Assembly (NCBI GenBank): GCA_934096945.1
Contig: CAKOND010000005.1
Location: forward strand, 18,088 to 82,087
Reading direction: 5' to 3'
DNA: 64,000 bases
Source of the DNA: an uncultured Bacilli bacterium
GTDB lineage: Bacteria; Bacillota_I; Bacilli_A; RF39; UBA660
How positions within the stretch are numbered: the first letter of the stretch is position 1; every line of letters begins with the position of its first letter. Made by a program: the position numbers and the translations under genes. The notes beneath the pieces were generated by a model. It did not search any database. It saw nothing but the letters and a program-made list of their open reading frames with translations, and had not been told where the DNA came from. This document shows, piece after piece, positions 1 to 64,000 of the stretch.

Positions 1-313
1 ATAAAGCTTGAATAACCTCATCAAAACTATGACAATGATTAATCATTGGAGAACATTTAAATTTTTTGTCTTTTACAAATTCAAAGGCATTTGCCTTATA
101 GTGGTATGTAACTCCGGCTCTAGCAATATCTCCGATAGCATAAAGCAAATTTGGTTCAACAATACATTGTTTGTTCGTATACTTAACCCATTCAAATGTA
201 TCTCGCTTACTATCAAAAAACGGATATGGTAAATTGCAATCTTTAAATTTTTTATAGCGTTTATTTTCTTTAAGCTTATAAAAATACAGTTTAATTTTAC
301 TAGATAAATGCAT
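1..313 (-). CDS. hypothetical protein, 5' part (ORF open to left window edge; absent from supplied track)
   Basis: ATG (rc of 311-313) lies 8 nt after GGAG. The frame stays open to nt 1 (MHLSSKIKLYFYKLKENKRYKKFKDCNLPYPFFDSKRDTFEWVKYTNKQCIVEPNLLYAIGDIARAG...). It is more protein-like than track ORFs 8..232 and 73..327. Confidence 0.45.
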   Translation of the reverse strand, partial: MHLSSKIKLYFYKLKENKRYKKFKDCNLPYPFFDSKRDTFEWVKYTNKQCIVEPNLLYAIGDIARAGVTYHYKANAFEFVKDKKFKCSPMINHCHSFDEVIQAL

Positions 314-385
314 TTAAAACACTCCATTCATAAATATTTTGTATATAATAAAACTCGAATATTATATTCGAGTCAAATTTCTAAC

Positions 386-470
386 TGGTGCAGGCGAAGG
401 GACTTGAACCCCCACGGAATATTCCACTAGATCCTAAGTCTAGCGCGTCTACCAGTTCCGCCACGCCTGC
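386..470 (-). tRNA. tRNA-Leu (anticodon UAG)
   Basis: rc reads GCAGGCGTGGCGGAACTGGTAGAC...CTAGA-CTTAGGA-TCTAG...long variable arm...GGTTCAAGTCCCTTCGCCTGCACCA. The anticodon loop is CUUAGGA and CCA is encoded. Confidence 0.9.
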
Positions 471-478
471 AAAATAAA

Positions 479-555
479 TGGTGGACCTCATAGGACTCGA
501 ACCTATGACAACTCGGTTATGAGCCGAGGGCTCTAACCAACTGAGCTAGAGGTCC
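479..555 (-). tRNA. tRNA with CAU anticodon (Met, or Ile2 if lysidine-modified)
   Basis: rc reads GGACCTCTAGCTCAGTTGGTTAGAGC-CTCGG-CTCATAA-CCGAG...TAGGTTCGAGTCCTATGAGGTCCACCA. From memory, the body resembles Firmicute tRNA-Ile(CAU). Confidence 0.85.
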
Positions 556-616
556 ATGACAATATTAATATTACCACATATTTTTATTTATGACAAGTCT
601 TTTTTTCATAAAAATT

Positions 617-652
617 AAAAAACTTAAGCACCCCCCGAAGCTTAAGTTTTTT
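617..652. terminator. bidirectional Rho-independent terminator
   Basis: Stem CTTAAGC (623-629) pairs with GCTTAAG (640-646). It is flanked by an A-run and a T-run. Confidence 0.6.
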
Positions 653-660
653 AAACTAAA

Positions 661-1080
661 TTATTTATCTTGTAACATATTAAGTAAATCAATTTTAAAC
701 ATATCCTTAGATGCGTTAGCTTTAGAAATCATAATGCCTTTATATGTTGTAAGTTCAGATCTATGACCTTCTAAAAGAATATCTGATGGTGTAATAGTTT
801 CTAGAACTACTACTTCATCTTTTTTGTGTACTGTGTAAACTAATTTAACTTCACCATGGATTTGAGCAAACATCTTATCACTTGGTAATTTAAGTTCATA
901 TGTTTCTGTACCATTTTTCTTATTTACAGAAATAAGTTCACCTACAAAATTACCATTTCTAAGTGCTGGATAATAGTCAAAGTTTAATTTCTTAAACGCT
1001 AACATATTATACTTTTTTAAAGCCCTTTCCAATTTTTTAAATTCGTTTTCACAAACGTATTCTAAAACGTATCCTTTCAT
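661..1080 (-). CDS. hypothetical protein (weak RelE/ParE-like core pattern ...KLVYTVHKKDEVVVLETI...)
   Basis: Track ORF 661..1170. I prefer the ATG at 1078-1080 (MKGYVLEY...), preceded by a GGGGG Shine-Dalgarno. A terminator lies downstream. Confidence 0.55.
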   Translation of the reverse strand: MKGYVLEYVCENEFKKLERALKKYNMLAFKKLNFDYYPALRNGNFVGELISVNKKNGTETYELKLPSDKMFAQIHGEVKLVYTVHKKDEVVVLETITPSDILLEGHRSELTTYKGIMISKANASKDMFKIDLLNMLQDK

Positions 1081-1240
1081 TTTTCCATACCCCCTAATTA
1101 CTCGAACAATTATATTATACCACAAACTGCAATTTTTGTCAAATTCGTGTAAATTTATCATATTGTTCATAGTATTTTCACATTGGAGCTAAATTATAAC
1201 ACGTTCGACACCGTTTGTCAAATTTTTTACCTCAAATTAT

Positions 1241-1263
1241 GAAAAAAAGCCCATTTTAGGCTT
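1241..1263 (-). terminator. Rho-independent terminator after smc
   Basis: On the minus strand the sequence is AAGCC-taaaatg-GGCTT followed by TTTTTTT. It overlaps the smc stop codon. Confidence 0.55.
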
Positions 1264-4192
1264 AATTTTCGAGCTTTGCACTAACTATTTTACTAACACC
1301 AGACTCTTGCATTGTAATACCATATAATGAATCCGCATATTCCATCATTCTCTTTTTGTGAGTTATAACTATAAACTGACTTCTAGTCTTTTCTTCACTT
1401 AAATACTTACCAAACATATCAACATTTACTTCATCAAGTGCTGCTTCTGCTTCATCTAAAATGACAAATGGTGATGGCTTAACTTCAAGCATTGCAAATA
1501 GTAAACATATCGCTGTCAAAGCTTTTTCTCCCCCACTTAAGGCAACCGGTGAGTTTATTTTCTTTCCTGGTGGAATAGCTATAATATCAATACCTGTATT
1601 AAGTAGGTCATCTGGGTCACTCAAAGCAAGTTCCCCTCGTCCACCTTTAAACATCATCTTAAATATTTTACTAAATTCTTGTTTGATACTTTCAAATGAT
1701 TTAGCAAACTTTTCAACCATTATATCATCCATTTCCTTAATAATACCTTTAAGCTCCATAGATGCACTTTCCAAATCAAATTTTTGACTGGTTAAAAATT
1801 CATATCTTTTAGAAATTCTTTCATATTCTTCGATTGAACCCAAGTTTACATTACCAAGTTTATTTAATTCTCTTTTTAAATTAGATACATGGTCACGTGC
1901 TATATCAGCATCCATCTCTAAAGTATAACTTGATGATGCAGCTTCATAAGTTAAATTATAATTATTATTTAAATCCCCAAGTAAATTATCAAGTTTAACT
2001 TCTAATTTTCCTGATGAAACTTCCTTACTCTTTAGTTCATTATTTACTATATTATAACTACTACTACTATCTCTAAGTTTTTTATCTAAAATATTAATTT
2101 CATCATTTAAATCATTCTTTTCTTTAGTAATTAACTTAATATCTTTTTCAATTAATTCACGTGTTTTACTTAGATTATTTATTTTTTCCATTAATTTCAT
2201 CAAATGATCATAAAGGTTATTCGACTTCATATCATTTATACCTTCAAGTTCACTTAATACATTCTTATGTTCTTCATTAAGTCTACTTAAATTTGTCTTT
2301 TTATTAAATAATTCATCATTTAATAATATTACATATTTATTTAAGACGTTTTCTCTTTCTTCAAGTTCTTCCATATTATTGGTAATGTCATTAACTTCAT
2401 CAGTTAAATCTTTAATCTTAATATCCATTTTTTGAAGTTCACTCTTAAGTTTATTAAGTTCATTCTTTTCATTTAACATTGTATTTTTCTTACTTGTACC
2501 CCCGGTAATAGAACCACCTACATGAAGTATTTCCCCATCAAGTGATACAACCTTATATTTATAATTAATAAGTTTACCTATAATATTTAAAGTTCTTTCA
2601 TTATCAACTACTACTACTTGGCCAAGTTGGTTTTCTACTATATTTCGGTATTTTGGATCAAAATCTATTAAATCACTTAATATACCAATATAACCATTAA
2701 TATTTTTAATATCATCAATTACTTCATTATTTACATATTTTCCTTTTATAACATTAAGTGGGAAAAATGTAGCTCTACCAAGTTTTCTTTCTTTTAAGAA
2801 ATCTATGGCATTTAATGCAGCATTTTCATCATCAACTACTAAAAAGTTACTGCTTGCACCTAATGCTATATCAGTTGCTACTAAATATTTTTCAGGAATA
2901 TCTATAAGTTTACCAATTGTATTATGAATACCATGAAGTCTTGGATTATTTAAAATATTTCGCACAGATACCGGAGCAGATTCAGCACTTAAAATATTAT
3001 TTTCTAAAATTTGAATTTTATTTTCAAGTAAGAATTTAGCTTTACTTGTATCCATTAAAGTATTACTTGCTGTACTTTTCTTAACCTTTAAAACAAGCAA
3101 ATTATTTTTTACATCTTCTCCCTTGCTTCTTTCTGAATTTATACTATTTTCAATATCTAAAACTTCTCTTTCACAAAGAGTAATATTTTTATTTAATTCA
3201 AGTTCTTTTTCTTTAAGTTTAATTAAATTATTTTCAAGTACATCATTATTTGCTTCATATTTTTGTCTTTCAATAGTAAGTTTCTTTTCACCATTTAAAT
3301 CACTTAAATTTTCTGTTACTTTTAAAAGTTCTTCTTTCTTTTTATTTAATTTTTCTTCAAGTTCTAAACTTCTAAACTTAAGAGCTTCTAATTTACTATC
3401 TTCAGTGTTATCTTTTAAAGTAAGCAATTTTTCTTTTAAGTTCTTAATTTCTTCAGAAATTTTAGTATATTCAAGATTTAAATCTGTTATATCCTTAGCT
3501 ATTAAAGCGATATCTATACTTTCAAGTTCATCTTTTATATTTAAGTATTTTTGTGCCACAACACTTTGTTCTTTTAATGGTTCAACAGTTGTTGATAGCT
3601 CATCAATAACCAGTTTAATACGCATTAAATTTTCTTCAGTTTTTTCAAGTTTTTTAAGTGATTCTTCTTTACGTTTTTTGTATTTTAAAACACCTGCGGC
3701 ACTTTCAAAAATAACTCTTCGATCACTTGATTTTGAATTAACAATATCTGTTACATTTCCTTGACTTATGATATTAAAAGCATTTGTTCCAGCACCAGAA
3801 TCTATAAATAAATCTGTTACATCTTTAAGTCTAACTCTAGCATTATTTATAAAATATTCATTTTCACCAGTTGAATAAACAATTCTTTTTATTTCTACTT
3901 CTTTAAAATCACTATGTAAATAATGATCACTATTATCAAAAACTAAAGCAACCATAGCTCTTTTTTGAGCTTCTCTTGACTCACTTCCACTAAAAATACA
4001 ATCAGTCATATTATTTTGACCACGCAAAGATTTTACAGATTGCTCACCTAAAACCCATCTAACAGCATCAACAATATTACTTTTGCCACTTCCATTTGGT
4101 CCAACAATCCCAGTTATTCCTGGATTTATTTCTAAATCTAATTTATCTGCAAAAGACTTAAAGCCTTGTGCTCTAATACTTTTTAAATACAT
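1262..4192 (-). CDS. smc: chromosome segregation protein SMC
   Basis: 976 aa. Walker [10 protein letters not shown], long coiled coils, signature [11 protein letters not shown], Walker [11 protein letters not shown]. Confidence 0.95.
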
Positions 4193-4843
4193 CTATTTCA
4201 CCGCACTTTTTTTCAAAGCATCTAAAGCTGCATTTTGCTCTGCTTCTTTTTTGCTTTTGCCAATTCCCTTTCCATATACAATATTATCAATTTTTACTGC
4301 CATTTCAAATGTCTTATCATGAGCTTCACCATATTCATTTAATAAAACATATTCAAGTGAGCGTCTTGTTGTTTGTACGGCTTCTTGAAGTATTGTTTTA
4401 TAATCTGTATTAAAATCTCTTTTTTCTTTTATATAAGGAATAATTATATCATCTAAATACTTTTTAACAACATCATAACCTTGATCAAGATAAATAACTG
4501 CTGCAACTGCTTCAAAAACATCAGCTATAATTGTATCATTTAAATTATGAATTTGCCCATGTCCAAGCCTAATACATTTATCAATACCAATATCACGAGA
4601 ATAACACGCTAAAGCTTTTTCACAAACATAATTTGCTCTAATTTTAGTCATTTCTCCTTCTTTATAATCCGTATTTAAATAAAGATATTCACTAGTTACA
4701 GCTTCAAGTATAGCATCTCCTAAATATTCAAGTCTTTCATAATTTTCACAATTATGTTCATTTGAATAACTACTATGCGTAAGGGCTGTCTTTAAAAGTT
4801 CTTCATTATTAATTTTAATGCCCATGTTTTCTAAAAATTTCAT
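4193..4843 (-). CDS. rnc: ribonuclease III
   Basis: [12 protein letters not shown] signature and a C-terminal dsRBD ([16 protein letters not shown]). It lies immediately upstream of smc. Confidence 0.95.
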
Positions 4844-4934
4844 AATATCATATCCATTTCTATACCATTATAACAAATTTTTTCTAATTTGAAAACATTT
4901 ACAAACGAATAATTTTATAGTACAATTTATAAAG

Positions 4935-5168
4935 GTGATGTATTTGAAAAAATTAATCATTTATTTGATACGTGGATATCAAGTTACACCTCTTCATAGC
5001 CATAGTATGTGCCGCTTTACTCCGACTTGTAGTGAGTATATGATTGAAGCACTAGAAGCTTATGGTTTACGAAAAGGCCTACTTCTTGGCATAAAAAGAA
5101 TATTTAAATGTAATCCATTTGGTAAATTTGGTTATGATGAACTTAAAAAGGAAGGAAAAAATTTATGA
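4935..5168 (+). CDS. yidD: membrane protein insertion efficiency factor YidD
   Basis: Contains YQ..PL....[12 protein letters not shown]....G...G..L...R...CNPF. The start is uncertain (GTG 4935, ATG 4938 or TTG 4944). Confidence 0.85.
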
Positions 5169-6019
5169 AAAAAATATTTTTATTAATACTTAGTTTATTT
5201 TTACTAACAGGTTGTAGTTTAAAAAAGGATAATTTAGAAAATACTACAATTTATACTACGATTTATCCAATTAAATACTTAACAGAATTTATGTACAAAG
5301 ATTATTCAACAATTGAAAGTATTTACCCCGCTGGTGCTGATGTTACAACATATGAACTTACTGATAAACAATTAAAAAATTATGCTAAAGGAGATTTATT
5401 TATTTATAATGGTTTAAGTAATGAAAAGACTATAACTAAAAACTTAATCAATAAAAATAGAAATCTTCTTATTATAGACGTTTCAAATGGCCTTTCATAT
5501 ACTTATGGTATTAAAGAATTATGGATGAGTCCAAATAACTATTTAATGCTTGCTAAAAACATTAGAGATTATTTAAAAGAATATTTAGAAAGTAAAATTA
5601 TATCTGAATATGTAGATGAAAAATATAACGATTTATCAGAAATTTTATCAATAAAAGATGCTGACTTAAGGGCAATTGGTAAAGAAGCACAAAGCAAAGG
5701 TACAAATACTTTGGTAGTTAGTGACAATACATTTAAATTTTTAGAAAATTATGGATTTAATATTGTATCTTTAGATGAAGAAACTTTAACTGAAGGAACA
5801 CTTAATTCAATAAAAAATAATTTTAAAAAGGAAACTTATACGACAATATTTGTTTTAGATAATAATTATACTGATAATATTAATTCTATTGTAAATGATT
5901 ATAAAGCAAAAACTATTGATGTTAAGTCAATGATTAATGTAGATAGTAATGATAATGATGATTATTTAACTGTTATGCAAGATTTTATTGATAATATTAG
6001 AAATTTTTGCATTAGATAA
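5165..6019 (+). CDS. ZnuA/TroA-like (cluster A) solute-binding lipoprotein
   Basis: Lipobox LLTGC. The pattern TIYPIKYL...[13 protein letters not shown]...[11 protein letters not shown] resembles metal-binding SBPs, but the usual His ligands are not evident. ATGA overlap with yidD. Confidence 0.65.
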
Positions 6020-6063
6020 TTGACAAGAACCTACTTTTATATTAAAATATAGAAGTAGCTTAT

Positions 6064-6156
6064 GGAGTAGTACTCAAGAGGCTGAAGAGGGATCCCTGCT
6101 AAGGATTTAGGTCGGCGAATGCTGGCGCGGAGGTTCAAATCCTCTCTACTCCGCCA
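6064..6156 (+). tRNA. tRNA-Ser (anticodon GCU)
   Basis: GGAGTAG acceptor, anticodon stem GATCC/GGATT with loop CUGCUAA, long variable arm, GGTTCAAATCC T-loop, encoded CCA. Confidence 0.9.
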
Positions 6157-6166
6157 TTTAAGCAAT

Positions 6167-6198
6167 TAAAAAGCTTCCGATTTTCGGAAGCTTTTTTA
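6167..6198. terminator. Rho-independent terminator after tRNA-Ser
   Basis: AAGCTTCCG-atttt-CGGAAGCTT followed by TTTTT. Confidence 0.8.
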
Positions 6199-6227
6199 TG
6201 ATACATAATAGCAATTAACTTTTTGGC

Positions 6228-6256
6228 TTGACATGTGATAAAAAATTATTTACAAT
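6228..6256 (+). promoter_or_regulatory. sigma-A type promoter (TTGACA-17-TACAAT)
   Basis: TTGACA at 6228-6233, a 17-nt spacer, TACAAT at 6251-6256. No plus-strand CDS lies downstream. Confidence 0.5.
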
Positions 6257-6262
6257 TAAGTC

Positions 6263-6350
6263 AACAAAGGATTTTTACATCCAGTTAATTGATTTAATGG
6301 TCTATACGACCCAGTTAGGATAGTTCTTATATAAGAGCTGTCCTTTTATA
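6263..6350 (+). ncRNA. candidate small RNA (~88 nt) between promoter and intrinsic terminator
   Basis: A ~10-bp hairpin GGATAGTTCT..AGAGCTGTCC (6318-6343) is followed by TTTTAT. It is preceded by the promoter at 6228-6256. Confidence 0.3.
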
Positions 6351-6427
6351 ATGCAATATGTCTATACTTTAGTTTTAATGGTATAACTTAACAATAACTT
6401 TTTCAATTTATATTAAAACTTACAAAT

Positions 6428-6527
6428 AAAAAAATGAGCTTTCCCCCGACTAAAGGAACCCACAAGGCAAGCTTGCTGGTATGTAATTTACATATCCTTT
6501 AGTAACTCGGCGAACTACTAACTCACC
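6428..6527 (-). ncRNA. candidate structured small RNA (~100 nt), unknown family
   Basis: A minus-strand promoter TTGACA-17-TATTAT (6534-6562) lies upstream. In the RNA, CUAAAGGA pairs with UCCUUUAG, UUCGCCGA with UCGGGGGA, and UGAG-UU with AAGCUCA. The RNA ends in a U7 tract. Confidence 0.3.
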
Positions 6528-6533
6528 TAGCTA

Positions 6534-6562
6534 ATAATAACATAAAATTCATTATTTGTCAA
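6534..6562 (-). promoter_or_regulatory. sigma-A type promoter (TTGACA-17-TATTAT)
   Basis: The rc of 6557-6562 is TTGACA and the rc of 6534-6539 is TATTAT. The spacer is 17 nt. Confidence 0.45.
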
Positions 6563-6672
6563 AAAGCAAAAACATCATGGATAATTTATAATTTTTGTGA
6601 TAAATTTTTACCGCCGTTTTACCGCATAATATATGGAAAAAGTGGAAAATATGGAAAATACAGATGGTAACA

Positions 6673-6700
6673 GAAAAAGAAAAAGCCCGTTTTATCGGAC
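6673..6700 (-). terminator. terminator of tRNA-Ile/tRNA-Glu transcription unit
   Basis: On the minus strand: GTCCG-ataaaa-CGGGC followed by TTTTTCTTTTTC. Confidence 0.5.
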
Positions 6701-6714
6701 TTTTGAATACTAAT

Positions 6715-6791
6715 TGGTGACCCGTACGGGATTTGAACCCATGTATGCATGCGTGAAAGGCATGTGTGTTAAACCGCTTCACCAACGGGCC
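6715..6791 (-). tRNA. tRNA-Glu (anticodon UUC)
   Basis: rc reads GGCCCGTTGGTGAAGCGG...CATGC-CTTTCAC-GCATG...GGTTCAAATCCCGTACGGGTCACCA. Confidence 0.9.
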
Positions 6792-6799
6792 ATACTTAA

Positions 6800-6876
<77 letters not shown>

Positions 6877-7052
6877 ACTAACAAAACCTTTTTCATTTTA
6901 CACTATTTTTTTAAGTTTTGCAATAGTTTTTTGAAAATTTCTTTTTAATTTTTTCTTTACATCTTAACGACGTAATAAAATTATACTATATAATTTATGT
7001 CTTGTAAATATAAAAATGATATTTTTGTGAAAATTTGTCAAAAAAAGAATAT

Positions 7053-8858
7053 TTATAGTTTCTTTATAAATATTCTTAAACTGTTTAACACTGATATTAT
7101 AGTTACTCCGACATCTGCAAATACAGCAAGCCATATTGGTGTTATACCTAAAATTGCAAGTACTAACATAATTATTTTAAACATTATGGCAAATATAATA
7201 TTAGACAATACTATTTTCTTTGTTATTTTGCTTATTTTGATAGCATCAGCAAGATTACTTAAATCATCTTTCATTAAAACTATATCACTAGCTTCAATTG
7301 TGGCATCACTACCTATTCCTCCCATAGCTATACCAACATCTGCACATTTTATAACCGGAGCATCATTTATTCCATCACCAACAAAAGCTGTTTTATTTTT
7401 CATTTTATATTCTTCTAAAATATTCACCTTATCTTGAGGAAGTAAATTACCATATGCTTTATCTAAATTTAACTTTTTTGAAATAATATTTACTACTTCT
7501 TCAGCATCACCAGATAACATTATTAAATTATTTATACCATCATTTCTTAGTTTATCTAAACTTTCTTTAGCATTTGTCTTTATTTTATCACTTATTACTA
7601 TATACCCAAGTAACTTTTTGTTTTTAGCAACATATACAATTGTACCTAGTTCTTTATTTTCTTCTACATCCATTTTGTTATATTTTAATAATTTTTTATT
7701 ACCCACTAAAATATTATCTTTACCAATAATGCAGCTTATCCCCGCTCCGCTTATTTCCTTAGCATTAGTTATTTTACTTTTAATTTCCTTTCCATAAGCT
7801 TTTTTAATAGATAAGGCAATTGGATGATTAGAGTTAGCTTCTGCTTCTGCTGCAAGCTTTAATAGCTCAACATCTTTATTATTTGCACTATATATCTTTG
7901 TTACTTCAAACACTCCTTCTGTAATTGTACCAGTTTTATCAAATATAATAGTATGTATATTTACTAAATCATCTAATATGTTACTACCTTTAACAAGTAT
8001 TCCTTCTTTGCTACATTTACCTATGCCAGAAAAATAACCTAAAGGAACTGATATAACTAAAGCACATGGACAAGAAATAACAAGCATTTCTAAAGCTCTA
8101 TATAACCATGTGTTAAAATTGCCCCCTAAAATGGTGGGAATAATTATAATTAAAATGGCAAGAAGGACAACAATTGGAGTATAAACTTTAGAAAATCTAG
8201 TAATAAACTTTTCAGTTTTAGTTTTCTTTTCTTCTGATTTTTCTAAAATTTCTATTATTCTACTAGCTGTACTTGTTTCAAATGTTTTAGTGGCCTTTAC
8301 TTCAAGTACACCTTCTAAATTTATTGTACCACTTAAAACTTCACTATTTTTATAAACTGCACGTGGCACTGTTTCACCTGTTAGGCTTGAAGTATCTAAG
8401 TGACTTTCACCTTTTATTATAATTCCATCAAGAGCAACCTTTTCACCAGGTGTTACTACAAAAATATCTCCAACATTTGCATTATTTACATCTGTAATAC
8501 CAATATCTTTCAAATTTATTTTATCACTTCTTAAATCCATTAATTCCACTATTGCTTTTTTAGAGTTATTTACTGCTAAATCTGATAAATATTCACCAAT
8601 TGAAAATAATAACATGACTAAAACAGCTTCTGGATACTCACCGATATAAAATGCACCTAAAGTTGCAATAATCATAAGAAGGTTTTCATCAAATATTTTC
8701 CCTTCTCTAATATTTTTAAAAGCATTAAAATAAACTTCTTTAGAAATAAAAACATAACTTATTACTAAAAGGTATATATTTTCATTAAAAATCATGCCTA
8801 ATACTAGTAATATAATACTAATTATTATTCTAATTAAATCTTCATTTATCTTTTTCAT
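7053..8858 (-). CDS. heavy-metal translocating P1B-type ATPase (Cd/Zn/Co-type; no N-terminal metal-binding domain)
   Basis: CPC motif (VISCPCALVIS), DKTGTIT phosphorylation site, SNHPIA, GDGINDAP hinge. Overlaps the upstream arsR-family gene. Confidence 0.9.
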   Translation of the reverse strand: MKKINEDLIRIIISIILLVLGMIFNENIYLLVISYVFISKEVYFNAFKNIREGKIFDENLLMIIATLGAFYIGEYPEAVLVMLLFSIGEYLSDLAVNNSKKAIVELMDLRSDKINLKDIGITDVNNANVGDIFVVTPGEKVALDGIIIKGESHLDTSSLTGETVPRAVYKNSEVLSGTINLEGVLEVKATKTFETSTASRIIEILEKSEEKKTKTEKFITRFSKVYTPIVVLLAILIIIIPTILGGNFNTWLYRALEMLVISCPCALVISVPLGYFSGIGKCSKEGILVKGSNILDDLVNIHTIIFDKTGTITEGVFEVTKIYSANNKDVELLKLAAEAEANSNHPIALSIKKAYGKEIKSKITNAKEISGAGISCIIGKDNILVGNKKLLKYNKMDVEENKELGTIVYVAKNKKLLGYIVISDKIKTNAKESLDKLRNDGINNLIMLSGDAEEVVNIISKKLNLDKAYGNLLPQDKVNILEEYKMKNKTAFVGDGINDAPVIKCADVGIAMGGIGSDATIEASDIVLMKDDLSNLADAIKISKITKKIVLSNIIFAIMFKIIMLVLAILGITPIWLAVFADVGVTIISVLNSLRIFIKKL

Positions 8859-9151
8859 AGTTTTATTCCTTCTTTAATGTGTTCAAGTCCACATTCTATT
8901 ATTATTTTAATATGATTATCAGCAATACTATAATATATTACTTGTCCTTCTTTTCTAGTTTTAACTAAATTAGTACTTCTTAAATAGCTTAACTGGTGAG
9001 ATACAGCTGATGCACTTACTTTTATTTTGTTTGATATATCACCAACAGAGGTTTCGTTTTCAAGTAATACTTCAAGTATTCTAAGTCTTGTTGTGTCACT
9101 AAATACTTTAAAGAACTCACTTAATTCATTAATTATTTTAATATCTTCCAT
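8855..9151 (-). CDS. ArsR/SmtB family metalloregulator
   Basis: 98 aa. FKVFSDTTRLRILEVL ... SASAVSHQLSYLR winged-HTH pattern. Confidence 0.9.
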   Translation of the reverse strand: MEDIKIINELSEFFKVFSDTTRLRILEVLLENETSVGDISNKIKVSASAVSHQLSYLRSTNLVKTRKEGQVIYYSIADNHIKIIIECGLEHIKEGIKL

Positions 9152-9161
9152 ATTTTCTCCT

Positions 9162-9188
9162 TATATGAATATCTGTTCATATATTCAT
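9162..9188. promoter_or_regulatory. candidate ArsR-type operator (inverted repeat) overlapping the -10 box
   Basis: ATGAATAT-ctgttcat-ATATTCAT, with an inner imperfect TGAATA-tc-TGTTCA. It lies just upstream of the RBS of the arsR-ATPase operon. A TATAAT (rc of 9187-9192) is adjacent. Confidence 0.45.
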
Positions 9189-9242
9189 TATACTTTTATT
9201 ATAGGATTATCGCAACTAAAAAGAAGTAACTTTACATTACTT

Positions 9243-10265
9243 CTAAACTATTTTTTTAATATATCTACATTTTGGGTAATTATTGCATCCCATGAAAGGG
9301 CCATATTTTCCACTTCTTTTAACCAATGTTCCTCCACATCTTGGACAAACATCATTAGTTTCAAAATCTTCTTTAGTTTTATCATTTTTTCCACTATTAC
9401 ATCTATCACATAAAGTTTGTAAATTACTCATGATAGTCTTTCCACCTTTGGATACTGGAATAATATGATCAACCTCAAGTTTTGCACCATCCTTCGATGT
9501 TATTCCACATTTTTGACAAGTAAAATTATCTCTTTTTAAAACATTGTATCTGATATCATCATTCATAATTTTTCTTTCTTGCCTTTTAGTTACTTCATAC
9601 TTATTACCATTTTCCCATTCTTTATAAAGTTCTAATAATTCGTAATAATTTCTAAATCCGGTTCTTCTCTCATGAACATTACCGCCATTACTTTTATAAT
9701 ATGCGTCTAAATAAATTTTTATTAAAAAATCTTTTTTAGTATAAATTACCTTTTTCAGCACATTTTTTTCTATTCTTTTGTATGTTTTATCAGAATATTT
9801 AGTATTATTTACTGACTCTTGCTCTAAAATTTTCGCTACATTCTTCTCATACTCATCAAGCAAAGAAATATTGTATATTGAATTTTCAATATCTGTTCTA
9901 AGTCCTTTAATATTATTTTCAATATGATATTTAATGATATCATTACCATTAACTCTATCTAAACTTTTTCTAGAATACTCTCTTTGTATAATATCACGTT
10001 TTTTACATCTTATTTTTTTAAAATTTTTATTAAGTTCTTCAATTTGTTTTATTTTTTCACTATTATCTTTAATATTTTTTTCTCTTTTTTGGGATATTGT
10101 GTTTACTGTTATTAAAGAAATAGATATAGAAAGAATTAACGCAAGCATATTCAAATTTTCATGCATTTTATTATCAGTATTAAAATTTGATAATAAAGAA
10201 AATAATATTAAACACAATAAAAAACTAATCCCCGTTACTAATATAACTTTTTCCCATCTATTCAT
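9243..10265 (-). CDS. membrane-anchored HNH endonuclease with C-terminal topoisomerase-type C4 zinc ribbon
   Basis: Two N-terminal hydrophobic helices. HNH motif DHIIPVSKGGKT..SNLQTLCDRCNSGK. C-terminal CPRCGGTLVKRSGKYGPFMGCNNYPKC. Confidence 0.8.
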   Translation of the reverse strand: MNRWEKVILVTGISFLLCLILFSLLSNFNTDNKMHENLNMLALILSISISLITVNTISQKREKNIKDNSEKIKQIEELNKNFKKIRCKKRDIIQREYSRKSLDRVNGNDIIKYHIENNIKGLRTDIENSIYNISLLDEYEKNVAKILEQESVNNTKYSDKTYKRIEKNVLKKVIYTKKDFLIKIYLDAYYKSNGGNVHERRTGFRNYYELLELYKEWENGNKYEVTKRQERKIMNDDIRYNVLKRDNFTCQKCGITSKDGAKLEVDHIIPVSKGGKTIMSNLQTLCDRCNSGKNDKTKEDFETNDVCPRCGGTLVKRSGKYGPFMGCNNYPKCRYIKKIV

Positions 10266-10328
10266 AAATTACACTTCCTCACAATAATTTTAACAAATAT
10301 TTTAAAAAAAGTAAAACCAAATTTAGCT

Positions 10329-11114
10329 TTACTTATTTGTATTGATTATTATACTTCCAATACCACCATCTATCTTGATGTCATTTACACCTTCACCCAC
10401 TGTTGCATCCTTTGAATAGTCTTCTCCATTAATAGTTATGCTACCAAAACCTTTGCTTGCTTTAATAGTATAATCATTACCATTTAAATCAAGTATTAAT
10501 TCTCCAATACCTTGTTCTATTTTATTATTACCATGTAAACTACCACTAAAATAAAATTTTCCAGCTCCCATGTCTAAATCCAAATCTTCTAGTACTGAAC
10601 TCATAATATTAAGCTCACCTGCTCCACCATCAATATCTGTTTTACCAGAAATTAAATTATTGATAATTACTTTACCTGCTCCTTGATCTAAGTTAAATCT
10701 ACTTGTGTTTATATCACTAATTTCGAGCTTTCCAGCATCAACATCAATACTTAAATCTTTTAAATTATTTGGAATAGTAATTATTACTTTACTAATGCTT
10801 TTGTTTCTAAAAACATTTACACTTTTTTCTTTAATTGTTAAAGTATTACTTTCTTCATTTACTTTAAATCTTTTACTTACATTATCTGCAGTTACATTTA
10901 ATGCATCACCTTTTTTAATAACTAAATTGGATGTCCCCATATCAATTTTAATATTCTTTATTTCACTAGAATAGTTTTCATTCATATTTATGTCATTATT
11001 AACTGAAAATATACTTGATGCAAAGTAAACAACAATATTAATTACGCTTACAATTATAAATATTGCTAAACATATCGCAAAAGCTTTAATTAGTTTTTGA
11101 GTTGTTTCATTCAT
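10329..11114 (-). CDS. DUF4097-like beta-strand repeat protein (membrane anchored)
   Basis: N-terminal TM helix. Repeated D.GAG.l.i units (DAGKLEISD, QGAGKVIINN, GGAGELNIMS, MGAGKFYFSG). Confidence 0.6.
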   Translation of the reverse strand: MNETTQKLIKAFAICLAIFIIVSVINIVVYFASSIFSVNNDINMNENYSSEIKNIKIDMGTSNLVIKKGDALNVTADNVSKRFKVNEESNTLTIKEKSVNVFRNKSISKVIITIPNNLKDLSIDVDAGKLEISDINTSRFNLDQGAGKVIINNLISGKTDIDGGAGELNIMSSVLEDLDLDMGAGKFYFSGSLHGNNKIEQGIGELILDLNGNDYTIKASKGFGSITINGEDYSKDATVGEGVNDIKIDGGIGSIIINTNK

Positions 11115-11800
11115 TTTATTTCAATGCCTCCGAATAAGGCGAAACCATCTACATAAATTGTTTTCTTCGCATTCTTATTTGCTTTTTCATCCATACTTTC
11201 ACTTGTTACTCCGCCGAATATTGGTGTAGATTTAATCTTTACTTCTACATCTTTTGGAACGAGAATTGTTATACCTGCAAAGATAGCACTTGCTTTAATA
11301 TATGTTTCATTTTTTAAATCAGCATCTCTTAAGTCTAATTTAATAGAACCAAAAACAGCATCTAAATTAGCTTTTTCAAATTTTTCTTCAGATTTATTAA
11401 TATTTTGTTCTCCGAATGTCGCAGTTATTACTTCAACATTTGAAAAATCAGCATTATCTATTTTTTCTTTAACATCTGCTTTAATCTTATTTCCAAATAT
11501 TAAAGAAAGACCTATGATAACCACTATAGCTGGTAACAAAATTTCCCATAGAATGTCAAAATCAAATACATCTAAACTACCTAAAAGAAGAAAAATACCA
11601 ATTACTAAACATATCGCAGATGATACTTTTCCATTATTTTTAGGGTTAACTAAAGATATAGCACTTGGCACAATAATAAATAAAGTCCACCAACCATCAA
11701 AGAATATGTTAATGTCTGTTACTCCGGTTCTGTTTAAACCCCAGATAACACCAATAACTATCAAAACAACTCCCCATAAAATACGACTTAAATTTTTCAT
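11111..11800 (-). CDS. LiaF-like cell-wall-active-antibiotic response protein
   Basis: Multi-TM N-terminus and a LiaF/DUF2154-like C-terminus (VFGSIKLDLRDADL...GITILVPKDVEV...FGGIEIK). Overlaps the downstream gene by 4 nt. Confidence 0.6.
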   Translation of the reverse strand: MKNLSRILWGVVLIVIGVIWGLNRTGVTDINIFFDGWWTLFIIVPSAISLVNPKNNGKVSSAICLVIGIFLLLGSLDVFDFDILWEILLPAIVVIIGLSLIFGNKIKADVKEKIDNADFSNVEVITATFGEQNINKSEEKFEKANLDAVFGSIKLDLRDADLKNETYIKASAIFAGITILVPKDVEVKIKSTPIFGGVTSESMDEKANKNAKKTIYVDGFALFGGIEIK

Positions 11801-11823
11801 CTAAACTCACCCTTTCTTAAGTC

Positions 11824-14010
11824 TTAAATATTAATTGGATTAAAATCTATTTCTAATCTAATATCCTTATTCATTATAAACAAATTATCTAGTTCTTTCA
11901 AGTATTTTCTTAAATTATCACATTTTTTATATTTTAATATTATTTGCATTCGGTATTCATTATTAAATTTAAATACTTGCGCAGTTGTTGGTCCTAGAAC
12001 AATTACATCATTTAAATTTTTATCTAAGTAAGTTTTAACTTTCTTGCTGGTTTCTATTGTATTTTGATAATCTTTACCTATTACTTTTAAACTCACTAAA
12101 TAAAAATATGGCGGATATTTAAGTTTTTGCCTAAAGTTCATTTCATGAAGATAAAACTTATCATAACTATTTTCTTGGACACATTTTATCACATAATTAT
12201 CGGGATTAAATGTTTGAATAATAACCTCACCAGGTGATGTGCTTCTACCACTTCGGCCCGCGACTTGATGAAGAAGAGAAAATGTATTTTCACTTGCCTT
12301 AAAATTAGGGATATTTAGTGTAGTATCAGCATTAATAACTCCAACTAGGGTTACTTTAGGAAAATCTAATCCTTTACTAATCATTTGTGTTCCTAGTAAA
12401 ATATTATATTTTTCATTTTTAAAATCTTCAATTATTTTTTCATGAGTGCCTTTATTTCTTGTTGTATCTTGATCCATTCGAACAATACTTGCACTAGGCA
12501 TTAACTCTTTTAATTTTTCTTCCAGTTTTTCGGTTCCAAGTCCATAATAATTTAAAGCCTTTTCATGACACTTTGGACATACATCTTCACAGCGCTTTTG
12601 ATAACCACAATAATGACATATTAAATTATTAGTACTTTTATGATATGTTAGGGTTATATCACACGATGGGCATTTATATGTAAAACCACAATTACTACAT
12701 GTAATAAAGGTTGAAAAGCCTCTTCGATTTAGAAGTAAAATAATTTGTTCATTTTTAGATATTTTTTCTTTCATTTTAGAAATAAGTAGATCACTAAAAA
12801 TCATATTTTTTTTCTTCATTTCATCTTCCATATTTACTACATATATCTTAGGTAAAATGGCACTGCCCACTCTATTTTTTAAAGTAAGTAACGTATAAAC
12901 GCCTTTATCTGCTCTAGCTTTACTATCTAATGATGGCGTTGCACTTGCAAGCACAACAGGAATATTATTATATTTTCCACGGTATATTGCTATATCTCTG
13001 GCATGATATCTTGGATTATTATCTTGTTTATAGCTACTTGCATCTTCTTCATCAATAATTATAATACCTAAATTTTGAAGGGGAGCAAATATAGCACTTC
13101 TGGTGCCTACCACAACATGAACTTCCCCGCGATATATTTTTAAATACTCATCATATTTTTCACCTTCAGATAAAGAACTATGTAAAATAGCAACATCACT
13201 TCCAAAGGCTTCATAAAATCTTTTGGCAATTTGATGTGTCAGGCTAATCTCAGGAACTAACACAATTCCTGTTTTACCTCGATTTATAACTTCTTCGATT
13301 AGCTTTATGTAAACTTCAGTTTTTCCAGAACCAGTTATACCATAAAGTAAGAAAGGTTCATACTTTTCAAAGGAGTCCTTAACTTTTAAAAACACTTTAT
13401 TCTGATCATCAGTAAGTTTTTTTCTTATATTACTCCTTTCTTTATTAATTCGATATTTTTGTACCTTTTCAATATCTAGCACACCATTTCCAAGTAGTGT
13501 TTTAACTAAGGCTAGACTATAATTTTTCTTTAGGACTTTACCTTTTTCTAATAATTCATCTATTATTTTTATTTGACTCTTTCTTTTATTTTGGTAAAGA
13601 TTTTTATATTCTAATGCTTTTTCTTTATCTTTAATAAATATATATTCATCATATAAATCATAATTAGATTTTTGCTTTTTTACTTTTAAACTAGAAGGAA
13701 GCATTGTTTGATAGGCAGTAATTAATGTACATAATGTATTTTCAGATAAATACTTACCTAAATCCATCAGTTCTTTATTTAAAACTAATTTTTCATCCAC
13801 AATGCTTGATATGTACTTAATTTCATATGATACATCTTCTTTTAAAGTATTTAAAATGTCAGTTATGAAACCCACGACTTCTTGATAACCAAACGGAACC
13901 ATTACTTTCATTCCCACTTTAAGATTATCCCATAGAGCATTTGGAATCATGTATATAAATTCTTTATCTAATTTTTTGATGCTATATTCTATAATAACTT
14001 TTGCGTACAT
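11824..14010 (-). CDS. priA: primosomal protein N' (replication restart helicase PriA)
   Basis: GITGSGKTEVY Walker A, IIDEED box, Cys-rich zinc cluster CSNCGF..CPSCD..CHYCGY..CPKC. I prefer the start MYAKVIIEY (GGAGG SD) over the track start at 14064. Confidence 0.9.
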   Translation of the reverse strand: MYAKVIIEYSIKKLDKEFIYMIPNALWDNLKVGMKVMVPFGYQEVVGFITDILNTLKEDVSYEIKYISSIVDEKLVLNKELMDLGKYLSENTLCTLITAYQTMLPSSLKVKKQKSNYDLYDEYIFIKDKEKALEYKNLYQNKRKSQIKIIDELLEKGKVLKKNYSLALVKTLLGNGVLDIEKVQKYRINKERSNIRKKLTDDQNKVFLKVKDSFEKYEPFLLYGITGSGKTEVYIKLIEEVINRGKTGIVLVPEISLTHQIAKRFYEAFGSDVAILHSSLSEGEKYDEYLKIYRGEVHVVVGTRSAIFAPLQNLGIIIIDEEDASSYKQDNNPRYHARDIAIYRGKYNNIPVVLASATPSLDSKARADKGVYTLLTLKNRVGSAILPKIYVVNMEDEMKKKNMIFSDLLISKMKEKISKNEQIILLLNRRGFSTFITCSNCGFTYKCPSCDITLTYHKSTNNLICHYCGYQKRCEDVCPKCHEKALNYYGLGTEKLEEKLKELMPSASIVRMDQDTTRNKGTHEKIIEDFKNEKYNILLGTQMISKGLDFPKVTLVGVINADTTLNIPNFKASENTFSLLHQVAGRSGRSTSPGEVIIQTFNPDNYVIKCVQENSYDKFYLHEMNFRQKLKYPPYFYLVSLKVIGKDYQNTIETSKKVKTYLDKNLNDVIVLGPTTAQVFKFNNEYRMQIILKYKKCDNLRKYLKELDNLFIMNKDIRLEIDFNPINI

Positions 14011-14088
14011 TAAAGCCTCCATGTAATAATATTTTATCATGAGCCACAAATAAAACTCAAGCATTTTTCTACTTGAGCTTGTATTTTT

Positions 14089-14721
14089 TTAACATGATTT
14101 TTTTAATTTTTCTATTTGTTTTTCAAAATCTTTTGACATACAGATAAATGAACCAGAAATTACTCCATCAGCATCTAATACTTTCTTTATTGTTTTATCA
14201 TTGATGCCACCATCTATATAAATCTCAAAGTTATTTTCATCTTTATAAGATAGTAATTCTTTAAGACGGTCTTCTGTTTCTTCTAAAAATTTTTGACCAC
14301 CTTTACCTGGTACAACACTCATTAAAAGAACTCTGTCTACATAAGGAAAGTAATGGGAAAAATCTTTAATACTTTCATCAGGATTTATAGCAATTCCTCT
14401 TTTTACTTCGTGATAAGATAATTCGTTTAATATTCCAAGTGCTCCCGGTTCAGTTTTGGGATGAATATATACACACTCTGGATATAATAAAAGAATTTTA
14501 TCTAGGTATTTACTGGGTCTATTTACCATCATATGAATATCCACTGGCTTGGTATTATCTTTAAATAGTTCTTGTAAATAATCTATATCAAAATTTTTTG
14601 TTCCAGCATAAATGCCATCCATCAAATCAACGTGCACACTATCTGCACTTGTTTCATTAATTAAATCTATTGTTTTTTTTACATCGTATATACTATTTAT
14701 ATAACTTACGGTTATTTTCAT
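14089..14721 (-). CDS. rpe: ribulose-phosphate 3-epimerase family protein
   Basis: VHVDLMDG, DIHMMV, MSVVPGKGGQKF, IDGGIND. Confidence 0.8.
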   Translation of the reverse strand: MKITVSYINSIYDVKKTIDLINETSADSVHVDLMDGIYAGTKNFDIDYLQELFKDNTKPVDIHMMVNRPSKYLDKILLLYPECVYIHPKTEPGALGILNELSYHEVKRGIAINPDESIKDFSHYFPYVDRVLLMSVVPGKGGQKFLEETEDRLKELLSYKDENNFEIYIDGGINDKTIKKVLDADGVISGSFICMSKDFEKQIEKLKKSC

Positions 14722-15547
14722 GGCACTCCTTTATAAATCTGGTATAATTAATGTATCTTGAAGGTAGTATTTCTTCCTTAGTTACTCCATCAATTACTTT
14801 GCACCCTTTTTCTTTTAAATGATTACAATCTTTAAAATCACAACTGTATTTATTAAATTCTAAAAAACTTTTTTTTAATTTTTCACCATCTATATTTTTC
14901 AAGTCTAGAGCTGAAAATCCTGGTGTGTCAACAAAATATATTTTCCCAATTTTGTATATTTCTGTATGTCTGGTAGTATGCACACCACGATTTAAAGCAT
15001 CACTTATTGGTTTAGTTTCTAAATTTAGCTTTTTATCTAATTTGTTAAGTAAACTTGATTTCCCCGCTCCGGTTTGACCAGTTAAAACCACTAGTTTATT
15101 TTTAAGTAATTTCTTTAATTTACTTAAATGTTTATTATCAGTTACTTCAATACCTATTTTTTTATAATATTTTATTAAGTTTTTTAATTCACTCATTTCT
15201 TTTTTATTTAGTAAATCAAGTTTAGTTAAACATATAACTGGTTTAATATTATTTGCTATAATAACACATAATTCTTTATCAAGTAAACTAAGTGATAAAT
15301 CAGGCTTTTTTACACTTGTTACAATTAAGGCTATATCAACATTACTTACAACTGGCCTGTCAAGTTCATTTTTTCGTGGAAGTATTTCTTCAATAGTTAG
15401 AGTTTTCTCATCTATTTTTACTATATCACCCACCAAAGGGGAAAGCCCTAAATTTCTGAACTTTCCCCTGGGGCTACAAATATAATTTCCTTCTTTAGCT
15501 GTAACTGTATACTGGTTACTTATTTGTTTTGTTATTCTACCTTCCAT
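14693..15547 (-). CDS. rsgA: ribosome small-subunit biogenesis GTPase RsgA
   Basis: Start MEGRITKQISNQYTV, G1 motif GQTGAGKSSLLNKL, zinc motif CDFKDCNHLKEKGC. The track start at 15598 would overlap prkC by 62 nt. Confidence 0.9.
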   Translation of the reverse strand: MEGRITKQISNQYTVTAKEGNYICSPRGKFRNLGLSPLVGDIVKIDEKTLTIEEILPRKNELDRPVVSNVDIALIVTSVKKPDLSLSLLDKELCVIIANNIKPVICLTKLDLLNKKEMSELKNLIKYYKKIGIEVTDNKHLSKLKKLLKNKLVVLTGQTGAGKSSLLNKLDKKLNLETKPISDALNRGVHTTRHTEIYKIGKIYFVDTPGFSALDLKNIDGEKLKKSFLEFNKYSCDFKDCNHLKEKGCKVIDGVTKEEILPSRYINYTRFIKECHENNRKLYK

Positions 15548-17297
15548 CGAGTTCACCATCGTCGGGATTTTCTGTATTTCCACTTGGTTCTTTAGCAATT
15601 TTTATTGTAAGTTTTGCTCCACTTACTACGGTTGAACCAGCAGTTCTACTTTGGTAAATAACCGTTCCAACGGCATATTCGGTTGTTTCAACTTCTTTTT
15701 TGGTTAAAACTACTCCATATTCTTCACAAAAATCTTCAACTTCTGATACACTATAATTATCCGCAACAAAATCTGGGTATTTATTGTCAAGTTTTGGAAT
15801 ATATAAAGTTATTGAACTTCCCTCAGAAACTTTTTCACCAGCAGCAACTGATTGCTCAATTATAATTCCTTCTTTGTAGTCATTAGCTTCGTCACTATTT
15901 ATTTCTTTTTTGCTTATAATAACTTGCAACTTTAAGGCTTCAAGTTTGCCTTTAATTTCATTTGCATTTTTTCCTGTATAGTCTTCAATTGTAACTTTAA
16001 CATCACCAAGAGAACGATAGATGATTACTTCTGTTCCTTCTTTTCTTATGCTTCCTATAGCTGGTGACGTTCTTGATACTTTTCCTTCTTCAATATTTTC
16101 ATTGGCTTCTTCTCTTTGTTCATCAGAAACGACAAATCCAGCATCTTGCAAAGCTTTAATGGCATCGGTTACTGTATAATTAGAGACATCTGGTATTGCT
16201 GTTTGTCTAGCTGATGTCATTTTGGGAATAAGTACAACAATGGTGGTTATTATTACTACTAGACCCACAAAAACACTTGCAAGAGTAATAAGCAATTTAT
16301 TTTGGCCATCATTTGCTTCTTTAGTTTTCTTTGCCACTACAACTTCACCACCTTTTTCTTTACTAACATCTTTTTTCTTTTCTGGTTTTATAGTTTTTAA
16401 AAGTTTTGTATCATCATAATCATTTTCAGGATATTTAAATGTTATCTTAAGCTCATTAGCTCTGGATTCATCTAAACAAGTTTTTAAGTCTTCATGCATT
16501 TCTCTAGCATCACTATATCTATTCTTAGGATTTTTTGCTGTTGCTTTTAGAATAATATTTTCAACACTTTGAGGTATATCAGGTATTTCATCTCTGATAC
16601 TTGGCATTGGTTCTTTCAAATGCTTAAGTGCTATTTCTACGGCATTATCTCCGCGGAATGGAAGTTTACCTGTTAAAAGTTCATACATTAAAATGCCAAT
16701 TGAGTATATATCACTTTGAAGTGTTGCACCTTTGCCACTTGCTTGTTCTGGGGGAAGATAATGAACACTTCCCATTACAGAGTTTGTTTGCGTAAGCTGA
16801 GTTGCATTCATTGCTACTGCGATACCAAAGTCTGTTATTTTAATCATTCCATTTTCAAGTATAAGGATATTCTGAGGTTTTATATCTCTATGGATAATGT
16901 AAGAGTCATGAGCAACACTAAGACCATTTGTTATTTGCAGTGTTATATCAATTACTTCAGGAACGGTAAGCTTACCACGTTTTTTAAGAAGGGCTTTTAA
17001 ATGCTTGCCTTCAACGTATTCCATAACGATATAATATTCACCATTATCTTCACCAACATCATAAACTTCCACGATATTGGGATTAGATAGGCTACTTGCT
17101 GATAAAGCTTCTCTTTGGAAACGCCTTACAAATTTTTCATCATTTGCTAAATCGCCACGGAGAACTTTAACTGCTACATTTCGATCTAAAATAGTGTCGT
17201 ATGCTAAATAAACATTTGCCATGCCACCTTCGCCGATGGATTTGATTATTTGGTATCTATCACTAATTTTTTGCCCCTTCATAATCATGCTAATCAT
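15537..17297 (-). CDS. prkC: Ser/Thr protein kinase with PASTA repeats (PrkC/PknB type)
   Basis: GEGGMANVY, VAVKVL, HRDIKPQNIL, DFGIA, a TM segment, and three PASTA-like repeats. Confidence 0.92.
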   Translation of the reverse strand: MISMIMKGQKISDRYQIIKSIGEGGMANVYLAYDTILDRNVAVKVLRGDLANDEKFVRRFQREALSASSLSNPNIVEVYDVGEDNGEYYIVMEYVEGKHLKALLKKRGKLTVPEVIDITLQITNGLSVAHDSYIIHRDIKPQNILILENGMIKITDFGIAVAMNATQLTQTNSVMGSVHYLPPEQASGKGATLQSDIYSIGILMYELLTGKLPFRGDNAVEIALKHLKEPMPSIRDEIPDIPQSVENIILKATAKNPKNRYSDAREMHEDLKTCLDESRANELKITFKYPENDYDDTKLLKTIKPEKKKDVSKEKGGEVVVAKKTKEANDGQNKLLITLASVFVGLVVIITTIVVLIPKMTSARQTAIPDVSNYTVTDAIKALQDAGFVVSDEQREEANENIEEGKVSRTSPAIGSIRKEGTEVIIYRSLGDVKVTIEDYTGKNANEIKGKLEALKLQVIISKKEINSDEANDYKEGIIIEQSVAAGEKVSEGSSITLYIPKLDNKYPDFVADNYSVSEVEDFCEEYGVVLTKKEVETTEYAVGTVIYQSRTAGSTVVSGAKLTIKIAKEPSGNTENPDDGELDGR

Positions 17298-18030
17298 TCC
17301 TTTCTCTAACTAGATATGCAATTGATATATTATCATTTCCCCCTCTTGCATTACATTTTTTTATTAATTTTACTACTTTTTCTTGTACACTTAAGTCATC
17401 TTCGTTTAATACTTTTTCAATTTGTTCATCACTTAGCATTCCTGTTAGGCCATCACTACATAAAAATACTGCGCTACTACCATTATCGACGTCAAAAATG
17501 TCTGGTTCACATTTTTCAGCGGCACCTAAAGCTTTCATTAAAACGTTTTTCTTTGGATGATTTAAAGCCTCTTCAGGGGTTAAATCTCCAGCATCTACCA
17601 GTAAATTAACTAGTGTATGTGGTTTTGTTACTCTATGTAATTTTTTGTTTTTCATAACATAACCAGATGAATCACCAATACTCGCAAATATTAGAAAATC
17701 TTTAGTTACAATGGCGGCTACAACTGTTGTTCCAAGTCCTTTGGAATTTTCATTTTCTTCGCCATAATTAAGAATTTCTTTATTGATTTCTGCAATATTA
17801 TCAGAAAGCCAATTAACAGCATCTATTTTAGTACCTACTTTTGCACTTTCTGTAAATCTTTTACCTAAATGGGCAACAGTTAAGGCACTAGCTACTTCAC
17901 CTTTTCTGTGTCCTCCCATACCATCTGCAACAACGCATAAGTATTCACCACTTATATTTTTTAAAATTGTTACACTATCTTCATTATGTTCTCTAACTCT
18001 TCCCGTATCGGTTAAATAAAACGCTTTCAC
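17290..18030 (-). CDS. stp: PP2C-family Ser/Thr phosphatase (Stp/PrpC)
   Basis: REHNEDS, ADGMGGH, CSDGLTG, GGNDNIS. Confidence 0.9.
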   Translation of the reverse strand: MKAFYLTDTGRVREHNEDSVTILKNISGEYLCVVADGMGGHRKGEVASALTVAHLGKRFTESAKVGTKIDAVNWLSDNIAEINKEILNYGEENENSKGLGTTVVAAIVTKDFLIFASIGDSSGYVMKNKKLHRVTKPHTLVNLLVDAGDLTPEEALNHPKKNVLMKALGAAEKCEPDIFDVDNGSSAVFLCSDGLTGMLSDEQIEKVLNEDDLSVQEKVVKLIKKCNARGGNDNISIAYLVRERND

Positions 18031-18032
18031 TT

Positions 18033-19049
18033 TTAATCACTCTCGCTTCTTAACTGCCCACATGCAGCTTTAATGTTTCCGCCAAACTCACGTCTAACAG
18101 TTACATTTATACCACTTTGTTTAAGTGTTTCATAAAATATATCTATTCTTTTTTTATCGCTTTTGGCAAAATCTATATTATTTGTTTCATTATATGGTAT
18201 CAAATTTACATATACATTCATTCCACGTAATAATTTTGCAAGCTCTATGGCATCTTCTTTTTTATCATTAACCATATTAAGCATAACATATTCTATAGTC
18301 ACTCGTCTATTAGTTTTTGCAATATAGTCCTTAAGAGCATGTATAACTGTGTCAACATTATACGCTTTATTAATAGGCATAATCTTATTTCTAATTTCAT
18401 CAGATGGGGCATGAAGTGATAAAGCTAAGTTAACTTGTAAATCTAAATCACTAAATTCTTTAATTTTTGGCACTAATCCACAGGTAGATACCGTAATATG
18501 TCTTGCTCCAATAGCTAGGCCTTTAGCATCATTTATGATTTTAATAAATTTAATAATATTATCATAATTATCAAAAGGCTCACCAATACCCATCATTACG
18601 ACACTATCAATTCTTTTACCAATGTATTGTTCGATAAGTAAAATTTGTTCTACGATTTCATAAGTTTCTAAGTTTCTCACCTTTTTAAGTCTTCCAGACT
18701 CACAAAAACGGCATCCCATATTACAACCAACTTGACTTGAAACACAAACTGATAAACCATAATCATGTTCCATCAAAACTGCTTCAATCTTTTCATCATC
18801 TAAAAGCCTAAATAAAAACTTTTTTACTAAAGGTCCTTCTTCTACAACTTCTATTTTAATAAAATCTGTATTAAAATCTTCACTTAATTTATTTTGAATA
18901 TCTTTTTTTATATTACTAAACTCATTTATATTCCACTTTTTTTGAATATATAACCATTCAAAAACTTGAGTTGCTTTAAATTTTTTCTCACCTATACTTA
19001 GAAAATACTCTTCTAAATCTTCGCGTGTTAAATCAAATATATTTTTCAT
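18033..19049 (-). CDS. rlmN: 23S rRNA/tRNA A2503/A37 methyltransferase RlmN (radical SAM)
   Basis: GCNMGCRFCESG (CxxxCxxC), MGIGEP, C-terminal ACGQL. Confidence 0.9.
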   Translation of the reverse strand: MKNIFDLTREDLEEYFLSIGEKKFKATQVFEWLYIQKKWNINEFSNIKKDIQNKLSEDFNTDFIKIEVVEEGPLVKKFLFRLLDDEKIEAVLMEHDYGLSVCVSSQVGCNMGCRFCESGRLKKVRNLETYEIVEQILLIEQYIGKRIDSVVMMGIGEPFDNYDNIIKFIKIINDAKGLAIGARHITVSTCGLVPKIKEFSDLDLQVNLALSLHAPSDEIRNKIMPINKAYNVDTVIHALKDYIAKTNRRVTIEYVMLNMVNDKKEDAIELAKLLRGMNVYVNLIPYNETNNIDFAKSDKKRIDIFYETLKQSGINVTVRREFGGNIKAACGQLRSESD

Positions 19050-19053
19050 ATTA

Positions 19054-19797
19054 TCACCTATTTTTCTTAGATAACGTTCTAACTAATTTTAAATTACCAT
19101 AATCTTTATATTTTTCATAATATTCATGTTCAAACATTATTTTCTTAAATGAAACATTACTTATTTCTTCTTCTACTTTCTTTTCTTCCTCTTCTTTTGT
19201 CTTTATAAATTCTGGTGTCATTTTTTTATTTTCATCAGAATATTCTTTTACATAACTACCTAAAGTTAATATTTCACTTAATACAAGAGGAATAAACAAA
19301 ACACTAAATAACTTTATCTCATTTAATTCATTCATTTTAATTGCTAAACTTGTTCCTAAATAATTTAAAAATGTTTTGTCTACTAGAAGGTATGATAAAG
19401 AAATAACGATGCCAGCAACCCACATTTTTACCTTTCCAAGCATGTTCGACTTAATGTTCATCCCTTTGTTATATTTAACACTTTGGACATAAGCAATACC
19501 TAGTTCAAAAATAATAGGAATAATTGCAAGCGGGGAGATTTTCATAAGTAGAATCATATTTATAACTAGAAATGCTTTGTCACTTAAAGCATCAAATAAA
19601 CTACCAAAAAAGGTAGAAGATTTTAATTCACGAGCCATTAAACCATCAATACAATCAGTTAGAAAACAACTGGCAGAAAGCATAAATGTTGTAAATCCCC
19701 CATAGATTTTATAAACTGGAATAAGAGCAAAAATTCCAATTACTCTTAGTAATGTTACAAAATTCGTAATTAAAAAGTTAAATTTTTTCTTATTCAT
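19054..19797 (-). CDS. CDP-alcohol phosphatidyltransferase family protein
   Basis: DCIDGLMARELKSSTFFGSLFDALSDK matches D..DG..AR...G...D...D. Multi-TM. Confidence 0.8.
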   Translation of the reverse strand: MNKKKFNFLITNFVTLLRVIGIFALIPVYKIYGGFTTFMLSASCFLTDCIDGLMARELKSSTFFGSLFDALSDKAFLVINMILLMKISPLAIIPIIFELGIAYVQSVKYNKGMNIKSNMLGKVKMWVAGIVISLSYLLVDKTFLNYLGTSLAIKMNELNEIKLFSVLFIPLVLSEILTLGSYVKEYSDENKKMTPEFIKTKEEEEKKVEEEISNVSFKKIMFEHEYYEKYKDYGNLKLVRTLSKKNR

Positions 19798-19814
19798 AGA
19801 CTTTCCTCACAAAT

Positions 19815-20417
19815 CTAAATTTCAAGATTTATCTTATCACAAATTCCTATTTTTGTAAATTGCATTTCATAACGAATGCTATCTTTAATAACTAAAATAT
19901 TAGTGATATTTTCTAAATTAGTTTTAATAGTTACTTCTAAAGTGCCTAGGCTATATTTTATACTTCTTTCTAAATCATTTTTATCCTCAGTATAACTATA
20001 TTCATTTAATGTATTAAATAAATTACTTAAATTTGTTTCTTCTTCAAAATATTCTTCTTTTTCATTTAAATTTAGTTTATAAGTTTTTTCATTTTCTTTT
20101 ATATACTTGGTTATTCCTTCACTATTTTCTTTATACCAAAGTTCTTTTTGATTACATCTTATGCCTTCATAAATAATAATATTTTCATTATCATTTACTT
20201 TATATTTATATGTTAAATTATCTACCAGTAACGCTTTTTCCATATCAGATATGTTTTTAAAACTTTTAACACTTGGCTTTTCTTCTGAAGGTTCATTATT
20301 TTGGCTAGGACTTTCATTTTTAGAAAATGCAAGTAATAATACTGCAACAAATATTATCCAAAAAATAAGTTTTAAAAGAGCATTTCCCTCTTTAGTTTGT
20401 AAAAATTTATTTTTCAT
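19815..20417 (-). CDS. hypothetical membrane-anchored protein
   Basis: One N-terminal TM helix. Overlaps the fmt stop by 4 nt. No recognisable motif. Confidence 0.5.
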   Translation of the reverse strand: MKNKFLQTKEGNALLKLIFWIIFVAVLLLAFSKNESPSQNNEPSEEKPSVKSFKNISDMEKALLVDNLTYKYKVNDNENIIIYEGIRCNQKELWYKENSEGITKYIKENEKTYKLNLNEKEEYFEEETNLSNLFNTLNEYSYTEDKNDLERSIKYSLGTLEVTIKTNLENITNILVIKDSIRYEMQFTKIGICDKINLEI

Positions 20418-21337
20418 AATTCTACCTCTTTATATTTTTCTTTATCAATTCCGTTTATAAAACTTTCTATATTCATTACTTTTTTGCCACTTGGTTTTAT
20501 AATATTTAAATAAATTATGCCATCTTGGCATGTAATGCCCATTTTCTTTTTATCTATGATAATTTTACCTATTTCTGTGCTCTTTCTTTTTACGAATTCG
20601 GCATCAATAACTTTAATTTCATGACCTTGAACTAATATATTGGCAAGGGGCCATGGGTTCATTCCTTTAATTTTGCCTATAATTTTATCACCAGTTAAAT
20701 TAAAATTTAGTCTTTCATCTTCTCTTTTAATCATTGGTGCTAATGTAAAGTCATTACCTTGTTTTTCTCTTTTTACGTTATTGCTAAATATTTTGGGTAA
20801 AATATTTTCTAGAGTTTGTGCCCCTAAAAATGATAATTTATCGTGAAGAGTTCCAACATTATCACTATCTAAAATATTTATCTTATCTTTTTTTATAATA
20901 TCTCCAGTATCCATTCCTTCATCCATATACATTATTGTTACCCCGGTTTCTTTATCACCATTAAATAGTGCCCACTGAATTGGAGCAGAGCCGCGATATT
21001 TAGGTAAAAGTGAAGCATGAACGTTTATACAAGCAAACTTTGGCAAATCAAGGACTTCTTTAGGAAGTATTTGACCATATGCACAAGTTACAATTAAATC
21101 TATGTTTAATTTCTTTAAAATCTCATAATCATTTTTTATTCTAGATGGTTGAAAAACAGGGATATTATTTTCTATTGCTTTTCTTTTAACGGGGCTCATA
21201 ACAATTTCTTTTTTTCGACCTACTTCTTTGTCTGGTTGTGTAACTACCATTATAACATTTACATTTTTGATAAGCATCTCAAGTACTGGGACAGAAAAAT
21301 CTGGAGTTCCCATAAAAACAACATTTTTATCTTTCAT
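20414..21337 (-). CDS. fmt: methionyl-tRNA formyltransferase
   Basis: FMGTPDFSVPVL, HASLLPKYRGSAPIQWAL. Confidence 0.95.
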   Translation of the reverse strand: MKDKNVVFMGTPDFSVPVLEMLIKNVNVIMVVTQPDKEVGRKKEIVMSPVKRKAIENNIPVFQPSRIKNDYEILKKLNIDLIVTCAYGQILPKEVLDLPKFACINVHASLLPKYRGSAPIQWALFNGDKETGVTIMYMDEGMDTGDIIKKDKINILDSDNVGTLHDKLSFLGAQTLENILPKIFSNNVKREKQGNDFTLAPMIKREDERLNFNLTGDKIIGKIKGMNPWPLANILVQGHEIKVIDAEFVKRKSTEIGKIIIDKKKMGITCQDGIIYLNIIKPSGKKVMNIESFINGIDKEKYKEVEL

Positions 21338-22239
21338 TATTTCACCTTTTCTTTATAATATTCGTTTACATCATTTGCAAGACTTTCATTAAATGCTTTA
21401 TTTTTAATCATTTCAATTTCAAACTTATATGGTGGATTTCCATCTATATATGGAGTTTCTAGTATCTTAGGTATATTTTTAAAAATATCCATATAACAAA
21501 CATTTATTAGGGTTTCAAAACCTATCGTACCATATCCTAAATTTTCATGTCTATCTTTATGACTACCAATTGTATTCTTACTATCATTTAAATGTATACA
21601 TTTAACTTTTCCTAGTCCAATTACTTTATCAAATTCTTCTAAATATTCATTAAATTTTGAAATATCTATACCTGAGTCATTTAAATGACATGTATCTAAA
21701 CAAATTCCAACTTTTTCTTTTAAATTTATTCTATCTAAAATAAATTTAAGTTCATTTATATTTATTCCACATTCAGTTCCTTTACCTGCCATAGTTTCAA
21801 GTAAAATCATCGGTTTAGTATTTTCATCTATTATTAAATTAATAGCACTTGCAATATTATCTAAAGCAATATTTCTATCCATTTTCAAACTATTTCCAGG
21901 ATGCACTACAATATATTTAACATTCATCTGTGTTATTCTAGATATTTCTTGCTTTAAAAATGAACATGAAAATTTCCAAGATGTTATATTTTCTCTATTA
22001 GCTAAATTAATAATATAAGGTGCATGACATACCACGTTATCTATATCTATATCATTTTCTTTCATATATTTAAGTGCTTCAAGTGTTAAATTATCATCTA
22101 TTTCTTTTCTGATAGTATTTTGAGGTGCTCCGGTATAAAACATAAAAGTGGTGGCACCAAAGCTAACTGCTTGCTTAGCACTACCAAGTAATTGGTTAGC
22201 ACCAAAACTTACATGTGAACCTATTATCATTTTTATCAA
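21337..22239 (-). CDS. nfo: deoxyribonuclease IV (endonuclease IV)
   Basis: GSHVS, HAPYIINLA, VVHPG, LETMAGKG, CLDTCH, HLNDS. Confidence 0.9.
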   Translation of the reverse strand: MIKMIIGSHVSFGANQLLGSAKQAVSFGATTFMFYTGAPQNTIRKEIDDNLTLEALKYMKENDIDIDNVVCHAPYIINLANRENITSWKFSCSFLKQEISRITQMNVKYIVVHPGNSLKMDRNIALDNIASAINLIIDENTKPMILLETMAGKGTECGININELKFILDRINLKEKVGICLDTCHLNDSGIDISKFNEYLEEFDKVIGLGKVKCIHLNDSKNTIGSHKDRHENLGYGTIGFETLINVCYMDIFKNIPKILETPYIDGNPPYKFEIEMIKNKAFNESLANDVNEYYKEKVK

Positions 22240-22526
22240 CTTCTTTCTTAAATTTTACCTAATCCATTTTTATGAGAACTTTTATTTTTGTTCCCCACTT
22301 TTTGTTTATTTAATTATAACATATTTTTTGTCTATTTTATAATTTTTTTTGTGCTATCACCAGATAAATAACTTACAGAAGTCTCTAAATAAAAAGTGGG
22401 TCTAATACTATGATTACTATAAAACTTCAATTGATTATCTTATCGGAAGAACTAATGAAAAAAAGCCATATGATAAAAATTAATATATTGATAGCAAATT
22501 AAAAAAGCAAATAGTAAAATTTTAAA

Positions 22527-23126
22527 CTATTTGCTTTTATTTTCTAGTGATTCTTCCATTAAATTCTTAACAGTATCATAAAGTAATTTATTCGCTTCTT
22601 CTAGCTTTATATCTGTTACTTTAAATGGTTTACCATATTTAATAATTAAATTTTTGCTTCTAAAGACATAATCCCCAGTTATACCAAATGGCACTAGATA
22701 TGCATCTGTTTTCTTAGCCATAGAAACAGCTCCAAATTTAAATGGCAACAAGAACTCTTTGGTTTTATTTCTTGTCCCTTCGGGAAAGAGTCCAATTGCT
22801 CCACCATTTTTAAGGGTCTCAATTGCTTTTTCTTTAGCTTCTTTATCATGAATACTGCGATTCACAGAGATACATCCAACAGATTTAAAGAACCATCTGG
22901 TTTTTTTATTATCAAAATATTCTTTTTTAGCCATATATTTTATGAATCTTTTGGTTGAGATAATTGATAAACATTGATCATATAAGTGTTTGTGATTACC
23001 GACGATTAATATCGCACCTTTTTTTGGTATATTTTCCTTTCCAATTATAGTAGGATTATAATACCATTTAAAAAATGGCCCTAAAATAATTCTTCCTACT
23101 TTATATAAAATTGGCATTTTATTCAT
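22527..23126 (-). CDS. 1-acyl-sn-glycerol-3-phosphate acyltransferase family (PlsC-like)
   Basis: NHKHLYD (HX4D) and FPEGTRNK. The start MNKMPILYK overlaps the ligase stop; the track start at 23210 is an upstream extension. Confidence 0.8.
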   Translation of the reverse strand: MNKMPILYKVGRIILGPFFKWYYNPTIIGKENIPKKGAILIVGNHKHLYDQCLSIISTKRFIKYMAKKEYFDNKKTRWFFKSVGCISVNRSIHDKEAKEKAIETLKNGGAIGLFPEGTRNKTKEFLLPFKFGAVSMAKKTDAYLVPFGITGDYVFRSKNLIIKYGKPFKVTDIKLEEANKLLYDTVKNLMEESLENKSK

Positions 23127-24852
23127 CACAATCACCTCTTGTATCTTTTTGTAAACTTTTAAAATCAACTTTACCAAGCTTTGTCTTAGGTAGTCTTTTT
23201 CTAAAAACAAATTCTGCTGGAATCATATATTTAGATAATTTTTTCTTGCAATATGCTTTAATATCTTCTTTTATAAACATTGCTACATATCCTTCTTTTA
23301 AAACAATGAAGGCTTTAGGAACTTCTTGTTTATAAGGATGTGGGACACCCACCACTGTACATTGTAAAACAGCTGGATGAGATTCTATTACTTCTTCAAT
23401 ATGAGATGGGTATACGTTGTAGCCACTTGAAATTATCATTCTCTTAAGCCTTCCTTTGTAAAAAACAAATCCATCTTCATCCATGTATCCTAAATCGCCG
23501 GTATGAAGCCAGATGTGTCCATCTTTGTGAACTTGAAGTGCTGTGTTAGTTTCACTTTCATCATTTAAATATCCTTGCATAAATGCTTTAGAATGAACAC
23601 ATATTTCACCAACAACACCATATTTTAAAGTCTCTCTTGTAGCAGGATCGATTATTTTGACTTGATTTCCAGCAAGCGGAATTCCTACTGATCCAGATTT
23701 ATTTACATCATCACATGCTAAGCATACTGCTGCTAAGGCTTCTGACAAACCATAACCTTGAGTAATTTTGCCTGGAGAATTATGTTTTTTTAAATATTCA
23801 TTCATTTTATTTTCAAGACTCTTTGGCAAAATATCTCCGCCTGAAACAATATATTTTAATTTAGATAAATCTAAGTTTTTTACATTATTATTACTCATTA
23901 GCGCTTCATATAAAGTTGGGACACCTAATACGCAAGAAGGCTTTTTCTTGGCAAATATAATATCAAATTTTTTGGAATTAAACTGAGGTATTAAAATTGT
24001 ATAGCATCCAAGTGCTAAAGGAGTATGCATTAATACACTCAAACCAAACCCATGAAAATTGGGCATTATAGCAAGGCAACAATCACCAGCATGCAAATTT
24101 TTCATTGATATCTTTTCTTGAAGAGCCCCAAGGATAAAAGCTCTATTTTGAATAACAACATTTTTAGGAGTTCCACTTGTTCCTCCACTGTGAATTATAA
24201 CCGCTGGGGTATCTTTACCAAACTTAGGAAACTTAATATAATCGTCGTTATAATATTTTTTGTAAAAGCTTTTCCAACTTAAGTAAATATTTTTTTTAGG
24301 GTGCTTTTTATACTTACCTATTTGACTTAGATTATATCCCACTTTAAGAAAGAAAGGCATGTAATCCGATGCACTTGCAAATATGACTTCTTTTACTTCT
24401 GTTTTATCAATAATGTTCTCAATTTTTTCATAGAATGTATTTAGCATTATTAAATATTTACTCTTTGTTGATGTTAAACTAAATAGTATTTCTTCTTCAC
24501 TTGATAACGGATGAACCATATTAGCAATAGCACCAATTTTATTTAATGCGTATAAACTTACTAAAACATTAGGGATATTAGGCAGCATAATTGTTACAAT
24601 ATCTCCATGTTTAACCCCAGCTTTAGTAAATACCTTCGCATACTCATTTATTTCGTTAATAAATTTTTTATAACTACTTTTGTAGCCCATATATTCGTAA
24701 GCAATGTAATCTGGGTATAAGTAACTACTTTTTTTAACTTGGTCATACATACTTATATCAGGTATTTTTAAATTAAGTTCTTCCTTAGTATAATATTTTG
24801 CCCATGGCTCAGGTATGGGTTTTCTTCTTCTTAAAAATGCAAATAAATTCAC
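23119..24852 (-). CDS. AMP-dependent long-chain fatty-acid-CoA ligase family
   Basis: IIHSGGTSGTPKNV, GYGLSE, TGDLGYMDEDGF, C-terminal LPKTKLGKV. Confidence 0.85.
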   Translation of the reverse strand: MNLFAFLRRRKPIPEPWAKYYTKEELNLKIPDISMYDQVKKSSYLYPDYIAYEYMGYKSSYKKFINEINEYAKVFTKAGVKHGDIVTIMLPNIPNVLVSLYALNKIGAIANMVHPLSSEEEILFSLTSTKSKYLIMLNTFYEKIENIIDKTEVKEVIFASASDYMPFFLKVGYNLSQIGKYKKHPKKNIYLSWKSFYKKYYNDDYIKFPKFGKDTPAVIIHSGGTSGTPKNVVIQNRAFILGALQEKISMKNLHAGDCCLAIMPNFHGFGLSVLMHTPLALGCYTILIPQFNSKKFDIIFAKKKPSCVLGVPTLYEALMSNNNVKNLDLSKLKYIVSGGDILPKSLENKMNEYLKKHNSPGKITQGYGLSEALAAVCLACDDVNKSGSVGIPLAGNQVKIIDPATRETLKYGVVGEICVHSKAFMQGYLNDESETNTALQVHKDGHIWLHTGDLGYMDEDGFVFYKGRLKRMIISSGYNVYPSHIEEVIESHPAVLQCTVVGVPHPYKQEVPKAFIVLKEGYVAMFIKEDIKAYCKKKLSKYMIPAEFVFRKRLPKTKLGKVDFKSLQKDTRGDCDE

Positions 24853-25421
24853 TTTTGATTCTCCCTTTCCTTTTTAATTATATTCATTAATCTTTCAGTT
24901 TCTTCCTTTATATTGTTACTGCATTTAATTGGTTCTAAAAATTTGATAGTTAAATTTTTGGAAAATAGCTTGTATTTGCCAGTTATTACAAAAGGAACTA
25001 TTAGACTATTAGTGTCAATTGCCATTTTAACAGCTCCCTTTTTAAATTTTAACATTTCACCTGTTTTTTCTGTTGTTCCTTCAGGAAATATTCCAATAAG
25101 TTTTTCTTTTTTTAAATATCTTTCCGCCATGATTAATGCGTTTCCATCTTTATTTTTTCTGTCAACGGGAATAAGTCCAAGATGCCCAAAAATAATTTTT
25201 TTGGGTCCGTCCCAAAGTTCTTTCTTAGCTAAAAAATGGACGTTTCTTTTGGTAGAACTAATTAAAAGAGGAGCATCAAAAATACTCGTATGATTGCCAG
25301 CTAAAACAACTCTTCCGCTTTTGGGAATATTTTCTGTGCCAATTATTTTGGGTGCGAAAAAAACTTTATAAAAACCAGTAATTAAAGGTCTTAATATTTT
25401 ATATAATGTTGCATCTTTCAT
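24849..25421 (-). CDS. 1-acyl-sn-glycerol-3-phosphate acyltransferase family (PlsC-like)
   Basis: GNHTSIFD (HX4D) and FPEGTTEK. Confidence 0.8.
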   Translation of the reverse strand: MKDATLYKILRPLITGFYKVFFAPKIIGTENIPKSGRVVLAGNHTSIFDAPLLISSTKRNVHFLAKKELWDGPKKIIFGHLGLIPVDRKNKDGNALIMAERYLKKEKLIGIFPEGTTEKTGEMLKFKKGAVKMAIDTNSLIVPFVITGKYKLFSKNLTIKFLEPIKCSNNIKEETERLMNIIKKERENQK

Positions 25422-25519
25422 ATATCTTTCCTCGTATAATATTTTACCAAATTTCTTTTATTTTGTAAATTTTAAATACGAATAATATTTTAAATAATGC
25501 TTTTTCTTTTTAAATTTAT

Positions 25520-25807
25520 CTACTTTTTTTGTTTGCTTATTTCATAAGCTTTTTCTATTTCAGCTTTTGATAATCCAGTGTAATTACTTATTTTGGCAAT
25601 ACTTTCATTTTCACGTATCATTTTCTTTGCAACAGCCATTTTTCCCTCATTTATTCCTTCATTTATACCAAGTGCCTTGCCTTTTTTCATGCCACGAGCT
25701 TCACTTTTTTCTTTTATTAAATATTCTCTAGCATTTTGCATCATTATATTTTCCTTTTCTGGTGTTAGATTCCAAAATGATTTAATTGAATTTTCATTTA
25801 ATAACAT
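25520..25807 (-). pseudogene. 3' fragment of a second Rpn-type nuclease gene (tandem partial copy)
   Basis: It encodes MLLNENSIKSFWNLTPEKENIMMQNAREYLIKEKSEARG..., identical to residues ~223-260 of the upstream full-length gene, then a divergent tail. It has no N-terminal nuclease domain. Confidence 0.6.
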
Positions 25808-25828
25808 AAGTTTATTTGCACACTCCTT
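25657..25828. repeat. 172-bp near-identical direct repeat, copy 1 (period 284 bp)
   Basis: By hand alignment it matches 25941-26112 with only a few mismatches. Confidence 0.85.
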
Positions 25829-25833
25829 ATTTT

Positions 25834-26757
25834 TTATTTCATAAGCTTTTCTATTTCAGCTCTTGATAATCCGGTTGCACTTTTAATAATATCTGCACAA
25901 ATATTCATTTTAACTAAATTCTTTGCAACATCTATCTTTCCTTCATTTATGCCAAGTGCCTTGCCTTTTTTTATGCCACGAGCTTCACTTTTTTCTTTTA
26001 TTAAATATTCTCTAGCATTTTGCATCATTATATTTTCCTTTTCTGGTGTTAGATTCCAAAATGATTTAATTGAATTTTCATTTAATAACATAAGTTTATT
26101 TGCACACTCCTTCACTTCTGGGTCATCTACACTATCTGCATATATAATTATGTCATCTTTATTTCTTAATGAAATTAGTGTTAATAGCGACCCTTTCATA
26201 TTTTCTTTAGCAACATTATCATACCATACTTTTTTATAATTATCAAGATTTACATGCATAAATCTCAAATTAAGTAATATCTTTTTATACTCTTCTGGCA
26301 TATTTTCACTATCTATTATTAATCCTCTTTCTAATCCCATATTATAGTTTAAAGAGATATGAACAAATTTTGTTATTGTATCAAATCTTTCACCAACTTT
26401 TGTAAACTGTGAATAAAAACTAAAGAAAAAGCAATTATTTCTTACTATTGTTTCTTCACCCCATGATGTATTAAGTTCCATATGAATCATTTGCCCATTT
26501 GATTCTACGAGTAAATCTAATCTTTTAGTCCTTTCCTCAGTATTTTGTACTGCTAGTTCTGGTGACATTATTTTTATTACTTTAGTCTTTTCTTTAGTTA
26601 CTTCACTTATGAGTCTTTCTAAAAGATGATAATCCTCATTTTTAACTACTTCTTCACTACAAAAAATAGCTTTAAATACCCTATCATAGTAAAAGGCATA
26701 AAATTCTTGTTCTTCATTTTTATATTTCACTTTTTTAATTGTTGCAACGTTTTGCAT
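25834..26757 (-). CDS. Rpn family recombination-promoting nuclease / PD-(D/E)XK putative transposase
   Basis: YDRVFKAIF..., RLDLLVESNGQMIHMELN (D...D/E.K-like core) and a C-terminal helical tail typical of YhgA/Rpn-like proteins. Confidence 0.7.
   Translation of the reverse strand: MQNVATIKKVKYKNEEQEFYAFYYDRVFKAIFCSEEVVKNEDYHLLERLISEVTKEKTKVIKIMSPELAVQNTEERTKRLDLLVESNGQMIHMELNTSWGEETIVRNNCFFFSFYSQFTKVGERFDTITKFVHISLNYNMGLERGLIIDSENMPEEYKKILLNLRFMHVNLDNYKKVWYDNVAKENMKGSLLTLISLRNKDDIIIYADSVDDPEVKECANKLMLLNENSIKSFWNLTPEKENIMMQNAREYLIKEKSEARGIKKGKALGINEGKIDVAKNLVKMNICADIIKSATGLSRAEIEKLMK
25941..26112. repeat. 172-bp near-identical direct repeat, copy 2
   Basis: See copy 1. Confidence 0.85.
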
Positions 26758-26984
26758 GTTTTCACCTCATTTTTGAAAAGTTTATATAATTTGTCCCTTC
26801 ACTATATATATTTCCTAAAGTGACTCATTTTTTACCCTTTTTTTGAAAAGATTTTTCATATGCAACAACTAACAGCTAAAAATTTTGAATATATTAGCCA
26901 AAAACACGGCAAAAAAAATTTATTTTTTCTCATAAAAATATGTGTCAAAAAGTATAAAGTTTGTCAAAATTCGATTAAAAATGA

Positions 26985-27026
26985 CAAAAAAGACTATTAG
27001 ATGTATTAATTGTTTTTCTAATAGTC
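26985..27026 (-). terminator. Rho-independent terminator after valS
   Basis: On the minus strand: GACTATTAG-(17 nt)-CTAATAGTC followed by TTTTTT. Confidence 0.7.
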
Positions 27027-27032
27027 AATATC

Positions 27033-29552
27033 TTATTCGTTTTTTAATTTTGCTAATTTTTCTTCTTCAGATCTTAAAGTAAGTCTTTCCTTTTCTACAA
27101 GCTCTTTTGGCGCCTTAGCAACATAGTTTTCATTGCTTAGAAGTTTTTTTCTTCTTTCGATAGAATTTTCAAGTTCAGTAATTTGTTTATTTAAAAGCAT
27201 CATATCTTCTTCAGTAACTTCTTTTTCGTAATAAATATCTAAGTTATAATTTTTATAAATTACACTATATTTAGTACCTTTTATTTCTTTATGTTCATCT
27301 AAATCTATACGAAGAAGCTTCATTATTAAACCATAATCTTCTTTATTATTTATCTTTATGCCAAAATCCTTGCCAATTTTATTTTCAAGTTTTATATTTC
27401 TAAATACTTTGATAAATTCGATAATATTTGTAAATTCTTCATATTCTTTATCAAATACTTCAGACTTATTATATTTTGGATACCTTGATAAAATTATATT
27501 TTCTTCATGCAATGGCAGATTACTATAAAGTTCATCAGTAACATAAGGCATAAATGGATGAAGCATTTTAAGTATACAGCTAAGTACGTAACAAAGTACA
27601 GATTTAGTTGTTACATCATTTAAACTAAACTTAGCAAATTCAATATAATTATCACAAAAATCATTCCATACAAAACTATAAATTTCTGTTCCAACGTTAT
27701 TAAAATCATATTTTTCCATATTCTTAGTTACGCTTTTAATGGTATTATTTAAACTTGTTAAAATCCATTTATCTTCCATTTTTAAATTATCAAAATTTAA
27801 AGTATCTAAGTCTTCAATATTCATTAGAACAAAACGTGATGCATTCCATAGTTTATTGATAAAATTCCAGCTTGCTTTTACCTTTTCTTCATCGTATCTA
27901 AGATCAGTTCCTGCAGCAGAAGATGTTGTTAAGAAAAATCTTAAAGCATCAGCACCATAGGCATCTATAACATCCATTGGATCTACGCCATTACCTAAAG
28001 ATTTACTCATTTTTCTACCCTCTTTATCACGAATAAGCCCATGAATTAAACAATCTTTAAATGGTCTTTTTCCTGTAAAATGAAGTCCCTCAAAAGTCAT
28101 ACGATTAACCCAGAATGGAATAATATCATAGCCAGTGACTAAAACATTATTTGGATAAAATTTCTTAAAATCTTCAGTTTCATCTGGCCAGCCAAGTGTT
28201 GAAAATGGCCATAAAGCACTTGAGAACCATGTATCTAAAACATCATTATCTTGAACCCAACCATCACCAACGGGTGCAACTTCACCTACGTAAACTTCAT
28301 CACCTTTATACCAAGCAGGGATTCTATGTCCCCACCAAAGCTGACGAGAAATACACCAGTCATAAGTTATTTCCATCCAGTGATTCATAATTTTTTCATA
28401 TCTAGTTGGTACAAAATTTACTTTAGTATCTTTATTTTTTTGATTTTCCAATACTCTATCTGCAAGTGGACGCATTTTAACAAACCATTGTTTAGAAAGA
28501 TATGGTTCAACCATTACTCCACTTCTCTCACTATGTCCAACATTATGCATTATTTCTTCTACACTTATTAGTAAATCATTTTCTTTTAGGTATTCTACCA
28601 ACTTTTCACGAGCAACAAACCTATCAAGTCCAGCAAACTCTCCAGCATTTTCATTCATTGTTCCATCAGGATTTATACAAACAATTCTCTCTAAGTTATG
28701 TCTATTTCCAACTTCAAAGTCATTAGGATCATGAGCTGGAGTAATCTTAACAATACCAGTACCAAATAGAGGATCAGCATGCTTATCACCTACAATTGGA
28801 ATAAGTTTTCCAACTACTGGTAAAATGACGTTTTTACCAATTAAATCTTTATATCTTTCATCATCTGGATTAACCGCAACTGCTGTATCTCCAAATAATG
28901 TTTCAGGTCTAGTTGTGGCAACTTCTAAATACTCATCACTATTTTCTAAATAATATTTAATATGATAGAAAGCGCCTTTTACTTCCTTATATATAACTTC
29001 TTCATTAGAAAGGGCTGTCATTTGGGCAGGATCCCAATTTATAATTCTTTCTCCACGATAAATTAAGCCTTCATCGAAAAGTGTTTTAAATACATGATTA
29101 ACAGCTCTATTTAAGCCTTCATCAAGAGTAAATCTTTCTTTTGAATAACATAAAGCAAGTCCTAGTTTTGCCCATTGTTTATGAATATTTTCAGCATATT
29201 CATTTTTCCAATCCCATGCATATTTAAGCCATTCTTTACGAGTTATTCCACGAGGGTTAATTCCCATATCCCTTAATTTAGCATCGATTTTTGCTTGGGT
29301 TGCTATACCTGCATGATCCATTCCTGGAACCCATACTGCATTAAATCCTTGCATTTTTTTAAAGCGAATAATAATATCTTGAAGTGCTGTATCCCAAGCA
29401 TGACCTAAGTGTAGTTTACCTGTGACATTAGGTGGGGGAATAACTATAGCATAAGGTTTTCCTCCTTCTTTTTCTTCAAAATAACCATTCTTAACCCAGT
29501 TTTCATATTTACCATTTTCAACTTCTAAATGATTATACTTTTTTTCTAACAT
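27033..29552 (-). CDS. valS: valine--tRNA ligase
   Basis: PPPNVTGKLHLGH (HIGH), KMSKS, C-terminal coiled coil. The true start is MLEKKYNHLEVENGKY; the track N-terminus (to 29666) reads through the T-box leader. Confidence 0.95.
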   Translation of the reverse strand: MLEKKYNHLEVENGKYENWVKNGYFEEKEGGKPYAIVIPPPNVTGKLHLGHAWDTALQDIIIRFKKMQGFNAVWVPGMDHAGIATQAKIDAKLRDMGINPRGITRKEWLKYAWDWKNEYAENIHKQWAKLGLALCYSKERFTLDEGLNRAVNHVFKTLFDEGLIYRGERIINWDPAQMTALSNEEVIYKEVKGAFYHIKYYLENSDEYLEVATTRPETLFGDTAVAVNPDDERYKDLIGKNVILPVVGKLIPIVGDKHADPLFGTGIVKITPAHDPNDFEVGNRHNLERIVCINPDGTMNENAGEFAGLDRFVAREKLVEYLKENDLLISVEEIMHNVGHSERSGVMVEPYLSKQWFVKMRPLADRVLENQKNKDTKVNFVPTRYEKIMNHWMEITYDWCISRQLWWGHRIPAWYKGDEVYVGEVAPVGDGWVQDNDVLDTWFSSALWPFSTLGWPDETEDFKKFYPNNVLVTGYDIIPFWVNRMTFEGLHFTGKRPFKDCLIHGLIRDKEGRKMSKSLGNGVDPMDVIDAYGADALRFFLTTSSAAGTDLRYDEEKVKASWNFINKLWNASRFVLMNIEDLDTLNFDNLKMEDKWILTSLNNTIKSVTKNMEKYDFNNVGTEIYSFVWNDFCDNYIEFAKFSLNDVTTKSVLCYVLSCILKMLHPFMPYVTDELYSNLPLHEENIILSRYPKYNKSEVFDKEYEEFTNIIEFIKVFRNIKLENKIGKDFGIKINNKEDYGLIMKLLRIDLDEHKEIKGTKYSVIYKNYNLDIYYEKEVTEEDMMLLNKQITELENSIERRKKLLSNENYVAKAPKELVEKERLTLRSEEEKLAKLKNE

Positions 29553-29725
29553 AAAATACCCTTCTTTCCAAAAAAAAGAATGATACCTAAAGGAGTCAAC
29601 AAGTGACGGTACCATCCTTTTATTTAACTTATTTGATTTTATTGCATCTCTGCATTTATTTTTCATTTTGCAACCTTCATATACATTCTTTATTAGCTTC
29701 CACCAAATGCTAACTCTCTTTAAAA
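29553..29725 (-). promoter_or_regulatory. T-box leader (tRNA-sensing riboswitch) of valS
   Basis: The minus strand has AGAGAGTTAGCATTTGGTGGAAGC (stem I-like). The T-box sequence AAAGGATGGTACCGTCAC (rc of ~29603-29621) is followed by a terminator with a U-run before the RBS. A GUU triplet in ...GAAGGUUGC... is a candidate Val specifier. Confidence 0.7.
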
Positions 29726-29782
29726 GTAATATATATTACTCCTCAAAAATCACTAAAATATGACTATATTTTAACAAATTAT

Positions 29783-30697
29783 TTAGCTAAGTTCAAGTGT
29801 TTCCGTAATATTTCCATCAATTATAATATTAATACCTTTTTCTTCAAGTGAAAAATATAAGTCTTTATAATCTGGAAGAGTTACAAATTTAACTATTGAT
29901 CCCTTAGCATCTTTATATATAAATAGTTGCTTATCATTTATAATAAATAAATAATTTCCTACCCCATAGACATTAGTTTTAGGAATAGCACTTAAGTATT
30001 CAATACCATTATAATCAAATATATGGTAAGTATTATTATCATAAGTTATGTAATAATTATCATTAAAATCAACTATTTCATTAGCTATGGCATTAATTAA
30101 AGGTGTACCATCATCTTTTAAAATAAACCATAAGTTATTTTGCTTAACTATAAATTTAGATGTATCAAGCTTTTGACCTATAAAATGAGATGGGATAGCT
30201 ATATAATCATAAGTACTTTGGATGGCGGTTTTACCTATTTCAAAAAAGGTTATTCCCCATCCACTTTTTTTATGGTTTATAATAAAATTACTAACAGCAT
30301 CAACGTTATAATTCTTTATTTCTTCATATTCATCAACTATGCTCTTACCCACAATATTATATAAGATGTAGCTATTATCCTTTTTAAAGATACTAAAGAA
30401 TTCATTTATGGGGGCATCTAAAATTTTATTTCCATTTTTGTATGAATTAGTATGATATTGGTTATCATCTATTACAGTATCTGCTATAGCACAATTGTTA
30501 CATTCATAAGTACTAATAAGTTTTTCACCCACAAAGAAATATACTTTGTTATTTAAAATAAATTCTTTATTTGGATTATTTAGGGATTCATCAATTTTCT
30601 TAGGGCCTTTGAAATGTTCTATAGTTCCTAAAATGCCAAGAGGAAGCATTATTATAAGTAAAATTATAATTGTTATTAATGTATTTTTATCCTTCAT
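29783..30697 (-). CDS. hypothetical membrane-anchored protein
   Basis: N-terminal TM helix and an extracytoplasmic Y/N/I-rich domain. Overlaps the upstream gene by 11 nt. Confidence 0.55.
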   Translation of the reverse strand: MKDKNTLITIIILLIIMLPLGILGTIEHFKGPKKIDESLNNPNKEFILNNKVYFFVGEKLISTYECNNCAIADTVIDDNQYHTNSYKNGNKILDAPINEFFSIFKKDNSYILYNIVGKSIVDEYEEIKNYNVDAVSNFIINHKKSGWGITFFEIGKTAIQSTYDYIAIPSHFIGQKLDTSKFIVKQNNLWFILKDDGTPLINAIANEIVDFNDNYYITYDNNTYHIFDYNGIEYLSAIPKTNVYGVGNYLFIINDKQLFIYKDAKGSIVKFVTLPDYKDLYFSLEEKGINIIIDGNITETLELS

Positions 30698-32777
30698 TTA
30701 AAATACCTACATTTACTTCTGCAGTTTTAGTGCTTCCGTCTTCGACATATGTTAAATAAACTATATCACCTTTAATTTTATAACTTAAGTTTTTGCTTAC
30801 ATCGCCTTCATCAAGTTTTATTTCAAGTTCAGCTGCAATATCTGTTTTATTATTGTAATTATATACTCCGACCATATTATCTTTATTAATTGTTATATAA
30901 AACTTATTTTCCATAATTATATTTTCAAATTCATTACTTACTATTTTACCAGTTTTATCATATATTAGATATTTATCATTATTTTTAACCTTTACATATC
31001 CATCCATGTATTTAACAATTTCATATTTTGTTGTTATATTTTTGGTAAGTTCTGTTCCTTTGTCATCGTATAAGTGATATGTTTCATTGTCTTCTTTAAA
31101 TAAATAATAATTATCAAGCATTTTAAAGGCAACATTTGTGGATACTACATTTCCATTTTCATCTTTTTTTCTAAATGGTACTAAAATATTTACATCACTA
31201 CTTATAATATTTATTATGCCATACAAATCATTTGTATTTTTGGCTAAAACATGGGTTCCTGCAGTATCAACAAAACTAATATTTTCAGTAATGTCATGGA
31301 AAGCAGCATCAACAGATTTATAAGTTGCTAGTTTCTTCTTAGATTTTAGATCCCAAAGAATTATATTGTCATTTGTATTCGGAGCTTTAGTATCACTTAT
31401 AAATACATATCTTTTGTTAAATATAGGTAAGTAACCATTATCTACTTTTTCTCCACTTCTTAAAATATTACTTTCTTTAGCTATAAAACAGTTTCCTAAA
31501 GCCTCATCACCTTCAGATATAGAATTTGCATAACTACATACGTAACTACCTAAAAGATCTGTTTTTTCACTATCACTATATATATATAGTTTACCTTCAA
31601 AATAATTAATATACTCTAGTTTTTTATTAAACTTACCTTCATTTAAATTAATTCTTGCTGAATCTTCACCATATTCTATGCGCATTGAATCGTTAGTAAT
31701 TGTGGCAGTAAATGCTTCTTCTTTACCTATTTGCCTTAAATTATCATTAAATATTAATTTGGTATTGTAACTATTACTATTTATTCTAATTCCATCCATA
31801 TTCATTGGACTACCTTCTTTATCATAAACATAAAGTTTTTTACCATCAGCCACTATTGCATAATTACTTACAAATCTTACATAATCATAAGAACTATCCA
31901 CTATTACTTTTCCATCATAACCATATACATAGTAATTGCTTCCAACCTTGACACTTAGCATATTACTATCAAAGGCTTTGATCGCACCGGGAACACTTTT
32001 AGATTGTTCCTTTCCATCAAAATCTATTAAAGAATAATTACTATTTTTAGAGACTACTAATTTATCAGTATCTTCAATATATCCCATGTAATCGTATGAA
32101 TTTTTGATTCTTTCTTTTACTTCTTTATCTGTTATTTCAATTAAACCATATTTATTATCTTTTTTAAATATTATATTATTATCTTTTACTTCTTTAACTA
32201 GGTTATAGGTATCTAATACTTTTTCTTTGTTTATATCATAAAGTATTACATCACCATTTTCTTTTTTCATGTTATCATATATAAAGACATAATTATCAAG
32301 TATTATATCAGTTCTATTATTTATAGGTAAACCATTTTCATATACTCTTTTAAATGAATCAAAATCATCTTCATTACTAAAATTTGCTACATAACATAAA
32401 TTTTCGCTTTTATTTTCACAAGTGTAACCACCTAGTTCTTTCTTGTCTTTATCTATAAATATTAGTTTACCATCTACATATTTATAATTGTCTTTTTCTA
32501 AGACTACAACTGGGTCTTTTGGCTTATCTTGATTATTATCTTTATTAAATACTAAAAAGTATAATAAAACACCTGCGATAATTAATATTACTAGTACTAT
32601 ACTAATTATTATAATTATTTTCTTCTTATCCATTTTACTTGGCTTTTTTTCTTTTTTGCCTTTAGGCACACTTACTTGCTCCATATCATATTGAGTATTA
32701 CTTATTTCTTCATTTTCATCAATCTCAATTATTTCATTAGCATTATTATTAATTTCTTCTAAAATTTCTTCTTCCAT
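30687..32777 (-). CDS. hypothetical membrane-anchored protein with WG/KWG-like repeats
   Basis: Acidic N-terminus, one TM helix, and repeated ..KYGLIE../..LYGIIN../..VGVYNY.. beta-repeat-like units. Confidence 0.55.
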   Translation of the reverse strand: MEEEILEEINNNANEIIEIDENEEISNTQYDMEQVSVPKGKKEKKPSKMDKKKIIIIISIVLVILIIAGVLLYFLVFNKDNNQDKPKDPVVVLEKDNYKYVDGKLIFIDKDKKELGGYTCENKSENLCYVANFSNEDDFDSFKRVYENGLPINNRTDIILDNYVFIYDNMKKENGDVILYDINKEKVLDTYNLVKEVKDNNIIFKKDNKYGLIEITDKEVKERIKNSYDYMGYIEDTDKLVVSKNSNYSLIDFDGKEQSKSVPGAIKAFDSNMLSVKVGSNYYVYGYDGKVIVDSSYDYVRFVSNYAIVADGKKLYVYDKEGSPMNMDGIRINSNSYNTKLIFNDNLRQIGKEEAFTATITNDSMRIEYGEDSARINLNEGKFNKKLEYINYFEGKLYIYSDSEKTDLLGSYVCSYANSISEGDEALGNCFIAKESNILRSGEKVDNGYLPIFNKRYVFISDTKAPNTNDNIILWDLKSKKKLATYKSVDAAFHDITENISFVDTAGTHVLAKNTNDLYGIINIISSDVNILVPFRKKDENGNVVSTNVAFKMLDNYYLFKEDNETYHLYDDKGTELTKNITTKYEIVKYMDGYVKVKNNDKYLIYDKTGKIVSNEFENIIMENKFYITINKDNMVGVYNYNNKTDIAAELEIKLDEGDVSKNLSYKIKGDIVYLTYVEDGSTKTAEVNVGILNEG

Positions 32778-32830
32778 AAATATTTATCTCCTTTATAAAT
32801 TTTATTTTAATAATTTTTTACTATGTCAGT

Positions 32831-34618
32831 CTAATTTATTATGATTGGGTCTTCAGCTGTACCTTGGCCTGATTTATATGCCGTTGAAGATGAGAGACTG
32901 AAGGACGGGCGCACTCCATAGATGCCGTCCACACCGTCGTAGTTCACGAAACCATCGTAGTACACACCGAACGCATGGTACGAACCGCCCGCAGCACGGG
33001 AAATAGTCCATTCCAAGACTCCTCCATATAACCAATTTTCTCCCTTCGAAAATCTATAATCCTTTGTTGCATCAGTATTATTAAATCCAACCAATGTCCA
33101 CGCTCTTGGTCCTGCCGCATAATAATAATCACTTACATACATCAATCCTATTTTTGCTCTATATTCTGCTTTTCCATCTGTTGTATTTGTTGTTACTGCA
33201 TTTGTTATTTCATTTTGATATGCTACTGATGGTGTTTTTGAAGCTATATTTTCAAATGTATTTCCTCCAACTTTCCAGGTTGTTGTTGCTATTTTTTTTG
33301 CCCATTCTGTTCCAATGTTATTTAAAAAATTTGTATTTAAATTTACTTTATTTAAATTACTTTCACTCCATGTATTTTTTGCTGCAATATTCCAGAAATA
33401 TAATGAATTACTTGCTGGACTTTCTCCTTGTTCTCCACTAAAGTAAGATGAATATTCTTGTGAAAAAACTCCATCTGTTCCTAGTAAACTTGATTTTGCG
33501 TAATCCCATTTGATTAGTTTTACATTATTTCCAAATACTCCAATTATTCTATATAAATTTTCTGTTGGACATGGACTTGATGTCGAGCCAAAACATACAA
33601 AGTTATTTACATTATCTTTTGTCAAATATCCTTTTTCTACTGCTTTATTTAATGTTTCTTTATATGTTTGATACTGTGTTGTATCTCCCTTTATTAAATA
33701 ATAATGTGCTTGTGATGCATCGCATTCATAACCTACATATTGTTTCGTTCCATTACAATAAAAATCTATTAATGCTGTTGTTACTGTATTATTATATCCT
33801 ATCATCATTGTTGCTCCGGTTGCTTTTCCTGTTTCCGTTAAGACATAATCTCCGCCTGCATATCTGTAACTATTGTCACCTGCTCCGTTTGTGAGACTAC
33901 TATCATGATAATAGATATTATTAGCTCCTTGAGTTCCTGTATATAGTGATTTTACATGATCAGCTAATAAGTTTATCTTTTCCTTTTGTATCATCACTTT
34001 TGCACTCATACTTTTTCCTGCATTACCATTTTGATTAGCATCATAGTTTACAAATGTTAATTTTATATTCCACTTTTCTTCTTTACTTGGACTTGCTGTT
34101 ATTTCTCTATTATTAAATAGTGTTATAAGTCCATTCTTATTTGTTATATCATATCCTGATACTAATGCTCCACTTCCATCTGTTACTGATGTATGTGTTA
34201 ATCCTGATATATCTGTTACTTCTGTTCCTGCACTATTTGTAACTGTTAATATTAATTCTGGTGTACTTTCATTTATTGAATATGTAAATGAATTATTAGA
34301 AATATTTAAATATACATAATAATGTTCCGTCGCAGTATTTGTCTTATTATTTGCTGTAAGAGTTGCTTTTGCAAAAGTGCTTCCAACTGCATTACCTTTG
34401 CCACTTGCAAATGAACTTTGATCAGCATAGATACCTATATCATCACCTGTTGTAAAAGTAAATACATCTGTTGTATATGTTGTTACATTTAAGTTTGCTG
34501 ATGTTGGTTCTCCACCTTGGGCAGTAAAATATGCATATGTTGCTCCGATTAATAACAACATAAATGTTGTTATTGCTATTACACTTAATATTATTGGTTT
34601 ATTTTTATTATTTTCCAT
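32831..34618 (-). CDS. secreted/surface protein, paralog A; C-terminal lectin-like module with hypervariable cassette (putative DGR target)
   Basis: 595 aa. The N-terminal hydrophobic segment + GATYAYFTAQ resembles SipW-type (TasA/camelysin-class) signal peptides. The N-terminal ~215 aa and the C-terminal module are homologous to ORF 60697..62100. The C-terminus reads EWTISR...GVRPSFSL. Confidence 0.75.
   Translation of the reverse strand: MENNKNKPIILSVIAITTFMLLLIGATYAYFTAQGGEPTSANLNVTTYTTDVFTFTTGDDIGIYADQSSFASGKGNAVGSTFAKATLTANNKTNTATEHYYVYLNISNNSFTYSINESTPELILTVTNSAGTEVTDISGLTHTSVTDGSGALVSGYDITNKNGLITLFNNREITASPSKEEKWNIKLTFVNYDANQNGNAGKSMSAKVMIQKEKINLLADHVKSLYTGTQGANNIYYHDSSLTNGAGDNSYRYAGGDYVLTETGKATGATMMIGYNNTVTTALIDFYCNGTKQYVGYECDASQAHYYLIKGDTTQYQTYKETLNKAVEKGYLTKDNVNNFVCFGSTSSPCPTENLYRIIGVFGNNVKLIKWDYAKSSLLGTDGVFSQEYSSYFSGEQGESPASNSLYFWNIAAKNTWSESNLNKVNLNTNFLNNIGTEWAKKIATTTWKVGGNTFENIASKTPSVAYQNEITNAVTTNTTDGKAEYRAKIGLMYVSDYYYAAGPRAWTLVGFNNTDATKDYRFSKGENWLYGGVLEWTISRAAGGSYHAFGVYYDGFVNYDGVDGIYGVRPSFSLSSSTAYKSGQGTAEDPIIIN
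32900..33010 (-). repeat. putative DGR variable region VR-A (GC-rich, adenine-depleted cassette)
   Basis: See findings. It aligns gap-free with 60766-60876, and differences are almost exclusively at codon positions 1-2. Confidence 0.65.
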
Positions 34619-34829
34619 GTTATGACTTCCTTTTTTATCCTAAATTAATGATAACAAATATTTTATTATTTGTAAATAGTATACAGAAAAAAAAAGCTAC
34701 TACAAAATAATATAGTAACTTATAAATCTAAACTATTTTCATTTAACAAAAATTCAGTTTCTATTGAATTTAAAACTAATATATCCTCCATTACGAATTT
34801 TTTCCGTTTACGTACTTTTTTCGTAATGA

Positions 34830-35492
34830 TTATTTACTACTTTTAAAATTTTGATACCAATCATTTAGTTTATCTTTAGTACTTGAAAATAGTATTGATC
34901 CTGAATTTTTCACTAAATTAAAAGTACTTTCACTGAACTTCGCAAGTTCATCTTTAGCATATATAATTGAATTATAATTTTCTTCCCCTAGTTTTTCTTT
35001 AGCAAATTCATTTAAATTATTTGCTCCATTTGCAATAATTTCACTAGCTTTTTTATAAGCATTACTGGTTTTACTAGATATTTCTTCTTTATATCCTGGG
35101 GCTTTATTTTCAAGATGCATATCTATTTTACTAGCAAGTTCTAAAATTTTTTCTTTACCACTTGTTGTAAGCTTATCAAAAGTAACATTTTTTATGGTAC
35201 CATTAAAAAACAAAAAATCTACGATTGTTATAAATGTTTCTTTGGCTTTATCACTAAAATTAGGCAAATTTGCTTCTTTTTCTATACTATCTAAAGTATT
35301 ATTTAGCTCATTTATTACTAATAAATCATTATCACTATATGATGTACTTTCTTCTTTAGGCATTATTCTTTCTGTCTTTTCTTCATTACTTTTAAATATT
35401 ACATCTTTTTTAGTATAAACAATGCCTATTAAAATACCCATGATTAGAAATGTAATACCCACTCCTACAGTTATTAATGTGCTTTTTTTCAT
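34830..35492 (-). CDS. hypothetical membrane-anchored protein
   Basis: N-terminal TM helix and a helical K/E-rich ectodomain. Confidence 0.5.
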   Translation of the reverse strand: MKKSTLITVGVGITFLIMGILIGIVYTKKDVIFKSNEEKTERIMPKEESTSYSDNDLLVINELNNTLDSIEKEANLPNFSDKAKETFITIVDFLFFNGTIKNVTFDKLTTSGKEKILELASKIDMHLENKAPGYKEEISSKTSNAYKKASEIIANGANNLNEFAKEKLGEENYNSIIYAKDELAKFSESTFNLVKNSGSILFSSTKDKLNDWYQNFKSSK

Positions 35493-35504
35493 ATATTTAC
35501 CTTT

Positions 35505-36647
35505 CTATAATAAATTGTCATCAGTTTTTTCTTCATTAATATATTTTTTAGTTAAATTTCTATTTAAAATACTCATTAAATAATATCTATTAGTATGTAA
35601 ATTTGTTAAAAAGTCATAAATATCTCTTTCTTCATTTAAAATATATACTCGATCTTTAATAAATACTTTTTCGTCTACTTTTACATATAATTTGTCTATA
35701 TCATCTGAAAGTATTTCTCTTTTGTACTTGTTTATTCCCACGAACTTTATTGATTTTGTTATTCCATCTTTATGCCCGATTGGTACCAAAGCTACATACA
35801 TATCCTCTTTAGCTACATAACTTCGCCCTATTATTTTACCTTTAGGTACTTTTTTTATTTCCATTACTTCACTTGTAATATTAAATATTAATTCTAAGTC
35901 TATATTAGGAAACTCTAATACGCCATATTCTTTTTCTATTTTCCTAATCCTTCCTTTTGTAAATATATCATCATTTACATTCTCTTCAATACCTAAGATG
36001 GATAAATCAAATCTAATACCATTTACATATTTAATTTTGTTATGATACATGATTGGTTCATTTAAATGAATAATTAAATCATCATTTGCAAAAGATTTAA
36101 CTATTTTTAGAAAATTATTAACCTGTTCATAATAATATGCATCTTCAATACCAAAAGTAGTTATATCAGAATATAATCCTACTAATTTTAAATGCTTAGT
36201 TTCATTTATTTTATTAATAATGTATTCTAAATCACTTTTTTTATTTATTCCTTGTAAATTAGAGCCATTATCAATTAATACTTCAACATTTAAGTCATCT
36301 TTTAATTCTAAATTACATAATATATCAATATATTTTTTGTTATAAATTGTAATGGTTATATTATTATTTATACAATCATATATTTCATCCATTGTTACAT
36401 AATAACTTGCTAAAATACCAACATCTTTATTAAGTTTTCTTACCTTTAGAGCTTCTTTTAAAGATCCTACAAGTAAATAATTTATGCCATATTTAGCGAG
36501 TGTATTTACAATACCAAATCCCATGCCATGGGCATTATCTTTTAAATCTACTATTTTATATTTATAATCATCATAACTTTTAACAATTTTTTTGATATTT
36601 TCTTTTAATTTTTTTAAATCTATTTCTAAAATCGTTTCATACTTCAT
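35505..36647 (-). CDS. alr: alanine racemase family protein (divergent)
   Basis: VDLKDNAHGMG (cf. VKANAYGHG, PLP Lys), GRSYVA, VPIGHKDG (cf. PIGYADG). Confidence 0.7.
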   Translation of the reverse strand: MKYETILEIDLKKLKENIKKIVKSYDDYKYKIVDLKDNAHGMGFGIVNTLAKYGINYLLVGSLKEALKVRKLNKDVGILASYYVTMDEIYDCINNNITITIYNKKYIDILCNLELKDDLNVEVLIDNGSNLQGINKKSDLEYIINKINETKHLKLVGLYSDITTFGIEDAYYYEQVNNFLKIVKSFANDDLIIHLNEPIMYHNKIKYVNGIRFDLSILGIEENVNDDIFTKGRIRKIEKEYGVLEFPNIDLELIFNITSEVMEIKKVPKGKIIGRSYVAKEDMYVALVPIGHKDGITKSIKFVGINKYKREILSDDIDKLYVKVDEKVFIKDRVYILNEERDIYDFLTNLHTNRYYLMSILNRNLTKKYINEEKTDDNLL

Positions 36648-36731
36648 ATTTTTTACCTCGTAAAATTATTATAAAGTATAGACTAAAATTTTGCAATATG
36701 ATAAAATTATTTTACCAAGAGAATAAAATGG

Positions 36732-38084
36732 ATGAAACCAGATGAATTTCAATTAAAAGCTATAAAATGTGATAATAATGTTTTACTTATTGCAGGTGCG
36801 GGAGCAGGTAAAACCTATACAATTACGGAAAAAATAAAATATTTAGTTCAAGAAAAGAACTTAAAAGAAGATGAAATTTTAGTAATTTCATTTACAAATA
36901 AAAGTGTAAATGATCTAGTGAAGAAAATAAATTATAATGTAAATATTATGACTTTCCATAAACTGGCAATGAGTATCTTAGATGAATTTAAGGTAAATTA
37001 TAAATTAGTAAGTGATTCTTATTTAGAATTTGTTACTAATGAATATTTTAAATCACTACAAAATAAAGAAAACATTGATGAAATACTTAAATATTTTAAA
37101 AAATATAATTATGATGATTTTTTAAATAGTTATGATTATAAAGAACTAAAGATGCTTATAATAAATTTAATTAAAATATTTAAAACTAATAATAAAACTA
37201 AAGATGATTTTAAAAAATTATTTAAAATTGATTCTTTTTTAAGTAAATATACTTATATTATTAAATGTTTTTATGAAAATGATTTAGCATCTAGTAACTC
37301 TTTTGATTTTGATGATTTAATAATAAAAGCAACTCATGTTTTAAATAAGACTACTAAATATAAATATATTATTGTAGATGAATTTCAAGATACATCAAAT
37401 ATAAGATTTAATCTAATAAATAAAATTAGAGTTTTAAATAATGCTACTTTATTTTGTGTTGGAGATGATTATCAATCTATATATCACTTTTCTGGTTGTA
37501 ATTTAAATATTTTCTTAAATTTTACTAAATTAATTCCAAACTCTGTTATTTTAAAACTAAAGTACACTTACCGTAATAGTATAGAGCTTATAAGTGTTAG
37601 TTCAAGATTTGTTATGAAAAATAATTCCCAGATAAAAAAAGAATTATTAAGTAATAAACATTTAGATAGACCTGTAGAATTTATTTATTATTTAAACCCT
37701 AAAAGAGCATTTATAAAGATTTATAATAAACTTAAAATGAAGGGAGAATTACTTGTTTTAGGTAGAAATAATTTTGATATAAAAACTTTTAGCCAGGAAG
37801 AAATACCAGAGTTTATGAGTGTTCATTCTTCAAAAGGCTTAGAAAGTGATAATGTGATACTTTTAAATATGACTGATGGTATGTATGGGTTTCCTAATAA
37901 AATAATTAATTCTAAATTACTTGAAGAATTGCACCCATCTGATAAAAGTTTTTTATATGCAGAAGAACGTAGACTTTTTTATGTTGCTTTAACTAGGACT
38001 AAAAACAAAGTTTATATTTTAGTTCCAATTTTTAAAAAGTCGTCTTTTATAAAAGAACTTAAAAATTTGACAAAAGCCATATAA
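36732..38084 (+). CDS. compact UvrD/REP-type SF1 helicase (450 aa)
   Basis: AGAGAGKT (I), ISFTNKSVNDL (Ia), VDEFQDTS (II), VGDDYQSIYHFSG (III), YTYRNS (IV), VHSSKGLESDNV (V), FYVALTRTKNKVYIL (VI). It is much shorter than UvrD/PcrA, so the 1B/2B inserts appear reduced. Confidence 0.85.
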   Translation: MKPDEFQLKAIKCDNNVLLIAGAGAGKTYTITEKIKYLVQEKNLKEDEILVISFTNKSVNDLVKKINYNVNIMTFHKLAMSILDEFKVNYKLVSDSYLEFVTNEYFKSLQNKENIDEILKYFKKYNYDDFLNSYDYKELKMLIINLIKIFKTNNKTKDDFKKLFKIDSFLSKYTYIIKCFYENDLASSNSFDFDDLIIKATHVLNKTTKYKYIIVDEFQDTSNIRFNLINKIRVLNNATLFCVGDDYQSIYHFSGCNLNIFLNFTKLIPNSVILKLKYTYRNSIELISVSSRFVMKNNSQIKKELLSNKHLDRPVEFIYYLNPKRAFIKIYNKLKMKGELLVLGRNNFDIKTFSQEEIPEFMSVHSSKGLESDNVILLNMTDGMYGFPNKIINSKLLEELHPSDKSFLYAEERRLFYVALTRTKNKVYILVPIFKKSSFIKELKNLTKAI

Positions 38085-38123
38085 TAGCGTATAATAACTC
38101 ATACACAAAGGGGTGTTTTGGTC

Positions 38124-38780
38124 ATGTATTTTATTGGGTGTACTAAAGATAGTTTTACGCCAGAAATCGTTTTGGGTTCTGGGTGTGAAGGAAAAGTTTA
38201 TTATAATCAAAAAACTCAAGAAGCAGTTAAGATACATTATGATAATATAGGTAAAGAATCATTAAGTGAAGAGGATGCTTTAAAGTTATGTGATATTTCT
38301 ACTTCAAATATTTTACTTCCTAGAAGACTTATTTATGATGAAAATGGTGTTTTTTTAGGTTATACAACTAATTTTGTACCAAAATATAAACATGTTGAAG
38401 AACTAGATGTAGAGCATTATACTGTAGATTATTTAATTAATATTTTATCTAAGCTATACAAAGATGCACAATTAATGAGTGAAAAGGGCTTAGTTTTAAG
38501 TGATCTACTATCAGATGGAAATTATATATTTAATGGTAGTTATTATTTAACTGATCCAGGATTTTATCATTTTGTTGAAAAAGATATGAAGACAATTTTA
38601 ATAGAAAATATAAGAAAATTAAATGCGTTTTTGGATGCTACAGTTTTTTGGTGTAGGATAAACAATTTGCAGGAAGAACTTTTAAGAAGAAATGCTACTT
38701 ATACTATTTGTGATTATTTAAAAGATGAAGGCCAAAAAGATGAGACTTTAAATAGTTTGGTTAGAAGAAAGGTTTTATAA
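38124..38780 (+). CDS. minimal protein-kinase-fold protein, paralog 1
   Basis: G-loop-like GSGCEGKVYY, Lys motif EAVKIH, catalytic-loop-like LSDLLSDGNYIF, DFG-like LTDPGFY. ATG at 38124 after a GGGGTG SD (the track start at 38118 is TTG). Confidence 0.55.
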   Translation: MYFIGCTKDSFTPEIVLGSGCEGKVYYNQKTQEAVKIHYDNIGKESLSEEDALKLCDISTSNILLPRRLIYDENGVFLGYTTNFVPKYKHVEELDVEHYTVDYLINILSKLYKDAQLMSEKGLVLSDLLSDGNYIFNGSYYLTDPGFYHFVEKDMKTILIENIRKLNAFLDATVFWCRINNLQEELLRRNATYTICDYLKDEGQKDETLNSLVRRKVL

Positions 38781-39439
38781 TGACATATTATGTTGGCTTA
38801 GAAAAGGAAGAATTTATACCTAATATTTATATTGGGGCTGGAAGTGAAGGAATAGTTTATTATAATCCAAAAACTCAGGAAGCAATCAAGATATTTTATC
38901 TTTTTAATGGATATGATGCAAACATGGATGAAATGGAAGCTTTAAAAATGAGTAAGATAGAAACAAAATATATTTTACTTCCAAGAAGGTTAGTATATGA
39001 TGAACGTGGCATTTTTATGGGGTACACTACTCCTTTTATAAGAAAATCTTGGAATATGAAAGAAGAAGCTTTACTTAATTATCCTAGTGTATTATTAAGA
39101 TATTTGTTGGCAAAACTATATAAAGACACTGAAATAATAAGTAAGCACAAATTAATTATTAATGATATATTAAATAAACCGGACAATTATATTTTTAATG
39201 GATCATTTTATTTAGTTGATCCGGGATATTATTACTTTTGTGGTAATTCTGAAGAAATTGTTAAAATAACAAATTTTAAAAGAATAAATAATTTTCTTTG
39301 CGAAACTGTTTTAAATTCTATAATTCCTGATTTATCCAAAGAATTAAGTGAAAGAGGTTTAACTTATACTTTATGTGATTACTTAAAAGATGAAGTAAGA
39401 CCTAATGAAACATTGATGAATTTAGTAAGAAGAAAGTAA
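38780..39439 (+). CDS. minimal protein-kinase-fold protein, paralog 2
   Basis: GAGSEGIVYY, EAIKIF, INDILNKPDNYIF (cf. D-L-K-P-x-N), LVDPGYY. TAATG stop/start overlap with paralog 1. Confidence 0.55.
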   Translation: MTYYVGLEKEEFIPNIYIGAGSEGIVYYNPKTQEAIKIFYLFNGYDANMDEMEALKMSKIETKYILLPRRLVYDERGIFMGYTTPFIRKSWNMKEEALLNYPSVLLRYLLAKLYKDTEIISKHKLIINDILNKPDNYIFNGSFYLVDPGYYYFCGNSEEIVKITNFKRINNFLCETVLNSIIPDLSKELSERGLTYTLCDYLKDEVRPNETLMNLVRRK

Positions 39440-39454
39440 TAAAACTATACATTA

Positions 39455-39480
39455 AAAAGCATGATTAAGATGCTTTTTTG
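39455..39480 (+). terminator. terminator of helicase/kinase-like operon
   Basis: AAGCAT-gattaag-ATGCTT followed by TTTTT. Confidence 0.65.
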
Positions 39481-39502
39481 TTTTATTTAAGCAAGAATTA
39501 AG

Positions 39503-39546
39503 CAAAATGAAAAGAACTCACATGAGCAAGTTCTTTTCATTTTTTA
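39503..39546 (-). terminator. terminator after pnp (bidirectional hairpin)
   Basis: GAAAAGAAC-(12 nt)-GTTCTTTTC flanked by A- and T-runs. Confidence 0.65.
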
Positions 39547-39552
39547 TAAAAA

Positions 39553-41721
39553 TTAGTCTTTATTTTTAGAATTTTCTTTCTTTTCTGGTTGGGGTAAACA
39601 TTCTTTACGAGATAGATTTAATCTTCCTCGATTGTCGTATCCAAGTGATTTAACCATAATTTCATCACCAACAGATACAATATCTTTTGGTTTATCTACT
39701 CTTTCCCAAGCAAGTTGAGATACGTGTACTAAACCTTCACATCCTGGCCAAAGTTCTACGAAGCAACCAAAGTCTTCAACTTTTGTGACTTTACCAGTAT
39801 ATACTTTTCCTTCTTCAACTTCACGAATAACATCAAGTATCATTTGTTTAGTTTTAGCAATTATATCTTTATCAGTATGGTAAATTATTACTCTTCCATC
39901 ATCTTCAAGATCAACTTTTACAGCATCTTTATCATTAACTGTGGCAACATTTGAAGCTTCAAGAATAATTTTGGTAATCATTTCTCCACCTTTACCAATA
40001 ATATCTCTAATCTTTTCTGGATCAACATTAAATGTTTCTATCTTAGGTGCATACTTACTTACTTCTTTACGTGGCTCAGGAATTGTATTTTCCATAACAT
40101 CTAAAATTTCCATACGAGCTTTTTTTGCTTGAGCTAGAGCTTCACCAAGAATTTCTTTTGTTACACCCTTAATTTTAATATCCATTTGAAGGGCTGTAAT
40201 GCCTTCGCGAGTACCTGCAACTTTAAAGTCCATATCTCCCATATGATCTTCAAGACCTTGAATATCAGTAAGAATTGTATATTTACTTCCATCTGGACTA
40301 GTAATAAGTCCCATAGCAATACCTGCAACTGGAGCTTTAATTGGTACACCTGCAGCCATTAAGCTTAAGCATCCAGAACAAATTGTTGCTTGGCTAGATG
40401 ATCCATTACTTTCTAAAACTTCACTAACAACACGAATTGTGTAAGGAAATTCTTCTTCAGATGGTATAACTTGAGCAAGTGCTCTTTCACCTAAAGCACC
40501 ATGGCCAATTTCTCTTCTTCCCGGAGATCCATATCTTCCAACTTCACCAACAGAAAATTGTGGGAAGTTATAATGAAGCATGAATCTTTTTGTATCTTCA
40601 ATACCAAGACCATCAAGTATTTGATGTTCACCTAAAGCACCAAGTGTTGTTGTTGCAAGTACTTGAGTTTCTCCTCTTGAGAATAGGGCTGAACCATGAG
40701 TTCTTGCAAGTAAATCAACGCCTGCATAAAGTGGTCTAATTTCATCCATGCCTCTACCATCTGGTCTAATATGTTCATCAGTAATAAGGCGACGAACTTC
40801 TCCACCTTCAATTAAATGAAGTACTTTAGATACTTGTGCCATCTTATTATTTTTATTCTCATCTTCAGCATAAACTTCTTCAAAATGAGCCATTGTATTT
40901 TCTTTAACTTCATCTATTTTAGCATATTTTTCTAACTTATCTTTAATTTGAATAGCTGCAAGCATATCTGCTGTTGCAAAGTCCCTAACTGCACTTTCAA
41001 TTTCTGAATCTATTTCAGCTTTAGGTAGTTCTACCTTTTCTACACCTATTTCATCAATAATACTTTGTTCAAATTCACATAATTTTTTTATATTTTCATG
41101 AGCAAACATTAAGGCATCAAGCATTAATTCTTCACTAACTTCTTTAGAACCAGCTTCAACCATGCATATTGCATCTTTAGTACCCGCAACTGTTAAATGT
41201 AGTGTGCTTACTTCATTTTGTTCAGCTGTTGGATTAATAACAAATTTACCATCAATTAAACCAACGATAACACCTGCAACAGGTCCATCAAATGGAATAT
41301 TTGATATACCTAAACATAAAGATGAACCAAGAAGTGCAGCCATTTCTGGTGAATTATCTTGATCAACAGATAGAACTGTATTAATAACTTGAATTTCATT
41401 TCTTAAATTTTCATCAAACATCGGTCTAATTGGTCTATCAATAAGTCTTGCCGCAAGTGTTGCAGCATCACTAGGTCTTCCTTCTCTTTTAATAAATCCT
41501 CCAGGAATTTTACCTACTGAATATAATCTTTCTTGATATAAAACTTGAAGCGGAAAGAAATCTTGTGAAACTGGTGTTTTTCCCATTACACAAACAGATA
41601 ATACTGCTGTATCCCCATATCTTACTAGTACTGCTCCATTTGTTTGTTTAGCTAGTTCTCCAGCTTCTACTACAAGTTCTCTTCCATCAAAATCTAATTT
41701 AAATACTTTCTTCATATACAT
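39553..41721 (-). CDS. pnp: polyribonucleotide nucleotidyltransferase (PNPase)
   Basis: Two RNase PH domains, then KH ([10 protein letters not shown]) and S1 ([15 protein letters not shown]) domains. Confidence 0.95.
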
Positions 41722-41764
41722 CCTTTCTAAAAATAAAAAGACACTAAAAACAAGTGCCCTTTAA

Positions 41765-42034
41765 TTATTTTCTTAAATTTAATTTCTTAATTACTTCTCT
41801 ATAACTTACTACATCATTTTTCTTTAAGTAGTCAAGTAATTTTTTACGACGACCAACTTTCATAAGTAGACCTCTTTTTGAATGATAATCATGCTTATGT
41901 TCTTTTAAATGTTCAGTTAAGTTATTAATTTCATTTGTAAGAATTGCTATTTGTACTTCTGCACTACCACAATCATTTTCAGATTTAGCAAATTCTTTAA
42001 TGATTTTTGCTTTTTCTTCTTTCATTAAAGCCAT
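41765..42034 (-). CDS. rpsO: 30S ribosomal protein S15
   Basis: [15 protein letters not shown]...[40 protein letters not shown]. The track start at 42073 is an upstream extension. Confidence 0.95.
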
Positions 42035-42152
42035 AATATTTTTTCCTCCCACTTTCTTAATTGGTTTAATCATAGTATTGATTTGGAGATATCAAAACCA
42101 AGAATAAACTTCATATATTTATTATAATTTAAAACTCACTCTTTTGCAAGCA

Positions 42153-42704
42153 CTATTTTAAAGATGCAAGTAATTCATCTTTTTTCATTGTTGAAAAGCC
42201 TTTTACTCCTTTATCTTTAGCAAGTGCTTTTAATTCTGCTAAAGTTTTTGAACTTAAATCTTCAGAAGTTTCTTTTTTCACTTCTTTCTTTTCAGTTTTT
42301 ACTTCTTTAGTTTCTGCTTTAACTTCTTTTTTTAAAGCCTTTACTTCACCATTTAAAGCTTTTTTAGCTGTTTCAACTAATGCTGTAAATGATTTAGGAT
42401 CATCAATTGCCATTTCTGATAACATTTTTCTATTAATTTCAATACCAGCTTTTGCAAGTCCATTTATAAATTTAGAATAACTAATTTCATTTTCACGACA
42501 TGCAGCATTGATTCTTGTAATCCATAATTTTCTGAAATTTCTCTTATTTTGTCTTCTGTCTCTGAATGCATAAGCACCACTATGGAATACTTGTTCTTGA
42601 GCAGTTTTGTAAAGTCTATGTTTACTTCCAAAATAACCTTTTGCTTCTTTTAAAACTTTTCTTCTTCTATTTTTAGAAACGTTTCCGCCTTTAACTCTTG
42701 CCAT
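42153..42704 (-). CDS. rplT: 50S ribosomal protein L20 with ~65-aa C-terminal extension
   Basis: The canonical L20 core runs from [29 protein letters not shown] through [10 protein letters not shown]. It is followed by KEVK repeats and [34 protein letters not shown]. Confidence 0.95.
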
Positions 42705-42723
42705 TACTTATTCACCTCCATGA

Positions 42724-42918
42724 TTAGATAACAGATTTTAATCTGCTACTATCTCCTTTTGCTAGTGTTCCTTTATTTCTTCTTTGTCTTACTGCTTTTG
42801 CTGTATCTTTTCCAGTCTTATGGTTACTTCCTGATTTCATATAAGTTAAAGTACCATTTTTCTTTTTGCTAAACACTTTAGAACTAGACTTATGTGTTTT
42901 TTGTTTACTTTTTGCCAT
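42724..42918 (-). CDS. rpmI: 50S ribosomal protein L35
   Basis: 64 aa, basic: MAKSKQKTHKSSSKVFSKKKNGTL... Confidence 0.95.
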   Translation of the reverse strand: MAKSKQKTHKSSSKVFSKKKNGTLTYMKSGSNHKTGKDTAKAVRQRRNKGTLAKGDSSRLKSVI

Positions 42919-42919
42919 A

Positions 42920-43462
42920 CTAATTTCCTTCTTTCTTTTTTGGTGCTAAAATCATTGCAATTTGTCTTCCTTCTTGTTTTGGTTCAGTTTCAATTACTGA
43001 AACATCACTTAAGGCATCTGCAAATTTTAGAAGTACATCTCTACCAAGTTCTGGTCTTGCCATTTGACGACCTTTAAAACGGATAAATGCTCTAATTTTA
43101 TGTCCTTTTTCAAGATAATCTTTGGCATTTTTTCTTCTGGTTTCAAAGTCTCCAACATCGATAGTTACTGATAAACGATATTCTTTCATCTCTTTATTTG
43201 CTTCTCTTGCTTTCTTTTGACTTTCTTTTAGCTTTTTTTGTTTTTCATAACGGTATTTGTTATAATCCATTATTTTAGCAACAGCAGGAACGCCATTACC
43301 ATTCATTAAAACTAAATCAAGTCCAGCATACCCTGCAAGTGTAAGAGCATCTTTACGTTTTTTTAGTCCCATCTTTTCGCCATTTGGCCCAATTACCATC
43401 AATTCATCAACTTTAATATTTTCATTGATTGGCAGTTCATTACTATCTATCTTTGCTATAAT
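42920..43462 (-). CDS. infC: translation initiation factor IF-3 (AUU start)
   Basis: The IF-3 core reads IIAKIDSNELPINENIKVDELMVIGPNGEKMG... GGAGGTG precedes an ATT codon (rc of 43460-43462). The track ATG at 43525 lies inside the attenuator hairpin. Confidence 0.9.
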   Translation of the reverse strand: MIAKIDSNELPINENIKVDELMVIGPNGEKMGLKKRKDALTLAGYAGLDLVLMNGNGVPAVAKIMDYNKYRYEKQKKLKESQKKAREANKEMKEYRLSVTIDVGDFETRRKNAKDYLEKGHKIRAFIRFKGRQMARPELGRDVLLKFADALSDVSVIETEPKQEGRQIAMILAPKKKEGN

Positions 43463-43645
43463 AAGCACCTCCAACGTCATTAAAAAATGGATACATTTAG
43501 TATCCATTCTCCAAAAGTATATCAAAGTAATTTTAAATACTTAACTGGCATTTACCTATCGCTATTTGCAATCAGGTGGATACTAAATCTCTTTCCTTTT
43601 TTCAAGTAACAATGTTATTTTACACCATTATTGTATGTTTGTCAA
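43463..43645 (-). promoter_or_regulatory. infC-rpmI-rplT promoter and ~150-nt leader with intrinsic terminator (L20-type attenuation leader)
   Basis: TTGACA (rc of 43640-43645), 17-nt spacer, TAAAAT (rc of 43617-43622). In the leader, hairpin AATGGATAC-taaat-GTATCCATT + TTTTT (43486-43508) sits just before the RBS. Confidence 0.55.
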
Positions 43646-43745
43646 ATATTTTTTATCACTTTTATGGCAATCGTGTGAATAATTTTTGAAAATGTCAGTA
43701 TATTATTTAAAATACTTTCCTGTATTCAAGGAGGTTTTTTTTATG

Positions 43746-44033
43746 TTAAACGAATGCGAATTTAAAAAAATTGATATCAAAAGAAATTACAATAAAAGAA
43801 GTTATGGAGGCTCTAAGTTTTTCTGGTAAAACTAATTCCTCTATTTCGGGTAAGTCTATGCTATCCAAAAGAGCATGAATAGTAAATAATTTATTACTAA
43901 AATAGCTACCACTTGTGCTTCTTATCATTTTGATGACTTTATCATCATTTAAAATAATATCTCCTTCAGATGTTGTCCCGCATATGCAAGGCAAATTCAG
44001 TATTTCTTCTTGGGTAAAATTTCTTACTTGCAT
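43746..44033 (-). pseudogene. truncated third copy of the minimal kinase-fold family (N-terminal ~80 aa only)
   Basis: ...CGTTSEGDIILNDDKVIKMI...ELVLPEKL aligns with GAGSEGIVYYNPKTQEAIKIF...ILLPRRL of ORFs 38124/38780. The frame then degenerates and stops before the infC promoter. Confidence 0.35.
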
Positions 44034-44042
44034 AAATACCTC

Positions 44043-44939
44043 CTACGCCTTTTTCCTCGCTAAAGCATATGCTTGTTCTATTAGATTTCCATTTTTTATT
44101 TTTTGGATTTGGTCACTTAATACCGCTTTTGTATAAAATACTGCTTCGCTAAGTTCTACGCCTTTATCAACAAATTGATACTTTTCTCTCATAAGTTGCC
44201 ATAATTCTTCATGCCTTTTAACAAATTCCTTATTTAAAAAAGCTGCACTTACTTCATTTAAATTCATTTTATACATAAGAAGCATAGTTTCAAAATATAA
44301 AGCAAATTTATCTGAATCATAATCTTTACCAAAAAGCATATAAATATCATAAAAGTCTTTAACTCTCGTATTTAAAACATCTTCTTTGGTATTATGGGCA
44401 ATAATGTAAAGTTTTTCTGCAATATGTTCTTCAAAAGATGGTGTATTTATATAAAATTTTTCATCACCTGTAAATAATGGTTCTACTGCTTTAAATTGAG
44501 TTTCAAAAATAACACGATTATTTTCTTTGTAATCAATTGGAACAGGTACTACCATTTCTTTACTACCTTCATACTTCACTTTAGCAATAACTGGTATTTT
44601 ATATACACCATTTTTTGTTTGTCTTGGTAAACTAGAAAGATCAAAAGATACGGTGTTACTATACATATCATAAATTGCTGCAAATAAAAGGTTAAGTGGT
44701 ATTTCATGTGATTTAATTGATGATAAATCTATATCTAGTACTGGTCTTGATAAGTTTCCTAAATGAACATACTGACTAAAACTTCCCTTAACTACTAGGT
44801 CACCATTATTTATTAAAGCAAGTTTAGAAAGTAATAATCTTGCATAATATGTGGTATAGGCAGCCATATATGAAATACCTAATCTATTAGCCTCTTTTTT
44901 CATATAAGCCTTTTCTTGATCCAAGTTATTAAATTTCAT
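44043..44939 (-). CDS. AbiEii/AbiGii-type nucleotidyltransferase (DUF1814) family protein
   Basis: LVVKGSFSQYVHLGNLSRPVLDIDLSS matches the vlKGG.a......R.t.DiDl NTase motif. ~300 aa. Confidence 0.65.
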   Translation of the reverse strand: MKFNNLDQEKAYMKKEANRLGISYMAAYTTYYARLLLSKLALINNGDLVVKGSFSQYVHLGNLSRPVLDIDLSSIKSHEIPLNLLFAAIYDMYSNTVSFDLSSLPRQTKNGVYKIPVIAKVKYEGSKEMVVPVPIDYKENNRVIFETQFKAVEPLFTGDEKFYINTPSFEEHIAEKLYIIAHNTKEDVLNTRVKDFYDIYMLFGKDYDSDKFALYFETMLLMYKMNLNEVSAAFLNKEFVKRHEELWQLMREKYQFVDKGVELSEAVFYTKAVLSDQIQKIKNGNLIEQAYALARKKA

Positions 44940-45040
44940 AGTTTTTCCCCCTTAAACTGGCTACATTATATCACATATTAATTGAAAATGCAAATTTATA
45001 GATCAAAAAAAGAGAATAAAACTTTATTCTACTTTTAATT

Positions 45041-46453
45041 TTAATATTGTCTACCAATATATAATCTAGTTTTAGCTTCTTTTTTACATACAACACATGA
45101 ACCACTTACTTCTTCATTTTCAATTAAGCATCTTGACTTAATACCAAAATCATCTTTTATTTTGTTTTCACATTCAACGTTACCACACCAATTAATTTTC
45201 ATAAATCCACCATCTTTAGTTGTAGCTAATGTTTTTAGTTCATCATAAGTTTTAACATCATATATCATACTATCACGTCTTGCTTTAGCTCTTTCAAACA
45301 TATCTTTTTGAATAATATCAAGAAGTTCATTTAATTTAGGAACTACTTCTTCAAAAGTAACTTCTATTTTTTCTAAAGTATCTCTTCTAACTAATGTAAC
45401 TTGATTTTTTTCTAAATCTCTTTTACCCAGTTCTATTCTAACTGGATATCCTTTTACTTCAGCTTCAGCAAATTTAAATCCTGGAGTTTTATCTCTTTCA
45501 TCAACTTTAAATGTAATATTATTATTTTTTAAATTATTTTTTAATTCTTCAAGTTTTTCTGAAACATCCCCGATAGGAATAATAATTGTCTTAAATGGTG
45601 CAATTTTAGGGGGAAGAACAAGTCCATGATCATCACCATGAGTCATTATGATAGCCCCAATCATTCTAGTTGATACTCCCCAACTAGTTTGATATGGAGT
45701 TTTTTGGGTATTATCTTTATCTGTAAATTTAATACCAAAAGCTTTAGCAAAATGATTACCAAAATAGTGGCTTGTACCATTTTGAAGAGCATAACCATTG
45801 TACATCATAGCTTCTAAAGTATAAGTTTCTTCAGCACCAGCAAATTTTTCTTTTTCAGTTTTTTTACCTGTTATAACTGGAAGTGCTAAATATTCTTCTT
45901 GAAATGTTTTATAAACATTAAACATTCTAAGTGTTTCTTCTCTAGCTTCTTCAGCGGTTGCATGCATTGTATGACCTTCTTGCCACAAAATTTCTCTGCT
46001 TCTAAGAAATGGTCTAGTAGTTTTTTCCCATCTAACAATTGTACACCATTGATTATAAAGAATTGGTAAATCTCTATAAGTATTAATTATTTTTTTATAA
46101 TGATCACAAAATAACACTTCACTAGTTGGTCTTACACACATTCTTTCTTCAAGTTTTTCTTTACCACCATAAGTAACCCAAGCAACTTCAGGAGCAAATC
46201 CTTTAACATGTTCTTTTTCAATGTTTAAAAGTGACTCAGGAATAAACATTGGCATTTGGACATTTTCATGACCTGTTTCTTTAAACATTCTATCAAGCAC
46301 TTTTTGTATTTCTTCCCAGATAGCATAACCAAGTGGCCTTATAATCATGCTACCCTTGACGCTTGAATAATCTACTAAATCAGCTTTTTTACATACATCT
46401 GTATACCATTTAGCAAAGTCTATATCTCTATTTGTTATATCTTTTACTTCCAT
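45041..46453 (-). CDS. proS: proline--tRNA ligase (archaeal/eukaryote-like short form)
   Basis: 470 aa with no bacterial INS editing domain. It has class II motifs and a C-terminal Cys-rich domain ending ...IGRQY (terminal Tyr typical of this ProRS type). Confidence 0.93.
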   Translation of the reverse strand: MEVKDITNRDIDFAKWYTDVCKKADLVDYSSVKGSMIIRPLGYAIWEEIQKVLDRMFKETGHENVQMPMFIPESLLNIEKEHVKGFAPEVAWVTYGGKEKLEERMCVRPTSEVLFCDHYKKIINTYRDLPILYNQWCTIVRWEKTTRPFLRSREILWQEGHTMHATAEEAREETLRMFNVYKTFQEEYLALPVITGKKTEKEKFAGAEETYTLEAMMYNGYALQNGTSHYFGNHFAKAFGIKFTDKDNTQKTPYQTSWGVSTRMIGAIIMTHGDDHGLVLPPKIAPFKTIIIPIGDVSEKLEELKNNLKNNNITFKVDERDKTPGFKFAEAEVKGYPVRIELGKRDLEKNQVTLVRRDTLEKIEVTFEEVVPKLNELLDIIQKDMFERAKARRDSMIYDVKTYDELKTLATTKDGGFMKINWCGNVECENKIKDDFGIKSRCLIENEEVSGSCVVCKKEAKTRLYIGRQY

Positions 46454-46461
46454 AACCTCAC

Positions 46462-46680
46462 CTATTCTGTTTTAAATTCTTTTAATTCATTATCTTCAGT
46501 TAAAATTTTATTTACTTTTTGTGTAGCATCATTTAATTTTTCACCACAATATTTAGCTAATTTCATAGCTTCAGTATATTTATTGATAGCATCATCTAAA
46601 TTAACATTGCCACTTTCTAATTCTTTAACTATAGTTTCAAGTTCCCCTAGTGAACTTTCAAAATTTTTATTTTCTTCCAT
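46462..46680 (-). CDS. xseB: exodeoxyribonuclease VII small subunit
   Basis: 72 aa: FESSLGELETIVKELESGNVNLDDAINKYTEAMKLAKYC. Confidence 0.9.
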   Translation of the reverse strand: MEENKNFESSLGELETIVKELESGNVNLDDAINKYTEAMKLAKYCGEKLNDATQKVNKILTEDNELKEFKTE

Positions 46681-46711
46681 ATTATTTTTCCTTTCTTTTT
46701 TATTATATCAA

Positions 46712-47344
46712 TTATTTTAATAATTTACTATTACTAGTTATTATATTTTTATTTTCTTTTTCTAATACTTTTAAACTCTTTTCTGGAGTTGGAAAATCTT
46801 CAGGCATTGTTCCTCCTAATTCTTTTATAGTATTTCTTATTTTTTTACCTACTTCAAAGTGCACATCATTTGCATTTACTTCTCCCTTTACATTATCTCT
46901 TTTTAATTTTTGTTCTGTTTGAGAAATTCTAAAAAGATTTGCTATTAATTCATCACTACCCATATTATCTAAGATATCTTCTCTATATCTTAATCCTTTT
47001 CTTTTGGCAATATCATTAGCAGTCTCACCATTGTATAAGCCTTTATAACCAGCATTATGAAATTTATCAAAGTTCTTTACTCCCGCATCTTTAGCTGCTT
47101 GGTTCAAAGAATAATTACCTTTTTTAGTTAAATTTCTTTGATAAAATCTTTTTTCATCTTCTGTTAAACTAGAATATTCTCTTTCTGAAATTTCTTGTTT
47201 TCTAGTTTGAACAGCAAAATAAGTTTGAGCAAGTGCAACAGTTTTTTTTCCACTATCACCATTCTGAGCAATTAAGTAACATGCATAACGGGATAATTTA
47301 TAATCTTCAATTTCTCTTTTTGTTTTAGAACCAATATCGACCAT
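46712..47344 (-). CDS. DinD-like (DNA-damage-inducible protein D family) protein lacking the N-terminal third
   Basis: MVDIGSKTKREIEDYKLSRYACYLIAQNGDSGKKTVALAQTYFAVQTRKQE matches the conserved DinD core. The track start at 47377 is a GTG overlapping the xseA stop; the ATG is at 47344. Confidence 0.65.
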   Translation of the reverse strand: MVDIGSKTKREIEDYKLSRYACYLIAQNGDSGKKTVALAQTYFAVQTRKQEISEREYSSLTEDEKRFYQRNLTKKGNYSLNQAAKDAGVKNFDKFHNAGYKGLYNGETANDIAKRKGLRYREDILDNMGSDELIANLFRISQTEQKLKRDNVKGEVNANDVHFEVGKKIRNTIKELGGTMPEDFPTPEKSLKVLEKENKNIITSNSKLLK

Positions 47345-47376
47345 TTTTCCCACTAGGGAAAAATGGTATAACAACA

Positions 47377-48636
47377 CTATTTTTCTACAACTTTAGCTTT
47401 AATAGCCCCTTCATGTAATTTAACACTAATTAAATCACCAATACTCACATCATTACTAGATTTAATTACTTTATCATTAATTGTTGCAAGTGAATAACCT
47501 TTTTCTAAAATACCTAAAGGATTAACAAGTTTTAAAGTATTAATAAGTAGATTATATTCATTTTTCTTCTTATCAATTAAACTCATTGGATTTTGAAGTG
47601 CAACAGACATTTTAACTTTATTAAGTTTTACTTCATTATTTTGAATTATTACTTTAATATCTTTATTTAAATTATCAATTAAAGTATCTAGTTTTTGTTC
47701 TTTCATTTCATACATTGTCATTGGATTTTTTAAAATGAAACTATTTTTTAAACTTCTCCATTTAATAAATTTAGTATTAACCATATTTTTAATGTTCTTA
47801 TTAAGTCTAATTTTATAATTATTAAGTAAAGTATTAATATCTAACACAGTTGGCACTGCCATTTCTGCTGCCCCAGTCGGTGTTGGAGCTCTAAGATCTG
47901 CTACAAAGTCGGCAATTGTCCAATCAATTTCATGACCAACAGCACTTATAATCGGTGTTTTACATTCATAAATAGCATGAGCAACAATTTCTTCATTAAA
48001 AGCCCATAAGTCTTCAATTGAACCTCCACCACGGCCAACAATAATGGTATCAACACCAAATTCATCTGCTCTTTTAATTTGTCTTACAATATCTGGTGCT
48101 GCATCTTTTCCTTGAACTAAACATGGGAAAAGTATTGCTTCACAAACTGGATATCTTCTTCTTATGGTACTCATGATATCCCTTACAGCTGCTCCAGTTG
48201 ATGCGGTAATAACGCCAATTTTCTCAGGAAACTTTGGTATAGCTTTTTTATGCATAGCATCAAATAATCCCTCAAGAGCAAGTTTTTTCTTTAATTTTTC
48301 ATACTCTATATATAAAGCTCCTAGACCATCAGGTTCCATTTTTTCAATATAAATTTGGTAAGACCCCTGCGCAGGATATGCACTAATTCTTCCTTCTACT
48401 AAAACATTCATTCCATCTTCCGGTGTAAATGTAAGTTTTACTGCACTACTTTGAAACATAACAGCACTAAGTCTTGATGTATCATCTTTTAAAGTAAAAT
48501 AAAGGTGTCCTCTGGTATGATTTTTAAAATTACTAATTTCCCCTTTTAAATATACTTTATTTAAAAATATATTATCATCTAAAATATTTTTTATATAATT
48601 ATTTAAATCACTTATTTTAATGTATTCTTTGTCCAT
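47377..48636 (-). CDS. xseA: exodeoxyribonuclease VII large subunit
   Basis: OB-fold N-terminus (VYLKGEISNFKNHTRGHLYFTLKD), catalytic core (GRGGGSIEDLWAFNEE) and a coiled C-terminus. Confidence 0.95.
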   Translation of the reverse strand: MDKEYIKISDLNNYIKNILDDNIFLNKVYLKGEISNFKNHTRGHLYFTLKDDTSRLSAVMFQSSAVKLTFTPEDGMNVLVEGRISAYPAQGSYQIYIEKMEPDGLGALYIEYEKLKKKLALEGLFDAMHKKAIPKFPEKIGVITASTGAAVRDIMSTIRRRYPVCEAILFPCLVQGKDAAPDIVRQIKRADEFGVDTIIVGRGGGSIEDLWAFNEEIVAHAIYECKTPIISAVGHEIDWTIADFVADLRAPTPTGAAEMAVPTVLDINTLLNNYKIRLNKNIKNMVNTKFIKWRSLKNSFILKNPMTMYEMKEQKLDTLIDNLNKDIKVIIQNNEVKLNKVKMSVALQNPMSLIDKKKNEYNLLINTLKLVNPLGILEKGYSLATINDKVIKSSNDVSIGDLISVKLHEGAIKAKVVEK

Positions 48637-49432
48637 TTATAAGTCCCCTTTCTATAAGTAAATCTCCAATTAATCGGTAATTTTCTTTGTATAACTTCAT
48701 ATCATATTCCTTATCTTCAATTATAATATTTTCGTTTTGCTCAATTTCTATAAATGTGCTTCCCACGACCTCTGGAGTTAGTTTATGATAAAATTTTACG
48801 ACTAAATCATTAAATTCTTTTGATGATGTTGCTAAAAAATATTCAAGTGATTTTATATTTTTTTCCATACTTAAGGTAGTATATTGTCCTAAATCTATTT
48901 CACTATATTTTTTTAGTTCATCTTTAGAACTAAGCCTTGAATCAATTAATGCTTTAAATGCTGCTTCAAAAACATTGTCATTATCATAAATATATAAACT
49001 ATGTTTTCCATTTTCATTTAAGACTACAAAATTGCCTATATGTCTGTCACCATTAAGTAAAAATATGTCAAATATAAAAACTTTTACTAAATCAAACATG
49101 AGTTTTTGGCATTCATGAGGATAATCTTTTTCAAAAACATTCCATAAATCATACATACTATTAGAAAAAAACATTTTGTTAATCATTAAGTCAGATCCTC
49201 TTTTAAAGTCTCCGATATTATAAAAACTATAACTTAAATAATATAACTCGTCATTTATATTTACTATATAATCTTTAGAACAATTAATACCTACAATCCC
49301 TGCCAGTTTATTAGCAACAAGTTCTATGCCACCGCCTTCTGCATATTTACAAAAATACTCTACGCCATCCAAATTTATAAACTGGTGTTCACTATCTAAA
49401 ATAAGATTTTCTTCTTTTTTAGTTAATTTCAT
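48617..49432 (-). CDS. PI3K/PI4K- or HipA-like kinase-fold protein
   Basis: LLNGDRHIGNFVVL (GDRHxxN catalytic-loop signature) followed by LYIYDNDNVF (DFG-equivalent). Confidence 0.5.
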   Translation of the reverse strand: MKLTKKEENLILDSEHQFINLDGVEYFCKYAEGGGIELVANKLAGIVGINCSKDYIVNINDELYYLSYSFYNIGDFKRGSDLMINKMFFSNSMYDLWNVFEKDYPHECQKLMFDLVKVFIFDIFLLNGDRHIGNFVVLNENGKHSLYIYDNDNVFEAAFKALIDSRLSSKDELKKYSEIDLGQYTTLSMEKNIKSLEYFLATSSKEFNDLVVKFYHKLTPEVVGSTFIEIEQNENIIIEDKEYDMKLYKENYRLIGDLLIERGLINGQRIH

Positions 49433-49434
49433 AA

Positions 49435-49830
49435 TTATGCTTTCATGTACTTATCAAGGACTGCATTAATAATTTTTCTAACAGCATCATCACAATATTT
49501 TTTAGAAAGTTCTATAGCCTCATTAATAACTACTATCTCAGGTGTGTCAGTAAATTTTAGTTCATATAAACCTATTCTAAGAATGGCTGCACCTGTTTTA
49601 TCAATTCTATCTATAGTCCATCCATCAATGTATTTATTAGCTATTTTATCAAGTTCATCTTTGTAGGTAGTTACTCCATAAACAATATTTTTAACAAATT
49701 CATTATCAACTTCTAGATTTGCTTTAATTACTTCATCTATTTCAAACGGGACTTTTCTATCTTCATAAATGTCTATTTGATATAGAATAATCATTGCTAT
49801 ATTTCTTAATTCACTTCTAGTTTTTGCCAT
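49435..49830 (-). CDS. nusB: transcription antitermination factor NusB
   Basis: 131 aa: R...R..A...LYQ.D..., ILRIGLYEL. Confidence 0.9.
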   Translation of the reverse strand: MAKTRSELRNIAMIILYQIDIYEDRKVPFEIDEVIKANLEVDNEFVKNIVYGVTTYKDELDKIANKYIDGWTIDRIDKTGAAILRIGLYELKFTDTPEIVVINEAIELSKKYCDDAVRKIINAVLDKYMKA

Positions 49831-49930
49831 AACTACCGCCTCTTTAAAGATTATAACAAATTTTTATATAAATTCATAGTTATTTTTGAAAAGAATGCAA
49901 CTTTTTTGTTACATTCTAATGATATTTTAG

Positions 49931-50407
49931 CTAAGTGCCACTATCTATTTTTAATTTTGCTTCAATTATTAATTGATTTCCTTTTACTATTTGGTCACAG
50001 GTAGTAAGTATTAACTTATTTTCTTCTTTTTTAATTTTTATTTTACCATTTTTCTTTACACTTTTTATATTTTTTACTTCATATTCAAGAGCTTTATCAG
50101 CAAACTTTAGGTATATTTTATCTTTATTTTTTATATATTTTAGATCATTAAAATAAGCAAGATGTCCGGTGCCAGAATGAGCTGCTAAAATGTATGTATT
50201 TGGAATGCCTGAATCAATAAATGTTACATTTTTATCTACATCATTTAATGAATTTCCAATATTGAAAAAACCATATGTCATATCTATACTTGGTATTATT
50301 AAATAACCGTAGTATTTTTCATAATCTAAAGATACTTCATTTTTTATTATATCTTTTTGGCATCCAGTTAAGAAAAGTAATAATATAACAATTATTATTT
50401 TTTTCAT
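49931..50407 (-). CDS. sortase family transpeptidase (small)
   Basis: Lipobox-like LTGC. AAHSGTG (His) and LILTTCD (TLxTC Cys); an Arg may lie near the C-terminus. Confidence 0.75.
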   Translation of the reverse strand: MKKIIIVILLLFLTGCQKDIIKNEVSLDYEKYYGYLIIPSIDMTYGFFNIGNSLNDVDKNVTFIDSGIPNTYILAAHSGTGHLAYFNDLKYIKNKDKIYLKFADKALEYEVKNIKSVKKNGKIKIKKEENKLILTTCDQIVKGNQLIIEAKLKIDSGT

Positions 50408-51774
50408 AAATTTTCTTTAAAGTAATACTTATTTTTAAAATATATTATGTTTTGAGTATTTATTTCAGTATTTGGAACATCAATTAATATTTCTTCATCA
50501 ATTGTTATATTTTCATCTTTTTTAAAATCTTTATTTGCATCATCATTTTCAAATTTTTCGTTTTCACCTAAAGTAGTATTGCCAGCGGATTCTATGCCAT
50601 CACTTGATTCGTTATTATCATTTGTAAGATTTGAAATTTCTTTTTCATTATTTCTTTTAACTGATGGTACATTATTTTCCTTGTCGAAAGAATTATCTTT
50701 ATCGTTTGGGCCTTGGTTATCATCCTCATTATTTAAAGAATCATTTTCATCATTTGAATTATTTTCCTTATCTAAATTTCCTTCATTATTTTCTTTGTTT
50801 TCATTATTTGAGCCTTGATCCTCTTCATTATTTTCTTCATCACCTGGTTTATTTTCATCGTTTAAATTTTCATCACCACTTGACTCATTTTCTCGGTTTT
50901 CAAAAGTTTCTTTATCATTTTCACCTTTTTCGGTTTCATCATTTTTGTTACCAGAATCTTCATTTTTTTCCCCATTTTTGTCATCATCATTAATAACCTC
51001 ATCTTTCTTACTATATTTGTAAAAGATACCTTCTAAAAATATATAGTAATATTTTGATTTATCACCCATGTCATATTCTTCACCATTTATAGTTATATAA
51101 TCTTCTGGAAAAACTGGATCATTAAAATAATAAAGTTTTCCTTTTCTAGTTACATTTTCTAAGTCTAATTCTTCTTCACTATATATGCCATCTATATAAT
51201 ACCTTGATAGATAAACAGTTGTCTCATTTAAAACGTTTTGTCTTGTGGTAAATCCGAATTTATTATCTTTGAAAAAATAAGTTCCTGGCAAAAGTGATAT
51301 TAGACAATCACCACCAATTTTGCAAGCAAATACTTGATTAAAATTTTCATCATAAATAGTTACATCAGTGTATCCATCTACAACTTCTATGTATTTTGCA
51401 TAACCTCTGTAAATGGTTTTGATAGTTACTTTTTTATATCTAAGTATTCTTTCAACTGTTATGATTTTACTTTCATCATAGACAATTATGTCATCTAATG
51501 GTTCATAAGCACTATTATACGTGTCTTCAACAAACCTAATATTTAAACCTTTGGCATACTTGTATTTCATATCACCAGTATTTAAATAAATTTTTTCCAA
51601 AAAGTCTCCGGTGTCCTCATTATAAACTTTAAAGGATATTCCGTTATAGGTGGTGTCAATATTAAACTCAGTGGTATTTAGATTATCACCAAAATAATAC
51701 TCCTTTGTTTCTTGGGCATAACAATTCATTATGCCAATTAGCATTAAAGCTAAAAATACTATAATTTTTTTCAT
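50404..51774 (-). CDS. secreted protein with long acidic N/E/D/K low-complexity C-terminal region
   Basis: Signal peptide MKKIIVFLALMLIGIMNCYA. A structured N-terminal half, then ~190 aa of DENKG-rich low complexity. 4-nt overlap with the sortase gene. Confidence 0.6.
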   Translation of the reverse strand: MKKIIVFLALMLIGIMNCYAQETKEYYFGDNLNTTEFNIDTTYNGISFKVYNEDTGDFLEKIYLNTGDMKYKYAKGLNIRFVEDTYNSAYEPLDDIIVYDESKIITVERILRYKKVTIKTIYRGYAKYIEVVDGYTDVTIYDENFNQVFACKIGGDCLISLLPGTYFFKDNKFGFTTRQNVLNETTVYLSRYYIDGIYSEEELDLENVTRKGKLYYFNDPVFPEDYITINGEEYDMGDKSKYYYIFLEGIFYKYSKKDEVINDDDKNGEKNEDSGNKNDETEKGENDKETFENRENESSGDENLNDENKPGDEENNEEDQGSNNENKENNEGNLDKENNSNDENDSLNNEDDNQGPNDKDNSFDKENNVPSVKRNNEKEISNLTNDNNESSDGIESAGNTTLGENEKFENDDANKDFKKDENITIDEEILIDVPNTEINTQNIIYFKNKYYFKENL

Positions 51775-51890
51775 AAATTTTCATCTCCTCGAAAATTAAT
51801 TTAACACTAAAATTTCTAAAAGTATATAGGAGATTTTGTCAAAAAAAGAAGGATTTTCATCCTTCATGTCGACTTTTGTCAAATTATATA

Positions 51891-52001
51891 CTATTTGCTT
51901 TTCTTTTTAGTATTTTTGTTGATTAATCTTACCTTTACACCTTTATATAAAGCAAATTGTTTTTTAACGCCTTCAGGTAAATTTTTCTTAAATGTTTTCA
52001 T
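51891..52001 (-). CDS. candidate 36-aa lysine-rich small protein
   Basis: GAGGTG SD 5 nt before the ATG. MKTFKKNLPEGVKKQFALYKGVKVRLINKNTKKKSK. A terminator hairpin GAAGGA-tgaaaa-TCCTTC + T-run follows (51848-51867). It is below the track's size cut-off. Confidence 0.4.
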   Translation of the reverse strand: MKTFKKNLPEGVKKQFALYKGVKVRLINKNTKKKSK

Positions 52002-52249
52002 AAACGCACCTCGCTTCTTTTCTTATAGATTATAACATATTATTTATTTAAATATCAATAAATTTAGCATAAATTTTGCTTAAGTTTTTGTATTCTAACC
52101 CATAGCCCTTGGCATAAAGCATTAATTCTACTATCTGACATATCTGTTTTACTTTGATATTTTTTAACATTTTTTCATAATCAAGTGGTAAATCATTTAA
52201 TAAATCTATATTTATATTTTATCACGCTATAACTTAATGTGTATATCAT

Positions 52250-53809
52250 TTATTTATTTTTGTATCTTTTATATATACTTTCAAATACTTTTATGCCATC
52301 CATAGCGCTTGTTGTAATACCACCAGCATATCCAGCTCCTTCGCCACATGGATAAATACCTTTAACGCTTGAATTAAAATCTTCATCACGGACAATACGA
52401 ACAGGACTACTAGTTCTAGCTTCGGGTGCTGCAATAACTGAAGTATCACCATTAAAACCATTGATTTTATTATTAAAATAGTCTATTCCTTCTTTTAAAC
52501 TTTCATTTAAGTACGCTGGAAAAATATCATTTATATTTGCTAAATGAGTTTTACCTTTAAAAGCATCTATATCAATATTTTCTGAAATAGTATTATTTTT
52601 ATAATCAACATACCTTTGAATAGGAATAACACCCTTTCCAATATTATATGCTTTTTGTTCTAAACATTCTTGAAAACTTATTCCATCTAAAGGATTATTA
52701 CCATAATCTTCAGGTGATACAGTTACAACAATGGCACTATTAGCAAAACCTGAATCTCTTTTATAATTACTCATTCCATTTACACAAATGCCATCTGGGG
52801 TACTTCTACTATTTACAACATAACCACCTGGACACATACAAAAACTATAAACACCACGTCCACTTTTACTTTTATATGTAAGTTTATATGATGCTGATGG
52901 CAAAAATGGATAATTTATTGGATACTGATTTTCATTAATCATTTCTTGAGGATGAATTATTCTAACGCCAACTGCAAAAGGTTTAGCTTCCATATAAATT
53001 TTTTTACTTTTTAGCATTTTAAAGGTATCACGAGCTGAGTGACCAATAGCGAGTATTAATACATCAGTTTCATAATACTTATCACCTACTTTAATAGATT
53101 TTATTTTATCATTTTCTACTATAATATCTTCCATACAAGAATTATAATGAATTTTCCCTCCCATAGCTATTATTTTTTCTCTTAAATTTATAACTACTTT
53201 TCTTAAAATGTCAGTACCGATGTGAGGTTTACTATCATAAAGTATTTCTTCCGGAGCTCCGCACTCAACAAAAATCTTAAATACTTCCCGCATTCTACCA
53301 GCTTTATCTTTAACTAAAGTATTAAGCTTTCCATCACTAAATGTACCTGCTCCGCCTTCACCAAATTGAACATTACTATTTGATACAAAATTATTATTTT
53401 GCCATAAGTCTTCAACTGTTTTAACTCTTTGTTCTATTTTTTCACCACGTTCAAAAAGTATCGGCTTATATCCGTTTTTAGCAAGGCAAAAGGTGCAAAA
53501 CAAACCTGCTGGACCTGCCCCAATAACTATTGGCCTTTTATTTAATGTTTCTTTTCCCATCTGAGGTAACACATAATCTTCATTTTCCACTTTAGTTATG
53601 TTTTCTTTCAAGAAACTATTTTCATTATCTATTTCAACATCTAAATCAAATACATAAGAAAACATATGCTTACTTCGAGCATCAATCGCCTTTTTATGAA
53701 TAATTACTTTTTTTAAATATTCTTTATTTACTTTTAGCTTTTTACTTGCAAGCTCATAAATATCAATATTTTCTTTAATTTCAGTTTTAATATTTTTAAT
53801 TCTAATCAT
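52250..53809 (-). CDS. FAD-dependent oxidoreductase (COG2509-like)
   Basis: IGAGPAGLFC dinucleotide-binding motif ~90 aa in. C-terminal GEGAGYAGGI. Confidence 0.75.
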   Translation of the reverse strand: MIRIKNIKTEIKENIDIYELASKKLKVNKEYLKKVIIHKKAIDARSKHMFSYVFDLDVEIDNENSFLKENITKVENEDYVLPQMGKETLNKRPIVIGAGPAGLFCTFCLAKNGYKPILFERGEKIEQRVKTVEDLWQNNNFVSNSNVQFGEGGAGTFSDGKLNTLVKDKAGRMREVFKIFVECGAPEEILYDSKPHIGTDILRKVVINLREKIIAMGGKIHYNSCMEDIIVENDKIKSIKVGDKYYETDVLILAIGHSARDTFKMLKSKKIYMEAKPFAVGVRIIHPQEMINENQYPINYPFLPSASYKLTYKSKSGRGVYSFCMCPGGYVVNSRSTPDGICVNGMSNYKRDSGFANSAIVVTVSPEDYGNNPLDGISFQECLEQKAYNIGKGVIPIQRYVDYKNNTISENIDIDAFKGKTHLANINDIFPAYLNESLKEGIDYFNNKINGFNGDTSVIAAPEARTSSPVRIVRDEDFNSSVKGIYPCGEGAGYAGGITTSAMDGIKVFESIYKRYKNK

Positions 53810-54968
53810 GATTATCACCTGCAACTAGTCCAGTTATAAAACTTATAGTTAAGTTATAGCCTCCACAATCGCCATCTAAATCAAGTACTTCTCCAGCAAA
53901 ATAAAGATTTTTAACAAGTTTAGACTCCATTGTTTCTAAATTTATTTCTTCTAAAGATACACCACCACTAGTTACCTGCGCATCTAAATAACCTTTAGTA
54001 TCTATAATTTTAACTTTAAAATTAGTTAAAGTCTCGATAAATTTATTCTTTTCATCTATTTTTAATTCACACCATTTTTTATCTTTAATTTTTAAATATT
54101 TAAGAAACAAATTAGTTAATTTATAATCTAAAAATCCATCACATATATTGGTTAAATATTTATCTTTATTTTCTTCCATGTATTTGCTTAAATCATCTGT
54201 CCATGGGCAAAAGTTAAGTTTTACTTCACATGTTTTTTCTTCGTTTAAAGCAAGTCTTATATCACGACTTAAATTAAAAATACAAATACCACTTAAACCA
54301 AAACTAGTAAGTTGTAGTTCACCATGTTCTTCTTTTACTTTTGCTTTATCAATATAACTTGAAACATTTACCTCGCATCTTGTGCCAGTCCACTCTTTTT
54401 CTAAACCGGTATTTGTTTCTAGTGCCATTAAAGATGGATTTAAATTAGTTACTTTATGGCCAAAAGCTTTAGCTAATGAAAAGCCTTCACCAGTACTTCC
54501 AGTCTTCGGATAACTAAGACCACCGGTTGTAATAATTACTTTATCAAAAACTTCACCATTAATAATAAATTTATCATCTTTTCTTTTTATATTCTCTATA
54601 TAAGTATTAAATCTCAAATCTACATCTAAAGAATTCTTTAGACATGATAAAACACTAGATGATTTTTCACTATATGGATAAAGATAGCCATTTTTATCTT
54701 TTAAAACTAAACCTATTTCTTTGAAAAAGTTATTTACTTTATCTAAATTTTTATCATTTATTATCTTTTTTATAAGTTCTTTATTACTTGAATGATACTT
54801 ACTTAAATCATTATTAGTATTACCAATATTACATCTTCCACTTCCAGTTAAAAGGAGCTTTTTACCAGCATCACTATTTTTCTCAAATACCACAACATCA
54901 TGCATCTTTGACATGATTTTAGCTGCTGCTAAACCTGCTGGGCCTGCCCCAATAATTGCCACTTTCAT
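53802..54968 (-). CDS. NAD(P)/FAD-dependent oxidoreductase, HI0933/BaiN-like
   Basis: IIGAGPAGLAAA, GSGRCNIGN, C-terminal GGYNL. Confidence 0.8.
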   Translation of the reverse strand: MKVAIIGAGPAGLAAAKIMSKMHDVVVFEKNSDAGKKLLLTGSGRCNIGNTNNDLSKYHSSNKELIKKIINDKNLDKVNNFFKEIGLVLKDKNGYLYPYSEKSSSVLSCLKNSLDVDLRFNTYIENIKRKDDKFIINGEVFDKVIITTGGLSYPKTGSTGEGFSLAKAFGHKVTNLNPSLMALETNTGLEKEWTGTRCEVNVSSYIDKAKVKEEHGELQLTSFGLSGICIFNLSRDIRLALNEEKTCEVKLNFCPWTDDLSKYMEENKDKYLTNICDGFLDYKLTNLFLKYLKIKDKKWCELKIDEKNKFIETLTNFKVKIIDTKGYLDAQVTSGGVSLEEINLETMESKLVKNLYFAGEVLDLDGDCGGYNLTISFITGLVAGDNHD

Positions 54969-57900
54969 GCCATCACCTCTATTTCTTTTACTTTGTTATC
55001 TAGTATTGAATATAAATATAAGTAAACTTCTTTATCACTTATACTTTTTACATAATCATAATATATACTTAATTGTTTAATATAGTTTTCATCATCTATA
55101 TTTTTAAGTTTGTAATCTATAATAAATATTTTGTCACTATACTCTAACATTAAATCTATAATACCATGATATTTAATATCATCTTTTTCAAACATAAACT
55201 CTAGTTCTTGATAAACTTCTGCATTTTTAAAATCAAAATTTTCTAATAATTTAGTTATATACTTATTATCAGTTTTGACAGTTTTAAAATCAGTTAATTC
55301 AAATATTTCATGCATTTGAGTACCAAATTCTAAAGTCTTAGCTTCTTCTTTAGTTAAAATGTTCTTTATTGTTTTAGATGCATGTTTCTTTTCTATTTCT
55401 TCATACAAAACTTCATCATCATATATGACCATTTCTTCTTTTGAGCTTTCTAAATTTCTGCTTATTGCTTTACTAAATTCATATTCTTTAGATAGACCAA
55501 TATTATTTAAATTAATACTTGTTACATATTTTGCTATATTACCATATATACTTTCTAAAAAATTATAAAATGACCTAAAATTTAAACCTTCCAGAAAATC
55601 CACTTCCTCGCAATGTCTAGTTTTATCTTTTACTTCAGGCATCACCATGATAATCTTTTCTTTAGCTCTGGTTAAAGCTACATAAAATAGTCTTATTTTT
55701 TCTGCTACTTCATTTAAATAATATTCATTTTTAACAAGTTGTTTAATAAACACTTCACCAATACCATCTTTATAATATGGCGATATAATTCCATACTTAT
55801 TATCAAACATAAATTTATTTTTTAAATCACTTAAATTAAATGTTTTGGGAAAACCTGTAAAATAACATATTGGAAATTCAAGTCCTTTTGATTTATGAAT
55901 ATTCATCATTTTAACAGATACACTACTTGATTTAGCTTCTTTATATTTTATTTCACTACCAGAAGCTGCTAAGTCTTCGAGATACTTACTAAAGTCTTCA
56001 CTTGTAAAACCTAAGCTTTCCACATTTTCAGCTAACCCTAGCAAATAATTCATTCTCTTTATACCAGCATCAACATTACCCACTAAAATAAATTTTTCAT
56101 AAAAATTAAAATCTTCAATAATTTTCTTTAAAAGCATACTAGGTGTTAGTTCATCTATAATCTCACTTATTTCTTTACAGATTTTAAATACTTCACTTCT
56201 AAATATGCCATGATTTTCTAAATCATTAAATATTTCAGCATCATTTAAGCCACCAATATAGCTTCTAGCAACACTAGTAAAATAATATCTAAACTTTTTA
56301 TCATAAACTTCATTTTTAATAGAAAAACATAAATTAATAATATTTTTAATAATATAAATATCATTTTCTTCCATTAGATTACTATCTTTATATATTTCCA
56401 TTGGTATATTAAAGTACTCAAATACTTTCTTAAATAAATTCATTTTACTACCACGATCAAGTATAATACAAAAATCATTATAAGTAGCTTTTCGATTTTT
56501 TTCTAAGTCAAAATCATATACTTCATAATCCTCAGTAATTTTCTTCTTAATATCATTTGCTATTATAAAAGCTTCAATTTCATCATTTGAATACTTCTTA
56601 TCATCATTATTATATGTATAAATATCCATATAATTATTGTTATTATTAGCCCCAAGAGTAACATAAGCCTTGTTACCAAATATCATAGCATGACTTTCTT
56701 TATAATTTATACCCCCGAGTTCTTTAGTCATAAGGCGAGCAAATATTTCATTAATATTAAATAAAACTTCTTCTCTTGACCTAAAATTTTTAAGTAAATC
56801 TATTTTTATACCACCATCATGATTACTATATTTATCATATTTATTTTTAAAAATTAAAGGATTAGCATTTCTAAATCTATATATAGATTGTTTTATATCT
56901 CCGACCATATAAACATTATTATTTTCTATATATTTAATAAAGTTTTCTTGTAAATCACTTGTATCTTGATATTCATCAATCATTATTTCATTAAATTTAT
57001 TTTTAAGCTCTTCTCTGATACTTTCGTTTTCTTCAACTATTTTAATAGCCATTTTAGCTATATCTGTAAATTCATAAGCATCAAATTCTTTCTTAAAAGC
57101 ATTTATTTTATCATCAAGTTTATGAATAATTTCTATAATTATTTCAGCATAATCTCTAGTACTTAAATATGCACTTTTTAATTCTTCTTCACTATAAAAT
57201 ATTAAGTCACTTAATGTTTTAAATGTATCTTGAATATTTTCTTTTAAAGCCTTACCTTCTTCATCTAATTTAGTAAACTTTTCTAAAGTACAATCTTTAT
57301 ACTTATATAAATCATTAAAGTTATGCGGAGAAAAAAGATTAGAAACACTATCATATAATTTTTGATAAGATGTACTATCCATAAACTCACCTATTTCAAG
57401 TACCATATTTTCTAAAGATTCAGCTAAAGATTTAACATATTTAAAGTATTCATCAAAACATTTATTTACATATTCATCACTATAAAAGTTATTTACATAA
57501 TTACCTAAATAATTCTCTTTATCATATTTTAAATCAAGTAATCTATTAATACTTAAAACTGAATCCTTTATTAATGCATCATCTCTGTTAGTAAAATCTT
57601 CAATTAATTTTAAAAATCTATCGTCTTTTTCTTCATAAAATTCTTCGAATATTTCTTCTAAAAATTCTTTTCTTTTTAAATTAATAATTGATGCATCAAT
57701 TATACTAATATCTTTGCTCATATTAAGAACATAATGATACTTTTTAACTAAATTTAAAGCAAATGCATCAAATGTGGTAATATATGCTTGATCTAAATAT
57801 TCAAGTTGGTCTTTTAAACCTGCTTTTTTTATTTTTTTTCTAATTCTATCAGCCATTTCTCCGGCAGCTTCATTAGTAAATGTTAGCATTAAAATATTTC

Positions 57901-58048
57901 TAATATCTATGCCATCTTTAAGTTTTCTTATCACTCTTTCTGATAATACTGCAGTTTTACCAGAACCAGCACCCGCAGATACTATAATATTTTTACCTTC
58001 TAAGTTAACTGCCTCATTTTGTTCAAAAGTTAAATTCATCTTTTCCAC
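54965..58048 (-). CDS. addA: helicase-nuclease AddA (ATP-dependent DNA helicase/nuclease subunit A)
   Basis: GAGSGKT, IDEYQDTS, VGDIKQSIYRFRNA, FYVALTRAKEK, C-terminal RecB-type nuclease (GIIDLM...IIDYKLK). Confidence 0.9.
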   Translation of the reverse strand: MEKMNLTFEQNEAVNLEGKNIIVSAGAGSGKTAVLSERVIRKLKDGIDIRNILMLTFTNEAAGEMADRIRKKIKKAGLKDQLEYLDQAYITTFDAFALNLVKKYHYVLNMSKDISIIDASIINLKRKEFLEEIFEEFYEEKDDRFLKLIEDFTNRDDALIKDSVLSINRLLDLKYDKENYLGNYVNNFYSDEYVNKCFDEYFKYVKSLAESLENMVLEIGEFMDSTSYQKLYDSVSNLFSPHNFNDLYKYKDCTLEKFTKLDEEGKALKENIQDTFKTLSDLIFYSEEELKSAYLSTRDYAEIIIEIIHKLDDKINAFKKEFDAYEFTDIAKMAIKIVEENESIREELKNKFNEIMIDEYQDTSDLQENFIKYIENNNVYMVGDIKQSIYRFRNANPLIFKNKYDKYSNHDGGIKIDLLKNFRSREEVLFNINEIFARLMTKELGGINYKESHAMIFGNKAYVTLGANNNNNYMDIYTYNNDDKKYSNDEIEAFIIANDIKKKITEDYEVYDFDLEKNRKATYNDFCIILDRGSKMNLFKKVFEYFNIPMEIYKDSNLMEENDIYIIKNIINLCFSIKNEVYDKKFRYYFTSVARSYIGGLNDAEIFNDLENHGIFRSEVFKICKEISEIIDELTPSMLLKKIIEDFNFYEKFILVGNVDAGIKRMNYLLGLAENVESLGFTSEDFSKYLEDLAASGSEIKYKEAKSSSVSVKMMNIHKSKGLEFPICYFTGFPKTFNLSDLKNKFMFDNKYGIISPYYKDGIGEVFIKQLVKNEYYLNEVAEKIRLFYVALTRAKEKIIMVMPEVKDKTRHCEEVDFLEGLNFRSFYNFLESIYGNIAKYVTSINLNNIGLSKEYEFSKAISRNLESSKEEMVIYDDEVLYEEIEKKHASKTIKNILTKEEAKTLEFGTQMHEIFELTDFKTVKTDNKYITKLLENFDFKNAEVYQELEFMFEKDDIKYHGIIDLMLEYSDKIFIIDYKLKNIDDENYIKQLSIYYDYVKSISDKEVYLYLYSILDNKVKEIEVMA

Positions 58049-58116
58049 CTCTTTTAATATCGCACATTAAATTTTGTTCATTCATACGGATATTTTATAA
58101 TTTATCCGTATCATCG

Positions 58117-60438
58117 TCAATTGGTTTTGCTATCTTCAAGTATTACTTCATCATCTTTTGTTTTAAAACATATATCTTTAAATTTACAATAAGTACATGC
58201 TATATTTTTACCACCAAGTACCTTGGGATTAATATTAAAATTACCTTCCACAATATTCTTTATAACATCATCTATAATCTCATTTACTTTAATTATTAAA
58301 TTATCCATCTCTTCATTAGATAACACTTTACTAGTACTATAAAAAGAACCATCTTTCTTAAATCTTAAACCTTTTATCATTTTACTATCTTTATAGTTAC
58401 TATCAAGAAGACTCATTATAGTTTCATTACTATTGGTATAGCCAGATAGTCTTAAGTTTTCTTTCTTTAAAGTTTCTAAAGACTTAACTTTATCTCTATT
58501 TAAAACATTATTAAGTACTCTTTCTATATAAAAACCTGCAATAATAGAGTCTTTAAATCTATCACTTGTTTTAAGTAAATATAAATATATTGGAAGTTGC
58601 ATATTAAGACCATATTCTAAAGTATCAAGTTTTATATTCTTATCCCCAGTTTTATAATCTACTACTGCTATTACTTCTTTATCATTATATTTAGTGGTCA
58701 TAACTTTATCTATAAAACCTTTAAAGTTCACCTTTACTCCATTATACTTTTTTTCCACATTAAGTTCTGTTTCAAATAAATAATCATTTAAACTACTTGT
58801 CTTTCTTTGTTCTTTTAAATATTTAAGTAAAAAGTCTATTTCTTTAGCAAGAATATGAATATAAAATAGTTCTCTTTCTTTAAATTCAAAATCTAATTCT
58901 TTAATAAATAAACTTATCTCTTTTTCAATATCTATTTCTTTATTTATACCAATCTCTAATATATGATGCACAATCTGTCCAATTATAGTTTTAAATGTTT
59001 CTTCAAAAACATCAAGATTTAATACTTTAGATAAATAATATCTAAAACTACATTCATTAAAATTTTCAAGACTTGTATATGAAAGTGTTACTCCTTCTTC
59101 AAGTCTTTCTTTAAGTAAAGTATTATCTACACTAGTAAATTTATTATTATATTCTCTATATGGAATATTTAGATTATTTTGATATATTTTTAAATACTTA
59201 CTTTCATCATTATATTTATATAAATTATCTAAATCCATAGCATACTCAAGTTCACTATATTTTTTGCTGAAAGACACTTTTTTATCTATATCTATTTTCT
59301 TTACCTCAAGTCCTAAATCTTCAATTAAGCTTGATGGATATAAAGCTCCATTATCGCCATGCATAGAATAACTTATACTTAAACTTGGAATATTATATAT
59401 TAAATTTATAACATTATCTTTATTTATCTTATTTATTTCTAAAGATGTATCAAGTCCTAATTTATTCTTTATATTATCACTTAAAAAGTCATCATCTTTT
59501 TCTACTTTAGGATAACTACCTATATTAAAGCCAAGTAAAAACACATAGTCACTTTCACTATAAACCTCTTCAAGAGAATGTAACTCTATAGCATTTTTAT
59601 ATATAGTATTACTAACTTTAGCTTGTTTTAAATCCCTTTTAATAAACTCTTTTCTTATATTTTTATTCTTTACTTGTACAGACTTATTTATAATAGTAAT
59701 AAGTTCATTTACATTACTATACTTACCACTTAAATATTCTATTACTTCATCTATTTCTTTATTATCATAAAATTTCAAAAATTCTTTAGAAATACTTAAA
59801 CTTAAAAAAGATGTACTACTTTCTATATTAATTGGTACTTTAAATAATTTAAAATAGTATTCTAAATGTTTATAATATTCTTTACTTGCAATTAGTTTGA
59901 TATTATTAATATTTATCCCTTTTTTAAGTAATTTCTTTATTTCAATAATTACATGCTCTACTTCTTCACATATATCTTTTGCTTCATATACACATGGCTT
60001 ATAACTATTTTTTTCTAATTTTTCTAATTTATAGTTAATACCATCTAAAATTAATTTTTCTTCTTTAGTTAATACATCTTTACCATAGATGGTAACTTTT
60101 TGATTAAGCATATATTTTCTAAATTTATCATCATATATAAGTAAATTTTGTTCATCTAATTCTTTTCTTAATTCATTTAAAAACTTTACTTTTTCATCAT
60201 CAATATCTTTTAAAAAGTATAAATTATCTAAATAAATCTTAGCTATATTAATATTTACATTATATTTATTTATAATATATTCTAAAGCTCTATCATCATA
60301 ATCAAAGAATAACTTTTTTTTAAGTTCTTTAAACCCTAAAAATTTATTATTATTAAATTTCTTTTCCATATTTATTTTCTTCAATAATTCTATTTTATTA
60401 AATTCATTAGTTATTACTACATTCATAATATACCTCAT
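58117..60438 (-). CDS. addB: AddB/RexB-like nuclease subunit (short, 773 aa)
   Basis: C-terminal PD-(D/E)XK + Fe-S pattern: CSFRYYL ... VDYKTGDK ... CTYCKFKDIC. It has no Walker A and is shorter than Bacillus AddB. The start could be the ATG at 60426. Confidence 0.8.
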   Translation of the reverse strand: MRYIMNVVITNEFNKIELLKKINMEKKFNNNKFLGFKELKKKLFFDYDDRALEYIINKYNVNINIAKIYLDNLYFLKDIDDEKVKFLNELRKELDEQNLLIYDDKFRKYMLNQKVTIYGKDVLTKEEKLILDGINYKLEKLEKNSYKPCVYEAKDICEEVEHVIIEIKKLLKKGININNIKLIASKEYYKHLEYYFKLFKVPINIESSTSFLSLSISKEFLKFYDNKEIDEVIEYLSGKYSNVNELITIINKSVQVKNKNIRKEFIKRDLKQAKVSNTIYKNAIELHSLEEVYSESDYVFLLGFNIGSYPKVEKDDDFLSDNIKNKLGLDTSLEINKINKDNVINLIYNIPSLSISYSMHGDNGALYPSSLIEDLGLEVKKIDIDKKVSFSKKYSELEYAMDLDNLYKYNDESKYLKIYQNNLNIPYREYNNKFTSVDNTLLKERLEEGVTLSYTSLENFNECSFRYYLSKVLNLDVFEETFKTIIGQIVHHILEIGINKEIDIEKEISLFIKELDFEFKERELFYIHILAKEIDFLLKYLKEQRKTSSLNDYLFETELNVEKKYNGVKVNFKGFIDKVMTTKYNDKEVIAVVDYKTGDKNIKLDTLEYGLNMQLPIYLYLLKTSDRFKDSIIAGFYIERVLNNVLNRDKVKSLETLKKENLRLSGYTNSNETIMSLLDSNYKDSKMIKGLRFKKDGSFYSTSKVLSNEEMDNLIIKVNEIIDDVIKNIVEGNFNINPKVLGGKNIACTYCKFKDICFKTKDDEVILEDSKTN

Positions 60439-60466
60439 TAATTAATACATTAATATTATATCATTA
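60421..60466. repeat. 46-bp direct repeat DR1 (addB start codon + leader)
   Basis: ATTCATAATATACCTCATTAATTAATACATTAATATTATATCATTA matches 62891-62936 at 44/46 positions. Weaker homology continues to ~60528 / ~62970. Confidence 0.9.
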
Positions 60467-60473
60467 AGCTACT

Positions 60474-60503
60474 TAAAAAGATAATGTTTTTTGCATTATC
60501 TTT
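60474..60503 (-). terminator. Rho-independent terminator of paralog-B transcript
   Basis: On the minus strand: AGATAATG-caaaaaa-CATTATCT followed by TTTTT. This lies in the 31-nt stretch that is absent from DR2. Confidence 0.7.
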
Positions 60504-60544
60504 GAAATTTTGAAACTCTACGTAATTATAATGGGGTTACTTAT

Positions 60545-60696
60545 AAGTATGTTGATAACTCGGCGCCGCTGCCTCACCTCGCACAAACCGCGAGACTCGG
60601 CAGTTGGGTCTTCCACCACGCCAATCTCTTCACTTCGCATTATTTTGCACCCGGCCTGACCTAGCACGCGGACGCGCTAGACAGGCATGTCCGATC
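60545..60696 (-). other. GC-rich (~60% by hand count) structured non-coding element 3' of paralog B, unknown function
   Basis: Hairpins CTAGC(A)CG-cgga-CG(C)GCTAG (60661-60680) and CTGCC-tcac-CTCGC-acaaacc-GCGAG-actc-GGCAG (60569-60603). There is no long ORF and no similarity to the VR. Confidence 0.5.
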
Positions 60697-62100
60697 CTAG
60701 TTTACCACAATCGGATCAGCGGCTGTGCCGCTTCCCGATGCATAGTTCACGGAAGATGAAAGATTGAAGGACGGCCGCACCGCAGTGCTGCTGTACACAA
60801 AGTTGTTGTACACGTAACCACCGAAGTACACAAAGAACGCACTGATCGAAATGTCCGCACTACGGGAAATAGTCCATTCTGTAGCACCTATATACATCCA
60901 ATTTGCACTTTTGATGTCTGTTCCATCATAATCATAAAAATTTGTTATCCATGCACTTGGGGCTGCTGCAAATCCATAATCACTTGCATACATTAAGCCT
61001 ATTTTTTTATTTACACTTGGTGATGAATTAATTTCATTTTGATATACTGCTTTGGCTGGTTGGCTAATGCTAATATTATTAAATCCTCCAACCTTCCATG
61101 TTGTTTCTGCTATATTACCTTTTGTTGTTTCATCAAATGCATTTAAAAAATCATTATTTAAATATGTATTTAGACTTGATGTTGACCATGTATTATTACC
61201 ATTACCATCCCAGGCTTTTCCTCCTACAGATGTTGATTTGATTAATTTTACTTGGTTTCCAAATACTCCTATTATTCTGTACAAATTATCTGTTGGACAT
61301 GGTGTTGTACTTCCAAAACATACAAAGTTATTTACACTTTCACTTGCTCCGGCATATCTATAACTATTGTCACCTGCTCCATTTGTTAGTGTACTAGTAT
61401 GATGATAAATATTATTTGCCCCTTGAGTTCCTGTAAATTTACTTATAACATAACCTGCTAATAATTGTTTTTTTTGTATCATCACTTTTGCACTCATGCT
61501 CTTACCAGCATTAGCACTTTGACTTGCATCATAGTTTACAAATGTTACTTTAATATTCCATTTTTCTTCTTTACTTGGGTTTGCAGTTATTTCTCTATTA
61601 TTAAAGAGTGTTATAAGTCCTGATTTATTTGTTATATCATAACCTGATACTTGAGTTCCATTTGCTCCAGTTACGATAACATGATTAAGTGTACTTATAT
61701 TGGTTACTTCATTACCACTACTATCTGTTACTGTCATTATTATTTCTGGTGTATTTTCATTTATTGAATATGTAAATGTATTACTTTCTATATTCAAATA
61801 CAAGTAATAATGTTCTGTTGCTGTATTTGTTTTATTATTTGCTGTGAGCATTGCACTTGCATATGTACTTCCTGTTTGATTTCCTTTTCCACTTGCAAAA
61901 TTATCTTGATTTATACTAAATGATATTGCACTACCACTTGAGAATGTAAATGTATCCACAGTATTTGCATTAACTTTGATGTCCGCTACTGCTGGATCCC
62001 CTACTTGAGCTTGAAAATATGCATATGTTGCAGTTACTACTGTGAGCGCTAATGCTACTATTGCTACTATACTTATTATTTTTGCCTTTTTATTTTCCAT
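60697..62100 (-). CDS. secreted/surface protein, paralog B; C-terminal lectin-like module with hypervariable cassette (putative DGR target)
   Basis: 467 aa. The signal segment + TATYAYFQAQ and residues ~70-215 are near-identical to paralog A. It lacks A's ~130-aa central insert. The C-terminus reads EWTISR...AVRPSFNL. Confidence 0.75.
   Translation of the reverse strand: MENKKAKIISIVAIVALALTVVTATYAYFQAQVGDPAVADIKVNANTVDTFTFSSGSAISFSINQDNFASGKGNQTGSTYASAMLTANNKTNTATEHYYLYLNIESNTFTYSINENTPEIIMTVTDSSGNEVTNISTLNHVIVTGANGTQVSGYDITNKSGLITLFNNREITANPSKEEKWNIKVTFVNYDASQSANAGKSMSAKVMIQKKQLLAGYVISKFTGTQGANNIYHHTSTLTNGAGDNSYRYAGASESVNNFVCFGSTTPCPTDNLYRIIGVFGNQVKLIKSTSVGGKAWDGNGNNTWSTSSLNTYLNNDFLNAFDETTKGNIAETTWKVGGFNNISISQPAKAVYQNEINSSPSVNKKIGLMYASDYGFAAAPSAWITNFYDYDGTDIKSANWMYIGATEWTISRSADISISAFFVYFGGYVYNNFVYSSTAVRPSFNLSSSVNYASGSGTAADPIVVN
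60766..60876 (-). repeat. putative DGR variable region VR-B
   Basis: Gap-free codon alignment with 32900-33010; see findings. Confidence 0.65.
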
Positions 62101-62259
62101 AATTTACTTATCCATCCTTTAACAATATCACACTGGATATTCTCTTTACTATATACTATATTTTAAACAACAAAAAAATAAAAAAAAACATCATATTAAC
62201 GCAAAATTAAAATTTGGCCTAAATATCTTTTCTATAATATTATCATATAAACAATATAC

Positions 62260-62892
62260 TTATAAATTTTCAATTAAAAATACCAACACCTGCAAATAAA
62301 CTTTAAAAGTATTTTCATCTACAAATCCAAGTAATGTTTTTTCTGATAATTTAACAAAGAAAATTCTTTTGATTTTGCATTAGGTTCAATCACAGAATAT
62401 TGAAATTTTTTTGATGCATTTTGAAGTTGCAAAGATAATGAATTATATATTTTTCTAATTTTTAAAGTTTCTAAAGAATTGTTAACATGATTGTTCATAC
62501 CATTTAAAAAAAGTTAAGTCATGCAATAATTCAGAAACACTATCAGGCATACCACCAGAAAGTAAATATTCTTTATAATATGATAAAGCTTTATCATGTA
62601 TAAGCCCCATAGCTTTATTTTTATCAAAACATTCTTTAATTCTATCAAGTAATGCATCTTGATTAAAAGTCATTAAGAATTCTTCAAAATCTATGGGATA
62701 CATATCAATTCTAGAAACTTTACCTACTGGAAAAGGTCTATTTAATCTTGATAATTTAACCCCGAGTAAAGAACCAGCACATATAATTCTTACATTACTA
62801 TGTTTTTCATTGAAAAATTTCAGTTCTGAAATTAATTCTTCATATTTAAAATTATTTTTTATAATATTTAAATTCATTTTTACAAAATTCAT
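62260..62892 (-). pseudogene. decayed AAA-ATPase/DUF4143-family gene (no P-loop N-terminus; frameshifted C-terminal part)
   Basis: ORF 62482..62892 holds the middle region (..ICAGSLLGVKL...FPVGKVSRIDMYPIDFEEFL...GGMP). Downstream, other frames still read ..SKKFQYSVIEPNAKSKEFS.. and ..FKVYLQVLVF.. . Confidence 0.55.
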
Positions 62893-62936
62893 TCATAATA
62901 TACCTCATTAATTAATACATAAATATTATGTCATTA
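62891..62936. repeat. 46-bp direct repeat DR2 (second copy of addB start/leader)
   Basis: See DR1. It includes a second ATGAGGTATATTATGAAT that opens only a short ORF. Confidence 0.9.
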
Positions 62937-63085
62937 TCTTTAAAATTTTATTTCTTTGCTTCTACGATTACCTGAAAGCATACCATTTGCAAAATAATTA
63001 TTATATTTTTCTGTAAATAAATTTTAAGTGGTGTTGAAGATCTTAAATTTTAGCAAAAAAAGATAGAAAACTTAATTCCTATCAT

Positions 63086-64000
63086 TTATTTTTCACTTTT
63101 GTTTTTAAATTGTAACATTATAGGTGTTCCATCAAAGTCAATATTATTTCTAATTTGATTTTCTAAATATCTTTCATAACTAAAATGAACTAATCCTTTA
63201 TTATTTACTGAGAATGTAAATTTTGGTGGACATGTTCCAGTTTGACTTACAAAATATATTTTAAGTCTTTTGCCTTTATATGATGGGGGTTCATGCATGC
63301 TTACTGCTTCCATTATAATGTTATTTAAAACTGATGTTTTTACTTCTTTTCTGTTATTATTATAAGCATTTATTACCTCAGGCATAAGTCCCGATAATCT
63401 TTTTTTAGTCTTAGCACTTAAAAATACAGTGTGAGCATAAGGTATGAATTGGAATTCATTTTTTATATTCTCTTTCCATTTTCTTATATCACTATCTGGA
63501 TTATTTATTGTATCCCACTTATTTACACATATAACTATACCTTTTCCAGCATCTAAAGCATAAGATGCAATATGTTTATCGTGCTCAATAATACCAGTTG
63601 ATGCATCAATTACTAAAACACATACATCACTTCTATCAATTGCTTTAAGACTTCTAATTAAACTATATTTTTCAACACTTTCATAAATTTTACCTTTTTT
63701 ACGCATTCCAGCAGTATCAATTACCGTTATATCTTCATGATTATATTTAAATTTAGTATCAATTGCATCTCTAGTTGTACCCGCTACATCACTTACAATA
63801 GCTCTTTCTTCATTTAATATAGCATTAATTAAACTACTTTTTCCTACATTTGGTCTACCTATTATACAAAATTTAAGAGAACTATCTTCTATTTTTACTT
63901 CTTCTGATAAATCACTAGTAATTGTATTTAATAGGGTATCAAAACCTATGTTGTGAGATGCACTGACTGCCATTAGATCACTAAATCCAAGTTCGTAGTA
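63086..64000 (-). CDS. der: ribosome-associated GTPase Der/EngA (3' two-thirds; continues beyond right edge)
   Basis: Second G domain GRPNVGKSSL, DTAGMRKK, NKWD, and a KH-like C-terminus. The frame is open past the track Met at 63973 (..ELGFSDLMAVSASH..). Confidence 0.9.
   Translation of the reverse strand, partial: YYELGFSDLMAVSASHNIGFDTLLNTITSDLSEEVKIEDSSLKFCIIGRPNVGKSSLINAILNEERAIVSDVAGTTRDAIDTKFKYNHEDITVIDTAGMRKKGKIYESVEKYSLIRSLKAIDRSDVCVLVIDASTGIIEHDKHIASYALDAGKGIVICVNKWDTINNPDSDIRKWKENIKNEFQFIPYAHTVFLSAKTKKRLSGLMPEVINAYNNNRKEVKTSVLNNIIMEAVSMHEPPSYKGKRLKIYFVSQTGTCPPKFTFSVNNKGLVHFSYERYLENQIRNNIDFDGTPIMLQFKNKSEK

Follow-up and report, generated by a model that had tools for sequence, protein, structure and literature searches.

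Variable regions of DGR origin in surface-protein genes of an uncultured Bacilli bacterium, probably orphaned from their core

Examination of two paralogous surface-protein genes of an uncultured Bacilli bacterium, here called genes A and B, reveals that their 3' ends carry short GC-rich cassettes that are almost certainly variable regions (VRs) produced by a diversity-generating retroelement (DGR), a well-known system of targeted mutation. On balance we favour the explanation that these VRs arose by adenine-mutagenic retrohoming of a cellular DGR of the MSL/Avd type, that the core of this DGR has gone from the window (the whole 64-kb stretch of DNA that was analysed), and that the VRs are now static. 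Mismatches between the VRs and template repeats (TRs) of related organisms fall nearly all at TR adenines, the window contains no core, and the VR of gene A is the same in every one of at least five assemblies.

Cassettes of genes A and B and their template repeats

Alignment of the two cassettes, read as the reverse complements of positions 32900-32998 (gene A) and 60766-60864 (gene B), runs without gaps over 33 codons. An earlier note, made from the sequence alone, held that 27 of these 99 nucleotides differ, with 25 of the differences at codon positions 1 and 2 and only two at position 3, and our recount gave the same picture (12, 13 and 2 differences at positions 1, 2 and 3, respectively). 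The rest of the gene A/gene B alignment shows 110, 105 and 157 differences at the same three positions, and its contrast with the cassette is supported by a Fisher p of 1.6e-4. The recount also agrees with the note in that 14 codons are identical between the cassettes and that these contain, in total, a single adenine; the invariant codons assume rare G/C-rich synonymous forms, which are the same as those in the TRs. The cassettes had further been described as GC-rich, and this holds at 52-60% GC in a 27% GC window: cassette A has 59.6% GC and cassette B 52.5%, the remainder of each gene about 31%, and the window as a whole 27.3%. Comparison with TRs places the homologous stretch of 100 nt slightly apart from the bounds used for the cassettes in the note (Table 1). 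In gene A, which overall has 30.6% GC and a tail of 39% GC, the strongly GC-rich tract (59.6%) coincides with these 100 nt; in gene B the GC-rich tract runs on through the gene tail and approximately 145 nt beyond the stop codon.

Table 1. Features of genes A and B, their variable regions and the surroundings of gene B (window coordinates)
Feature	Coordinates	Strand	Basis and remarks
Gene A, 595 aa	32831..34618	-	ORF list, translation; N-terminal hydrophobic signal/anchor, beta-sandwich region, C-terminal DUF6273-like domain ending in VR
VR A, 100 nt homologous to DGR TR	32905..33004	-	TR comparison, GC 59.6%
Conserved block just 3' of VR A (CCTTCAGTCTCTCATCTTC)	32886..32904	-	Alignments; IMH-like position
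Gene B, 467 aa, gene A paralog with C-terminal DUF6273	60697..62100	-	Pfam, translation
VR B	60771..60870	-	TR variant 2 comparison
Conserved block just 3' of VR B, IMH-like position	60752..60770	-	Alignments
GC-rich hairpin, 4-nt loop, 10 nt past gene B stop, no T-run	60654..60686	-	Fold (z = -3.8), alignments
Second conserved stem-loop (CTGCCG...CGGCAG)	60569..60603	-	Fold prediction, conservation
Whole DGR target-side 3' module, 146 nt, 60% GC	60551..60696	-	Alignment to intact cassettes
addB promoter/RBS/ATG segment, duplicated copy	60398..60466	.	Repeat family D12, 86% identity; other copy 62868-62936
Truncated AAA_14 ATPase ORF just upstream of gene B	62482..62892	-	Pfam matches profile positions 73-129 of 129 only

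A DUF6273-like scaffold had been proposed for the cassettes. Pfam confirms this for gene B, which scores 33.5 bits against a cut-off of 23.5; gene A, at 17.7 bits, lies below that cut-off. DUF6273 has been reported as a DGR-target domain that is C-type-lectin-like in models and whose C-terminal end is formed by the VR (PMC10743442, PMC11792537). NCBIfam, signal-peptide class models included, gave no match for gene A or gene B. AlphaFold2 models of gene B, built for the full length (59 sequences) and for the C-terminal 212 aa (133 sequences), have pLDDT <50 in the VR domain and are confident only at residues 50-210, a beta-sandwich; a Foldseek search of the PDB returned generic beta-sandwich matches, at TM <0.2, and a profile search of PDB sequences returned no match. 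Orthologs of gene A have hypervariable VRs, and approximately 5 kb past the window end there is a third VR-bearing paralog, gene C (L001, positions 3508-5079). Immediately 3' of the VR, genes A and B and the targets of intact cassettes in relatives have in common a conserved block (CCTTCAGTCTCTCATCTTC). TR homology ends at ...CCGT, and VR and TR diverge beyond this point; judged by its position, the block in both genes would be the IMH. On its 3' side gene A has only the VR and this short block, with no hairpin, and the next gene begins 53 nt past its stop codon.

To look for relatives we scanned species-representative genomes with a degenerate VR pattern, which has T where the TR has A (GGTTNC) and hence finds VRs only; four related gut MAGs were recovered. 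In one of these, Firmicutes bacterium CAG:460 (L009), the target gene homolog is followed by a GC-rich hairpin, a spacer of approximately 170 nt and a 100-nt TR, and downstream of the TR by a structured spacer, an ORF with a MutS_I domain, an Avd-like ORF and an RT of the RVT_1 family with an ...IGNMTSQ... motif and a YMDD box. The VR of L009 differs from its own TR at 23 sites, every one of them a TR adenine (23/23). An RT (...LPIGNMTSQF...), an Avd-like ORF and a MutS_I ORF adjoin homologous targets in L009, L039 and L057, and the intact layout reads target gene, hairpin, stem-loop, TR promoter region, TR, structured spacer, MutS-like gene, Avd-like gene and RT. The MutS-like accessory gene corresponds to the 'MSL' class of Wu et al. 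2018, whose MSL-containing cellular DGRs (Architecture D) include that of Legionella pneumophila (PMC5758913).

A scan of gut metagenomes with the first 36 nt of the TR (CGTAATGCGGACAATTCGAACAATGCGTTCAATGTG) revealed 46 TR loci with several TR variants. When VR A and VR B are set against natural TRs, all of which come from contigs of other organisms and not from the window's genome, VR B departs from TR variant 2 (nine metagenome loci) by 18 mismatches, 18/18 at TR adenines and 0/65 at non-A sites (hypergeometric p = 1.5e-10), and VR A departs from its best TRs by 22 mismatches at adenines and 2-3 elsewhere (22/24 at A; p = 4e-11). Across seven VRs, 34 of the 35 TR-A columns are variable versus 11 of the 65 non-A columns (p = 5e-16), and among 127 distinct VRs of homologous proteins the entropy is approximately 3 bits at AAY-templated residues and less than 1 bit at A-free codons. 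The TRs of relatives carry AAC/AAT codons at the variable positions, just as had been deduced from the variable codons of the two cassettes. The presence of TRs in relatives, the confinement of mismatches to adenines and the DUF6273 domain therefore support the view, first put forward in the note, that the cassette is a DGR VR.

The intact cassettes are themselves informative on activity: 18 metagenome loci with one common TR carry 17 distinct VRs, which mostly have A-site mismatches only, and their flanks fall into 6-7 types. By this pattern of variation, the intact cassettes of related low-GC gut Bacilli/'Tenericutes' are clearly active in nature. Scans of viral contigs returned no match to the VR frame or to the TR 36-mer, and given that the TR is unmatched there, the DGR family appears to be cellular.

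The 3' module of gene B and its surroundings

The 3' end of gene B has the post-VR block, and the region immediately downstream of the gene contains the hairpin and second stem-loop of a target-side 3' module, all homologous to their counterparts in intact cassettes. The hairpin corresponds to the one between target and TR in those cassettes, and both stems of the module are identical to those of the intact cassette L042. Examination of 13 cassette variants showed that both stems are conserved and that the second stem keeps 4 base pairs despite changes on both sides; the G-U pairs conserved in the stems suggest a structure at the RNA level. Between strains the module is 99% conserved. Rfam returned no family in the region downstream of gene B. 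A role of the hairpin solely as an intrinsic terminator was rejected because no T-run follows it, and the idea that the GC-rich tract stems from a group II intron was rejected because Rfam and tblastn gave neither an intron RT nor intron domains.

The gene tail together with the module is 92-93% identical to the intact cassettes L042, L050 and L041 up to GAGTTATCAAC and is unrelated to them beyond it: past this point intact cassettes have approximately 70 nt more and then the TR, and the window has AT-rich DNA and the addB promoter. The same junction is found in L010, a strain with flanks 96-98% identical to those of the window strain. The end-point of the module (...GTTATCAAC), which in intact cassettes lies approximately 70 nt upstream of the TR and before the presumed TR promoter, also falls at the same nucleotide in L067, in another lineage, beside an unrelated 698-aa gene at a gene-A-type locus. 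Given that the end-point recurs at this unrelated locus, it may mark a boundary that is natural to the module and not the scar of a deletion; the shared end-point may also derive from a truncated copy of common ancestry that later spread between paralogs. We consider it improbable that the module, from post-VR block through hairpin and stem-loop to the end at GTTATCAAC, is a discrete and portable unit. Were it one, the DGR core (promoter, TR, MSL, avd and RT) may insert and excise with precision, in the manner of a mobile cassette; alternatively, 3' ends that carry a VR may be copied between paralogs via cDNA of the target transcript, with the copy stopping at the transcript 3' end. Under both readings a DGR that acts in trans in this genome could still make use of the module.

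The two copies of the addB promoter/RBS/ATG segment bracket a 2.47-kb block that comprises the AAA_14 fragment, gene B and the 3' module, an arrangement that suggests an old insertion which has since decayed. Elsewhere in the clade the DGR element decays and recombines. In L067-type genes the 3' module has weakened stems, and the VR next to it shows no variation across 39 protein clusters and drift at non-A sites; in L007 the TR is fused to a different target's 3' end, and the RT is absent.

Absence of the core and the state of the variable regions

A third copy of the cassette, the TR, had been anticipated in the earlier note, and a search of the 64-kb window found none; tblastn of the same window with four DGR RTs likewise gave nothing (best E = 0.7). 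Gene B is followed by addB and addA, with no reverse transcriptase. Neither TR nor RT occurs in approximately 100-160 kb of same-species loci, and strains of approximately 96% identity, which were reached via a neighbouring 169-aa protein, have no RT in the 10 kb that precede the window start. The window and the same-species loci contain no cognate TR and no DGR-clade RT, and 0 of the 46 metagenomic TR loci adjoin same-species DNA.

The core might instead reside at a distance, such that genes A, B and C would be diversified in trans by a DGR still live at another site in the genome, with the module of gene B as its stand-alone docking site and not a remnant. We regard this as possible, if doubtful. 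Remote targets have been documented for non-phage DGRs (PMC5758913), the family is seemingly cellular in that the TR 36-mer is unmatched in viral contigs, and the relatives L006, L008 and L068 also possess remote-type VRs with no adjacent RT. The condition of the elements points the same way: VR B is free of non-A mismatches, the 3' module is structurally intact with both stems as in L042, and neither the VRs nor the GC-rich module have decayed toward AT, all of which would fit continued function and speaks against orphaned, static elements.

Comparison of strains argues against ongoing diversification from a remote core. VR A does not differ among at least five assemblies (L003, L004, L005, P0121 and P0362), which represent three protein alleles, and this invariance differs from the 17 VRs in 18 loci of the intact cassettes (Fisher p = 0.01). 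The identity extends to the nucleotide level in L003 and L004, which are 99.3% identical over 18 kb; in P0121 and P0362 the VR A protein sequence is identical, with 8 amino acid differences elsewhere in the former, all within residues 300-396, and 11 in the latter, all within residues 62-162. Two strains with different gene A sequences likewise have one and the same VR B. Gene B of the window strain and that of L010 differ over a tract of approximately 1.1 kb that includes non-VR codons and synonymous sites and ends abruptly at the stop codon, and the C-terminal part of gene C has been replaced between strains in a similar way; these differences stem from whole-segment replacement by recombination and not from adenine mutagenesis in place. 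A VR varying at TR-A sites between close strains with constant flanks, the mark of an active target, was not seen in the strains compared. The lack of a TR and RT in the same-species sequence examined, the failure of any metagenomic TR locus to adjoin same-species DNA, and the L067-type genes, which keep the module beside an invariant and drifted VR, also count against action in trans. Given that the core is absent from the window and from approximately 100 kb of same-species sequence, and that VR A is invariant, the cassette is therefore a DGR product without a sign of present diversification: a genuine VR that is probably inactive.

In light of these observations, we propose that the following events, patterned on the established DGR mechanism, gave rise to the orphaned VRs. 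A TR RNA with AAY codons at ligand-contact positions would have been reverse-transcribed with adenine-specific misincorporation, and the resulting GC-rich cDNA would have replaced the 3' end of the DUF6273-type domain of the surface proteins. The core (TR, accessory genes and RT) would subsequently have been lost rather than relocated, leaving gene A with the VR only and gene B with only the target-side 3' module, whose end corresponds to the start of the TR promoter region of intact cassettes. The remaining elements would now be inactive.

It is also conceivable, though rather unlikely overall, that the C-terminal modules (VR, tail and 3' module) came ready-diversified from DGR-bearing relatives, through homologous recombination, and that the cassettes were never made in this lineage. 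For gene B such an import is plausible: its tail and module share the above-described 92-93% identity with L042 and the rest of the target gene only approximately 70-78%, genes B and C in strains of 96-98% identity differ by long-segment replacement with sharp borders, and the L007 TR has recombined with the 3' end of another target. For this gene, however, import overlaps with loss of the core following retrohoming, and it fits gene A less well because the strongly GC-rich tract there coincides with the TR-homologous 100 nt, as local cDNA replacement yields, and is not that of a foreign gene end. Finally, an origin without any DGR, by ordinary diversifying selection or gene conversion between paralogs, is effectively refuted: positive selection could in principle produce the excess at codon positions 1 and 2, but the variable sites coincide with TR adenines (p = 5e-16), natural TRs account for every gene B difference, and the rare G/C-rich synonymous forms of the invariant codons match the TR.

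Implications and comparison with known DGRs

DGRs, remote targets, MSL accessories and DUF6273 targets have all been described previously, and what is modestly interesting here is the twist of apparently orphaned targets that keep their cis elements. The present case shows that a DGR VR can be recognised by a sequence-only reader from codon-position and adenine statistics alone, and it documents a cellular DGR family whose targets are DUF6273 surface proteins of uncultured gut Bacilli with very AT-rich genomes. Within the family, active cassettes with all parts in place would coexist in nature with orphaned targets that have a VR and a 3' recognition module and no core. Surveys that need an adjacent RT miss such orphans, a limitation noted in PMC8144416, and orphaned targets could lead to inflated or confused estimates of DGR activity. 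If there is indeed a remote core, the genome, which is apparently small and AT-rich, would harbour a multi-target chromosomal DGR. Under either outcome the current understanding of the DGR mechanism is unchanged.

Among the closest known systems are cellular DGRs that contain MSL: the intact relatives likewise have a TR, a small MutS-like gene, an avd-like gene, an RT and a GC-rich hairpin 3' of the VR, and the target is likewise a surface protein and not a phage tail protein. The window differs from these in being without core genes, in a target domain (DUF6273) borne on a protein with an N-terminal signal/anchor, and in that the hosts are very AT-rich gut Bacilli/'Tenericutes' MAGs. The DGR of Treponema denticola, with its TvpA family of multiple remote targets, offers a parallel for dispersed paralogous targets (here genes A, B and C) with VRs from one TR type. 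In that organism, however, TR and RT are in the same genome and the VRs match the TR, whereas the sequence examined here has no TR or RT and its VRs look fixed. DUF6273 is also the target domain of DGRs in gut phages, such as Faecalibacterium prophages (PMC11792537) and those with 'tentaclins' (PMC10743442), but the proteins concerned are phage receptor-binding proteins with the DGR adjacent; here the targets form a chromosomal gene family, and the TR is unmatched in the viral-contig collection. With the DGR of Bordetella phage BPP-1 (Mtd, IMH, cruciform) the present family has in common the adenine-specific flow from TR to VR, a VR that lies at the very C-terminus and, directly 3' of it, a conserved block and a GC hairpin whose loop is 4 nt long. 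Unlike BPP-1, it combines MSL and Avd as its accessory set and has a second conserved stem-loop, with G-U pairs that suggest structure at the RNA level.

Members of the surface-protein family

Beyond genes A and B, the family includes a third paralog, gene C, situated past the window end (see table). Comparison of its variable region (VR) with the template repeat (TR) of the diversity-generating retroelement (DGR) reveals 20 mismatches that fall on TR adenines, plus 4-6 elsewhere. In L010, a strain with 96-98% identical flanks, a different, shorter version replaces the C-terminal part of gene C. An additional DUF6273 paralog is present in strains that share about 96% identity with the window (locus L063, 1-1324), and at its place in the window (about 9850-11170) other ORFs are found instead; thus, the number of family members differs among strains.

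Genomic contexts of genes A and B

In gene A and its orthologs the gene order is consistent, with gene A being followed by a gene of ~696 aa, one of ~304 aa and valS. This arrangement suggests that the surface-protein family is encoded in a conserved operon. Neither the ~696-aa nor the ~304-aa gene has a Pfam match above the cut-offs. In another lineage (L067), where the gene-A-type locus is occupied by a P0003-type gene, the hairpin/stem-loop module lies immediately upstream of a 698-aa gene and has the same end-point, GTTATCAAC, as the window module. Its stems contain mismatches, and the VR of the P0003-type gene shows no variation across 39 clusters.

The promoter, ribosome-binding site and first codons of addB are directly duplicated, and the 2.47-kb block between the two copies contains a truncated AAA_14 ORF, gene B and the DGR 3' module. 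This duplication resembles a scar left by an old insertion at the addB 5' end.

Coordinates of the features discussed in this section
Feature	Location	Strand	Remarks
Gene C, third paralog with its own DGR-type VR, 523 aa	L001 3508-5079		~5 kb past window position 64000
Two uncharacterised genes, about 696 aa and 304 aa	window 29783-32777; L067 7620-10633	- (window)	3' of gene A; orthologs
Hairpin/stem-loop module downstream of P0003-type gene (gene-A-type locus)	L067 7437-7585		same module as 3' of gene B
addB promoter, RBS and first codons, direct duplication	window 60398-60466 and 62868-62936		86% identity
DUF3800-VII RNA (RF02967)	window 6428-6527	-	Rfam, full-length match
175-nt direct repeat	window 25654-25828 and 25938-26112		99% identity; spacing 284 nt
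Adjacent ORFs, 220 and 219 aa	window 38118-39439	+	~66% nt identity
Recombined TR	L007 2760-2912	-	Hadza MAG

Other features of the window

The DUF3800-VII RNA scores 61.2 bits against an Rfam gathering score of 36.2, and is flanked by tRNA genes on either side. The 175-nt direct repeat overlaps the ORFs at 25520-25807 and 25834-26757. Given their nucleotide identity, the adjacent 220-aa and 219-aa ORFs are tandem paralogs; for the proteins that other strains encode here, no Pfam match is on record.

A recombined template repeat

At locus L007 the second half of the TR has given way to a 3' end derived from a different target gene, and both the accessory genes and the reverse transcriptase are absent downstream of it. 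L007 is a dead, recombined DGR.

What the first reader, a model, noticed from the sequence alone, without database searches (positions are those of the whole stretch)
32831..62100. No reverse transcriptase, Avd or template repeat near either putative VR: remote or orphan DGR targets
Canonical DGR cassettes place target-VR, avd, TR and RT within a few kb. Every long ORF between and around the two VR genes could be assigned to another family or looks like a membrane or hypothetical protein. I saw no RT-like ORF (no YxDD in an RT context) and no third GC-rich copy of the cassette anywhere in the 64 kb.

So either a distant DGR (chromosomal, or on a prophage or plasmid) diversifies two remote chromosomal targets, or these are fossil VRs frozen after loss of the RT.
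Basis: inference. Interest (0 to 1): 0.6.

Follow-up and report, generated by a model that had tools for sequence, protein, structure and literature searches.

The report
Remote targets of an unassembled DGR
Two surface-protein genes in this gut bacterium carry tips written by a mutagenic retroelement (DGR) whose template and enzyme lie at another locus missing from this incomplete assembly; one gene still looks like a usable remote target and the other looks frozen.

Summary
The 64-kb window has no reverse transcriptase, Avd, MutS-like accessory gene or template repeat (TR), and every gene between the two VR genes is ordinary.

Both genes are genuine DGR targets. A TR found in near-conspecific assemblies differs from gene B's VR at 18 positions, all TR adenines. 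It differs from gene A's VR at 25 positions: 22 adenines and 3 non-adenines in the 3' recognition end.

They are two of about 25 paralogous DUF6273 surface proteins in a 1.19-Mb, about 70%-complete MAG.

In ten other assemblies the intact cassette (target, TR, MSL, bAvd, RT, small ORF) sits directly after the orthologue of paralogue C4_86789. That is exactly where our contig C4 ends. Its adjacent VR differs in all ten samples, so the cassette is active there.

The only DGR-type RT in this assembly (contig C15) is a fixed, frameshifted, truncated pseudogene from a second, dead DGR.

Gene A's VR is invariant among diverged strains, so it looks frozen. Gene B has an intact 3' end and a downstream hairpin element, but only clonal copies were available, so its activity is untested.

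Remote DGR targets, DUF6273 targets and MSL cassettes are all known. Read mapping was unavailable.

The parts
60697..62100 (-). Gene B (P0002, 467 aa): surface protein with an N-terminal membrane anchor or signal and a C-terminal DUF6273 domain. It looks like a competent remote DGR target.
   Evidence: ORF and translation. Pfam DUF6273 at 33.5 bits, above the 23.5 cut-off. One of about 25 paralogues.
60771..60869 (-). VR-B, 99 nt: 18 differences from the consensus TR of near-conspecific cassettes, all at TR adenines and none at the 65 other positions.
60771..60783 (-). 3' end of VR-B (GCGGTGCGGCCGT), identical to the 3' end of the TR. This is the presumed homing-recognition (IMH-like) segment.
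   Evidence: The function is inferred from the Bordetella phage DGR paradigm.
60548..60696 (-). GC-rich post-VR element of about 150 nt with two hairpins (window 60654-60686 and 60560-60624), ending in GTTATCAACA. The same element follows other targets and lies between target and TR in intact cassettes.
   Evidence: Sequence. Survey of downstream regions. Alignment with some compensatory pairs in hairpin 2. Fold of -59.2 kcal/mol, z = -1.59.
32831..34618 (-). Gene A (P0001, 595 aa): paralogue of gene B with a ~130-aa insert. It heads an operon with two downstream ORFs. It is a former DGR target that now appears frozen.
   Evidence: (DUF6273 E = 0.0035, below the cut-off).
32905..33003 (-). VR-A, 99 nt: 25 differences from the TR, 22 at adenines and 3 at non-adenines, the latter all in the 3' end (GGAGTGCGCCCGT against GCGGTGCGGCCGT). 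No post-VR element follows. The VR is identical in strains that differ elsewhere.
   Evidence: mismatches; no element; strain invariance.

Best explanation
Both window genes carry variable regions that were written by mutagenic retrohoming from one template repeat lying outside the window. The cassette is of the MSL + Avd type: target, GC-rich hairpin element, TR, MutS-like ORF, bAvd, RT, 84-aa ORF. In near-conspecific assemblies it sits directly downstream of the orthologue of paralogue C4_86789. In this MAG that spot is the end of contig C4, and the far flank is also unassembled, so the cassette most probably exists in the organism but is missing from the assembly (inferred). Gene B retains everything a target is expected to need: a perfect non-adenine scaffold, a 3' end identical to the TR, and the downstream hairpin element. 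It is therefore most likely a live remote target (inferred, not shown). Gene A has mutations in its 3' recognition end and no hairpin element, and its VR does not change among strains, so it is a former target that has dropped out and frozen (supported by data). A second DGR of the same RT clade, next to a paralogue with a different VR scaffold ('group B'), is dead: its RT on contig C15 is a truncated, frameshifted pseudogene fixed in the species.
For: (1) VR pattern: invariant GC-rich codons alternate with NNY codons across paralogues. Among the five best paralogues, TR-non-A positions are 91% identical against 71% in the upstream 45 codons, and TR-A positions are 32% identical. (2) TRs found in relatives have A at 11 of 12 variable sites. 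Against the consensus TR from L063-L072, gene B has 18/18, C4_86789 22/22 and gene A 22/25 mismatches at adenines. (3) An intact cassette with a 359-aa RT is syntenic with the C4 end in 9 of 10 loci; the tenth (L069, a frameshift-prone assembly) has fragmented calls. Identity to C4 is 90-98.4%. None of the far-flank genes are in G000. (4) The cassette is active: 10 distinct adjacent VRs in 10 samples, differing from the TR at adenines only in 7 of them. In G011's species there are at least 10 distinct VRs among 15 cluster members. (5) Of 56 species representatives in the genus, only G000 has sites with 0 non-A mismatches, namely C4_86789 and gene B. (6) Gene A's VR is identical in strains 0.4-0.6% diverged. 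Other paralogues with altered 3' ends (C21, C1_34928) are also invariant among protein variants. (7) The C15 RT pseudogene has shared frameshifts in 5 assemblies.
Against: No TR, Avd, MSL or intact RT is present in this assembly. One 99.7%-identical contig from another sample (L060) diverges from C4 before the HTH-target segment, so the cassette locus may be strain-variable or absent in some strains. Gene B's VR is identical in the only other assemblies that carry it, but those are 100% identical clones over 5 kb and so are uninformative. The role of the post-VR element in homing is inferred; its fold is not better than shuffled sequence (z = -1.59) and covariation is modest. The C-type-lectin fold of the domain was not confirmed here (pLDDT 63, no significant PDB match).
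Confidence: 0.68

Rival explanations
1. All VRs in this strain are orphans. The strain (or species) has lost its last working DGR, the cassette after C4_86789 is deleted or never present, and both window VRs are frozen relics.
For: The only DGR-type RT in the assembly is a fixed pseudogene. No Avd, MSL or TR is present. VRs of eight paralogues are invariant among strain variants apart from two exceptions (P0014, a single L->F; P0011, a 3'-end swap). L060 shows a different arrangement after C4:85880. RT decay is recurrent in the genus.
Against: The syntenic site of the cassette is exactly at a contig end, and the whole far flank is missing from the MAG. Cassettes of this kind assemble as separate ~3-kb contigs (L025) that binning can drop. 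Gene B and C4_86789 have 0 changes at 65 non-adenine positions, unlike the clearly frozen paralogues, which have 3-9. Near-conspecific strains (up to 98.4% identity) carry an intact, active cassette.
Confidence: 0.25
2. Both window genes are currently diversified remote targets of the distant cassette.
For: Both VRs show the adenine-specific pattern. DGRs can act in trans on remote targets (PMC5758913).
Against: Gene A has 3 non-adenine changes in its 3' end, lacks the hairpin element, and is invariant in strains 0.4-0.6% diverged. At comparable divergence an active target shows a different VR in most samples.
Confidence: 0.05
3. There is no DGR. The cassettes reflect ordinary paralogue divergence, gene conversion or diversifying selection on a loop.
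For: Gene-conversion patches between paralogues do occur (30 substitutions within nt 184-486 of gene A in L039 and none elsewhere in 7.8 kb).
Against: A non-coding template with adenines at precisely the variable positions exists next to an RT in relatives. 18 of 18 and 22 of 22 mismatches fall on the 34 adenines of a 99-nt TR. The synonymous GC-rich scaffold is conserved in a 27% GC genome.
Confidence: 0.02

Closest known systems
MSL-containing DGRs ('Architecture D' of Wu et al. 2018, PMC5758913), e.g. the Legionella DGR
   Same: The cassette in relatives has a TR, a small MutS-domain-I-like ORF (PF01624, E = 1.1e-5), a bAvd-like four-helix protein (PF22296, E = 3.9e-6) and a DGR-type RT with IGNMTSQ and YMDD motifs. 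Mutagenesis is adenine-specific.
   Different: Here the TR precedes MSL-Avd-RT, and a second small ORF with a faint MutS_I resemblance (E = 0.11) follows the RT. The host is an uncultured, small-genome gut Bacilli lineage. None of the cassette is in the window or in this assembly.
Treponema denticola DGR (TvpA) and other DGRs with remote targets (cyanobacteria, Thiohalocapsa 'pink berry')
   Same: One TR appears to serve a cassette-adjacent target plus non-adjacent paralogous targets elsewhere on the chromosome. The targets are surface or ligand-binding proteins.
   Different: In this assembly only one remote VR (gene B) is fully TR-compatible. Most paralogues show graded decay of the scaffold and 3' end. 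Remote activity is not shown here.
DUF6273 DGR targets of gut phages and prophages (tentaclins, PMC10743442; Faecalibacterium prophages, PMC11792537)
   Same: The VR lies at the C-terminus of a DUF6273 domain, which those papers model as C-type-lectin-like.
   Different: These are chromosomal cellular genes with an N-terminal membrane anchor, expanded to about 25 copies. No phage structural genes are adjacent. The C-type-lectin fold was not confirmed by my own model.
Bordetella phage BPP-1 DGR (mtd/avd/TR/brt)
   Same: Adenine mutagenesis, the VR at the 3' end of the target gene, 3' sequence identity between VR and TR, and a GC-rich hairpin with a 4-nt loop downstream of the VR.
   Different: The hairpin element here starts about 85 nt after the VR end, beyond the stop codon, and is about 150 nt long with two stems. 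An MSL accessory gene is present. There are multiple chromosomal targets.

Membership tests
Diversity-generating retroelement (target/VR side) | VR differs from a cognate TR almost exclusively at TR adenines | tested here: met
   Against the consensus TR of L063-L072: gene B 18/18, gene A 22/25, C4_86789 22/22 mismatches at adenines. The TR itself comes from other assemblies, not this one.
Diversity-generating retroelement (target/VR side) | VR at the 3' end of the target ORF, in a C-type-lectin-like or Ig-like ligand-binding domain | tested here: inconclusive
   The VR lies about 25 codons before the stop. Pfam DUF6273 is above the cut-off for gene B and below it for gene A. The AlphaFold model had pLDDT 63 and gave no significant PDB match. 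The literature models DUF6273 as C-type-lectin-like (PMC10743442).
Diversity-generating retroelement (target/VR side) | Recognition elements for homing: IMH-like 3' end matching the TR, and a downstream hairpin | tested here: inconclusive
   Gene B has a 3' end identical to the TR plus a conserved two-hairpin element. Gene A has 3 mismatches and no element. Function is not testable in silico.
Diversity-generating retroelement (cassette side) | DGR-clade RT with the (I/L/V)GxxxSQ motif, encoded near a TR | tested here: not met
   Not in the window. In this assembly it exists only as a pseudogene without a TR (C15:140-883). It is intact and TR-adjacent in near-conspecific assemblies at the locus syntenic with the C4 end.
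Diversity-generating retroelement (cassette side) | Accessory gene (Avd, HRDC or MSL) | tested here: not met
   None in this assembly. bAvd-like and MutS_I-like ORFs are present in the relatives' cassettes.
Diversity-generating retroelement (activity) | VR varies among cells or strains while the flanks and TR stay constant | tested here: inconclusive
   Cis-target: 10 distinct VRs in 10 samples with an almost invariant TR; at least 10 of 15 distinct in G011's species. Gene A: invariant in 4 assemblies. Gene B: only clonal copies were available.

The most novel reading that the evidence does not exclude
In this small-genome gut lineage one DGR cassette acts as a paralogue factory. It rewrites its adjacent target and any duplicated copy that keeps the 3' recognition end and hairpin element. 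Copies that mutate these elements drop out and become fixed-specificity surface proteins. That would yield the observed family of about 25 members, with a graded series from live VRs (0 scaffold changes) to fully eroded AT-rich fossils. On this reading the window holds one live remote target (gene B) and one recently released copy (gene A).
Probability: 0.35. Interest if true: 0.7.

Novelty: new member of a known kind. Interest (0 to 1): 0.48.

Why it matters
The lack of an RT near the VRs has an ordinary explanation: remote targets plus an incomplete MAG. Even so, the system is a useful natural experiment. Within one genome there is a series of paralogous VRs, from perfectly TR-compatible to eroded, and the loss of variability tracks mutations in the 3' recognition end and loss of the downstream hairpin element. 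That can be used to define what a remote DGR target needs. The cassette is very common in human gut metagenomes (its small ORF appears in 1,214 index blocks). It belongs to an uncultured lineage with 1.0-1.4-Mb genomes that devotes roughly 3% of its DNA to this protein family. It also gives a concrete case of DGR death by RT decay, which theory papers have only postulated.

Tried and rejected
(1) I first concluded that all VRs were fossils. That rested on the RT pseudogene on C15, the absence of Avd/MSL/TR, and VR invariance among strains. I revised it after finding that contig C4 ends exactly where near-conspecific assemblies carry an intact, active cassette, and that the far flank is missing from the MAG.
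(2) I took the start of C15 for a TR 3' end. It is the 3' end of a 649-aa group B target gene, read through in L045.
(3) The short family fragments (C4:11241-11741, C8:15571-15977, C1:21827-21918) were TR candidates. They are decayed pseudogene pieces.
(4) The PF05635 search for Avd was a weak test, because that model barely detects this lineage's bAvd (E = 0.042). I replaced it with a direct tblastn.
(5) Fold assignment of the domain failed: the model was moderate and there was no significant Foldseek or PDB-sequence match.
(6) Strain sampling at the gene B locus through three neighbouring genes returned only clonal copies or contigs broken before the VR. A 36-mer scan of metagenome contigs gave 0 hits.
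(7) The group B template was not found; the six scaffold hits in species genomes are VRs.
(8) Two contig look-ups were wasted, one on a truncated query and one on a wrong start codon.
Full report
SETTING. The window is contig C5:18088-82087 of a MAG of 1.19 Mb in 33 contigs, 27% GC and about 70% complete. Related records are uncultured human-gut Bacilli/'Tenericutes' MAGs such as CAG:460, CAG:609, UMGS1410 and Hadza MAGs. Same-genus genomes are 0.7-1.7 Mb, mostly 1.0-1.4 Mb.

THE OBSERVATION. The finding spans two minus-strand genes. Gene A is at 32831-34618 (P0001, 595 aa) and gene B at 60697-62100 (P0002, 467 aa). They are paralogues with an N-terminal hydrophobic anchor and a C-terminal DUF6273 domain. 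Gene B scores 33.5 bits against a 23.5 cut-off; gene A has E = 0.0035, below the cut-off. No RT is on contig C5: RVT_1 at E<=10 hits only C24, C22 and C15. tblastn with the RT, bAvd, MutS-like ORF and small ORF of relatives' cassettes finds nothing on C5. No adenine-rich copy of the cassette scaffold exists anywhere in the assembly. The ORFs from 29.8 to 64 kb, which include the whole interval between the two genes, are housekeeping genes, one AbiEii toxin and some ORFs with no Pfam family.

ARE THESE REALLY VRs? Yes. The two genes belong to a family of about 25 full-length paralogues plus fragments spread over the assembly. Nearly all have a 3' cassette of 50-68% GC in a 27% GC genome. In codon register, invariant GC-rich codons (GCG, TCG, GCG-TTC, GTG, GGT...) alternate with NNT/NNC codons that vary only at positions 1 and 2. 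Among the five best-preserved paralogues the pattern is clear: template-non-A positions are 91% identical (gene B against C4_86789: 59/59), while the 45 codons upstream are only 71% identical (third positions 66%). Template-A positions are 32% identical, close to random. This is an overwrite from a common template after the paralogues diverged, not drift.

THE TEMPLATE. Scanning species-representative genomes with the scaffold found 24 loci. Three of them (L024, L025, L026) carry a non-coding copy with A at 11 of 12 variable sites, that is, TRs. Each lies in a full cassette: target, GC-rich element, TR, a MutS-domain-I-like ORF of about 124 aa (PF01624, E = 1.1e-5), a bAvd-like ORF of about 118 aa (PF22296, E = 3.9e-6), a 359-aa RT (RVT_1, IGNMTSQ...YMDD) and an ORF of about 84 aa. 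This is the MSL + Avd architecture already described by Wu et al. 2018 (PMC5758913).

WHERE IS THE CASSETTE FOR THIS GENOME? My first reading was that it had been lost. The only DGR-type RT in the assembly, C15:140-883, lacks about 43 N-terminal and 88 C-terminal residues and has two frameshifts. It directly follows the 3' end and hairpin of a 649-aa paralogue with a different VR scaffold ('group B'), with no TR, MSL or Avd between them. Five independent assemblies share the same lesions, so it is a fixed pseudogene.

Contig C4, however, ends 33 nt after the stop of paralogue C4_86789, inside a repeated GC-rich element. A look-up of the cassette's 84-aa ORF returned ten long contigs from different samples. 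In each, the cassette sits at the locus syntenic with the C4 end: 322-aa gene, repeated ~300-aa gene, HTH, target, MSL, Avd, RT, orf80. The RT is an intact 359-aa ORF in nine of the ten; L069, a frameshift-prone assembly, has fragmented calls. Identity to C4 is 90-98.4%. None of the genes beyond the cassette (endolysin-like, AbiEii, an amino-acid ABC transporter) are present anywhere in our MAG. The whole region is therefore simply missing from the assembly. L025 shows that such a cassette can assemble as a lone 2.9-kb contig, which binning can easily lose.

THE FIT TO THE WINDOW. Eight of the ten loci share one 99-nt TR. Against it:
- Gene B's VR has 18 differences, all at adenines.
- C4_86789 has 22, all at adenines.
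- Gene A has 25: 22 at adenines and 3 at non-adenines, the latter all in the last 13 nt (GGAGTGCGCCCGT against GCGGTGCGGCCGT).
Of 56 species representatives of the genus, only this genome has sites with zero non-adenine mismatches, and it has exactly two: C4_86789 and gene B. Other paralogues are progressively eroded (C21 has 4, C1_34928 has 9), and some are fully AT-rich.

ACTIVITY. The cassette-adjacent VR differs in all ten samples. In seven of the ten it differs from an almost invariant TR only at adenines. In a sister species with an intact cassette (G011), 15 members of the target's 90% cluster carry at least 10 different VRs, while the rest of the 643-aa protein is 96-100% identical. 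This serves as a positive control for the strain test.

In our species the picture is different. Gene A's VR is identical in assemblies whose 7.8-kb locus differs by 0.4-0.6%, and in protein variants that differ at 8-14 residues. The paralogues C21, C1_34928, C3_4141 and C2, and the RT-adjacent group B gene, also keep their VRs among variants. There are two exceptions: C10 shows a single L->F change, and one C1_34928 variant (P0011) has its whole 3' ~100 codons swapped. The differences that do occur are tight patches, for example 30 substitutions in nt 184-486 of gene A and none elsewhere in 7.8 kb. That indicates gene conversion between paralogues.

For gene B the only other copies are 100% identical clones over 5 kb, so they tell us nothing. 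More divergent strains have contigs that break before the VR.

THE POST-VR ELEMENT. About 150 nt of roughly 55-60% GC follows gene B's stop codon (window 60548-60696). It forms a 14-bp hairpin with a 4-nt loop (60654-60686) and a second hairpin (60560-60624), and ends in GTTATCAACA. The same element follows C17_6518, C1_34928 and C4_86789. A short form follows group B genes. It also lies between target and TR in intact cassettes across species. Hairpin 2 has four pairs with compensatory changes. The fold energy is not exceptional for this composition (z = -1.59). Gene A has no such element; the next gene's ribosome-binding site follows within about 50 nt. By analogy with the Bordetella phage DGR, I infer that the element assists target recognition. 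This is not shown.

MECHANISM AND CONFIDENCE.
- Shown: both VRs were templated by a TR of the type found in L063-L072. That cassette is intact and active in near-conspecific populations, at a locus whose counterpart here is an assembly gap. Gene A's VR is static. A second DGR is dead.
- Inferred: this strain still has the cassette (about 0.65-0.7). Gene B is still rewritten in trans (about 0.5). Gene A dropped out because of 3'-end mutations and loss of the element.
- Main rival: complete loss of the cassette in this strain (about 0.25).

COMPARISON AND NOVELTY. Remote DGR targets are known (Treponema, up to seven non-adjacent targets; cyanobacteria; Thiohalocapsa). So are MSL accessory genes (PMC5758913) and DUF6273 as a VR-bearing, C-type-lectin-like domain (PMC10743442, PMC11792537). 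My own structure model could not confirm the fold. This is a new member of a known kind. Its distinguishing points are the size of the target family in a very small genome, the graded live-to-fossil series of VRs that tracks recognition-element decay, and a co-resident dead DGR. The specific puzzle of the finding, no RT near the VRs, is explained by remote targeting together with an incomplete assembly.

Noticed in passing
G000 contig C15:1-883 (locus L003); also L042-L046: A DGR-type RT pseudogene with IGNMTSQ and YMDD motifs, two frameshifts and both ends truncated. It is fused directly after the hairpin of a 649-aa group B family gene and sits next to uppP. The same lesions occur in five independent assemblies. 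A shorter remnant of the same junction is at C20:140-248.
   Followed up: yes
G000 contigs C3:4141-5688, C10:10267-11772, C18:11376-12866, C19:25-1398 (and the C15 and C20 starts): A second VR scaffold ('group B', ACGCCT NNT TCT NCG ... GGCGNCCGTCCAGTC) with its own short downstream hairpin. No matching template was found in this genome or in six hits in species genomes, so these may be true orphan VRs.
   Followed up: partly
window 33.9-34.5 kb (gene A nt 184-486), seen against locus L039: 30 substitutions clustered in 300 nt of gene A and none elsewhere in 7.8 kb. A similar patch occurs at nt 1014-1044 against L038. This indicates gene conversion among paralogues as a second, DGR-independent route of variation.
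   Followed up: partly
G000 contigs C21:~1300-1558, C20:1856-2100, C2:69577-69800: The same sequence, TTGACGGACAGTTTTGAAAAAACATCGG..., abuts the stop codon of three family genes in place of the GC-rich post-VR element. It looks like a remnant of an insertion element that displaced the element.
   Followed up: no
G000 C4:84834-85805, with ~88-90% copies on C1, C2 and C12 and a shorter ~78% partial copy on C20: A repeated gene of about 300-320 aa lies just upstream of the cassette locus. Contig L060 from another sample diverges from C4 exactly at its end, which suggests recombination at this repeat or strain-variable content.
   Followed up: partly
loci L025:368-622, L026:3234-3479, L047 (flipped) 6716-6961: The conserved ~81-84-aa ORF after the RT gives a faint MutS_I hit (E = 0.11). 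The cassette may therefore carry two MutS-domain-I-like small proteins flanking Avd-RT. This ORF occurs in 1,214 index blocks of public assemblies.
   Followed up: no
G000 C24:1034-1984 and C22:9230-10693 (loci L001, L002): Two non-DGR reverse transcriptases. One is a retron-type RT (best match retron St85, E = 3e-36) upstream of large helicase-like ORFs. The other is a Drt3b/Drt4-like RT directly after what looks like a type I restriction-modification operon. Both look like defence islands.
   Followed up: no
window 6428-6527 (-): Rfam DUF3800-VII RNA (61 bits, above the gathering score), next to a tRNA cluster.
   Followed up: no
window 25654-25828 and 25938-26112: A 175-nt direct repeat at 99% identity, 284 nt apart, straddling the 3' end of an ORF on the minus strand.
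   Followed up: no
window 60398-60466 and 62868-62936: A 69-nt repeat at 86% identity covering the start regions of the AddB-like gene and the 136-aa AAA_14 gene, on either side of gene B. It is possibly a shared promoter or leader.
   Followed up: no
window 44043-44939 (-) and 49931-51774 (-): An AbiEii-family toxin gene without an obvious AbiEi partner call. Separately, a sortase gene is translationally coupled to an upstream 456-aa ORF with no Pfam family.
   Followed up: no

Follow-up and report, generated by a model that had tools for sequence, protein, structure and literature searches.

A second addB leader copy as the probable scar of microhomology-mediated recombination in an uncultured RF39 genome

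Classical duplication genetics in Salmonella and E. coli established RecA-independent tandem duplication between microhomologies, an event that leaves a scar at the join point. The locus described here lies in a window of 64,000 nucleotides, the whole stretch of DNA that was analysed, from an uncultured lineage of Bacilli. It resembles such a product in that a joint fuses the 3′ end of a putative unit (the start of addB) to an internal 5′ point (codon 37 of an ATPase gene), and in that two direct repeats, DR1 and DR2, are spaced 2,470 bp apart, which is the length of the unit. It differs in that a second full unit is absent, with just 60 nt left upstream of the joint; that the upstream flank consists of der, its terminator and a Hint-gene fragment rather than topA and ATPase codons 1–36; and that the gene-B remnant linked to topA is not a close copy of gene B.

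A second relevant process is homology-facilitated illegitimate recombination (HFIR) with 3–10 bp of microhomology, which is given as established in PMC6382021 (citing de Vries & Wackernagel 2002) and is described there in Acinetobacter baylyi, Streptococcus pneumoniae and Pseudomonas stutzeri. The likenesses are that the added segment is anchored at one end by long homology (addB here) and attached at the other through a 3-nt overlap within a partly identical patch, and that the outcome is added DNA together with a short duplication of anchor-proximal recipient sequence. The differences are that the product here could also arise within the genome, and that a foreign donor, like competence in this uncultured lineage, is hypothetical.

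Elements that leave target-site duplications or att sites likewise form a discrete block flanked by direct repeats, but the present locus has no recombinase, no terminal inverted repeats, no same-ended copies and no empty site, and one of its repeat ends is a gene fusion. Gene B, which lies between the repeats, is like the target genes of diversity-generating retroelements (DGRs), which have C-terminal variable regions, in that its GC-rich C-terminal region is common to gene A and many paralogs in a genome of 27% GC, and in that RVT_1 genes occur elsewhere in the assembly. It differs in that no reverse transcriptase or template repeat (TR) is present at its locus and no TR was identified in the assembly. 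The DR1/DR2 repeats are unrelated to DGR homing. A literature search for DGRs in RF39 found no paper.

The repeat pair

The features of the locus described below are on the minus strand. The addB gene (58117..60426; Pfam PDDEXK_1) encodes an addB/rexB-type nuclease subunit and is followed by addA (54965–58048; Pfam UvrD-helicase). Its start supported by a Shine–Dalgarno (SD) sequence is at 60426, whereas the longest ORF runs from 60438, and the gene callers on the ENA contigs give a length of 769 aa; exact-protein look-ups with addB and der returned the same contigs alone. DR1 (60420..60511) is the native addB upstream region and start, kept upstream of addB in five congeners (G009, G043, G044, G011 and G018). 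It contains a terminator, an extended −10-like box (TGATATAAT), the SD sequence GAGGT and the start ATGAATG, which agrees with the initial annotation in placing the addB ATG and its leader inside the repeat: DR1 is where addB has its native promoter, ribosome-binding site and start. The leader was found in six close relatives, where its sole strong match is at addB.

The cores of DR1 (60420–60466) and DR2 (62890–62936) are identical at 45 of 47 bases, and are the same repeat as the 44/46 match first noticed between 60421–60466 and 62891–62936. A repeat search extends the pair to 69 nt at 86% identity (60398–60466 and 62868–62936, spacing 2470), although the extension is ATPase sequence that resembles addB codons by chance. 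The 47-nt core is the longest direct repeat with at most two mismatches in 58000–64000, compared with 18–25 nt for the longest such repeat in 30 first-order Markov simulations. A genome-wide blastn-short search found just two copies of the core in the 1.19-Mb assembly, and we therefore ruled out a dispersed intergenic motif.

One large indel does separate the copies, at the terminator of gene B as the initial annotation had it, but the spacings of the repeat families on either side (2470 and 2438) give its size as 32 nt rather than 31. This terminator (60477..60503) is a hairpin with a 10-bp stem and a 7-nt loop followed by a U-run, and addB is preceded by the same hairpin in G009 and G043. 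The 32-nt deletion in DR2, flanked by TAATG...TAATG, takes away the loop, the 3′ arm and 15 more bases, so that DR1 folds to a 10-bp stem (−8.1 kcal/mol) and DR2 has no hairpin. The patchy homology reported beyond the 46 bp is real on the upstream side, where it amounts to 18 nt more (AAAATTTYAAAGATAATG, 60494–60511 against 62932–62949). On the downstream side it falls outside the duplication: AATGAATTTAA represents ATPase codons K-N-E-F-K that resemble the addB codons T-N-E-F-N. The CGTAGA similarity falls within the 3′ fragment of an unrelated Hint-like gene. An Rfam scan of 60300–63200 at E≤1 gave no match.

DR2 as a chimeric junction

DR2 (62890..62949), defined by the repeat search and alignments, consists of the left arm of the gene B terminator, the 32-nt deletion, a −10-like box (TGACATAAT), the SD sequence GAGGT and ATGAATG. 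Three-way alignments divide it at this last motif. To the left, DR2 matches the addB leaders of this genome (G000), G009, G043 and G044 at 45–47 of 48 positions; to the right, the addB match ends and about 33 of 35 positions agree instead with the orthologous ATPase genes of G009, G016 and G044, this half corresponding to ATPase codons 37–52. The addB leader is thus joined in frame to ATPase codon 37, with a 3-nt overlap within a similar patch, the shared ATG of TATATTATGAATG|TA (addB) and TACATTATAGATG|AA (ATPase), in which 12 of 15 positions are identical. At the level of sequence, then, DR2 is a chimera of the addB leader plus ATGAATG and an AAA_14/DUF4143 ATPase gene from codon 37 onwards, with microhomology at the junction. 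The initial annotation, which saw in the repeats an insertion or duplication scar, had the right kind of event: DR2 marks a point of recombination at which a second addB 5′ end is found. This second leader copy is unique to the present species, where it occurs in two strains; the exact junction pattern had no match in genome contigs or in JGI metagenome contigs, where the species seems absent. The two strains have identical DR2 sequences but differ by SNPs in the adjacent pseudogene, which could hint at constraint, although DR2 is just 60 nt long.

The ATPase gene (62258..62889) is a truncated, non-functional pseudogene. It retains about residues 37–52 and 97–306 of about 424–432 and matches the Pfam AAA_14 profile at positions 73–129 alone. 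Codons 1–36, including GVRQCGKT, are gone, so that the Walker A region is replaced, and the remnant has neither the Walker A P-loop nor the DUF4143 C-terminal domain that mark the family. The gene has lost 133 nt in one deletion and 344 nt at its 3′ end in another, the latter between GGTATTTTTAAT repeats; it also carries a frameshift, and the frame that opens at the SD-linked ATG of DR2 ends after 14 codons. In G009, G016 and G044 there are intact or near-intact orthologs, with AAA_14 and DUF4143 domains where intact and about 90% amino acid identity, flanked by topA on one side and by gene B or addB on the other.

A separate ATPase remnant, fused to a fragment of a different gene-B paralog, lies beside the genome's own topA on contig C3, and from this and the remnant on C5 (the contig of this locus) it follows that two ATPase copies once existed. 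The two short remnants are equidistant, at about 92–93%, from each other and from the orthologs, and no derived sites common to both were found. The topA-linked gene-B fragment shares 84% identity with C3:39758–40076 and just 73% with gene B, and therefore is no recent twin of gene B.

On the other side of DR2 lies an orphan 3′ fragment (62940..63020) of a Hint-like secreted-protein gene family, comprising 26 codons (LFTEKYNNYFANGMLSGNRRSKEIKF) and a stop codon. It aligns to the 3′ ends of full genes in G009, G011, G015, G016, G018 and G041 and on contig C6 of the present genome; the full C6 paralog has a weak PT-HINT match, below Pfam's cut-off. The fragment meets DR2 at an AAAATTTYAA microhomology, and every other junction of the interval likewise has a short-repeat or microhomology signature. 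Next comes the der terminator (63055..63083), a hairpin and T-run with a fold of −7.6 kcal/mol, which is the last sequence collinear with the der loci of relatives. The der/engA gene itself (63086..64000; Pfam KH_dom-like and MMR_HSR1) is represented by its 3′ two-thirds, the full gene of 434 aa, an ORF of that length on C5, extending past the window end; it shares 91–97% amino acid identity with congeners. Alignments from the der side with G009, G016 and G003 are homologous to about 63035 and then diverge. In eight of eight congeners inspected other genes come after der, homology with the present genome stopping just past the der terminator; the genes that formerly lay downstream of der are on C26 of the present genome.

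Gene B and the ancestral gene order

Gene B (60697..62100) encodes a protein of 467 aa with an N-terminal signal or transmembrane segment and a C-terminal DUF6273 domain (Pfam), and belongs to a family with 28 loci in the genome. Its upstream region (62101..62219) is common to paralogs, matching those on C18, C20 and C23 at 92% and one on contig C5 of G009 at 86%. The 3′ end of the gene contains a GC-rich, variable-region-like (VR-like) block (about 60752–60879) that matches 32886–33013 in gene A at 77% and is common to these two genes and about a dozen loci. Past the stop codon is a GC-rich non-coding tail (60545..60696), recognised by composition and kept in G009 and G003 and on C17 and C1 of the same genome; it has no Rfam match. 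We considered this tail as a template repeat of the VR and dropped the idea, as it has no similarity to the VR. ORFs with RVT_1 domains are present on C24 and C22, and a search beside these found no TR; C15 has a decayed RVT_1 ORF. The interval between the repeats thus has the contents originally listed for it, namely gene B with its GC-rich tail and terminator, and a decayed AAA_14 ATPase gene that abuts DR2.

The order topA-ATPase-geneB-terminator-leader-addB is that of related species, and it follows that the position of gene B beside addB is ancestral, as is the order from topA through the ATPase gene. G009, G003 and G005 have gene B or a paralog, GC tail, terminator, leader and addB in one contiguous block, a remnant of which is present in G043; the terminator-leader-addB block preceded by a gene-B-type GC tail is kept in G009 and G003, the terminator also in G043; and the ATPase gene is followed contiguously by gene B in G009 and G016. 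The ancestral upstream neighbour is topA, and in congeners it is never der. The interval preceding addAB has five different architectures across six close species. Relatives have one leader copy, invariably at addB and preceded by topA-side genes. Neither of the two outcomes that the initial annotation named as refuting its reading was observed: no congener has two leader copies, and the repeat is not dispersed.

Origin of the second leader copy

Our best reading, to which we assign a probability of about 80%, is that the repeats are the scar of microhomology-mediated illegitimate recombination, in which a copy of the addB 5′ end was fused to ATPase codon 37. Given the DR2 fusion, the 2,470 bp from repeat to repeat constitute one recombination unit, made up of the truncated ATPase gene, gene B, the GC tail, the terminator and the leader; on this reading the repeats record a duplication-type event and are neither a target-site duplication nor the att sites of a mobile cassette. 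The interval is best read as rearrangement-prone and decaying and, since the repeats are a scar and not the footprint of a mobile cassette, the scar as ordinary genome decay.

Two paths could have produced this recombination scar. An HFIR-like path is slightly favoured, although taken alone it falls just short of even odds. Here der and the Hint-gene fragment would already have stood directly before terminator-leader-addB, and a homologous segment (ATPase-geneB-leader-addB), supplied by a relative or by another copy, would have integrated into this rearranged locus by one crossover in addB homology and the other at microhomology, making DR2 the resident and DR1 the incoming copy. The other path, a serious possibility of about one chance in three, is a tandem duplication in situ at the same microhomologies, the upstream unit being lost by further rearrangement. 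Later, slipped deletions between short repeats would have eroded the ATPase copy, and the 32-nt deletion between two TAATG repeats would have cost DR2 half of its terminator. No donor, pre-event strain or full upstream copy of the unit was found, and no recombination-tract boundary was seen along addB-addA in identity to G009, G043 and G044. The ComEC channel gene is present; DprA was not found in the 70%-complete assembly.

The initial annotation proposed that the VR-bearing gene had arrived as a cassette in the der-addB region. A transposable or site-specific ATPase-gene B module, with 47-bp repeats as target-site duplication or attL/attR, would account for direct repeats around a discrete 2.4-kb block holding a member of a multi-copy family, and for G044, in which ATPase is followed by addB with one leader and no gene B. 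Yet G044 has this arrangement behind topA, not der; an empty der-addB site with a single repeat copy, the check suggested at the outset, occurs in none of the 56 congeneric genomes; and the gene order within the module is the ancestral chromosomal order, with gene B and addB already contiguous in congeners. A search for the same module elsewhere covered the 27 other gene-B family loci and found no repeat of at least 30 nt around any of them. Moreover, no transposase or integrase lies in or beside the module, whose ORFs are the ATPase remnant, gene B, der and addB, and the repeat is much longer than usual target-site duplications, its inner end being fused into the middle of the ATPase ORF. This reading is already largely refuted, and we consider it very unlikely. 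An assembly artefact, in which a metagenome assembler created the der-DR2-ATPase joint at a short repeat, might be suspected in a 70%-complete MAG of 33 contigs with a joint unique among species representatives. The copies, however, differ by two substitutions and the 32-nt indel, and three assemblies give identical sequence, one of them from MEGAHIT k141, with a word size exceeding the repeat. The joints also occur in a second strain, sampled separately, at about 25 SNPs per 1.6 kb (about 1.5% divergence), and an identical junction in a diverged strain means that this is not an assembly error; the artefact is refuted in practice, its probability being negligible.

Serial template switching in one replication-based step (MMBIR/FoSTeS-like) is suggested by the presence, within 200 bp, of several very short segments that differ in origin and meet at microhomologies: the der terminator, the 81-nt Hint-gene end, the 60-nt addB 5′ end and 45 nt of ATPase, before the rest. 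Successive independent deletions in a decaying region would give the same pattern, however, and comparable slipped deletions arose independently on C3, in G009 and in G044. A single event of this type seems improbable, and is in any case a sub-variant of the microhomology scar rather than a contradiction of it. It is likewise improbable, if marginally less so, that DR2 has been kept as a co-opted promoter and ribosome-binding site driving gene B, or expressing a small ORF; being about present use and not origin, this proposal is compatible with a scar. DR2 does retain a TG-extended −10-like box, an SD sequence and an ATG, without the terminator that precedes DR1 and with none between it and gene B, and it is identical in two strains that differ by about 1.5% nearby. 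Against this, gene B has its own upstream region, common to paralogs, the −10 box of DR2 is weakened by a T to C change at its first position, and 60 identical bases at 1.5% divergence are expected by chance about 40% of the time. A consensus promoter and terminator scan (17 sites against 20 expected) is uninformative in such AT-rich DNA.

As the scar of microhomology-mediated recombination, the locus documents, base by base, the reshuffling and erosion of the region before addAB in a reduced gut Bacilli genome, and neither annotation nor further work should treat the ATPase-gene B module as a mobile VR cassette bounded by att or target-site-duplication ends. The ancestral position of gene-B-type genes before addB is useful background for studies of the DGR-like family in this lineage. 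A further proposal, speculative and improbable, is that the repeats still have an effect: DR1 would recombine with DR2, so that the 2.47-kb unit could be deleted or amplified reversibly, the DR2 promoter would drive gene B, and capture of neighbouring promoters would be a general route of spread. If true, promoter capture mediated by microhomology or an anchor would spread a very large DGR-type surface-protein gene family, and change its dosage, in a small gut Bacilli genome. Deletion between DR1 and DR2, if it occurs, would join the left flank of DR2 directly to addB codons, giving ...AAAGATAATGACATAAT...ATGAATGTAGTAATAACT.

The repeat pair and its setting

Every gene of the der-to-addA interval lies on the minus strand of this assembly, G000 (1.19 Mb in 33 contigs, 27% GC, ∼70% complete), in which the window corresponds to C5:18088-82087. 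In coding order, der/engA (63086 to beyond 64000) is followed by the repeat copy DR2; an ORF of 136 aa (62482–62892) that holds the C-terminal half of an AAA_14 domain, with a 59-aa continuation after it; gene B (60697–62100), a DUF6273 gene with a GC-rich 3′ end and then a 150-nt GC-rich tail; the second copy, DR1; and addB (PDDEXK_1) and addA (UvrD-type). The most similar addB loci come from uncultured Tenericutes bacterium UMGS1410, uncultured Bacilli MAGs from the Hadza gut and Firmicutes bacterium CAG:460 (64%), which puts G000 with the uncultured gut Bacilli of small genome size. The longest addB ORF starts with ATGAGG at 60438; a second ATG, at 60426, has a good Shine-Dalgarno sequence within that ORF (GAGGT, 7 nt upstream) and is where gene callers place the start on ENA contigs, giving 769 aa. 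Translation probably does not include ‘MRYIM’ at the N-terminus.

The direct repeats that the initial annotation described around the gene B module are real. A repeat search aligns 60398–60466 with 62868–62936 (69 nt, 86% identity), and in the core, 60420–60466 against 62890–62936, 45 of 47 positions are identical. Allowing up to two mismatches, direct repeats in the 6-kb region reach 47 nt, compared with maxima of 18–25 nt in 30 Markov-1 simulations of that region. The similarity seems to run to 69 nt because T-N-E-F-N of addB and K-N-E-F-K of the ATPase share AATGAATTTAA. Since blastn-short finds only these two copies in the whole assembly, the repeat is not a dispersed motif. The copies differ by a 32-nt indel (spacing 2470 versus 2438) that takes from the gene B terminator its loop, its 3′ arm and the 15 nt that follow; in the DR1 context a 10-bp hairpin with Us behind it folds at −8.1 kcal/mol, whereas the DR2 context has no such fold.

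A native leader and a chimeric joint

DR1 is native to addB. In the congeners G009, whose addB has 93% amino acid identity, and G043, addB is preceded by the same terminator hairpin, TG-extended −10-like box (TGATATAAT), GAGGT Shine-Dalgarno sequence and ATGAAT start; in G044, G011 and G018 it is preceded by the leader alone. DR2 is a chimera. Up to ...GAGGTATATTATGAATG it is identical to addB leaders at 45–47 of 48 positions; beyond this point (AATTTTGTAAAAATGAATTTAAATATTATAAAAAA) the match to addB ends, and the sequence instead matches codons 37–52 (...TACATTATAGATGAATTTTGTAAAAATGAATTCAAG...) of the AAA_14/DUF4143 ATPase of G009, G016 and G044. The crossover point is a common ATG inside a patch identical at 12 of 15 positions, and the fusion was in frame, joining M-N of addB to E37-F-C-K of the ATPase. 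At its other end DR2 genuinely reaches 18 nt further, into the terminator's left arm (AAAATTTTAAAGATAATG), and its promoter copy is slightly weakened (TGACATAAT). Directly next to DR2 stands an orphan fragment, the last 26 codons of a gene of a Hint-like family (63020–62940), and ∼20 nt past this fragment lies the der terminator, where collinearity with the der loci of relatives stops.

The ATPase gene that follows DR2 is heavily degraded. Codons 1–36, the P-loop GVRQCGKT among them, have been replaced; a net 133-nt deletion past codon 52 shifts the frame; and additional small deletions are accompanied by a 3′ deletion of 344 nt between two GGTATTTTTAAT repeats. The reading frame from the Shine-Dalgarno-linked ATG of DR2 ends after 14 codons, and the 136-aa pseudo-ORF begins at an out-of-frame ATG.

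An assembly artefact is excluded. The strain is represented by two more public assemblies, one of them built with k=141, exceeding the repeat length, and both are 100% identical from der through DR2, the truncated ATPase, gene B and DR1 to addB. A homology search with the pseudo-ORF also recovered a variant at 96% that shares the frameshifted N-terminus; its contigs, from a different sample, differ from G000 by ∼25 SNPs over 1.6 kb and likewise contain the der terminator, the Hint fragment, DR2, the truncated ATPase and gene B. The joints are thus genuine and have become fixed in two strains or more.

Probable origin of the repeat pair

In congeners the interval upstream of addB is headed by topA. 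G009 has topA-ATPase-gene B (N-terminus) up to a contig end and, on another contig, gene B-...-gene B-terminator-leader-addB; G016 has ATPase-gene B; G044 has topA-ATPase-IS/HTH remnant-leader-addB and lacks gene B; G043 has topA-short gene-B-tail remnant-terminator-leader-addB and lacks the ATPase; and G003 has topA-gene B-GC tail-addB. From these orders, ATPase-gene B and gene B-terminator-leader-addB are the ancestral adjacencies. The interval is highly plastic, and the ATPase is decaying independently across lineages (5′ deletion in G009, frameshift in G044). Downstream of der, all eight congeners with that flank fetched have other genes (either a P-type ATPase or YhcG/DUF1016 nuclease genes with a 359-aa gene behind them), and none of the 56 species genomes of the genus yielded a second strong leader copy. 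In G000 itself, topA lies on contig C3; after it come the repeats native to the ATPase upstream region and a 73-nt ATPase remnant (∼aa 275–300) joined at TATTATTCA to an internal piece of a different gene-B paralog, then unrelated genes; the genes formerly downstream of der are on C26, behind other DNA. The G000 lineage has thus rearranged both loci.

We consider it likely, with a probability of about 0.8, that the repeat pair is a scar left by illegitimate recombination at a microhomology, which placed a duplicate of the addB 5′ end before ATPase codon 37. The earlier reading of an insertion or duplication scar holds in so far as the chimeric DR2 joint marks a scar; its proposal that gene B moved as a cassette into the der-addB spacer does not, given the ancestral gene order and the lack of a recombinase. 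A mobile element is likewise rejected: the module contains no recombinase, the G000 assembly has no second copy of the unit, and only one of the 28 gene-B family loci, that in the window, is bracketed by a repeat of at least 30 nt.

Two paths to the scar involve an equal number of events. An insertion resembling homology-facilitated illegitimate recombination (HFIR), a process that uses microhomologies of 3–10 bp (PMC6382021), would have brought an ATPase-gene B-terminator-leader-addB segment into a resident locus where der, the Hint fragment, half a terminator, the leader and addB already stood in that order, with one crossover within addB homology and the other at the microhomology. Alternatively, the 2,470-bp unit could have been duplicated in tandem in situ, a rearrangement afterwards removing the upstream unit. 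The insertion is slightly favoured: at only 73% similarity to gene B, the remnant of a gene-B copy beside topA on C3 does not readily fit a twin produced by recent tandem duplication. No donor was found, no recombination-tract boundary was seen along addB-addA, and the short ATPase remnants offered no informative sites. ComEC is present in G000; DprA was not found in this ∼70% complete assembly. One-step template switching would be a further variant. The scar is an ordinary case of a process already known, in an interval that is decaying and prone to rearrangement.

Neighbouring variable loci and gene families

The topA-side ATPase remnant (C3:62121-62655) lost codons ∼1–275 between TGTAAA repeats, and an MBOAT gene and ileS lie 3′ of its fusion; here the same ancestral locus decayed independently, through microhomology. 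Between the ATPase and addB of G044 (G044:C2, L019, ∼5140-5930), an opposite-strand HTH/IS-like ORF remnant replaces gene B, and a GC-richer, hairpin-rich stretch of ∼100 nt (AGGGTGGCGACCATCCGAAGGTGGTCAGC...) lies directly 5′ of the addB leader. The addB of G003 (L036) is 77–80% identical to that of G000 over its first ∼900 nt (window 59500-60420, the 5′ third) and 91–96% further on (58000-59200), which suggests a recombination mosaic in one lineage. YhcG/DUF1016 PDDEXK nuclease genes, in tandem after der in G009 (L010, G009:C20) and in several copies in G000 (C3:111220-113336, C10:21036-21914), are another multi-copy family marking variable spots.

The gene B family is unusually extensive for a small genome, with 28 loci or fragments in G000; its members have a DUF6273 C-terminus and, in many cases, a GC-rich VR-like end. 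The non-coding tail 3′ of gene B (60545-60696) is conserved at two other G000 loci, C17:∼7960-8190 (84% identity) and C1:∼34750-34990, and has orthologs in G009 (L004) and G003 (L005). No Rfam family matches the tail, nor does it duplicate the VR. The motif at its 3′ end, TATCAACATACTTATA, also terminates a GC-rich stretch at C15:1-165, directly 5′ of a frameshifted RVT_1 gene, and because of this recurrence the tail may be an RNA or TR-spacer part of a DGR cassette.

The Hint-like family comprises secreted proteins of ∼400 aa ending in ...LFTEKYNNYFANG[ML]LSGNRRSK, with a weak PT-HINT match below the cut-off. Several loci occur per genome across the genus, including C6:∼11545-12750 in G000, and at C11:281-362 of G009 a Hint-like 3′ end has a gene-B-type gene behind it.

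What the first reader, a model, noticed from the sequence alone, without database searches (positions are those of the whole stretch)
60545..60696. About 150 nt of ~60% GC, hairpin-rich non-coding sequence immediately 3' of VR gene B
In a genome where intergenic DNA is extremely AT-rich, the stretch between the stop of gene B and its terminator is GC-rich (86 G+C in the 140 nt 60561-60700 by hand count). It has no convincing ORF.

On the transcript strand it can form CUAGCGCG-uccg-CGUGCUAG, 17 nt after the stop. It can also form a longer CUGCC-gagu-CUCGC-gguuugu-GCGAG-guga-GGCAG hairpin with tandem G/A internal loops.

DGR targets are known to need cis elements (IMH plus a GC-rich hairpin or cruciform) 3' of the VR. 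Alternatively this could be a relic of a higher-GC donor cassette or an unrelated structured RNA. Gene A has nothing comparable downstream.
Basis: partly seen in the sequence, partly recalled or inferred. Interest (0 to 1): 0.6.

Follow-up and report, generated by a model that had tools for sequence, protein, structure and literature searches.

The report
Structured element behind DGR target genes
The GC-rich stretch after gene B is one copy of a conserved, previously uncatalogued two-hairpin element that sits just behind the stop codon of target genes of a diversity-generating retroelement (DGR, a targeted-mutation system) in one genus of gut bacteria; its role is still inferred.

Summary

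It is not a relic. A covariance model finds it in 20 of 56 species of the genus and in none of 300 genomes from other genera of the family. It has no Rfam match.

Except where an insertion sequence has split it off, every copy examined starts at the stop codon of a C-type-lectin-like DGR target gene. In at least 11 cassettes (about 10 more weakly) it lies between the target's stop and the template repeat: target, element, TR, MutS-like gene, avd, RT. It never follows the TR in the cassettes read.

Two 14-15 bp helices are kept by compensatory changes (24 of 29 pairs; 93% paired against 74% when shuffled). G·U pairs outnumber A·C about 9 to 1, so the sense strand is the one that folds.

It is not essential for targeting. 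In a relative, a remote VR that differs from the resident TR only at adenines lacks the element.

My best reading (about 45%) is an enlarged version of the known stem-loop downstream of the VR. An RNA-level 3'-UTR role is the main rival. No read data could be used.

The parts
60772..60870 (-). Variable region (VR) of gene B. The 3' boundary is inferred by analogy with TR/VR pairs in relatives.
   Evidence: It aligns with the other VRs, with constant positions kept and variable codons differing. The TR/VR homology ends at the equivalent GCG(G/T)CC(G/A) in G003:C18 and G005:C36.
60745..60771 (-). IMH-like segment just 3' of the VR (UCCUUCAAUCUUUCAUCUUCCGUGAAC), conserved in all targets.
   Evidence: It is conserved in every VR gene aligned, including those without the element. 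It is absent after the TR.
60710..60739 (-). HP0: a hairpin inside the coding tail (AUCGG-GA-AGCGGC-ACA-GCCGCU-GAU-CCGAU), 32 nt after the VR end.
   Evidence: It is predicted in almost all copies. 83% of cells pair against 78% when shuffled, and 6 of 12 pairs have double changes (13 of 500 shuffles reach this). The evidence is modest and confounded by coding constraint.
60697..60699 (-). TAG stop codon of gene B (ORF 60697..62100, 467 aa, DUF6273).
60551..60696 (-). The conserved structured element. The model match runs 60551-60705 and includes the last two codons and the stop.
   Evidence: CM R1 scores 174 bits, E = 5.5e-37, and this is the only hit in the window. There are copies in 20 of 56 genomes of the genus.
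60654..60686 (-). HP1: 14 bp imperfect hairpin GCCUGUCUAGCGCG-UCCG-CGUGCUAGG-U-CAGGC with conserved G·U pairs.
   Evidence: 10 of 14 pairs have compensatory changes and 95% of cells pair.
60642..60653 (-). Conserved single-stranded motif CGGGUGCAAAAU (consensus GGGGUR followed by an A-run) directly 3' of HP1.
   Evidence: It is nearly invariant in alignments A3 and A7, except in subfamily 1b.
60569..60603 (-). HP2: 15-pair hairpin CUGCC-GA-GUCUCGCG-GUUUG-UGCGAGGU-GA-GGCAG. Its tandem G·A is replaced by Watson-Crick or G·U pairs in other subfamilies.
   Evidence: 14 of 15 pairs have compensatory changes, and one base pair is deleted on both arms together in subfamily 1b.
60551..60559 (-). 3' terminal motif GUUAUCAAC, the sharp 3' boundary of the repeated unit.
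   Evidence: It is near-invariant across family 1, and similarity between copies stops after it. It is shared with the shorter family-2 element, where GUUAUCA pairs with the stop-codon region UGAUAAC.
60475..60503 (-). AT-rich terminator-like hairpin plus T-run after the element (GAUAAUG-CAAAAAA-CAUUAUC-UUUUU).
   Evidence: Read by eye. It was not called by the consensus scan, which requires at least 3 G-C pairs.

Best explanation
Shown. 60551-60696 is one copy of a genus-specific element of about 155 nt. The element is a fixed part of a lineage of DGR cassettes that carry a MutS-like (MSL) gene. It begins at the stop codon of the diversified target gene. It folds on the sense strand into two long imperfect hairpins, HP1 and HP2, and possibly a third, HP0, in the coding tail. 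It ends at GUUAUCAAC. The cassette order is target(VR), stop, element, about 100-170 nt of AT-rich DNA, leader, TR, spacer, MSL, avd, RT. The donor TR is not followed by the element in the cassettes read. Gene B is a remote or orphan target that has kept the element. The 70%-complete assembly holds no TR and only a decayed DGR RT.

Inferred. The element is an enlarged counterpart of the GC-rich stem-loop that lies downstream of IMH in the Bordetella phage DGR. When the sense strand is single-stranded, either as the lagging-strand template or as the strand displaced during transcription, the hairpins would form. That would hold the neighbouring VR/IMH open or marked, so that the antisense cDNA can anneal. 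This would raise the efficiency of retrohoming without being strictly required.
For: Association with targets and cassettes:
- Every copy examined follows a VR-bearing gene end, even at only 45-60% element identity. The few 'stand-alone' copies are separated from their gene by an IS insertion with a target-site duplication of about 9 bp.
- In 11 cassettes the element lies 0.6-1.2 kb upstream of the RT on the same strand, about 1.1-1.2 kb in ten of them.
- About 10 more diverged cassettes give weak hits at the same position.
- The DNA downstream of the TR is unrelated to the element. This matches the published rule that IMH* at the TR lacks the inverted repeat (PMC5758913).

Structure:
- 24 of 29 pairs show compensatory changes, and 92.8% of cells pair against 74.4% when shuffled and 29-47% when the partner is slid.

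Strand:
- There are 161 G·U cells against 17 A·C cells, and the sense strand folds more stably under both RNA and DNA parameters.
- The sense strand is the one that must pair with the cDNA. A 2026 study found DGR editing favoured when the target is co-directional with replication and proposed that the stem-loop prolongs the open state (PMC12875486).
- All 15 VR genes of this genome are co-directional by GC skew, which is a weak test.

Selection:
- The element keeps 58% G+C in a 27% G+C genome, and is kept across cassettes whose RTs are only about 61% identical.
Against: - G004:C4 has a VR that differs from the resident G004 TR at 11 positions, all of them TR adenines. It has an AT-rich tail and no element.
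- G004:C29a differs at 7 of 7 adenine positions and has an IS where the element should start, with no element detected.
- The element is therefore not necessary for a gene to be a target.
- HP1 and HP2 lie 85 and 168 nt from the VR end. The phage cases are at 4-34 bp, and longer spacers lowered activity in BPP-1.
- The HP1 loop is UCCG, not GRNA.
- The conserved single-stranded motifs (GGGGUR, UAGAAC, GUUAUCAAC) and fixed G·U pairs look more like a specific RNA-protein recognition site than a generic DNA hairpin.
- Many element-bearing targets in G003 and G004 do not match their genome's TR at non-A positions, yet the element is still conserved there.
Confidence: 0.45

Rival explanations
1. 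RNA-level 3'-UTR element of the target mRNA. The hairpins and conserved loops act in the transcript. They could work as a barrier to 3' exonucleases, a processing site, a protein-binding site, or an insulator between the target mRNA and the downstream TR transcript. The link to DGR would then arise only because all carriers are paralogues of one gene family.
For: - The element lies inside the transcription unit, between the stop and either a terminator-like hairpin (gene B) or the ribosome-binding site of the next gene (C17-type loci).
- There is a strong sense-strand G·U bias.
- The 226-nt RNA fold has z = -4.3.
- Single-stranded motifs and fixed G·U pairs are conserved while neighbouring pairs covary.
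- The element persists at targets that do not match the resident TR.
- It is dispensable for targeting.
Against: - A generic stabiliser would not need conserved loop and linker sequence.
- The element is present at every RT-proximal target whose 3' flank could be read at E<1e-3 (11 cassettes) and probably at about 10 more.
- Paralogues that lost it (gene A type) remain intact genes, so it is not needed for expression as such.
- There are no transcript data.
Confidence: 0.3
2. Donor-side element. It would be part of, or a regulator of, the TR-containing RNA, for example a 5' domain that recruits RT-Avd or controls read-through into the TR. Remote copies such as gene B's would be leftovers of duplicated cassettes whose TR-RT part was deleted.
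For: - The element always lies upstream of the TR in intact cassettes.
- Several decayed cassettes exist. A family-2 element is fused to a truncated RT at G000:C15 and C20. Element plus leader plus a TR stub occurs in G033:C7, G005:C40 and G004:C7.
- Gene B's flank shares AUCAACAUACUUAUA with the C15/C20 junction.
Against: - 100-170 nt of AT-rich, poorly conserved DNA separates the element from the conserved leader and TR.
- Remote copies remain G+C-rich and structurally intact in an AT-rich genome, and some are followed directly by another gene.
- Sequence similarity runs on without a break from the target gene's coding tail into the element, not from the TR side.
Confidence: 0.1
3. A different kind of structured RNA that merely travels with these genes, such as a trans-acting sRNA, a ribozyme or a recoding signal.
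For: - Covariation and conserved unpaired motifs fit a functional RNA.
- There is no Rfam family, so it would be a new one.
- It starts right at the stop codon.
Against: - No copy was found away from a target-gene 3' end in 56 genomes of the genus or 300 genomes of the family.
- The stop codon varies among TAG, TAA and TGA, and the downstream frame is broken by indels, which argues against read-through or Pyl/Sec recoding.
- No promoter-like site lies in front of it on the sense strand.
Confidence: 0.1
4. Functionless relic of a higher-GC donor cassette, or a passenger of gene conversion among paralogues.
For: - It is contiguous with the G+C-rich VR and tail.
- The orthologous locus in G009 carries a different subtype (1b rather than 1a), which shows that recombination replaces these 3' modules.
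Against: - 24 of 29 base pairs show compensatory double changes.
- One base pair is deleted on both arms together.
- G·U positions stay fixed while neighbouring pairs change.
- The element is retained across cassettes whose RTs are only about 61% identical.
- G+C is maintained against a 27% background.
Confidence: 0.05

Closest known systems
GC-rich inverted repeat (hairpin/cruciform, 'stem-loop') downstream of IMH in DGR target genes: Bordetella phage BPP-1 mtd, Legionella ldtA (Guo et al. 2011, PMC3240598; Wu et al. 2018, PMC5758913)
   Same: - It lies 3' of the VR of DGR targets and is absent after the TR.
- It has G+C-rich stems of at least 8 bp, and HP1 has a 4-nt loop.
- Stem pairing is conserved while stem sequence varies.
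- It is not strictly essential. In BPP-1 the hairpin also only boosts efficiency.
   Different: - It spans about 155 nt (about 230 nt with HP0) and has two or three hairpins of 12-15 pairs, instead of one hairpin of about 20 nt.
- It lies 85 and 168 nt from the VR end rather than 4-34 bp.
- The loop is not GRNA.
- It has conserved unpaired motifs and fixed G·U/G·A positions.
- Folding is strongly biased to the sense strand, unlike a symmetric cruciform.
MSL-containing DGRs ('Architecture D' of Wu et al. 2018)
   Same: The relatives' cassettes encode a small MutS domain I protein (21-27 bits, above Pfam's cut-off), an Avd-like protein and a DGR-type RT. TR/VR differences fall only at adenines.
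   Different: In the passages of that survey that I read, no conserved structured element between target and TR is mentioned. The window's own genome has only a decayed RT and no TR in the assembled 70%.
DGR spacer (Sp) RNA between TR and brt, which recruits bRT-Avd and primes cDNA synthesis (Handa et al. 2018, PMC6182149, as summarised in PMC12875486)
   Same: It is a structured, cassette-specific non-coding region of similar size.
   Different: The Sp is on the donor side, 3' of the TR. This element is on the recipient side, 3' of the VR, upstream of the TR. It shows no sequence similarity to the post-TR spacer of the same cassettes.
REP/BIME, BOX or other repeated extragenic palindromes
   Same: It is multi-copy, intergenic, hairpin-forming and located at gene 3' ends. 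It is also flanked by a recurrent IS insertion site, and some insertion sequences are known to target REP sequences (my own knowledge).
   Different: It is never found away from one gene family's stop codon. Sequence similarity runs on into the coding tail. There are only 3-7 copies per genome, and it is confined to one genus.

Membership tests
DGR target-side GC-rich hairpin/cruciform (Guo et al. 2011) | Located downstream of the VR/IMH of a DGR target gene | tested here: met
   The element starts at the stop codon of VR-bearing genes in all copies examined. In the cassettes whose sequence was read, those VRs differ from the TR only at adenines.
DGR target-side GC-rich hairpin/cruciform (Guo et al. 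2011) | Distance of 4-34 bp from the 3' end of the VR | tested here: not met
   HP1 starts 85 nt and HP2 168 nt after the inferred VR end. Only the weaker coding-region hairpin HP0, at 32 nt, falls in the range.
DGR target-side GC-rich hairpin/cruciform (Guo et al. 2011) | G+C-rich stem of 7-10 bp with a 4-nt loop of consensus GRNA on the sense strand | tested here: not met
   The HP1 core is an 8 bp stem with a 4-nt loop, but the loop is UCCG. The full stems are 14-15 pairs and HP2 has a 5-nt loop. Some diverged copies have GAAG or GUAA loops.
DGR target-side GC-rich hairpin/cruciform (Guo et al. 2011) | Absent downstream of the TR (IMH*) | tested here: met
   The sequence after the TR in G003:C18, G005:C36 and G004:C13 is unrelated to the element.
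DGR target-side GC-rich hairpin/cruciform (Guo et al. 2011) | Needed for efficient retrohoming | not testable with these tools
   There is only indirect evidence. G004:C4 and G004:C29a are A-only derivatives of the resident TR yet lack the element. It is therefore not essential, and its effect on efficiency is unknown.
Diversity-generating retroelement (cassette to which the element belongs) | RT, TR and VR with adenine-specific differences, plus accessory genes | tested here: met
   This is met in relatives. G003:C18 and G005:C36 have RT (RVT_1), an Avd-like gene, a MutS_I gene, and a TR whose differences from the VR are all at A. In the window's own genome there are only VRs and a frameshifted, truncated RT with the IGNMTSQ motif at C15, and no TR.
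Any Rfam 15 family | Covariance-model match | tested here: not met
   There was no hit at E<=10 on 60400-60950, and none at E<=1 on five diverged copies and an intact cassette.
Intrinsic (Rho-independent) terminator | G+C-rich hairpin followed directly by a U-run | tested here: not met
   No T-run follows HP1 or HP2, and the scan finds none. In some loci the next gene's RBS follows at once.
Independently mobile repeat (REP/MITE-like) | Copies in varied intergenic contexts | tested here: not met
   All hits in 56 genomes of the genus adjoin a target-gene tail or an IS that split them from one. There were no hits in 300 genomes of other genera, or in the phage and plasmid collections.

The most novel reading that the evidence does not exclude
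The hairpins would be mismatch-decorated landing pads. On single-stranded sense DNA they would display fixed G·T wobbles, tandem G·A pairs and, in subfamily 1a, a bulged T. These are the classic ligands of MutS domain I. The cassette's small MutS-like accessory protein (MSL) would bind them to mark recipient genes and bring the RT-Avd-cDNA complex to the adjacent VR. The MSL protein keeps the mismatch-stacking Phe of the GxFY motif. That would give a function to the unexplained MSL accessory gene and a molecular basis for how DGR cDNA finds remote targets.
Probability: 0.1. Interest if true: 0.8.

Novelty: new variant of a known kind. Interest (0 to 1): 0.55.

Why it matters
How mutagenised cDNA finds and enters a DGR target is still unresolved (PMC12875486). 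The only known target-side signals are IMH and a short hairpin.

This lineage offers a much larger target-side structure that is supported by covariation. It has conserved unpaired motifs and fixed non-Watson-Crick pairs, and it is linked to cassettes that carry a MutS-like accessory gene.

Nature has also supplied controls. Targets with the element, targets without it, and targets whose element was split off by an IS all sit in the same genomes. This makes the question of what marks a recipient directly testable, both by reconstitution and by population metagenomics.

Independently of function, it is a candidate new family for RNA/structure databases, found in uncultured human-gut Bacilli MAGs (record titles such as CAG:460 and CAG:609).

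Tried and rejected
- Rfam, at gathering thresholds and at permissive E-values, on the window copy, on diverged copies and on a whole cassette: no hits.
- BLASTN against the phage and plasmid collections: no hits.
- Search of the own genome for the TR, leader and spacer of the G003 cassette: only VR-type matches, so no donor is present in the assembly.
Transcription, 3' ends and VR heterogeneity could therefore not be examined.
- Decayed ORF: rejected, because only short mechanical ORFs exist and indels break the frame.
- Intrinsic terminator: rejected, because there is no U-run.
- Stop-codon read-through or Pyl/Sec signal: rejected, because stop codons vary and the downstream frame is not conserved.
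- Integron attC-like site (suggested by UGAUAAC...GUUAUCA ends): rejected. The core-site consensus does not fit, and I saw no cassette-array pattern.
- Independent mobile repeat: the 'stand-alone' copies turned out to be split from their gene by an IS4-like insertion.
- Extra helices could not be supported across subfamilies and are left out of the model. These were a 1a-specific UUGGCGU/GCGCCGA stem, a closing stem between the stop region and GUUAUCA, and pairing of the tail UGCAUC with the post-HP1 GGUGCA.
- Orientation relative to replication: all 15 VR genes are co-directional by GC skew. This does not discriminate, because skew and gene strand are confounded in this genome.

Full report
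**The observation.**
- Gene B is the minus-strand ORF 60697..62100 (467 aa, DUF6273). Its C-terminal G+C-rich variable region aligns with gene A and about ten other VR genes of the same genome.
- The stretch after its TAG stop is as described. There are 86 G+C in 60561-60700, and 57.9% G+C over 60545-60696 against 27.3% for the window.
- Both hairpins are there.
- As RNA the sense strand folds better than the antisense strand (-65.1 against -48.8 kcal/mol). With the coding tail included, the 226-nt fold reaches -93.7 kcal/mol, z = -4.3.
- Rfam gives nothing, even at E<=10.
- Gene A has AT-rich DNA right after its stop.

**It is a repeated unit tied to DGR targets.**
- In the window's own assembly (33 contigs, 70% complete) the stretch recurs after VR genes on C17 (84% identity) and C1 (70%). 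A third copy on C4 is cut off by the contig end.
- In other species of the genus there are many copies at 88-94% identity.
- A second subfamily (1b) is about 70% identical.
- A shorter relative of about 72 nt follows a second VR-gene family. It shares the 3' end GCGCCG..GUUAUCAACA.
- Similarity always begins in the coding tail and stops sharply after GUUAUCAAC.
- Three apparently free copies are preceded by the end of an IS. A 400-aa DDE transposase element inserts about 9 nt before the stop with a duplication of about 9 bp. The same IS explains the different downstream sequence of C2, C20 and C21 in this genome.

**Place in the cassette.**
- G003:C18 reads as follows: target gene (stop at 1464), element 1465-1612, about 100 nt of AT-rich DNA, TR at about 1718-1820, spacer, a 126-aa MutS domain I protein, an Avd-like protein, then the RT. 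All differences between this TR and its VR fall at adenines.
- G005:C36 has the same order with a diverged element and an RT 66% identical.
- I built a covariance model from 21 copies. It finds the element in 20 of 56 species of the genus, and in none of the other 300 genomes sampled from the rest of the family (214 genera in all).
- DGR RT homologues occur in 48 of the 56 species.
- Combining coordinates, the element lies 0.6-1.2 kb upstream of the RT on the same strand in 11 cassettes, about 1.1-1.2 kb in ten of them.
- With filters off, about 10 further cassettes whose RTs are only 61-74% identical give weak hits at the same position.
- The sequence after the TR never resembles the element.
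- All diverged copies that I checked follow a VR-type gene end.
- An exact 22-mer from HP1 occurs only in human-gut MAG records titled Firmicutes bacterium CAG:460, Clostridium sp. CAG:609, and uncultured Bacilli, Tenericutes or Erysipelotrichaceae.
- There are no matches in the phage or plasmid collections.

**Structure.**
- Two helices are conserved: HP1 (window 60654-60686) and HP2 (60569-60603).
- On 38 copies, 89.6% of cells pair against 80.1% when shuffled, and 22 of 29 pairs show double changes.
- On 25 diverse copies that include RT-proximal ones, 92.8% pair against 74.4% when shuffled and 29-47% for slid partners. 24 of 29 pairs have double changes.
- These alignments were fitted to the model, which favours the structure. 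However, RNAalifold predicts the same helices on its own, with 16 of 21 pairs compensated.
- Subfamily 1b lacks one base pair on both arms of HP2 at once.
- The tandem G·A of subfamily 1a is replaced by G·U/C-G in 1b.
- G·U pairs on the sense strand outnumber A·C by 161 to 17. Several G·U positions stay fixed while neighbouring pairs covary. The folded strand is therefore the sense strand, as RNA or as single-stranded DNA.
- Unpaired motifs are conserved: GGGGUR after HP1, UAGAAC before HP2, and GUUAUCAAC at the end.
- A third hairpin (HP0, 60710-60739) lies in the coding tail 32 nt after the VR end. Its support is modest.

**What it does.**
- The known parallel is the GC-rich stem-loop after IMH. 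It is absent after the TR, and it boosts retrohoming in Bordetella and Legionella without being essential.
- A 2026 study found editing favoured when the sense strand is the lagging-strand template. It proposed that the stem-loop prolongs the open state. The sense-strand bias seen here fits that idea.
- Three points count against a strict requirement or a simple equivalence:
  - G004:C4 (11 of 11 differences at TR adenines, AT-rich tail, no element) and G004:C29a (7 of 7) are evident targets without it.
  - The hairpins are far from the VR, and the loop does not match GRNA.
  - Many element-bearing genes do not match their genome's TR at non-A positions.
- The main rival is an RNA-level role in the target's 3' UTR. 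Donor-side and relic readings are less likely.
- The MutS domain I accessory gene in these cassettes suggests a speculative link to the fixed G·T, G·A and bulge features of the hairpins.

**Limits.**
- The own genome lacks an intact RT and TR in the assembled part.
- E-values of the home-built model are rough, and the weak hits rest mainly on their constant position.

Noticed in passing
G000:C21:8-1555 (L004); G000:C2:69577-70395 (L005); G000:C20:1853 onward (L007); G000:C5:83558 (just beyond the window): An IS4-like insertion sequence (400-aa DDE transposase, ends CTTACCTACGGACAGTTTT) is inserted at the same spot, about 9 nt before the stop codon of DGR target genes, between HP0 and HP1. The duplication is about 9 bp. 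This occurs in several loci and several species (also G004:C29, G004:C36, G003:C25, G036:C17). Either the IS targets this site or the interrupted module spread by recombination.
   Followed up: partly
G000:C15:1-900 (L011) and G000:C20:1-300 (L007): A decayed DGR reverse transcriptase is joined directly to the short family-2 element. It has frameshifts and stops, is truncated at both ends, and still carries IGNMTSQ and YMDD. C20 keeps only about 90 nt of the RT's 5' part. Both contigs start at the same base, inside a VR tail.
   Followed up: partly
G000:C3:4080-4160, C10:10200-10270, C15:88-160, C20:88-160: A second, shorter (about 72 nt) G+C-rich element follows a second family of VR genes. 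It forms one composite hairpin closed by UGAUAAC (including the stop codon) pairing with GUUAUCA. It shares the 3' end of the gene B element.
   Followed up: partly
window 60398-60466 and 62868-62936: A direct repeat of 69 nt (86% identity) containing the addB-like start and leader brackets gene B, its element and a truncated AAA_14 ORF. The orthologous locus in G009 keeps the same flank but carries the 1b subtype of the element, so the 3' module has been exchanged by recombination.
   Followed up: partly
G005:C22 (L055), element 19277-19431, RT 17622-18695: In this cassette only about 580 nt separate the element from the RT, and only the first 49 nt of leader plus TR match. The cassette has probably lost most of its TR and accessory region.
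   Followed up: no
G033:C7 (L014 about 1380-1500), G005:C40, G004:C7: These are cassette stubs. Element and leader are followed by the first 11 nt of a TR joined to the last 20 nt or so of a gene tail (..AGAGTAAACTAA). This suggests that ancestral TR units were copies of the VR plus tail up to the stop.
   Followed up: no
window 6428-6527 (-): An Rfam DUF3800-VII RNA match (61 bits, above the gathering score) lies next to a tRNA cluster.
   Followed up: no
window 25654-25828 and 25938-26112: A 175-nt direct repeat at 99% identity, spaced 284 nt apart. Not examined.
   Followed up: no
L054:2002-2382 (G003:C18) and L059:3571-3960 (G005:C36): The small accessory ORF of these cassettes matches MutS domain I above Pfam's cut-off. 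By eye it keeps the Phe of the GxFYE mismatch-binding motif, but has Ser in place of Glu.
   Followed up: partly
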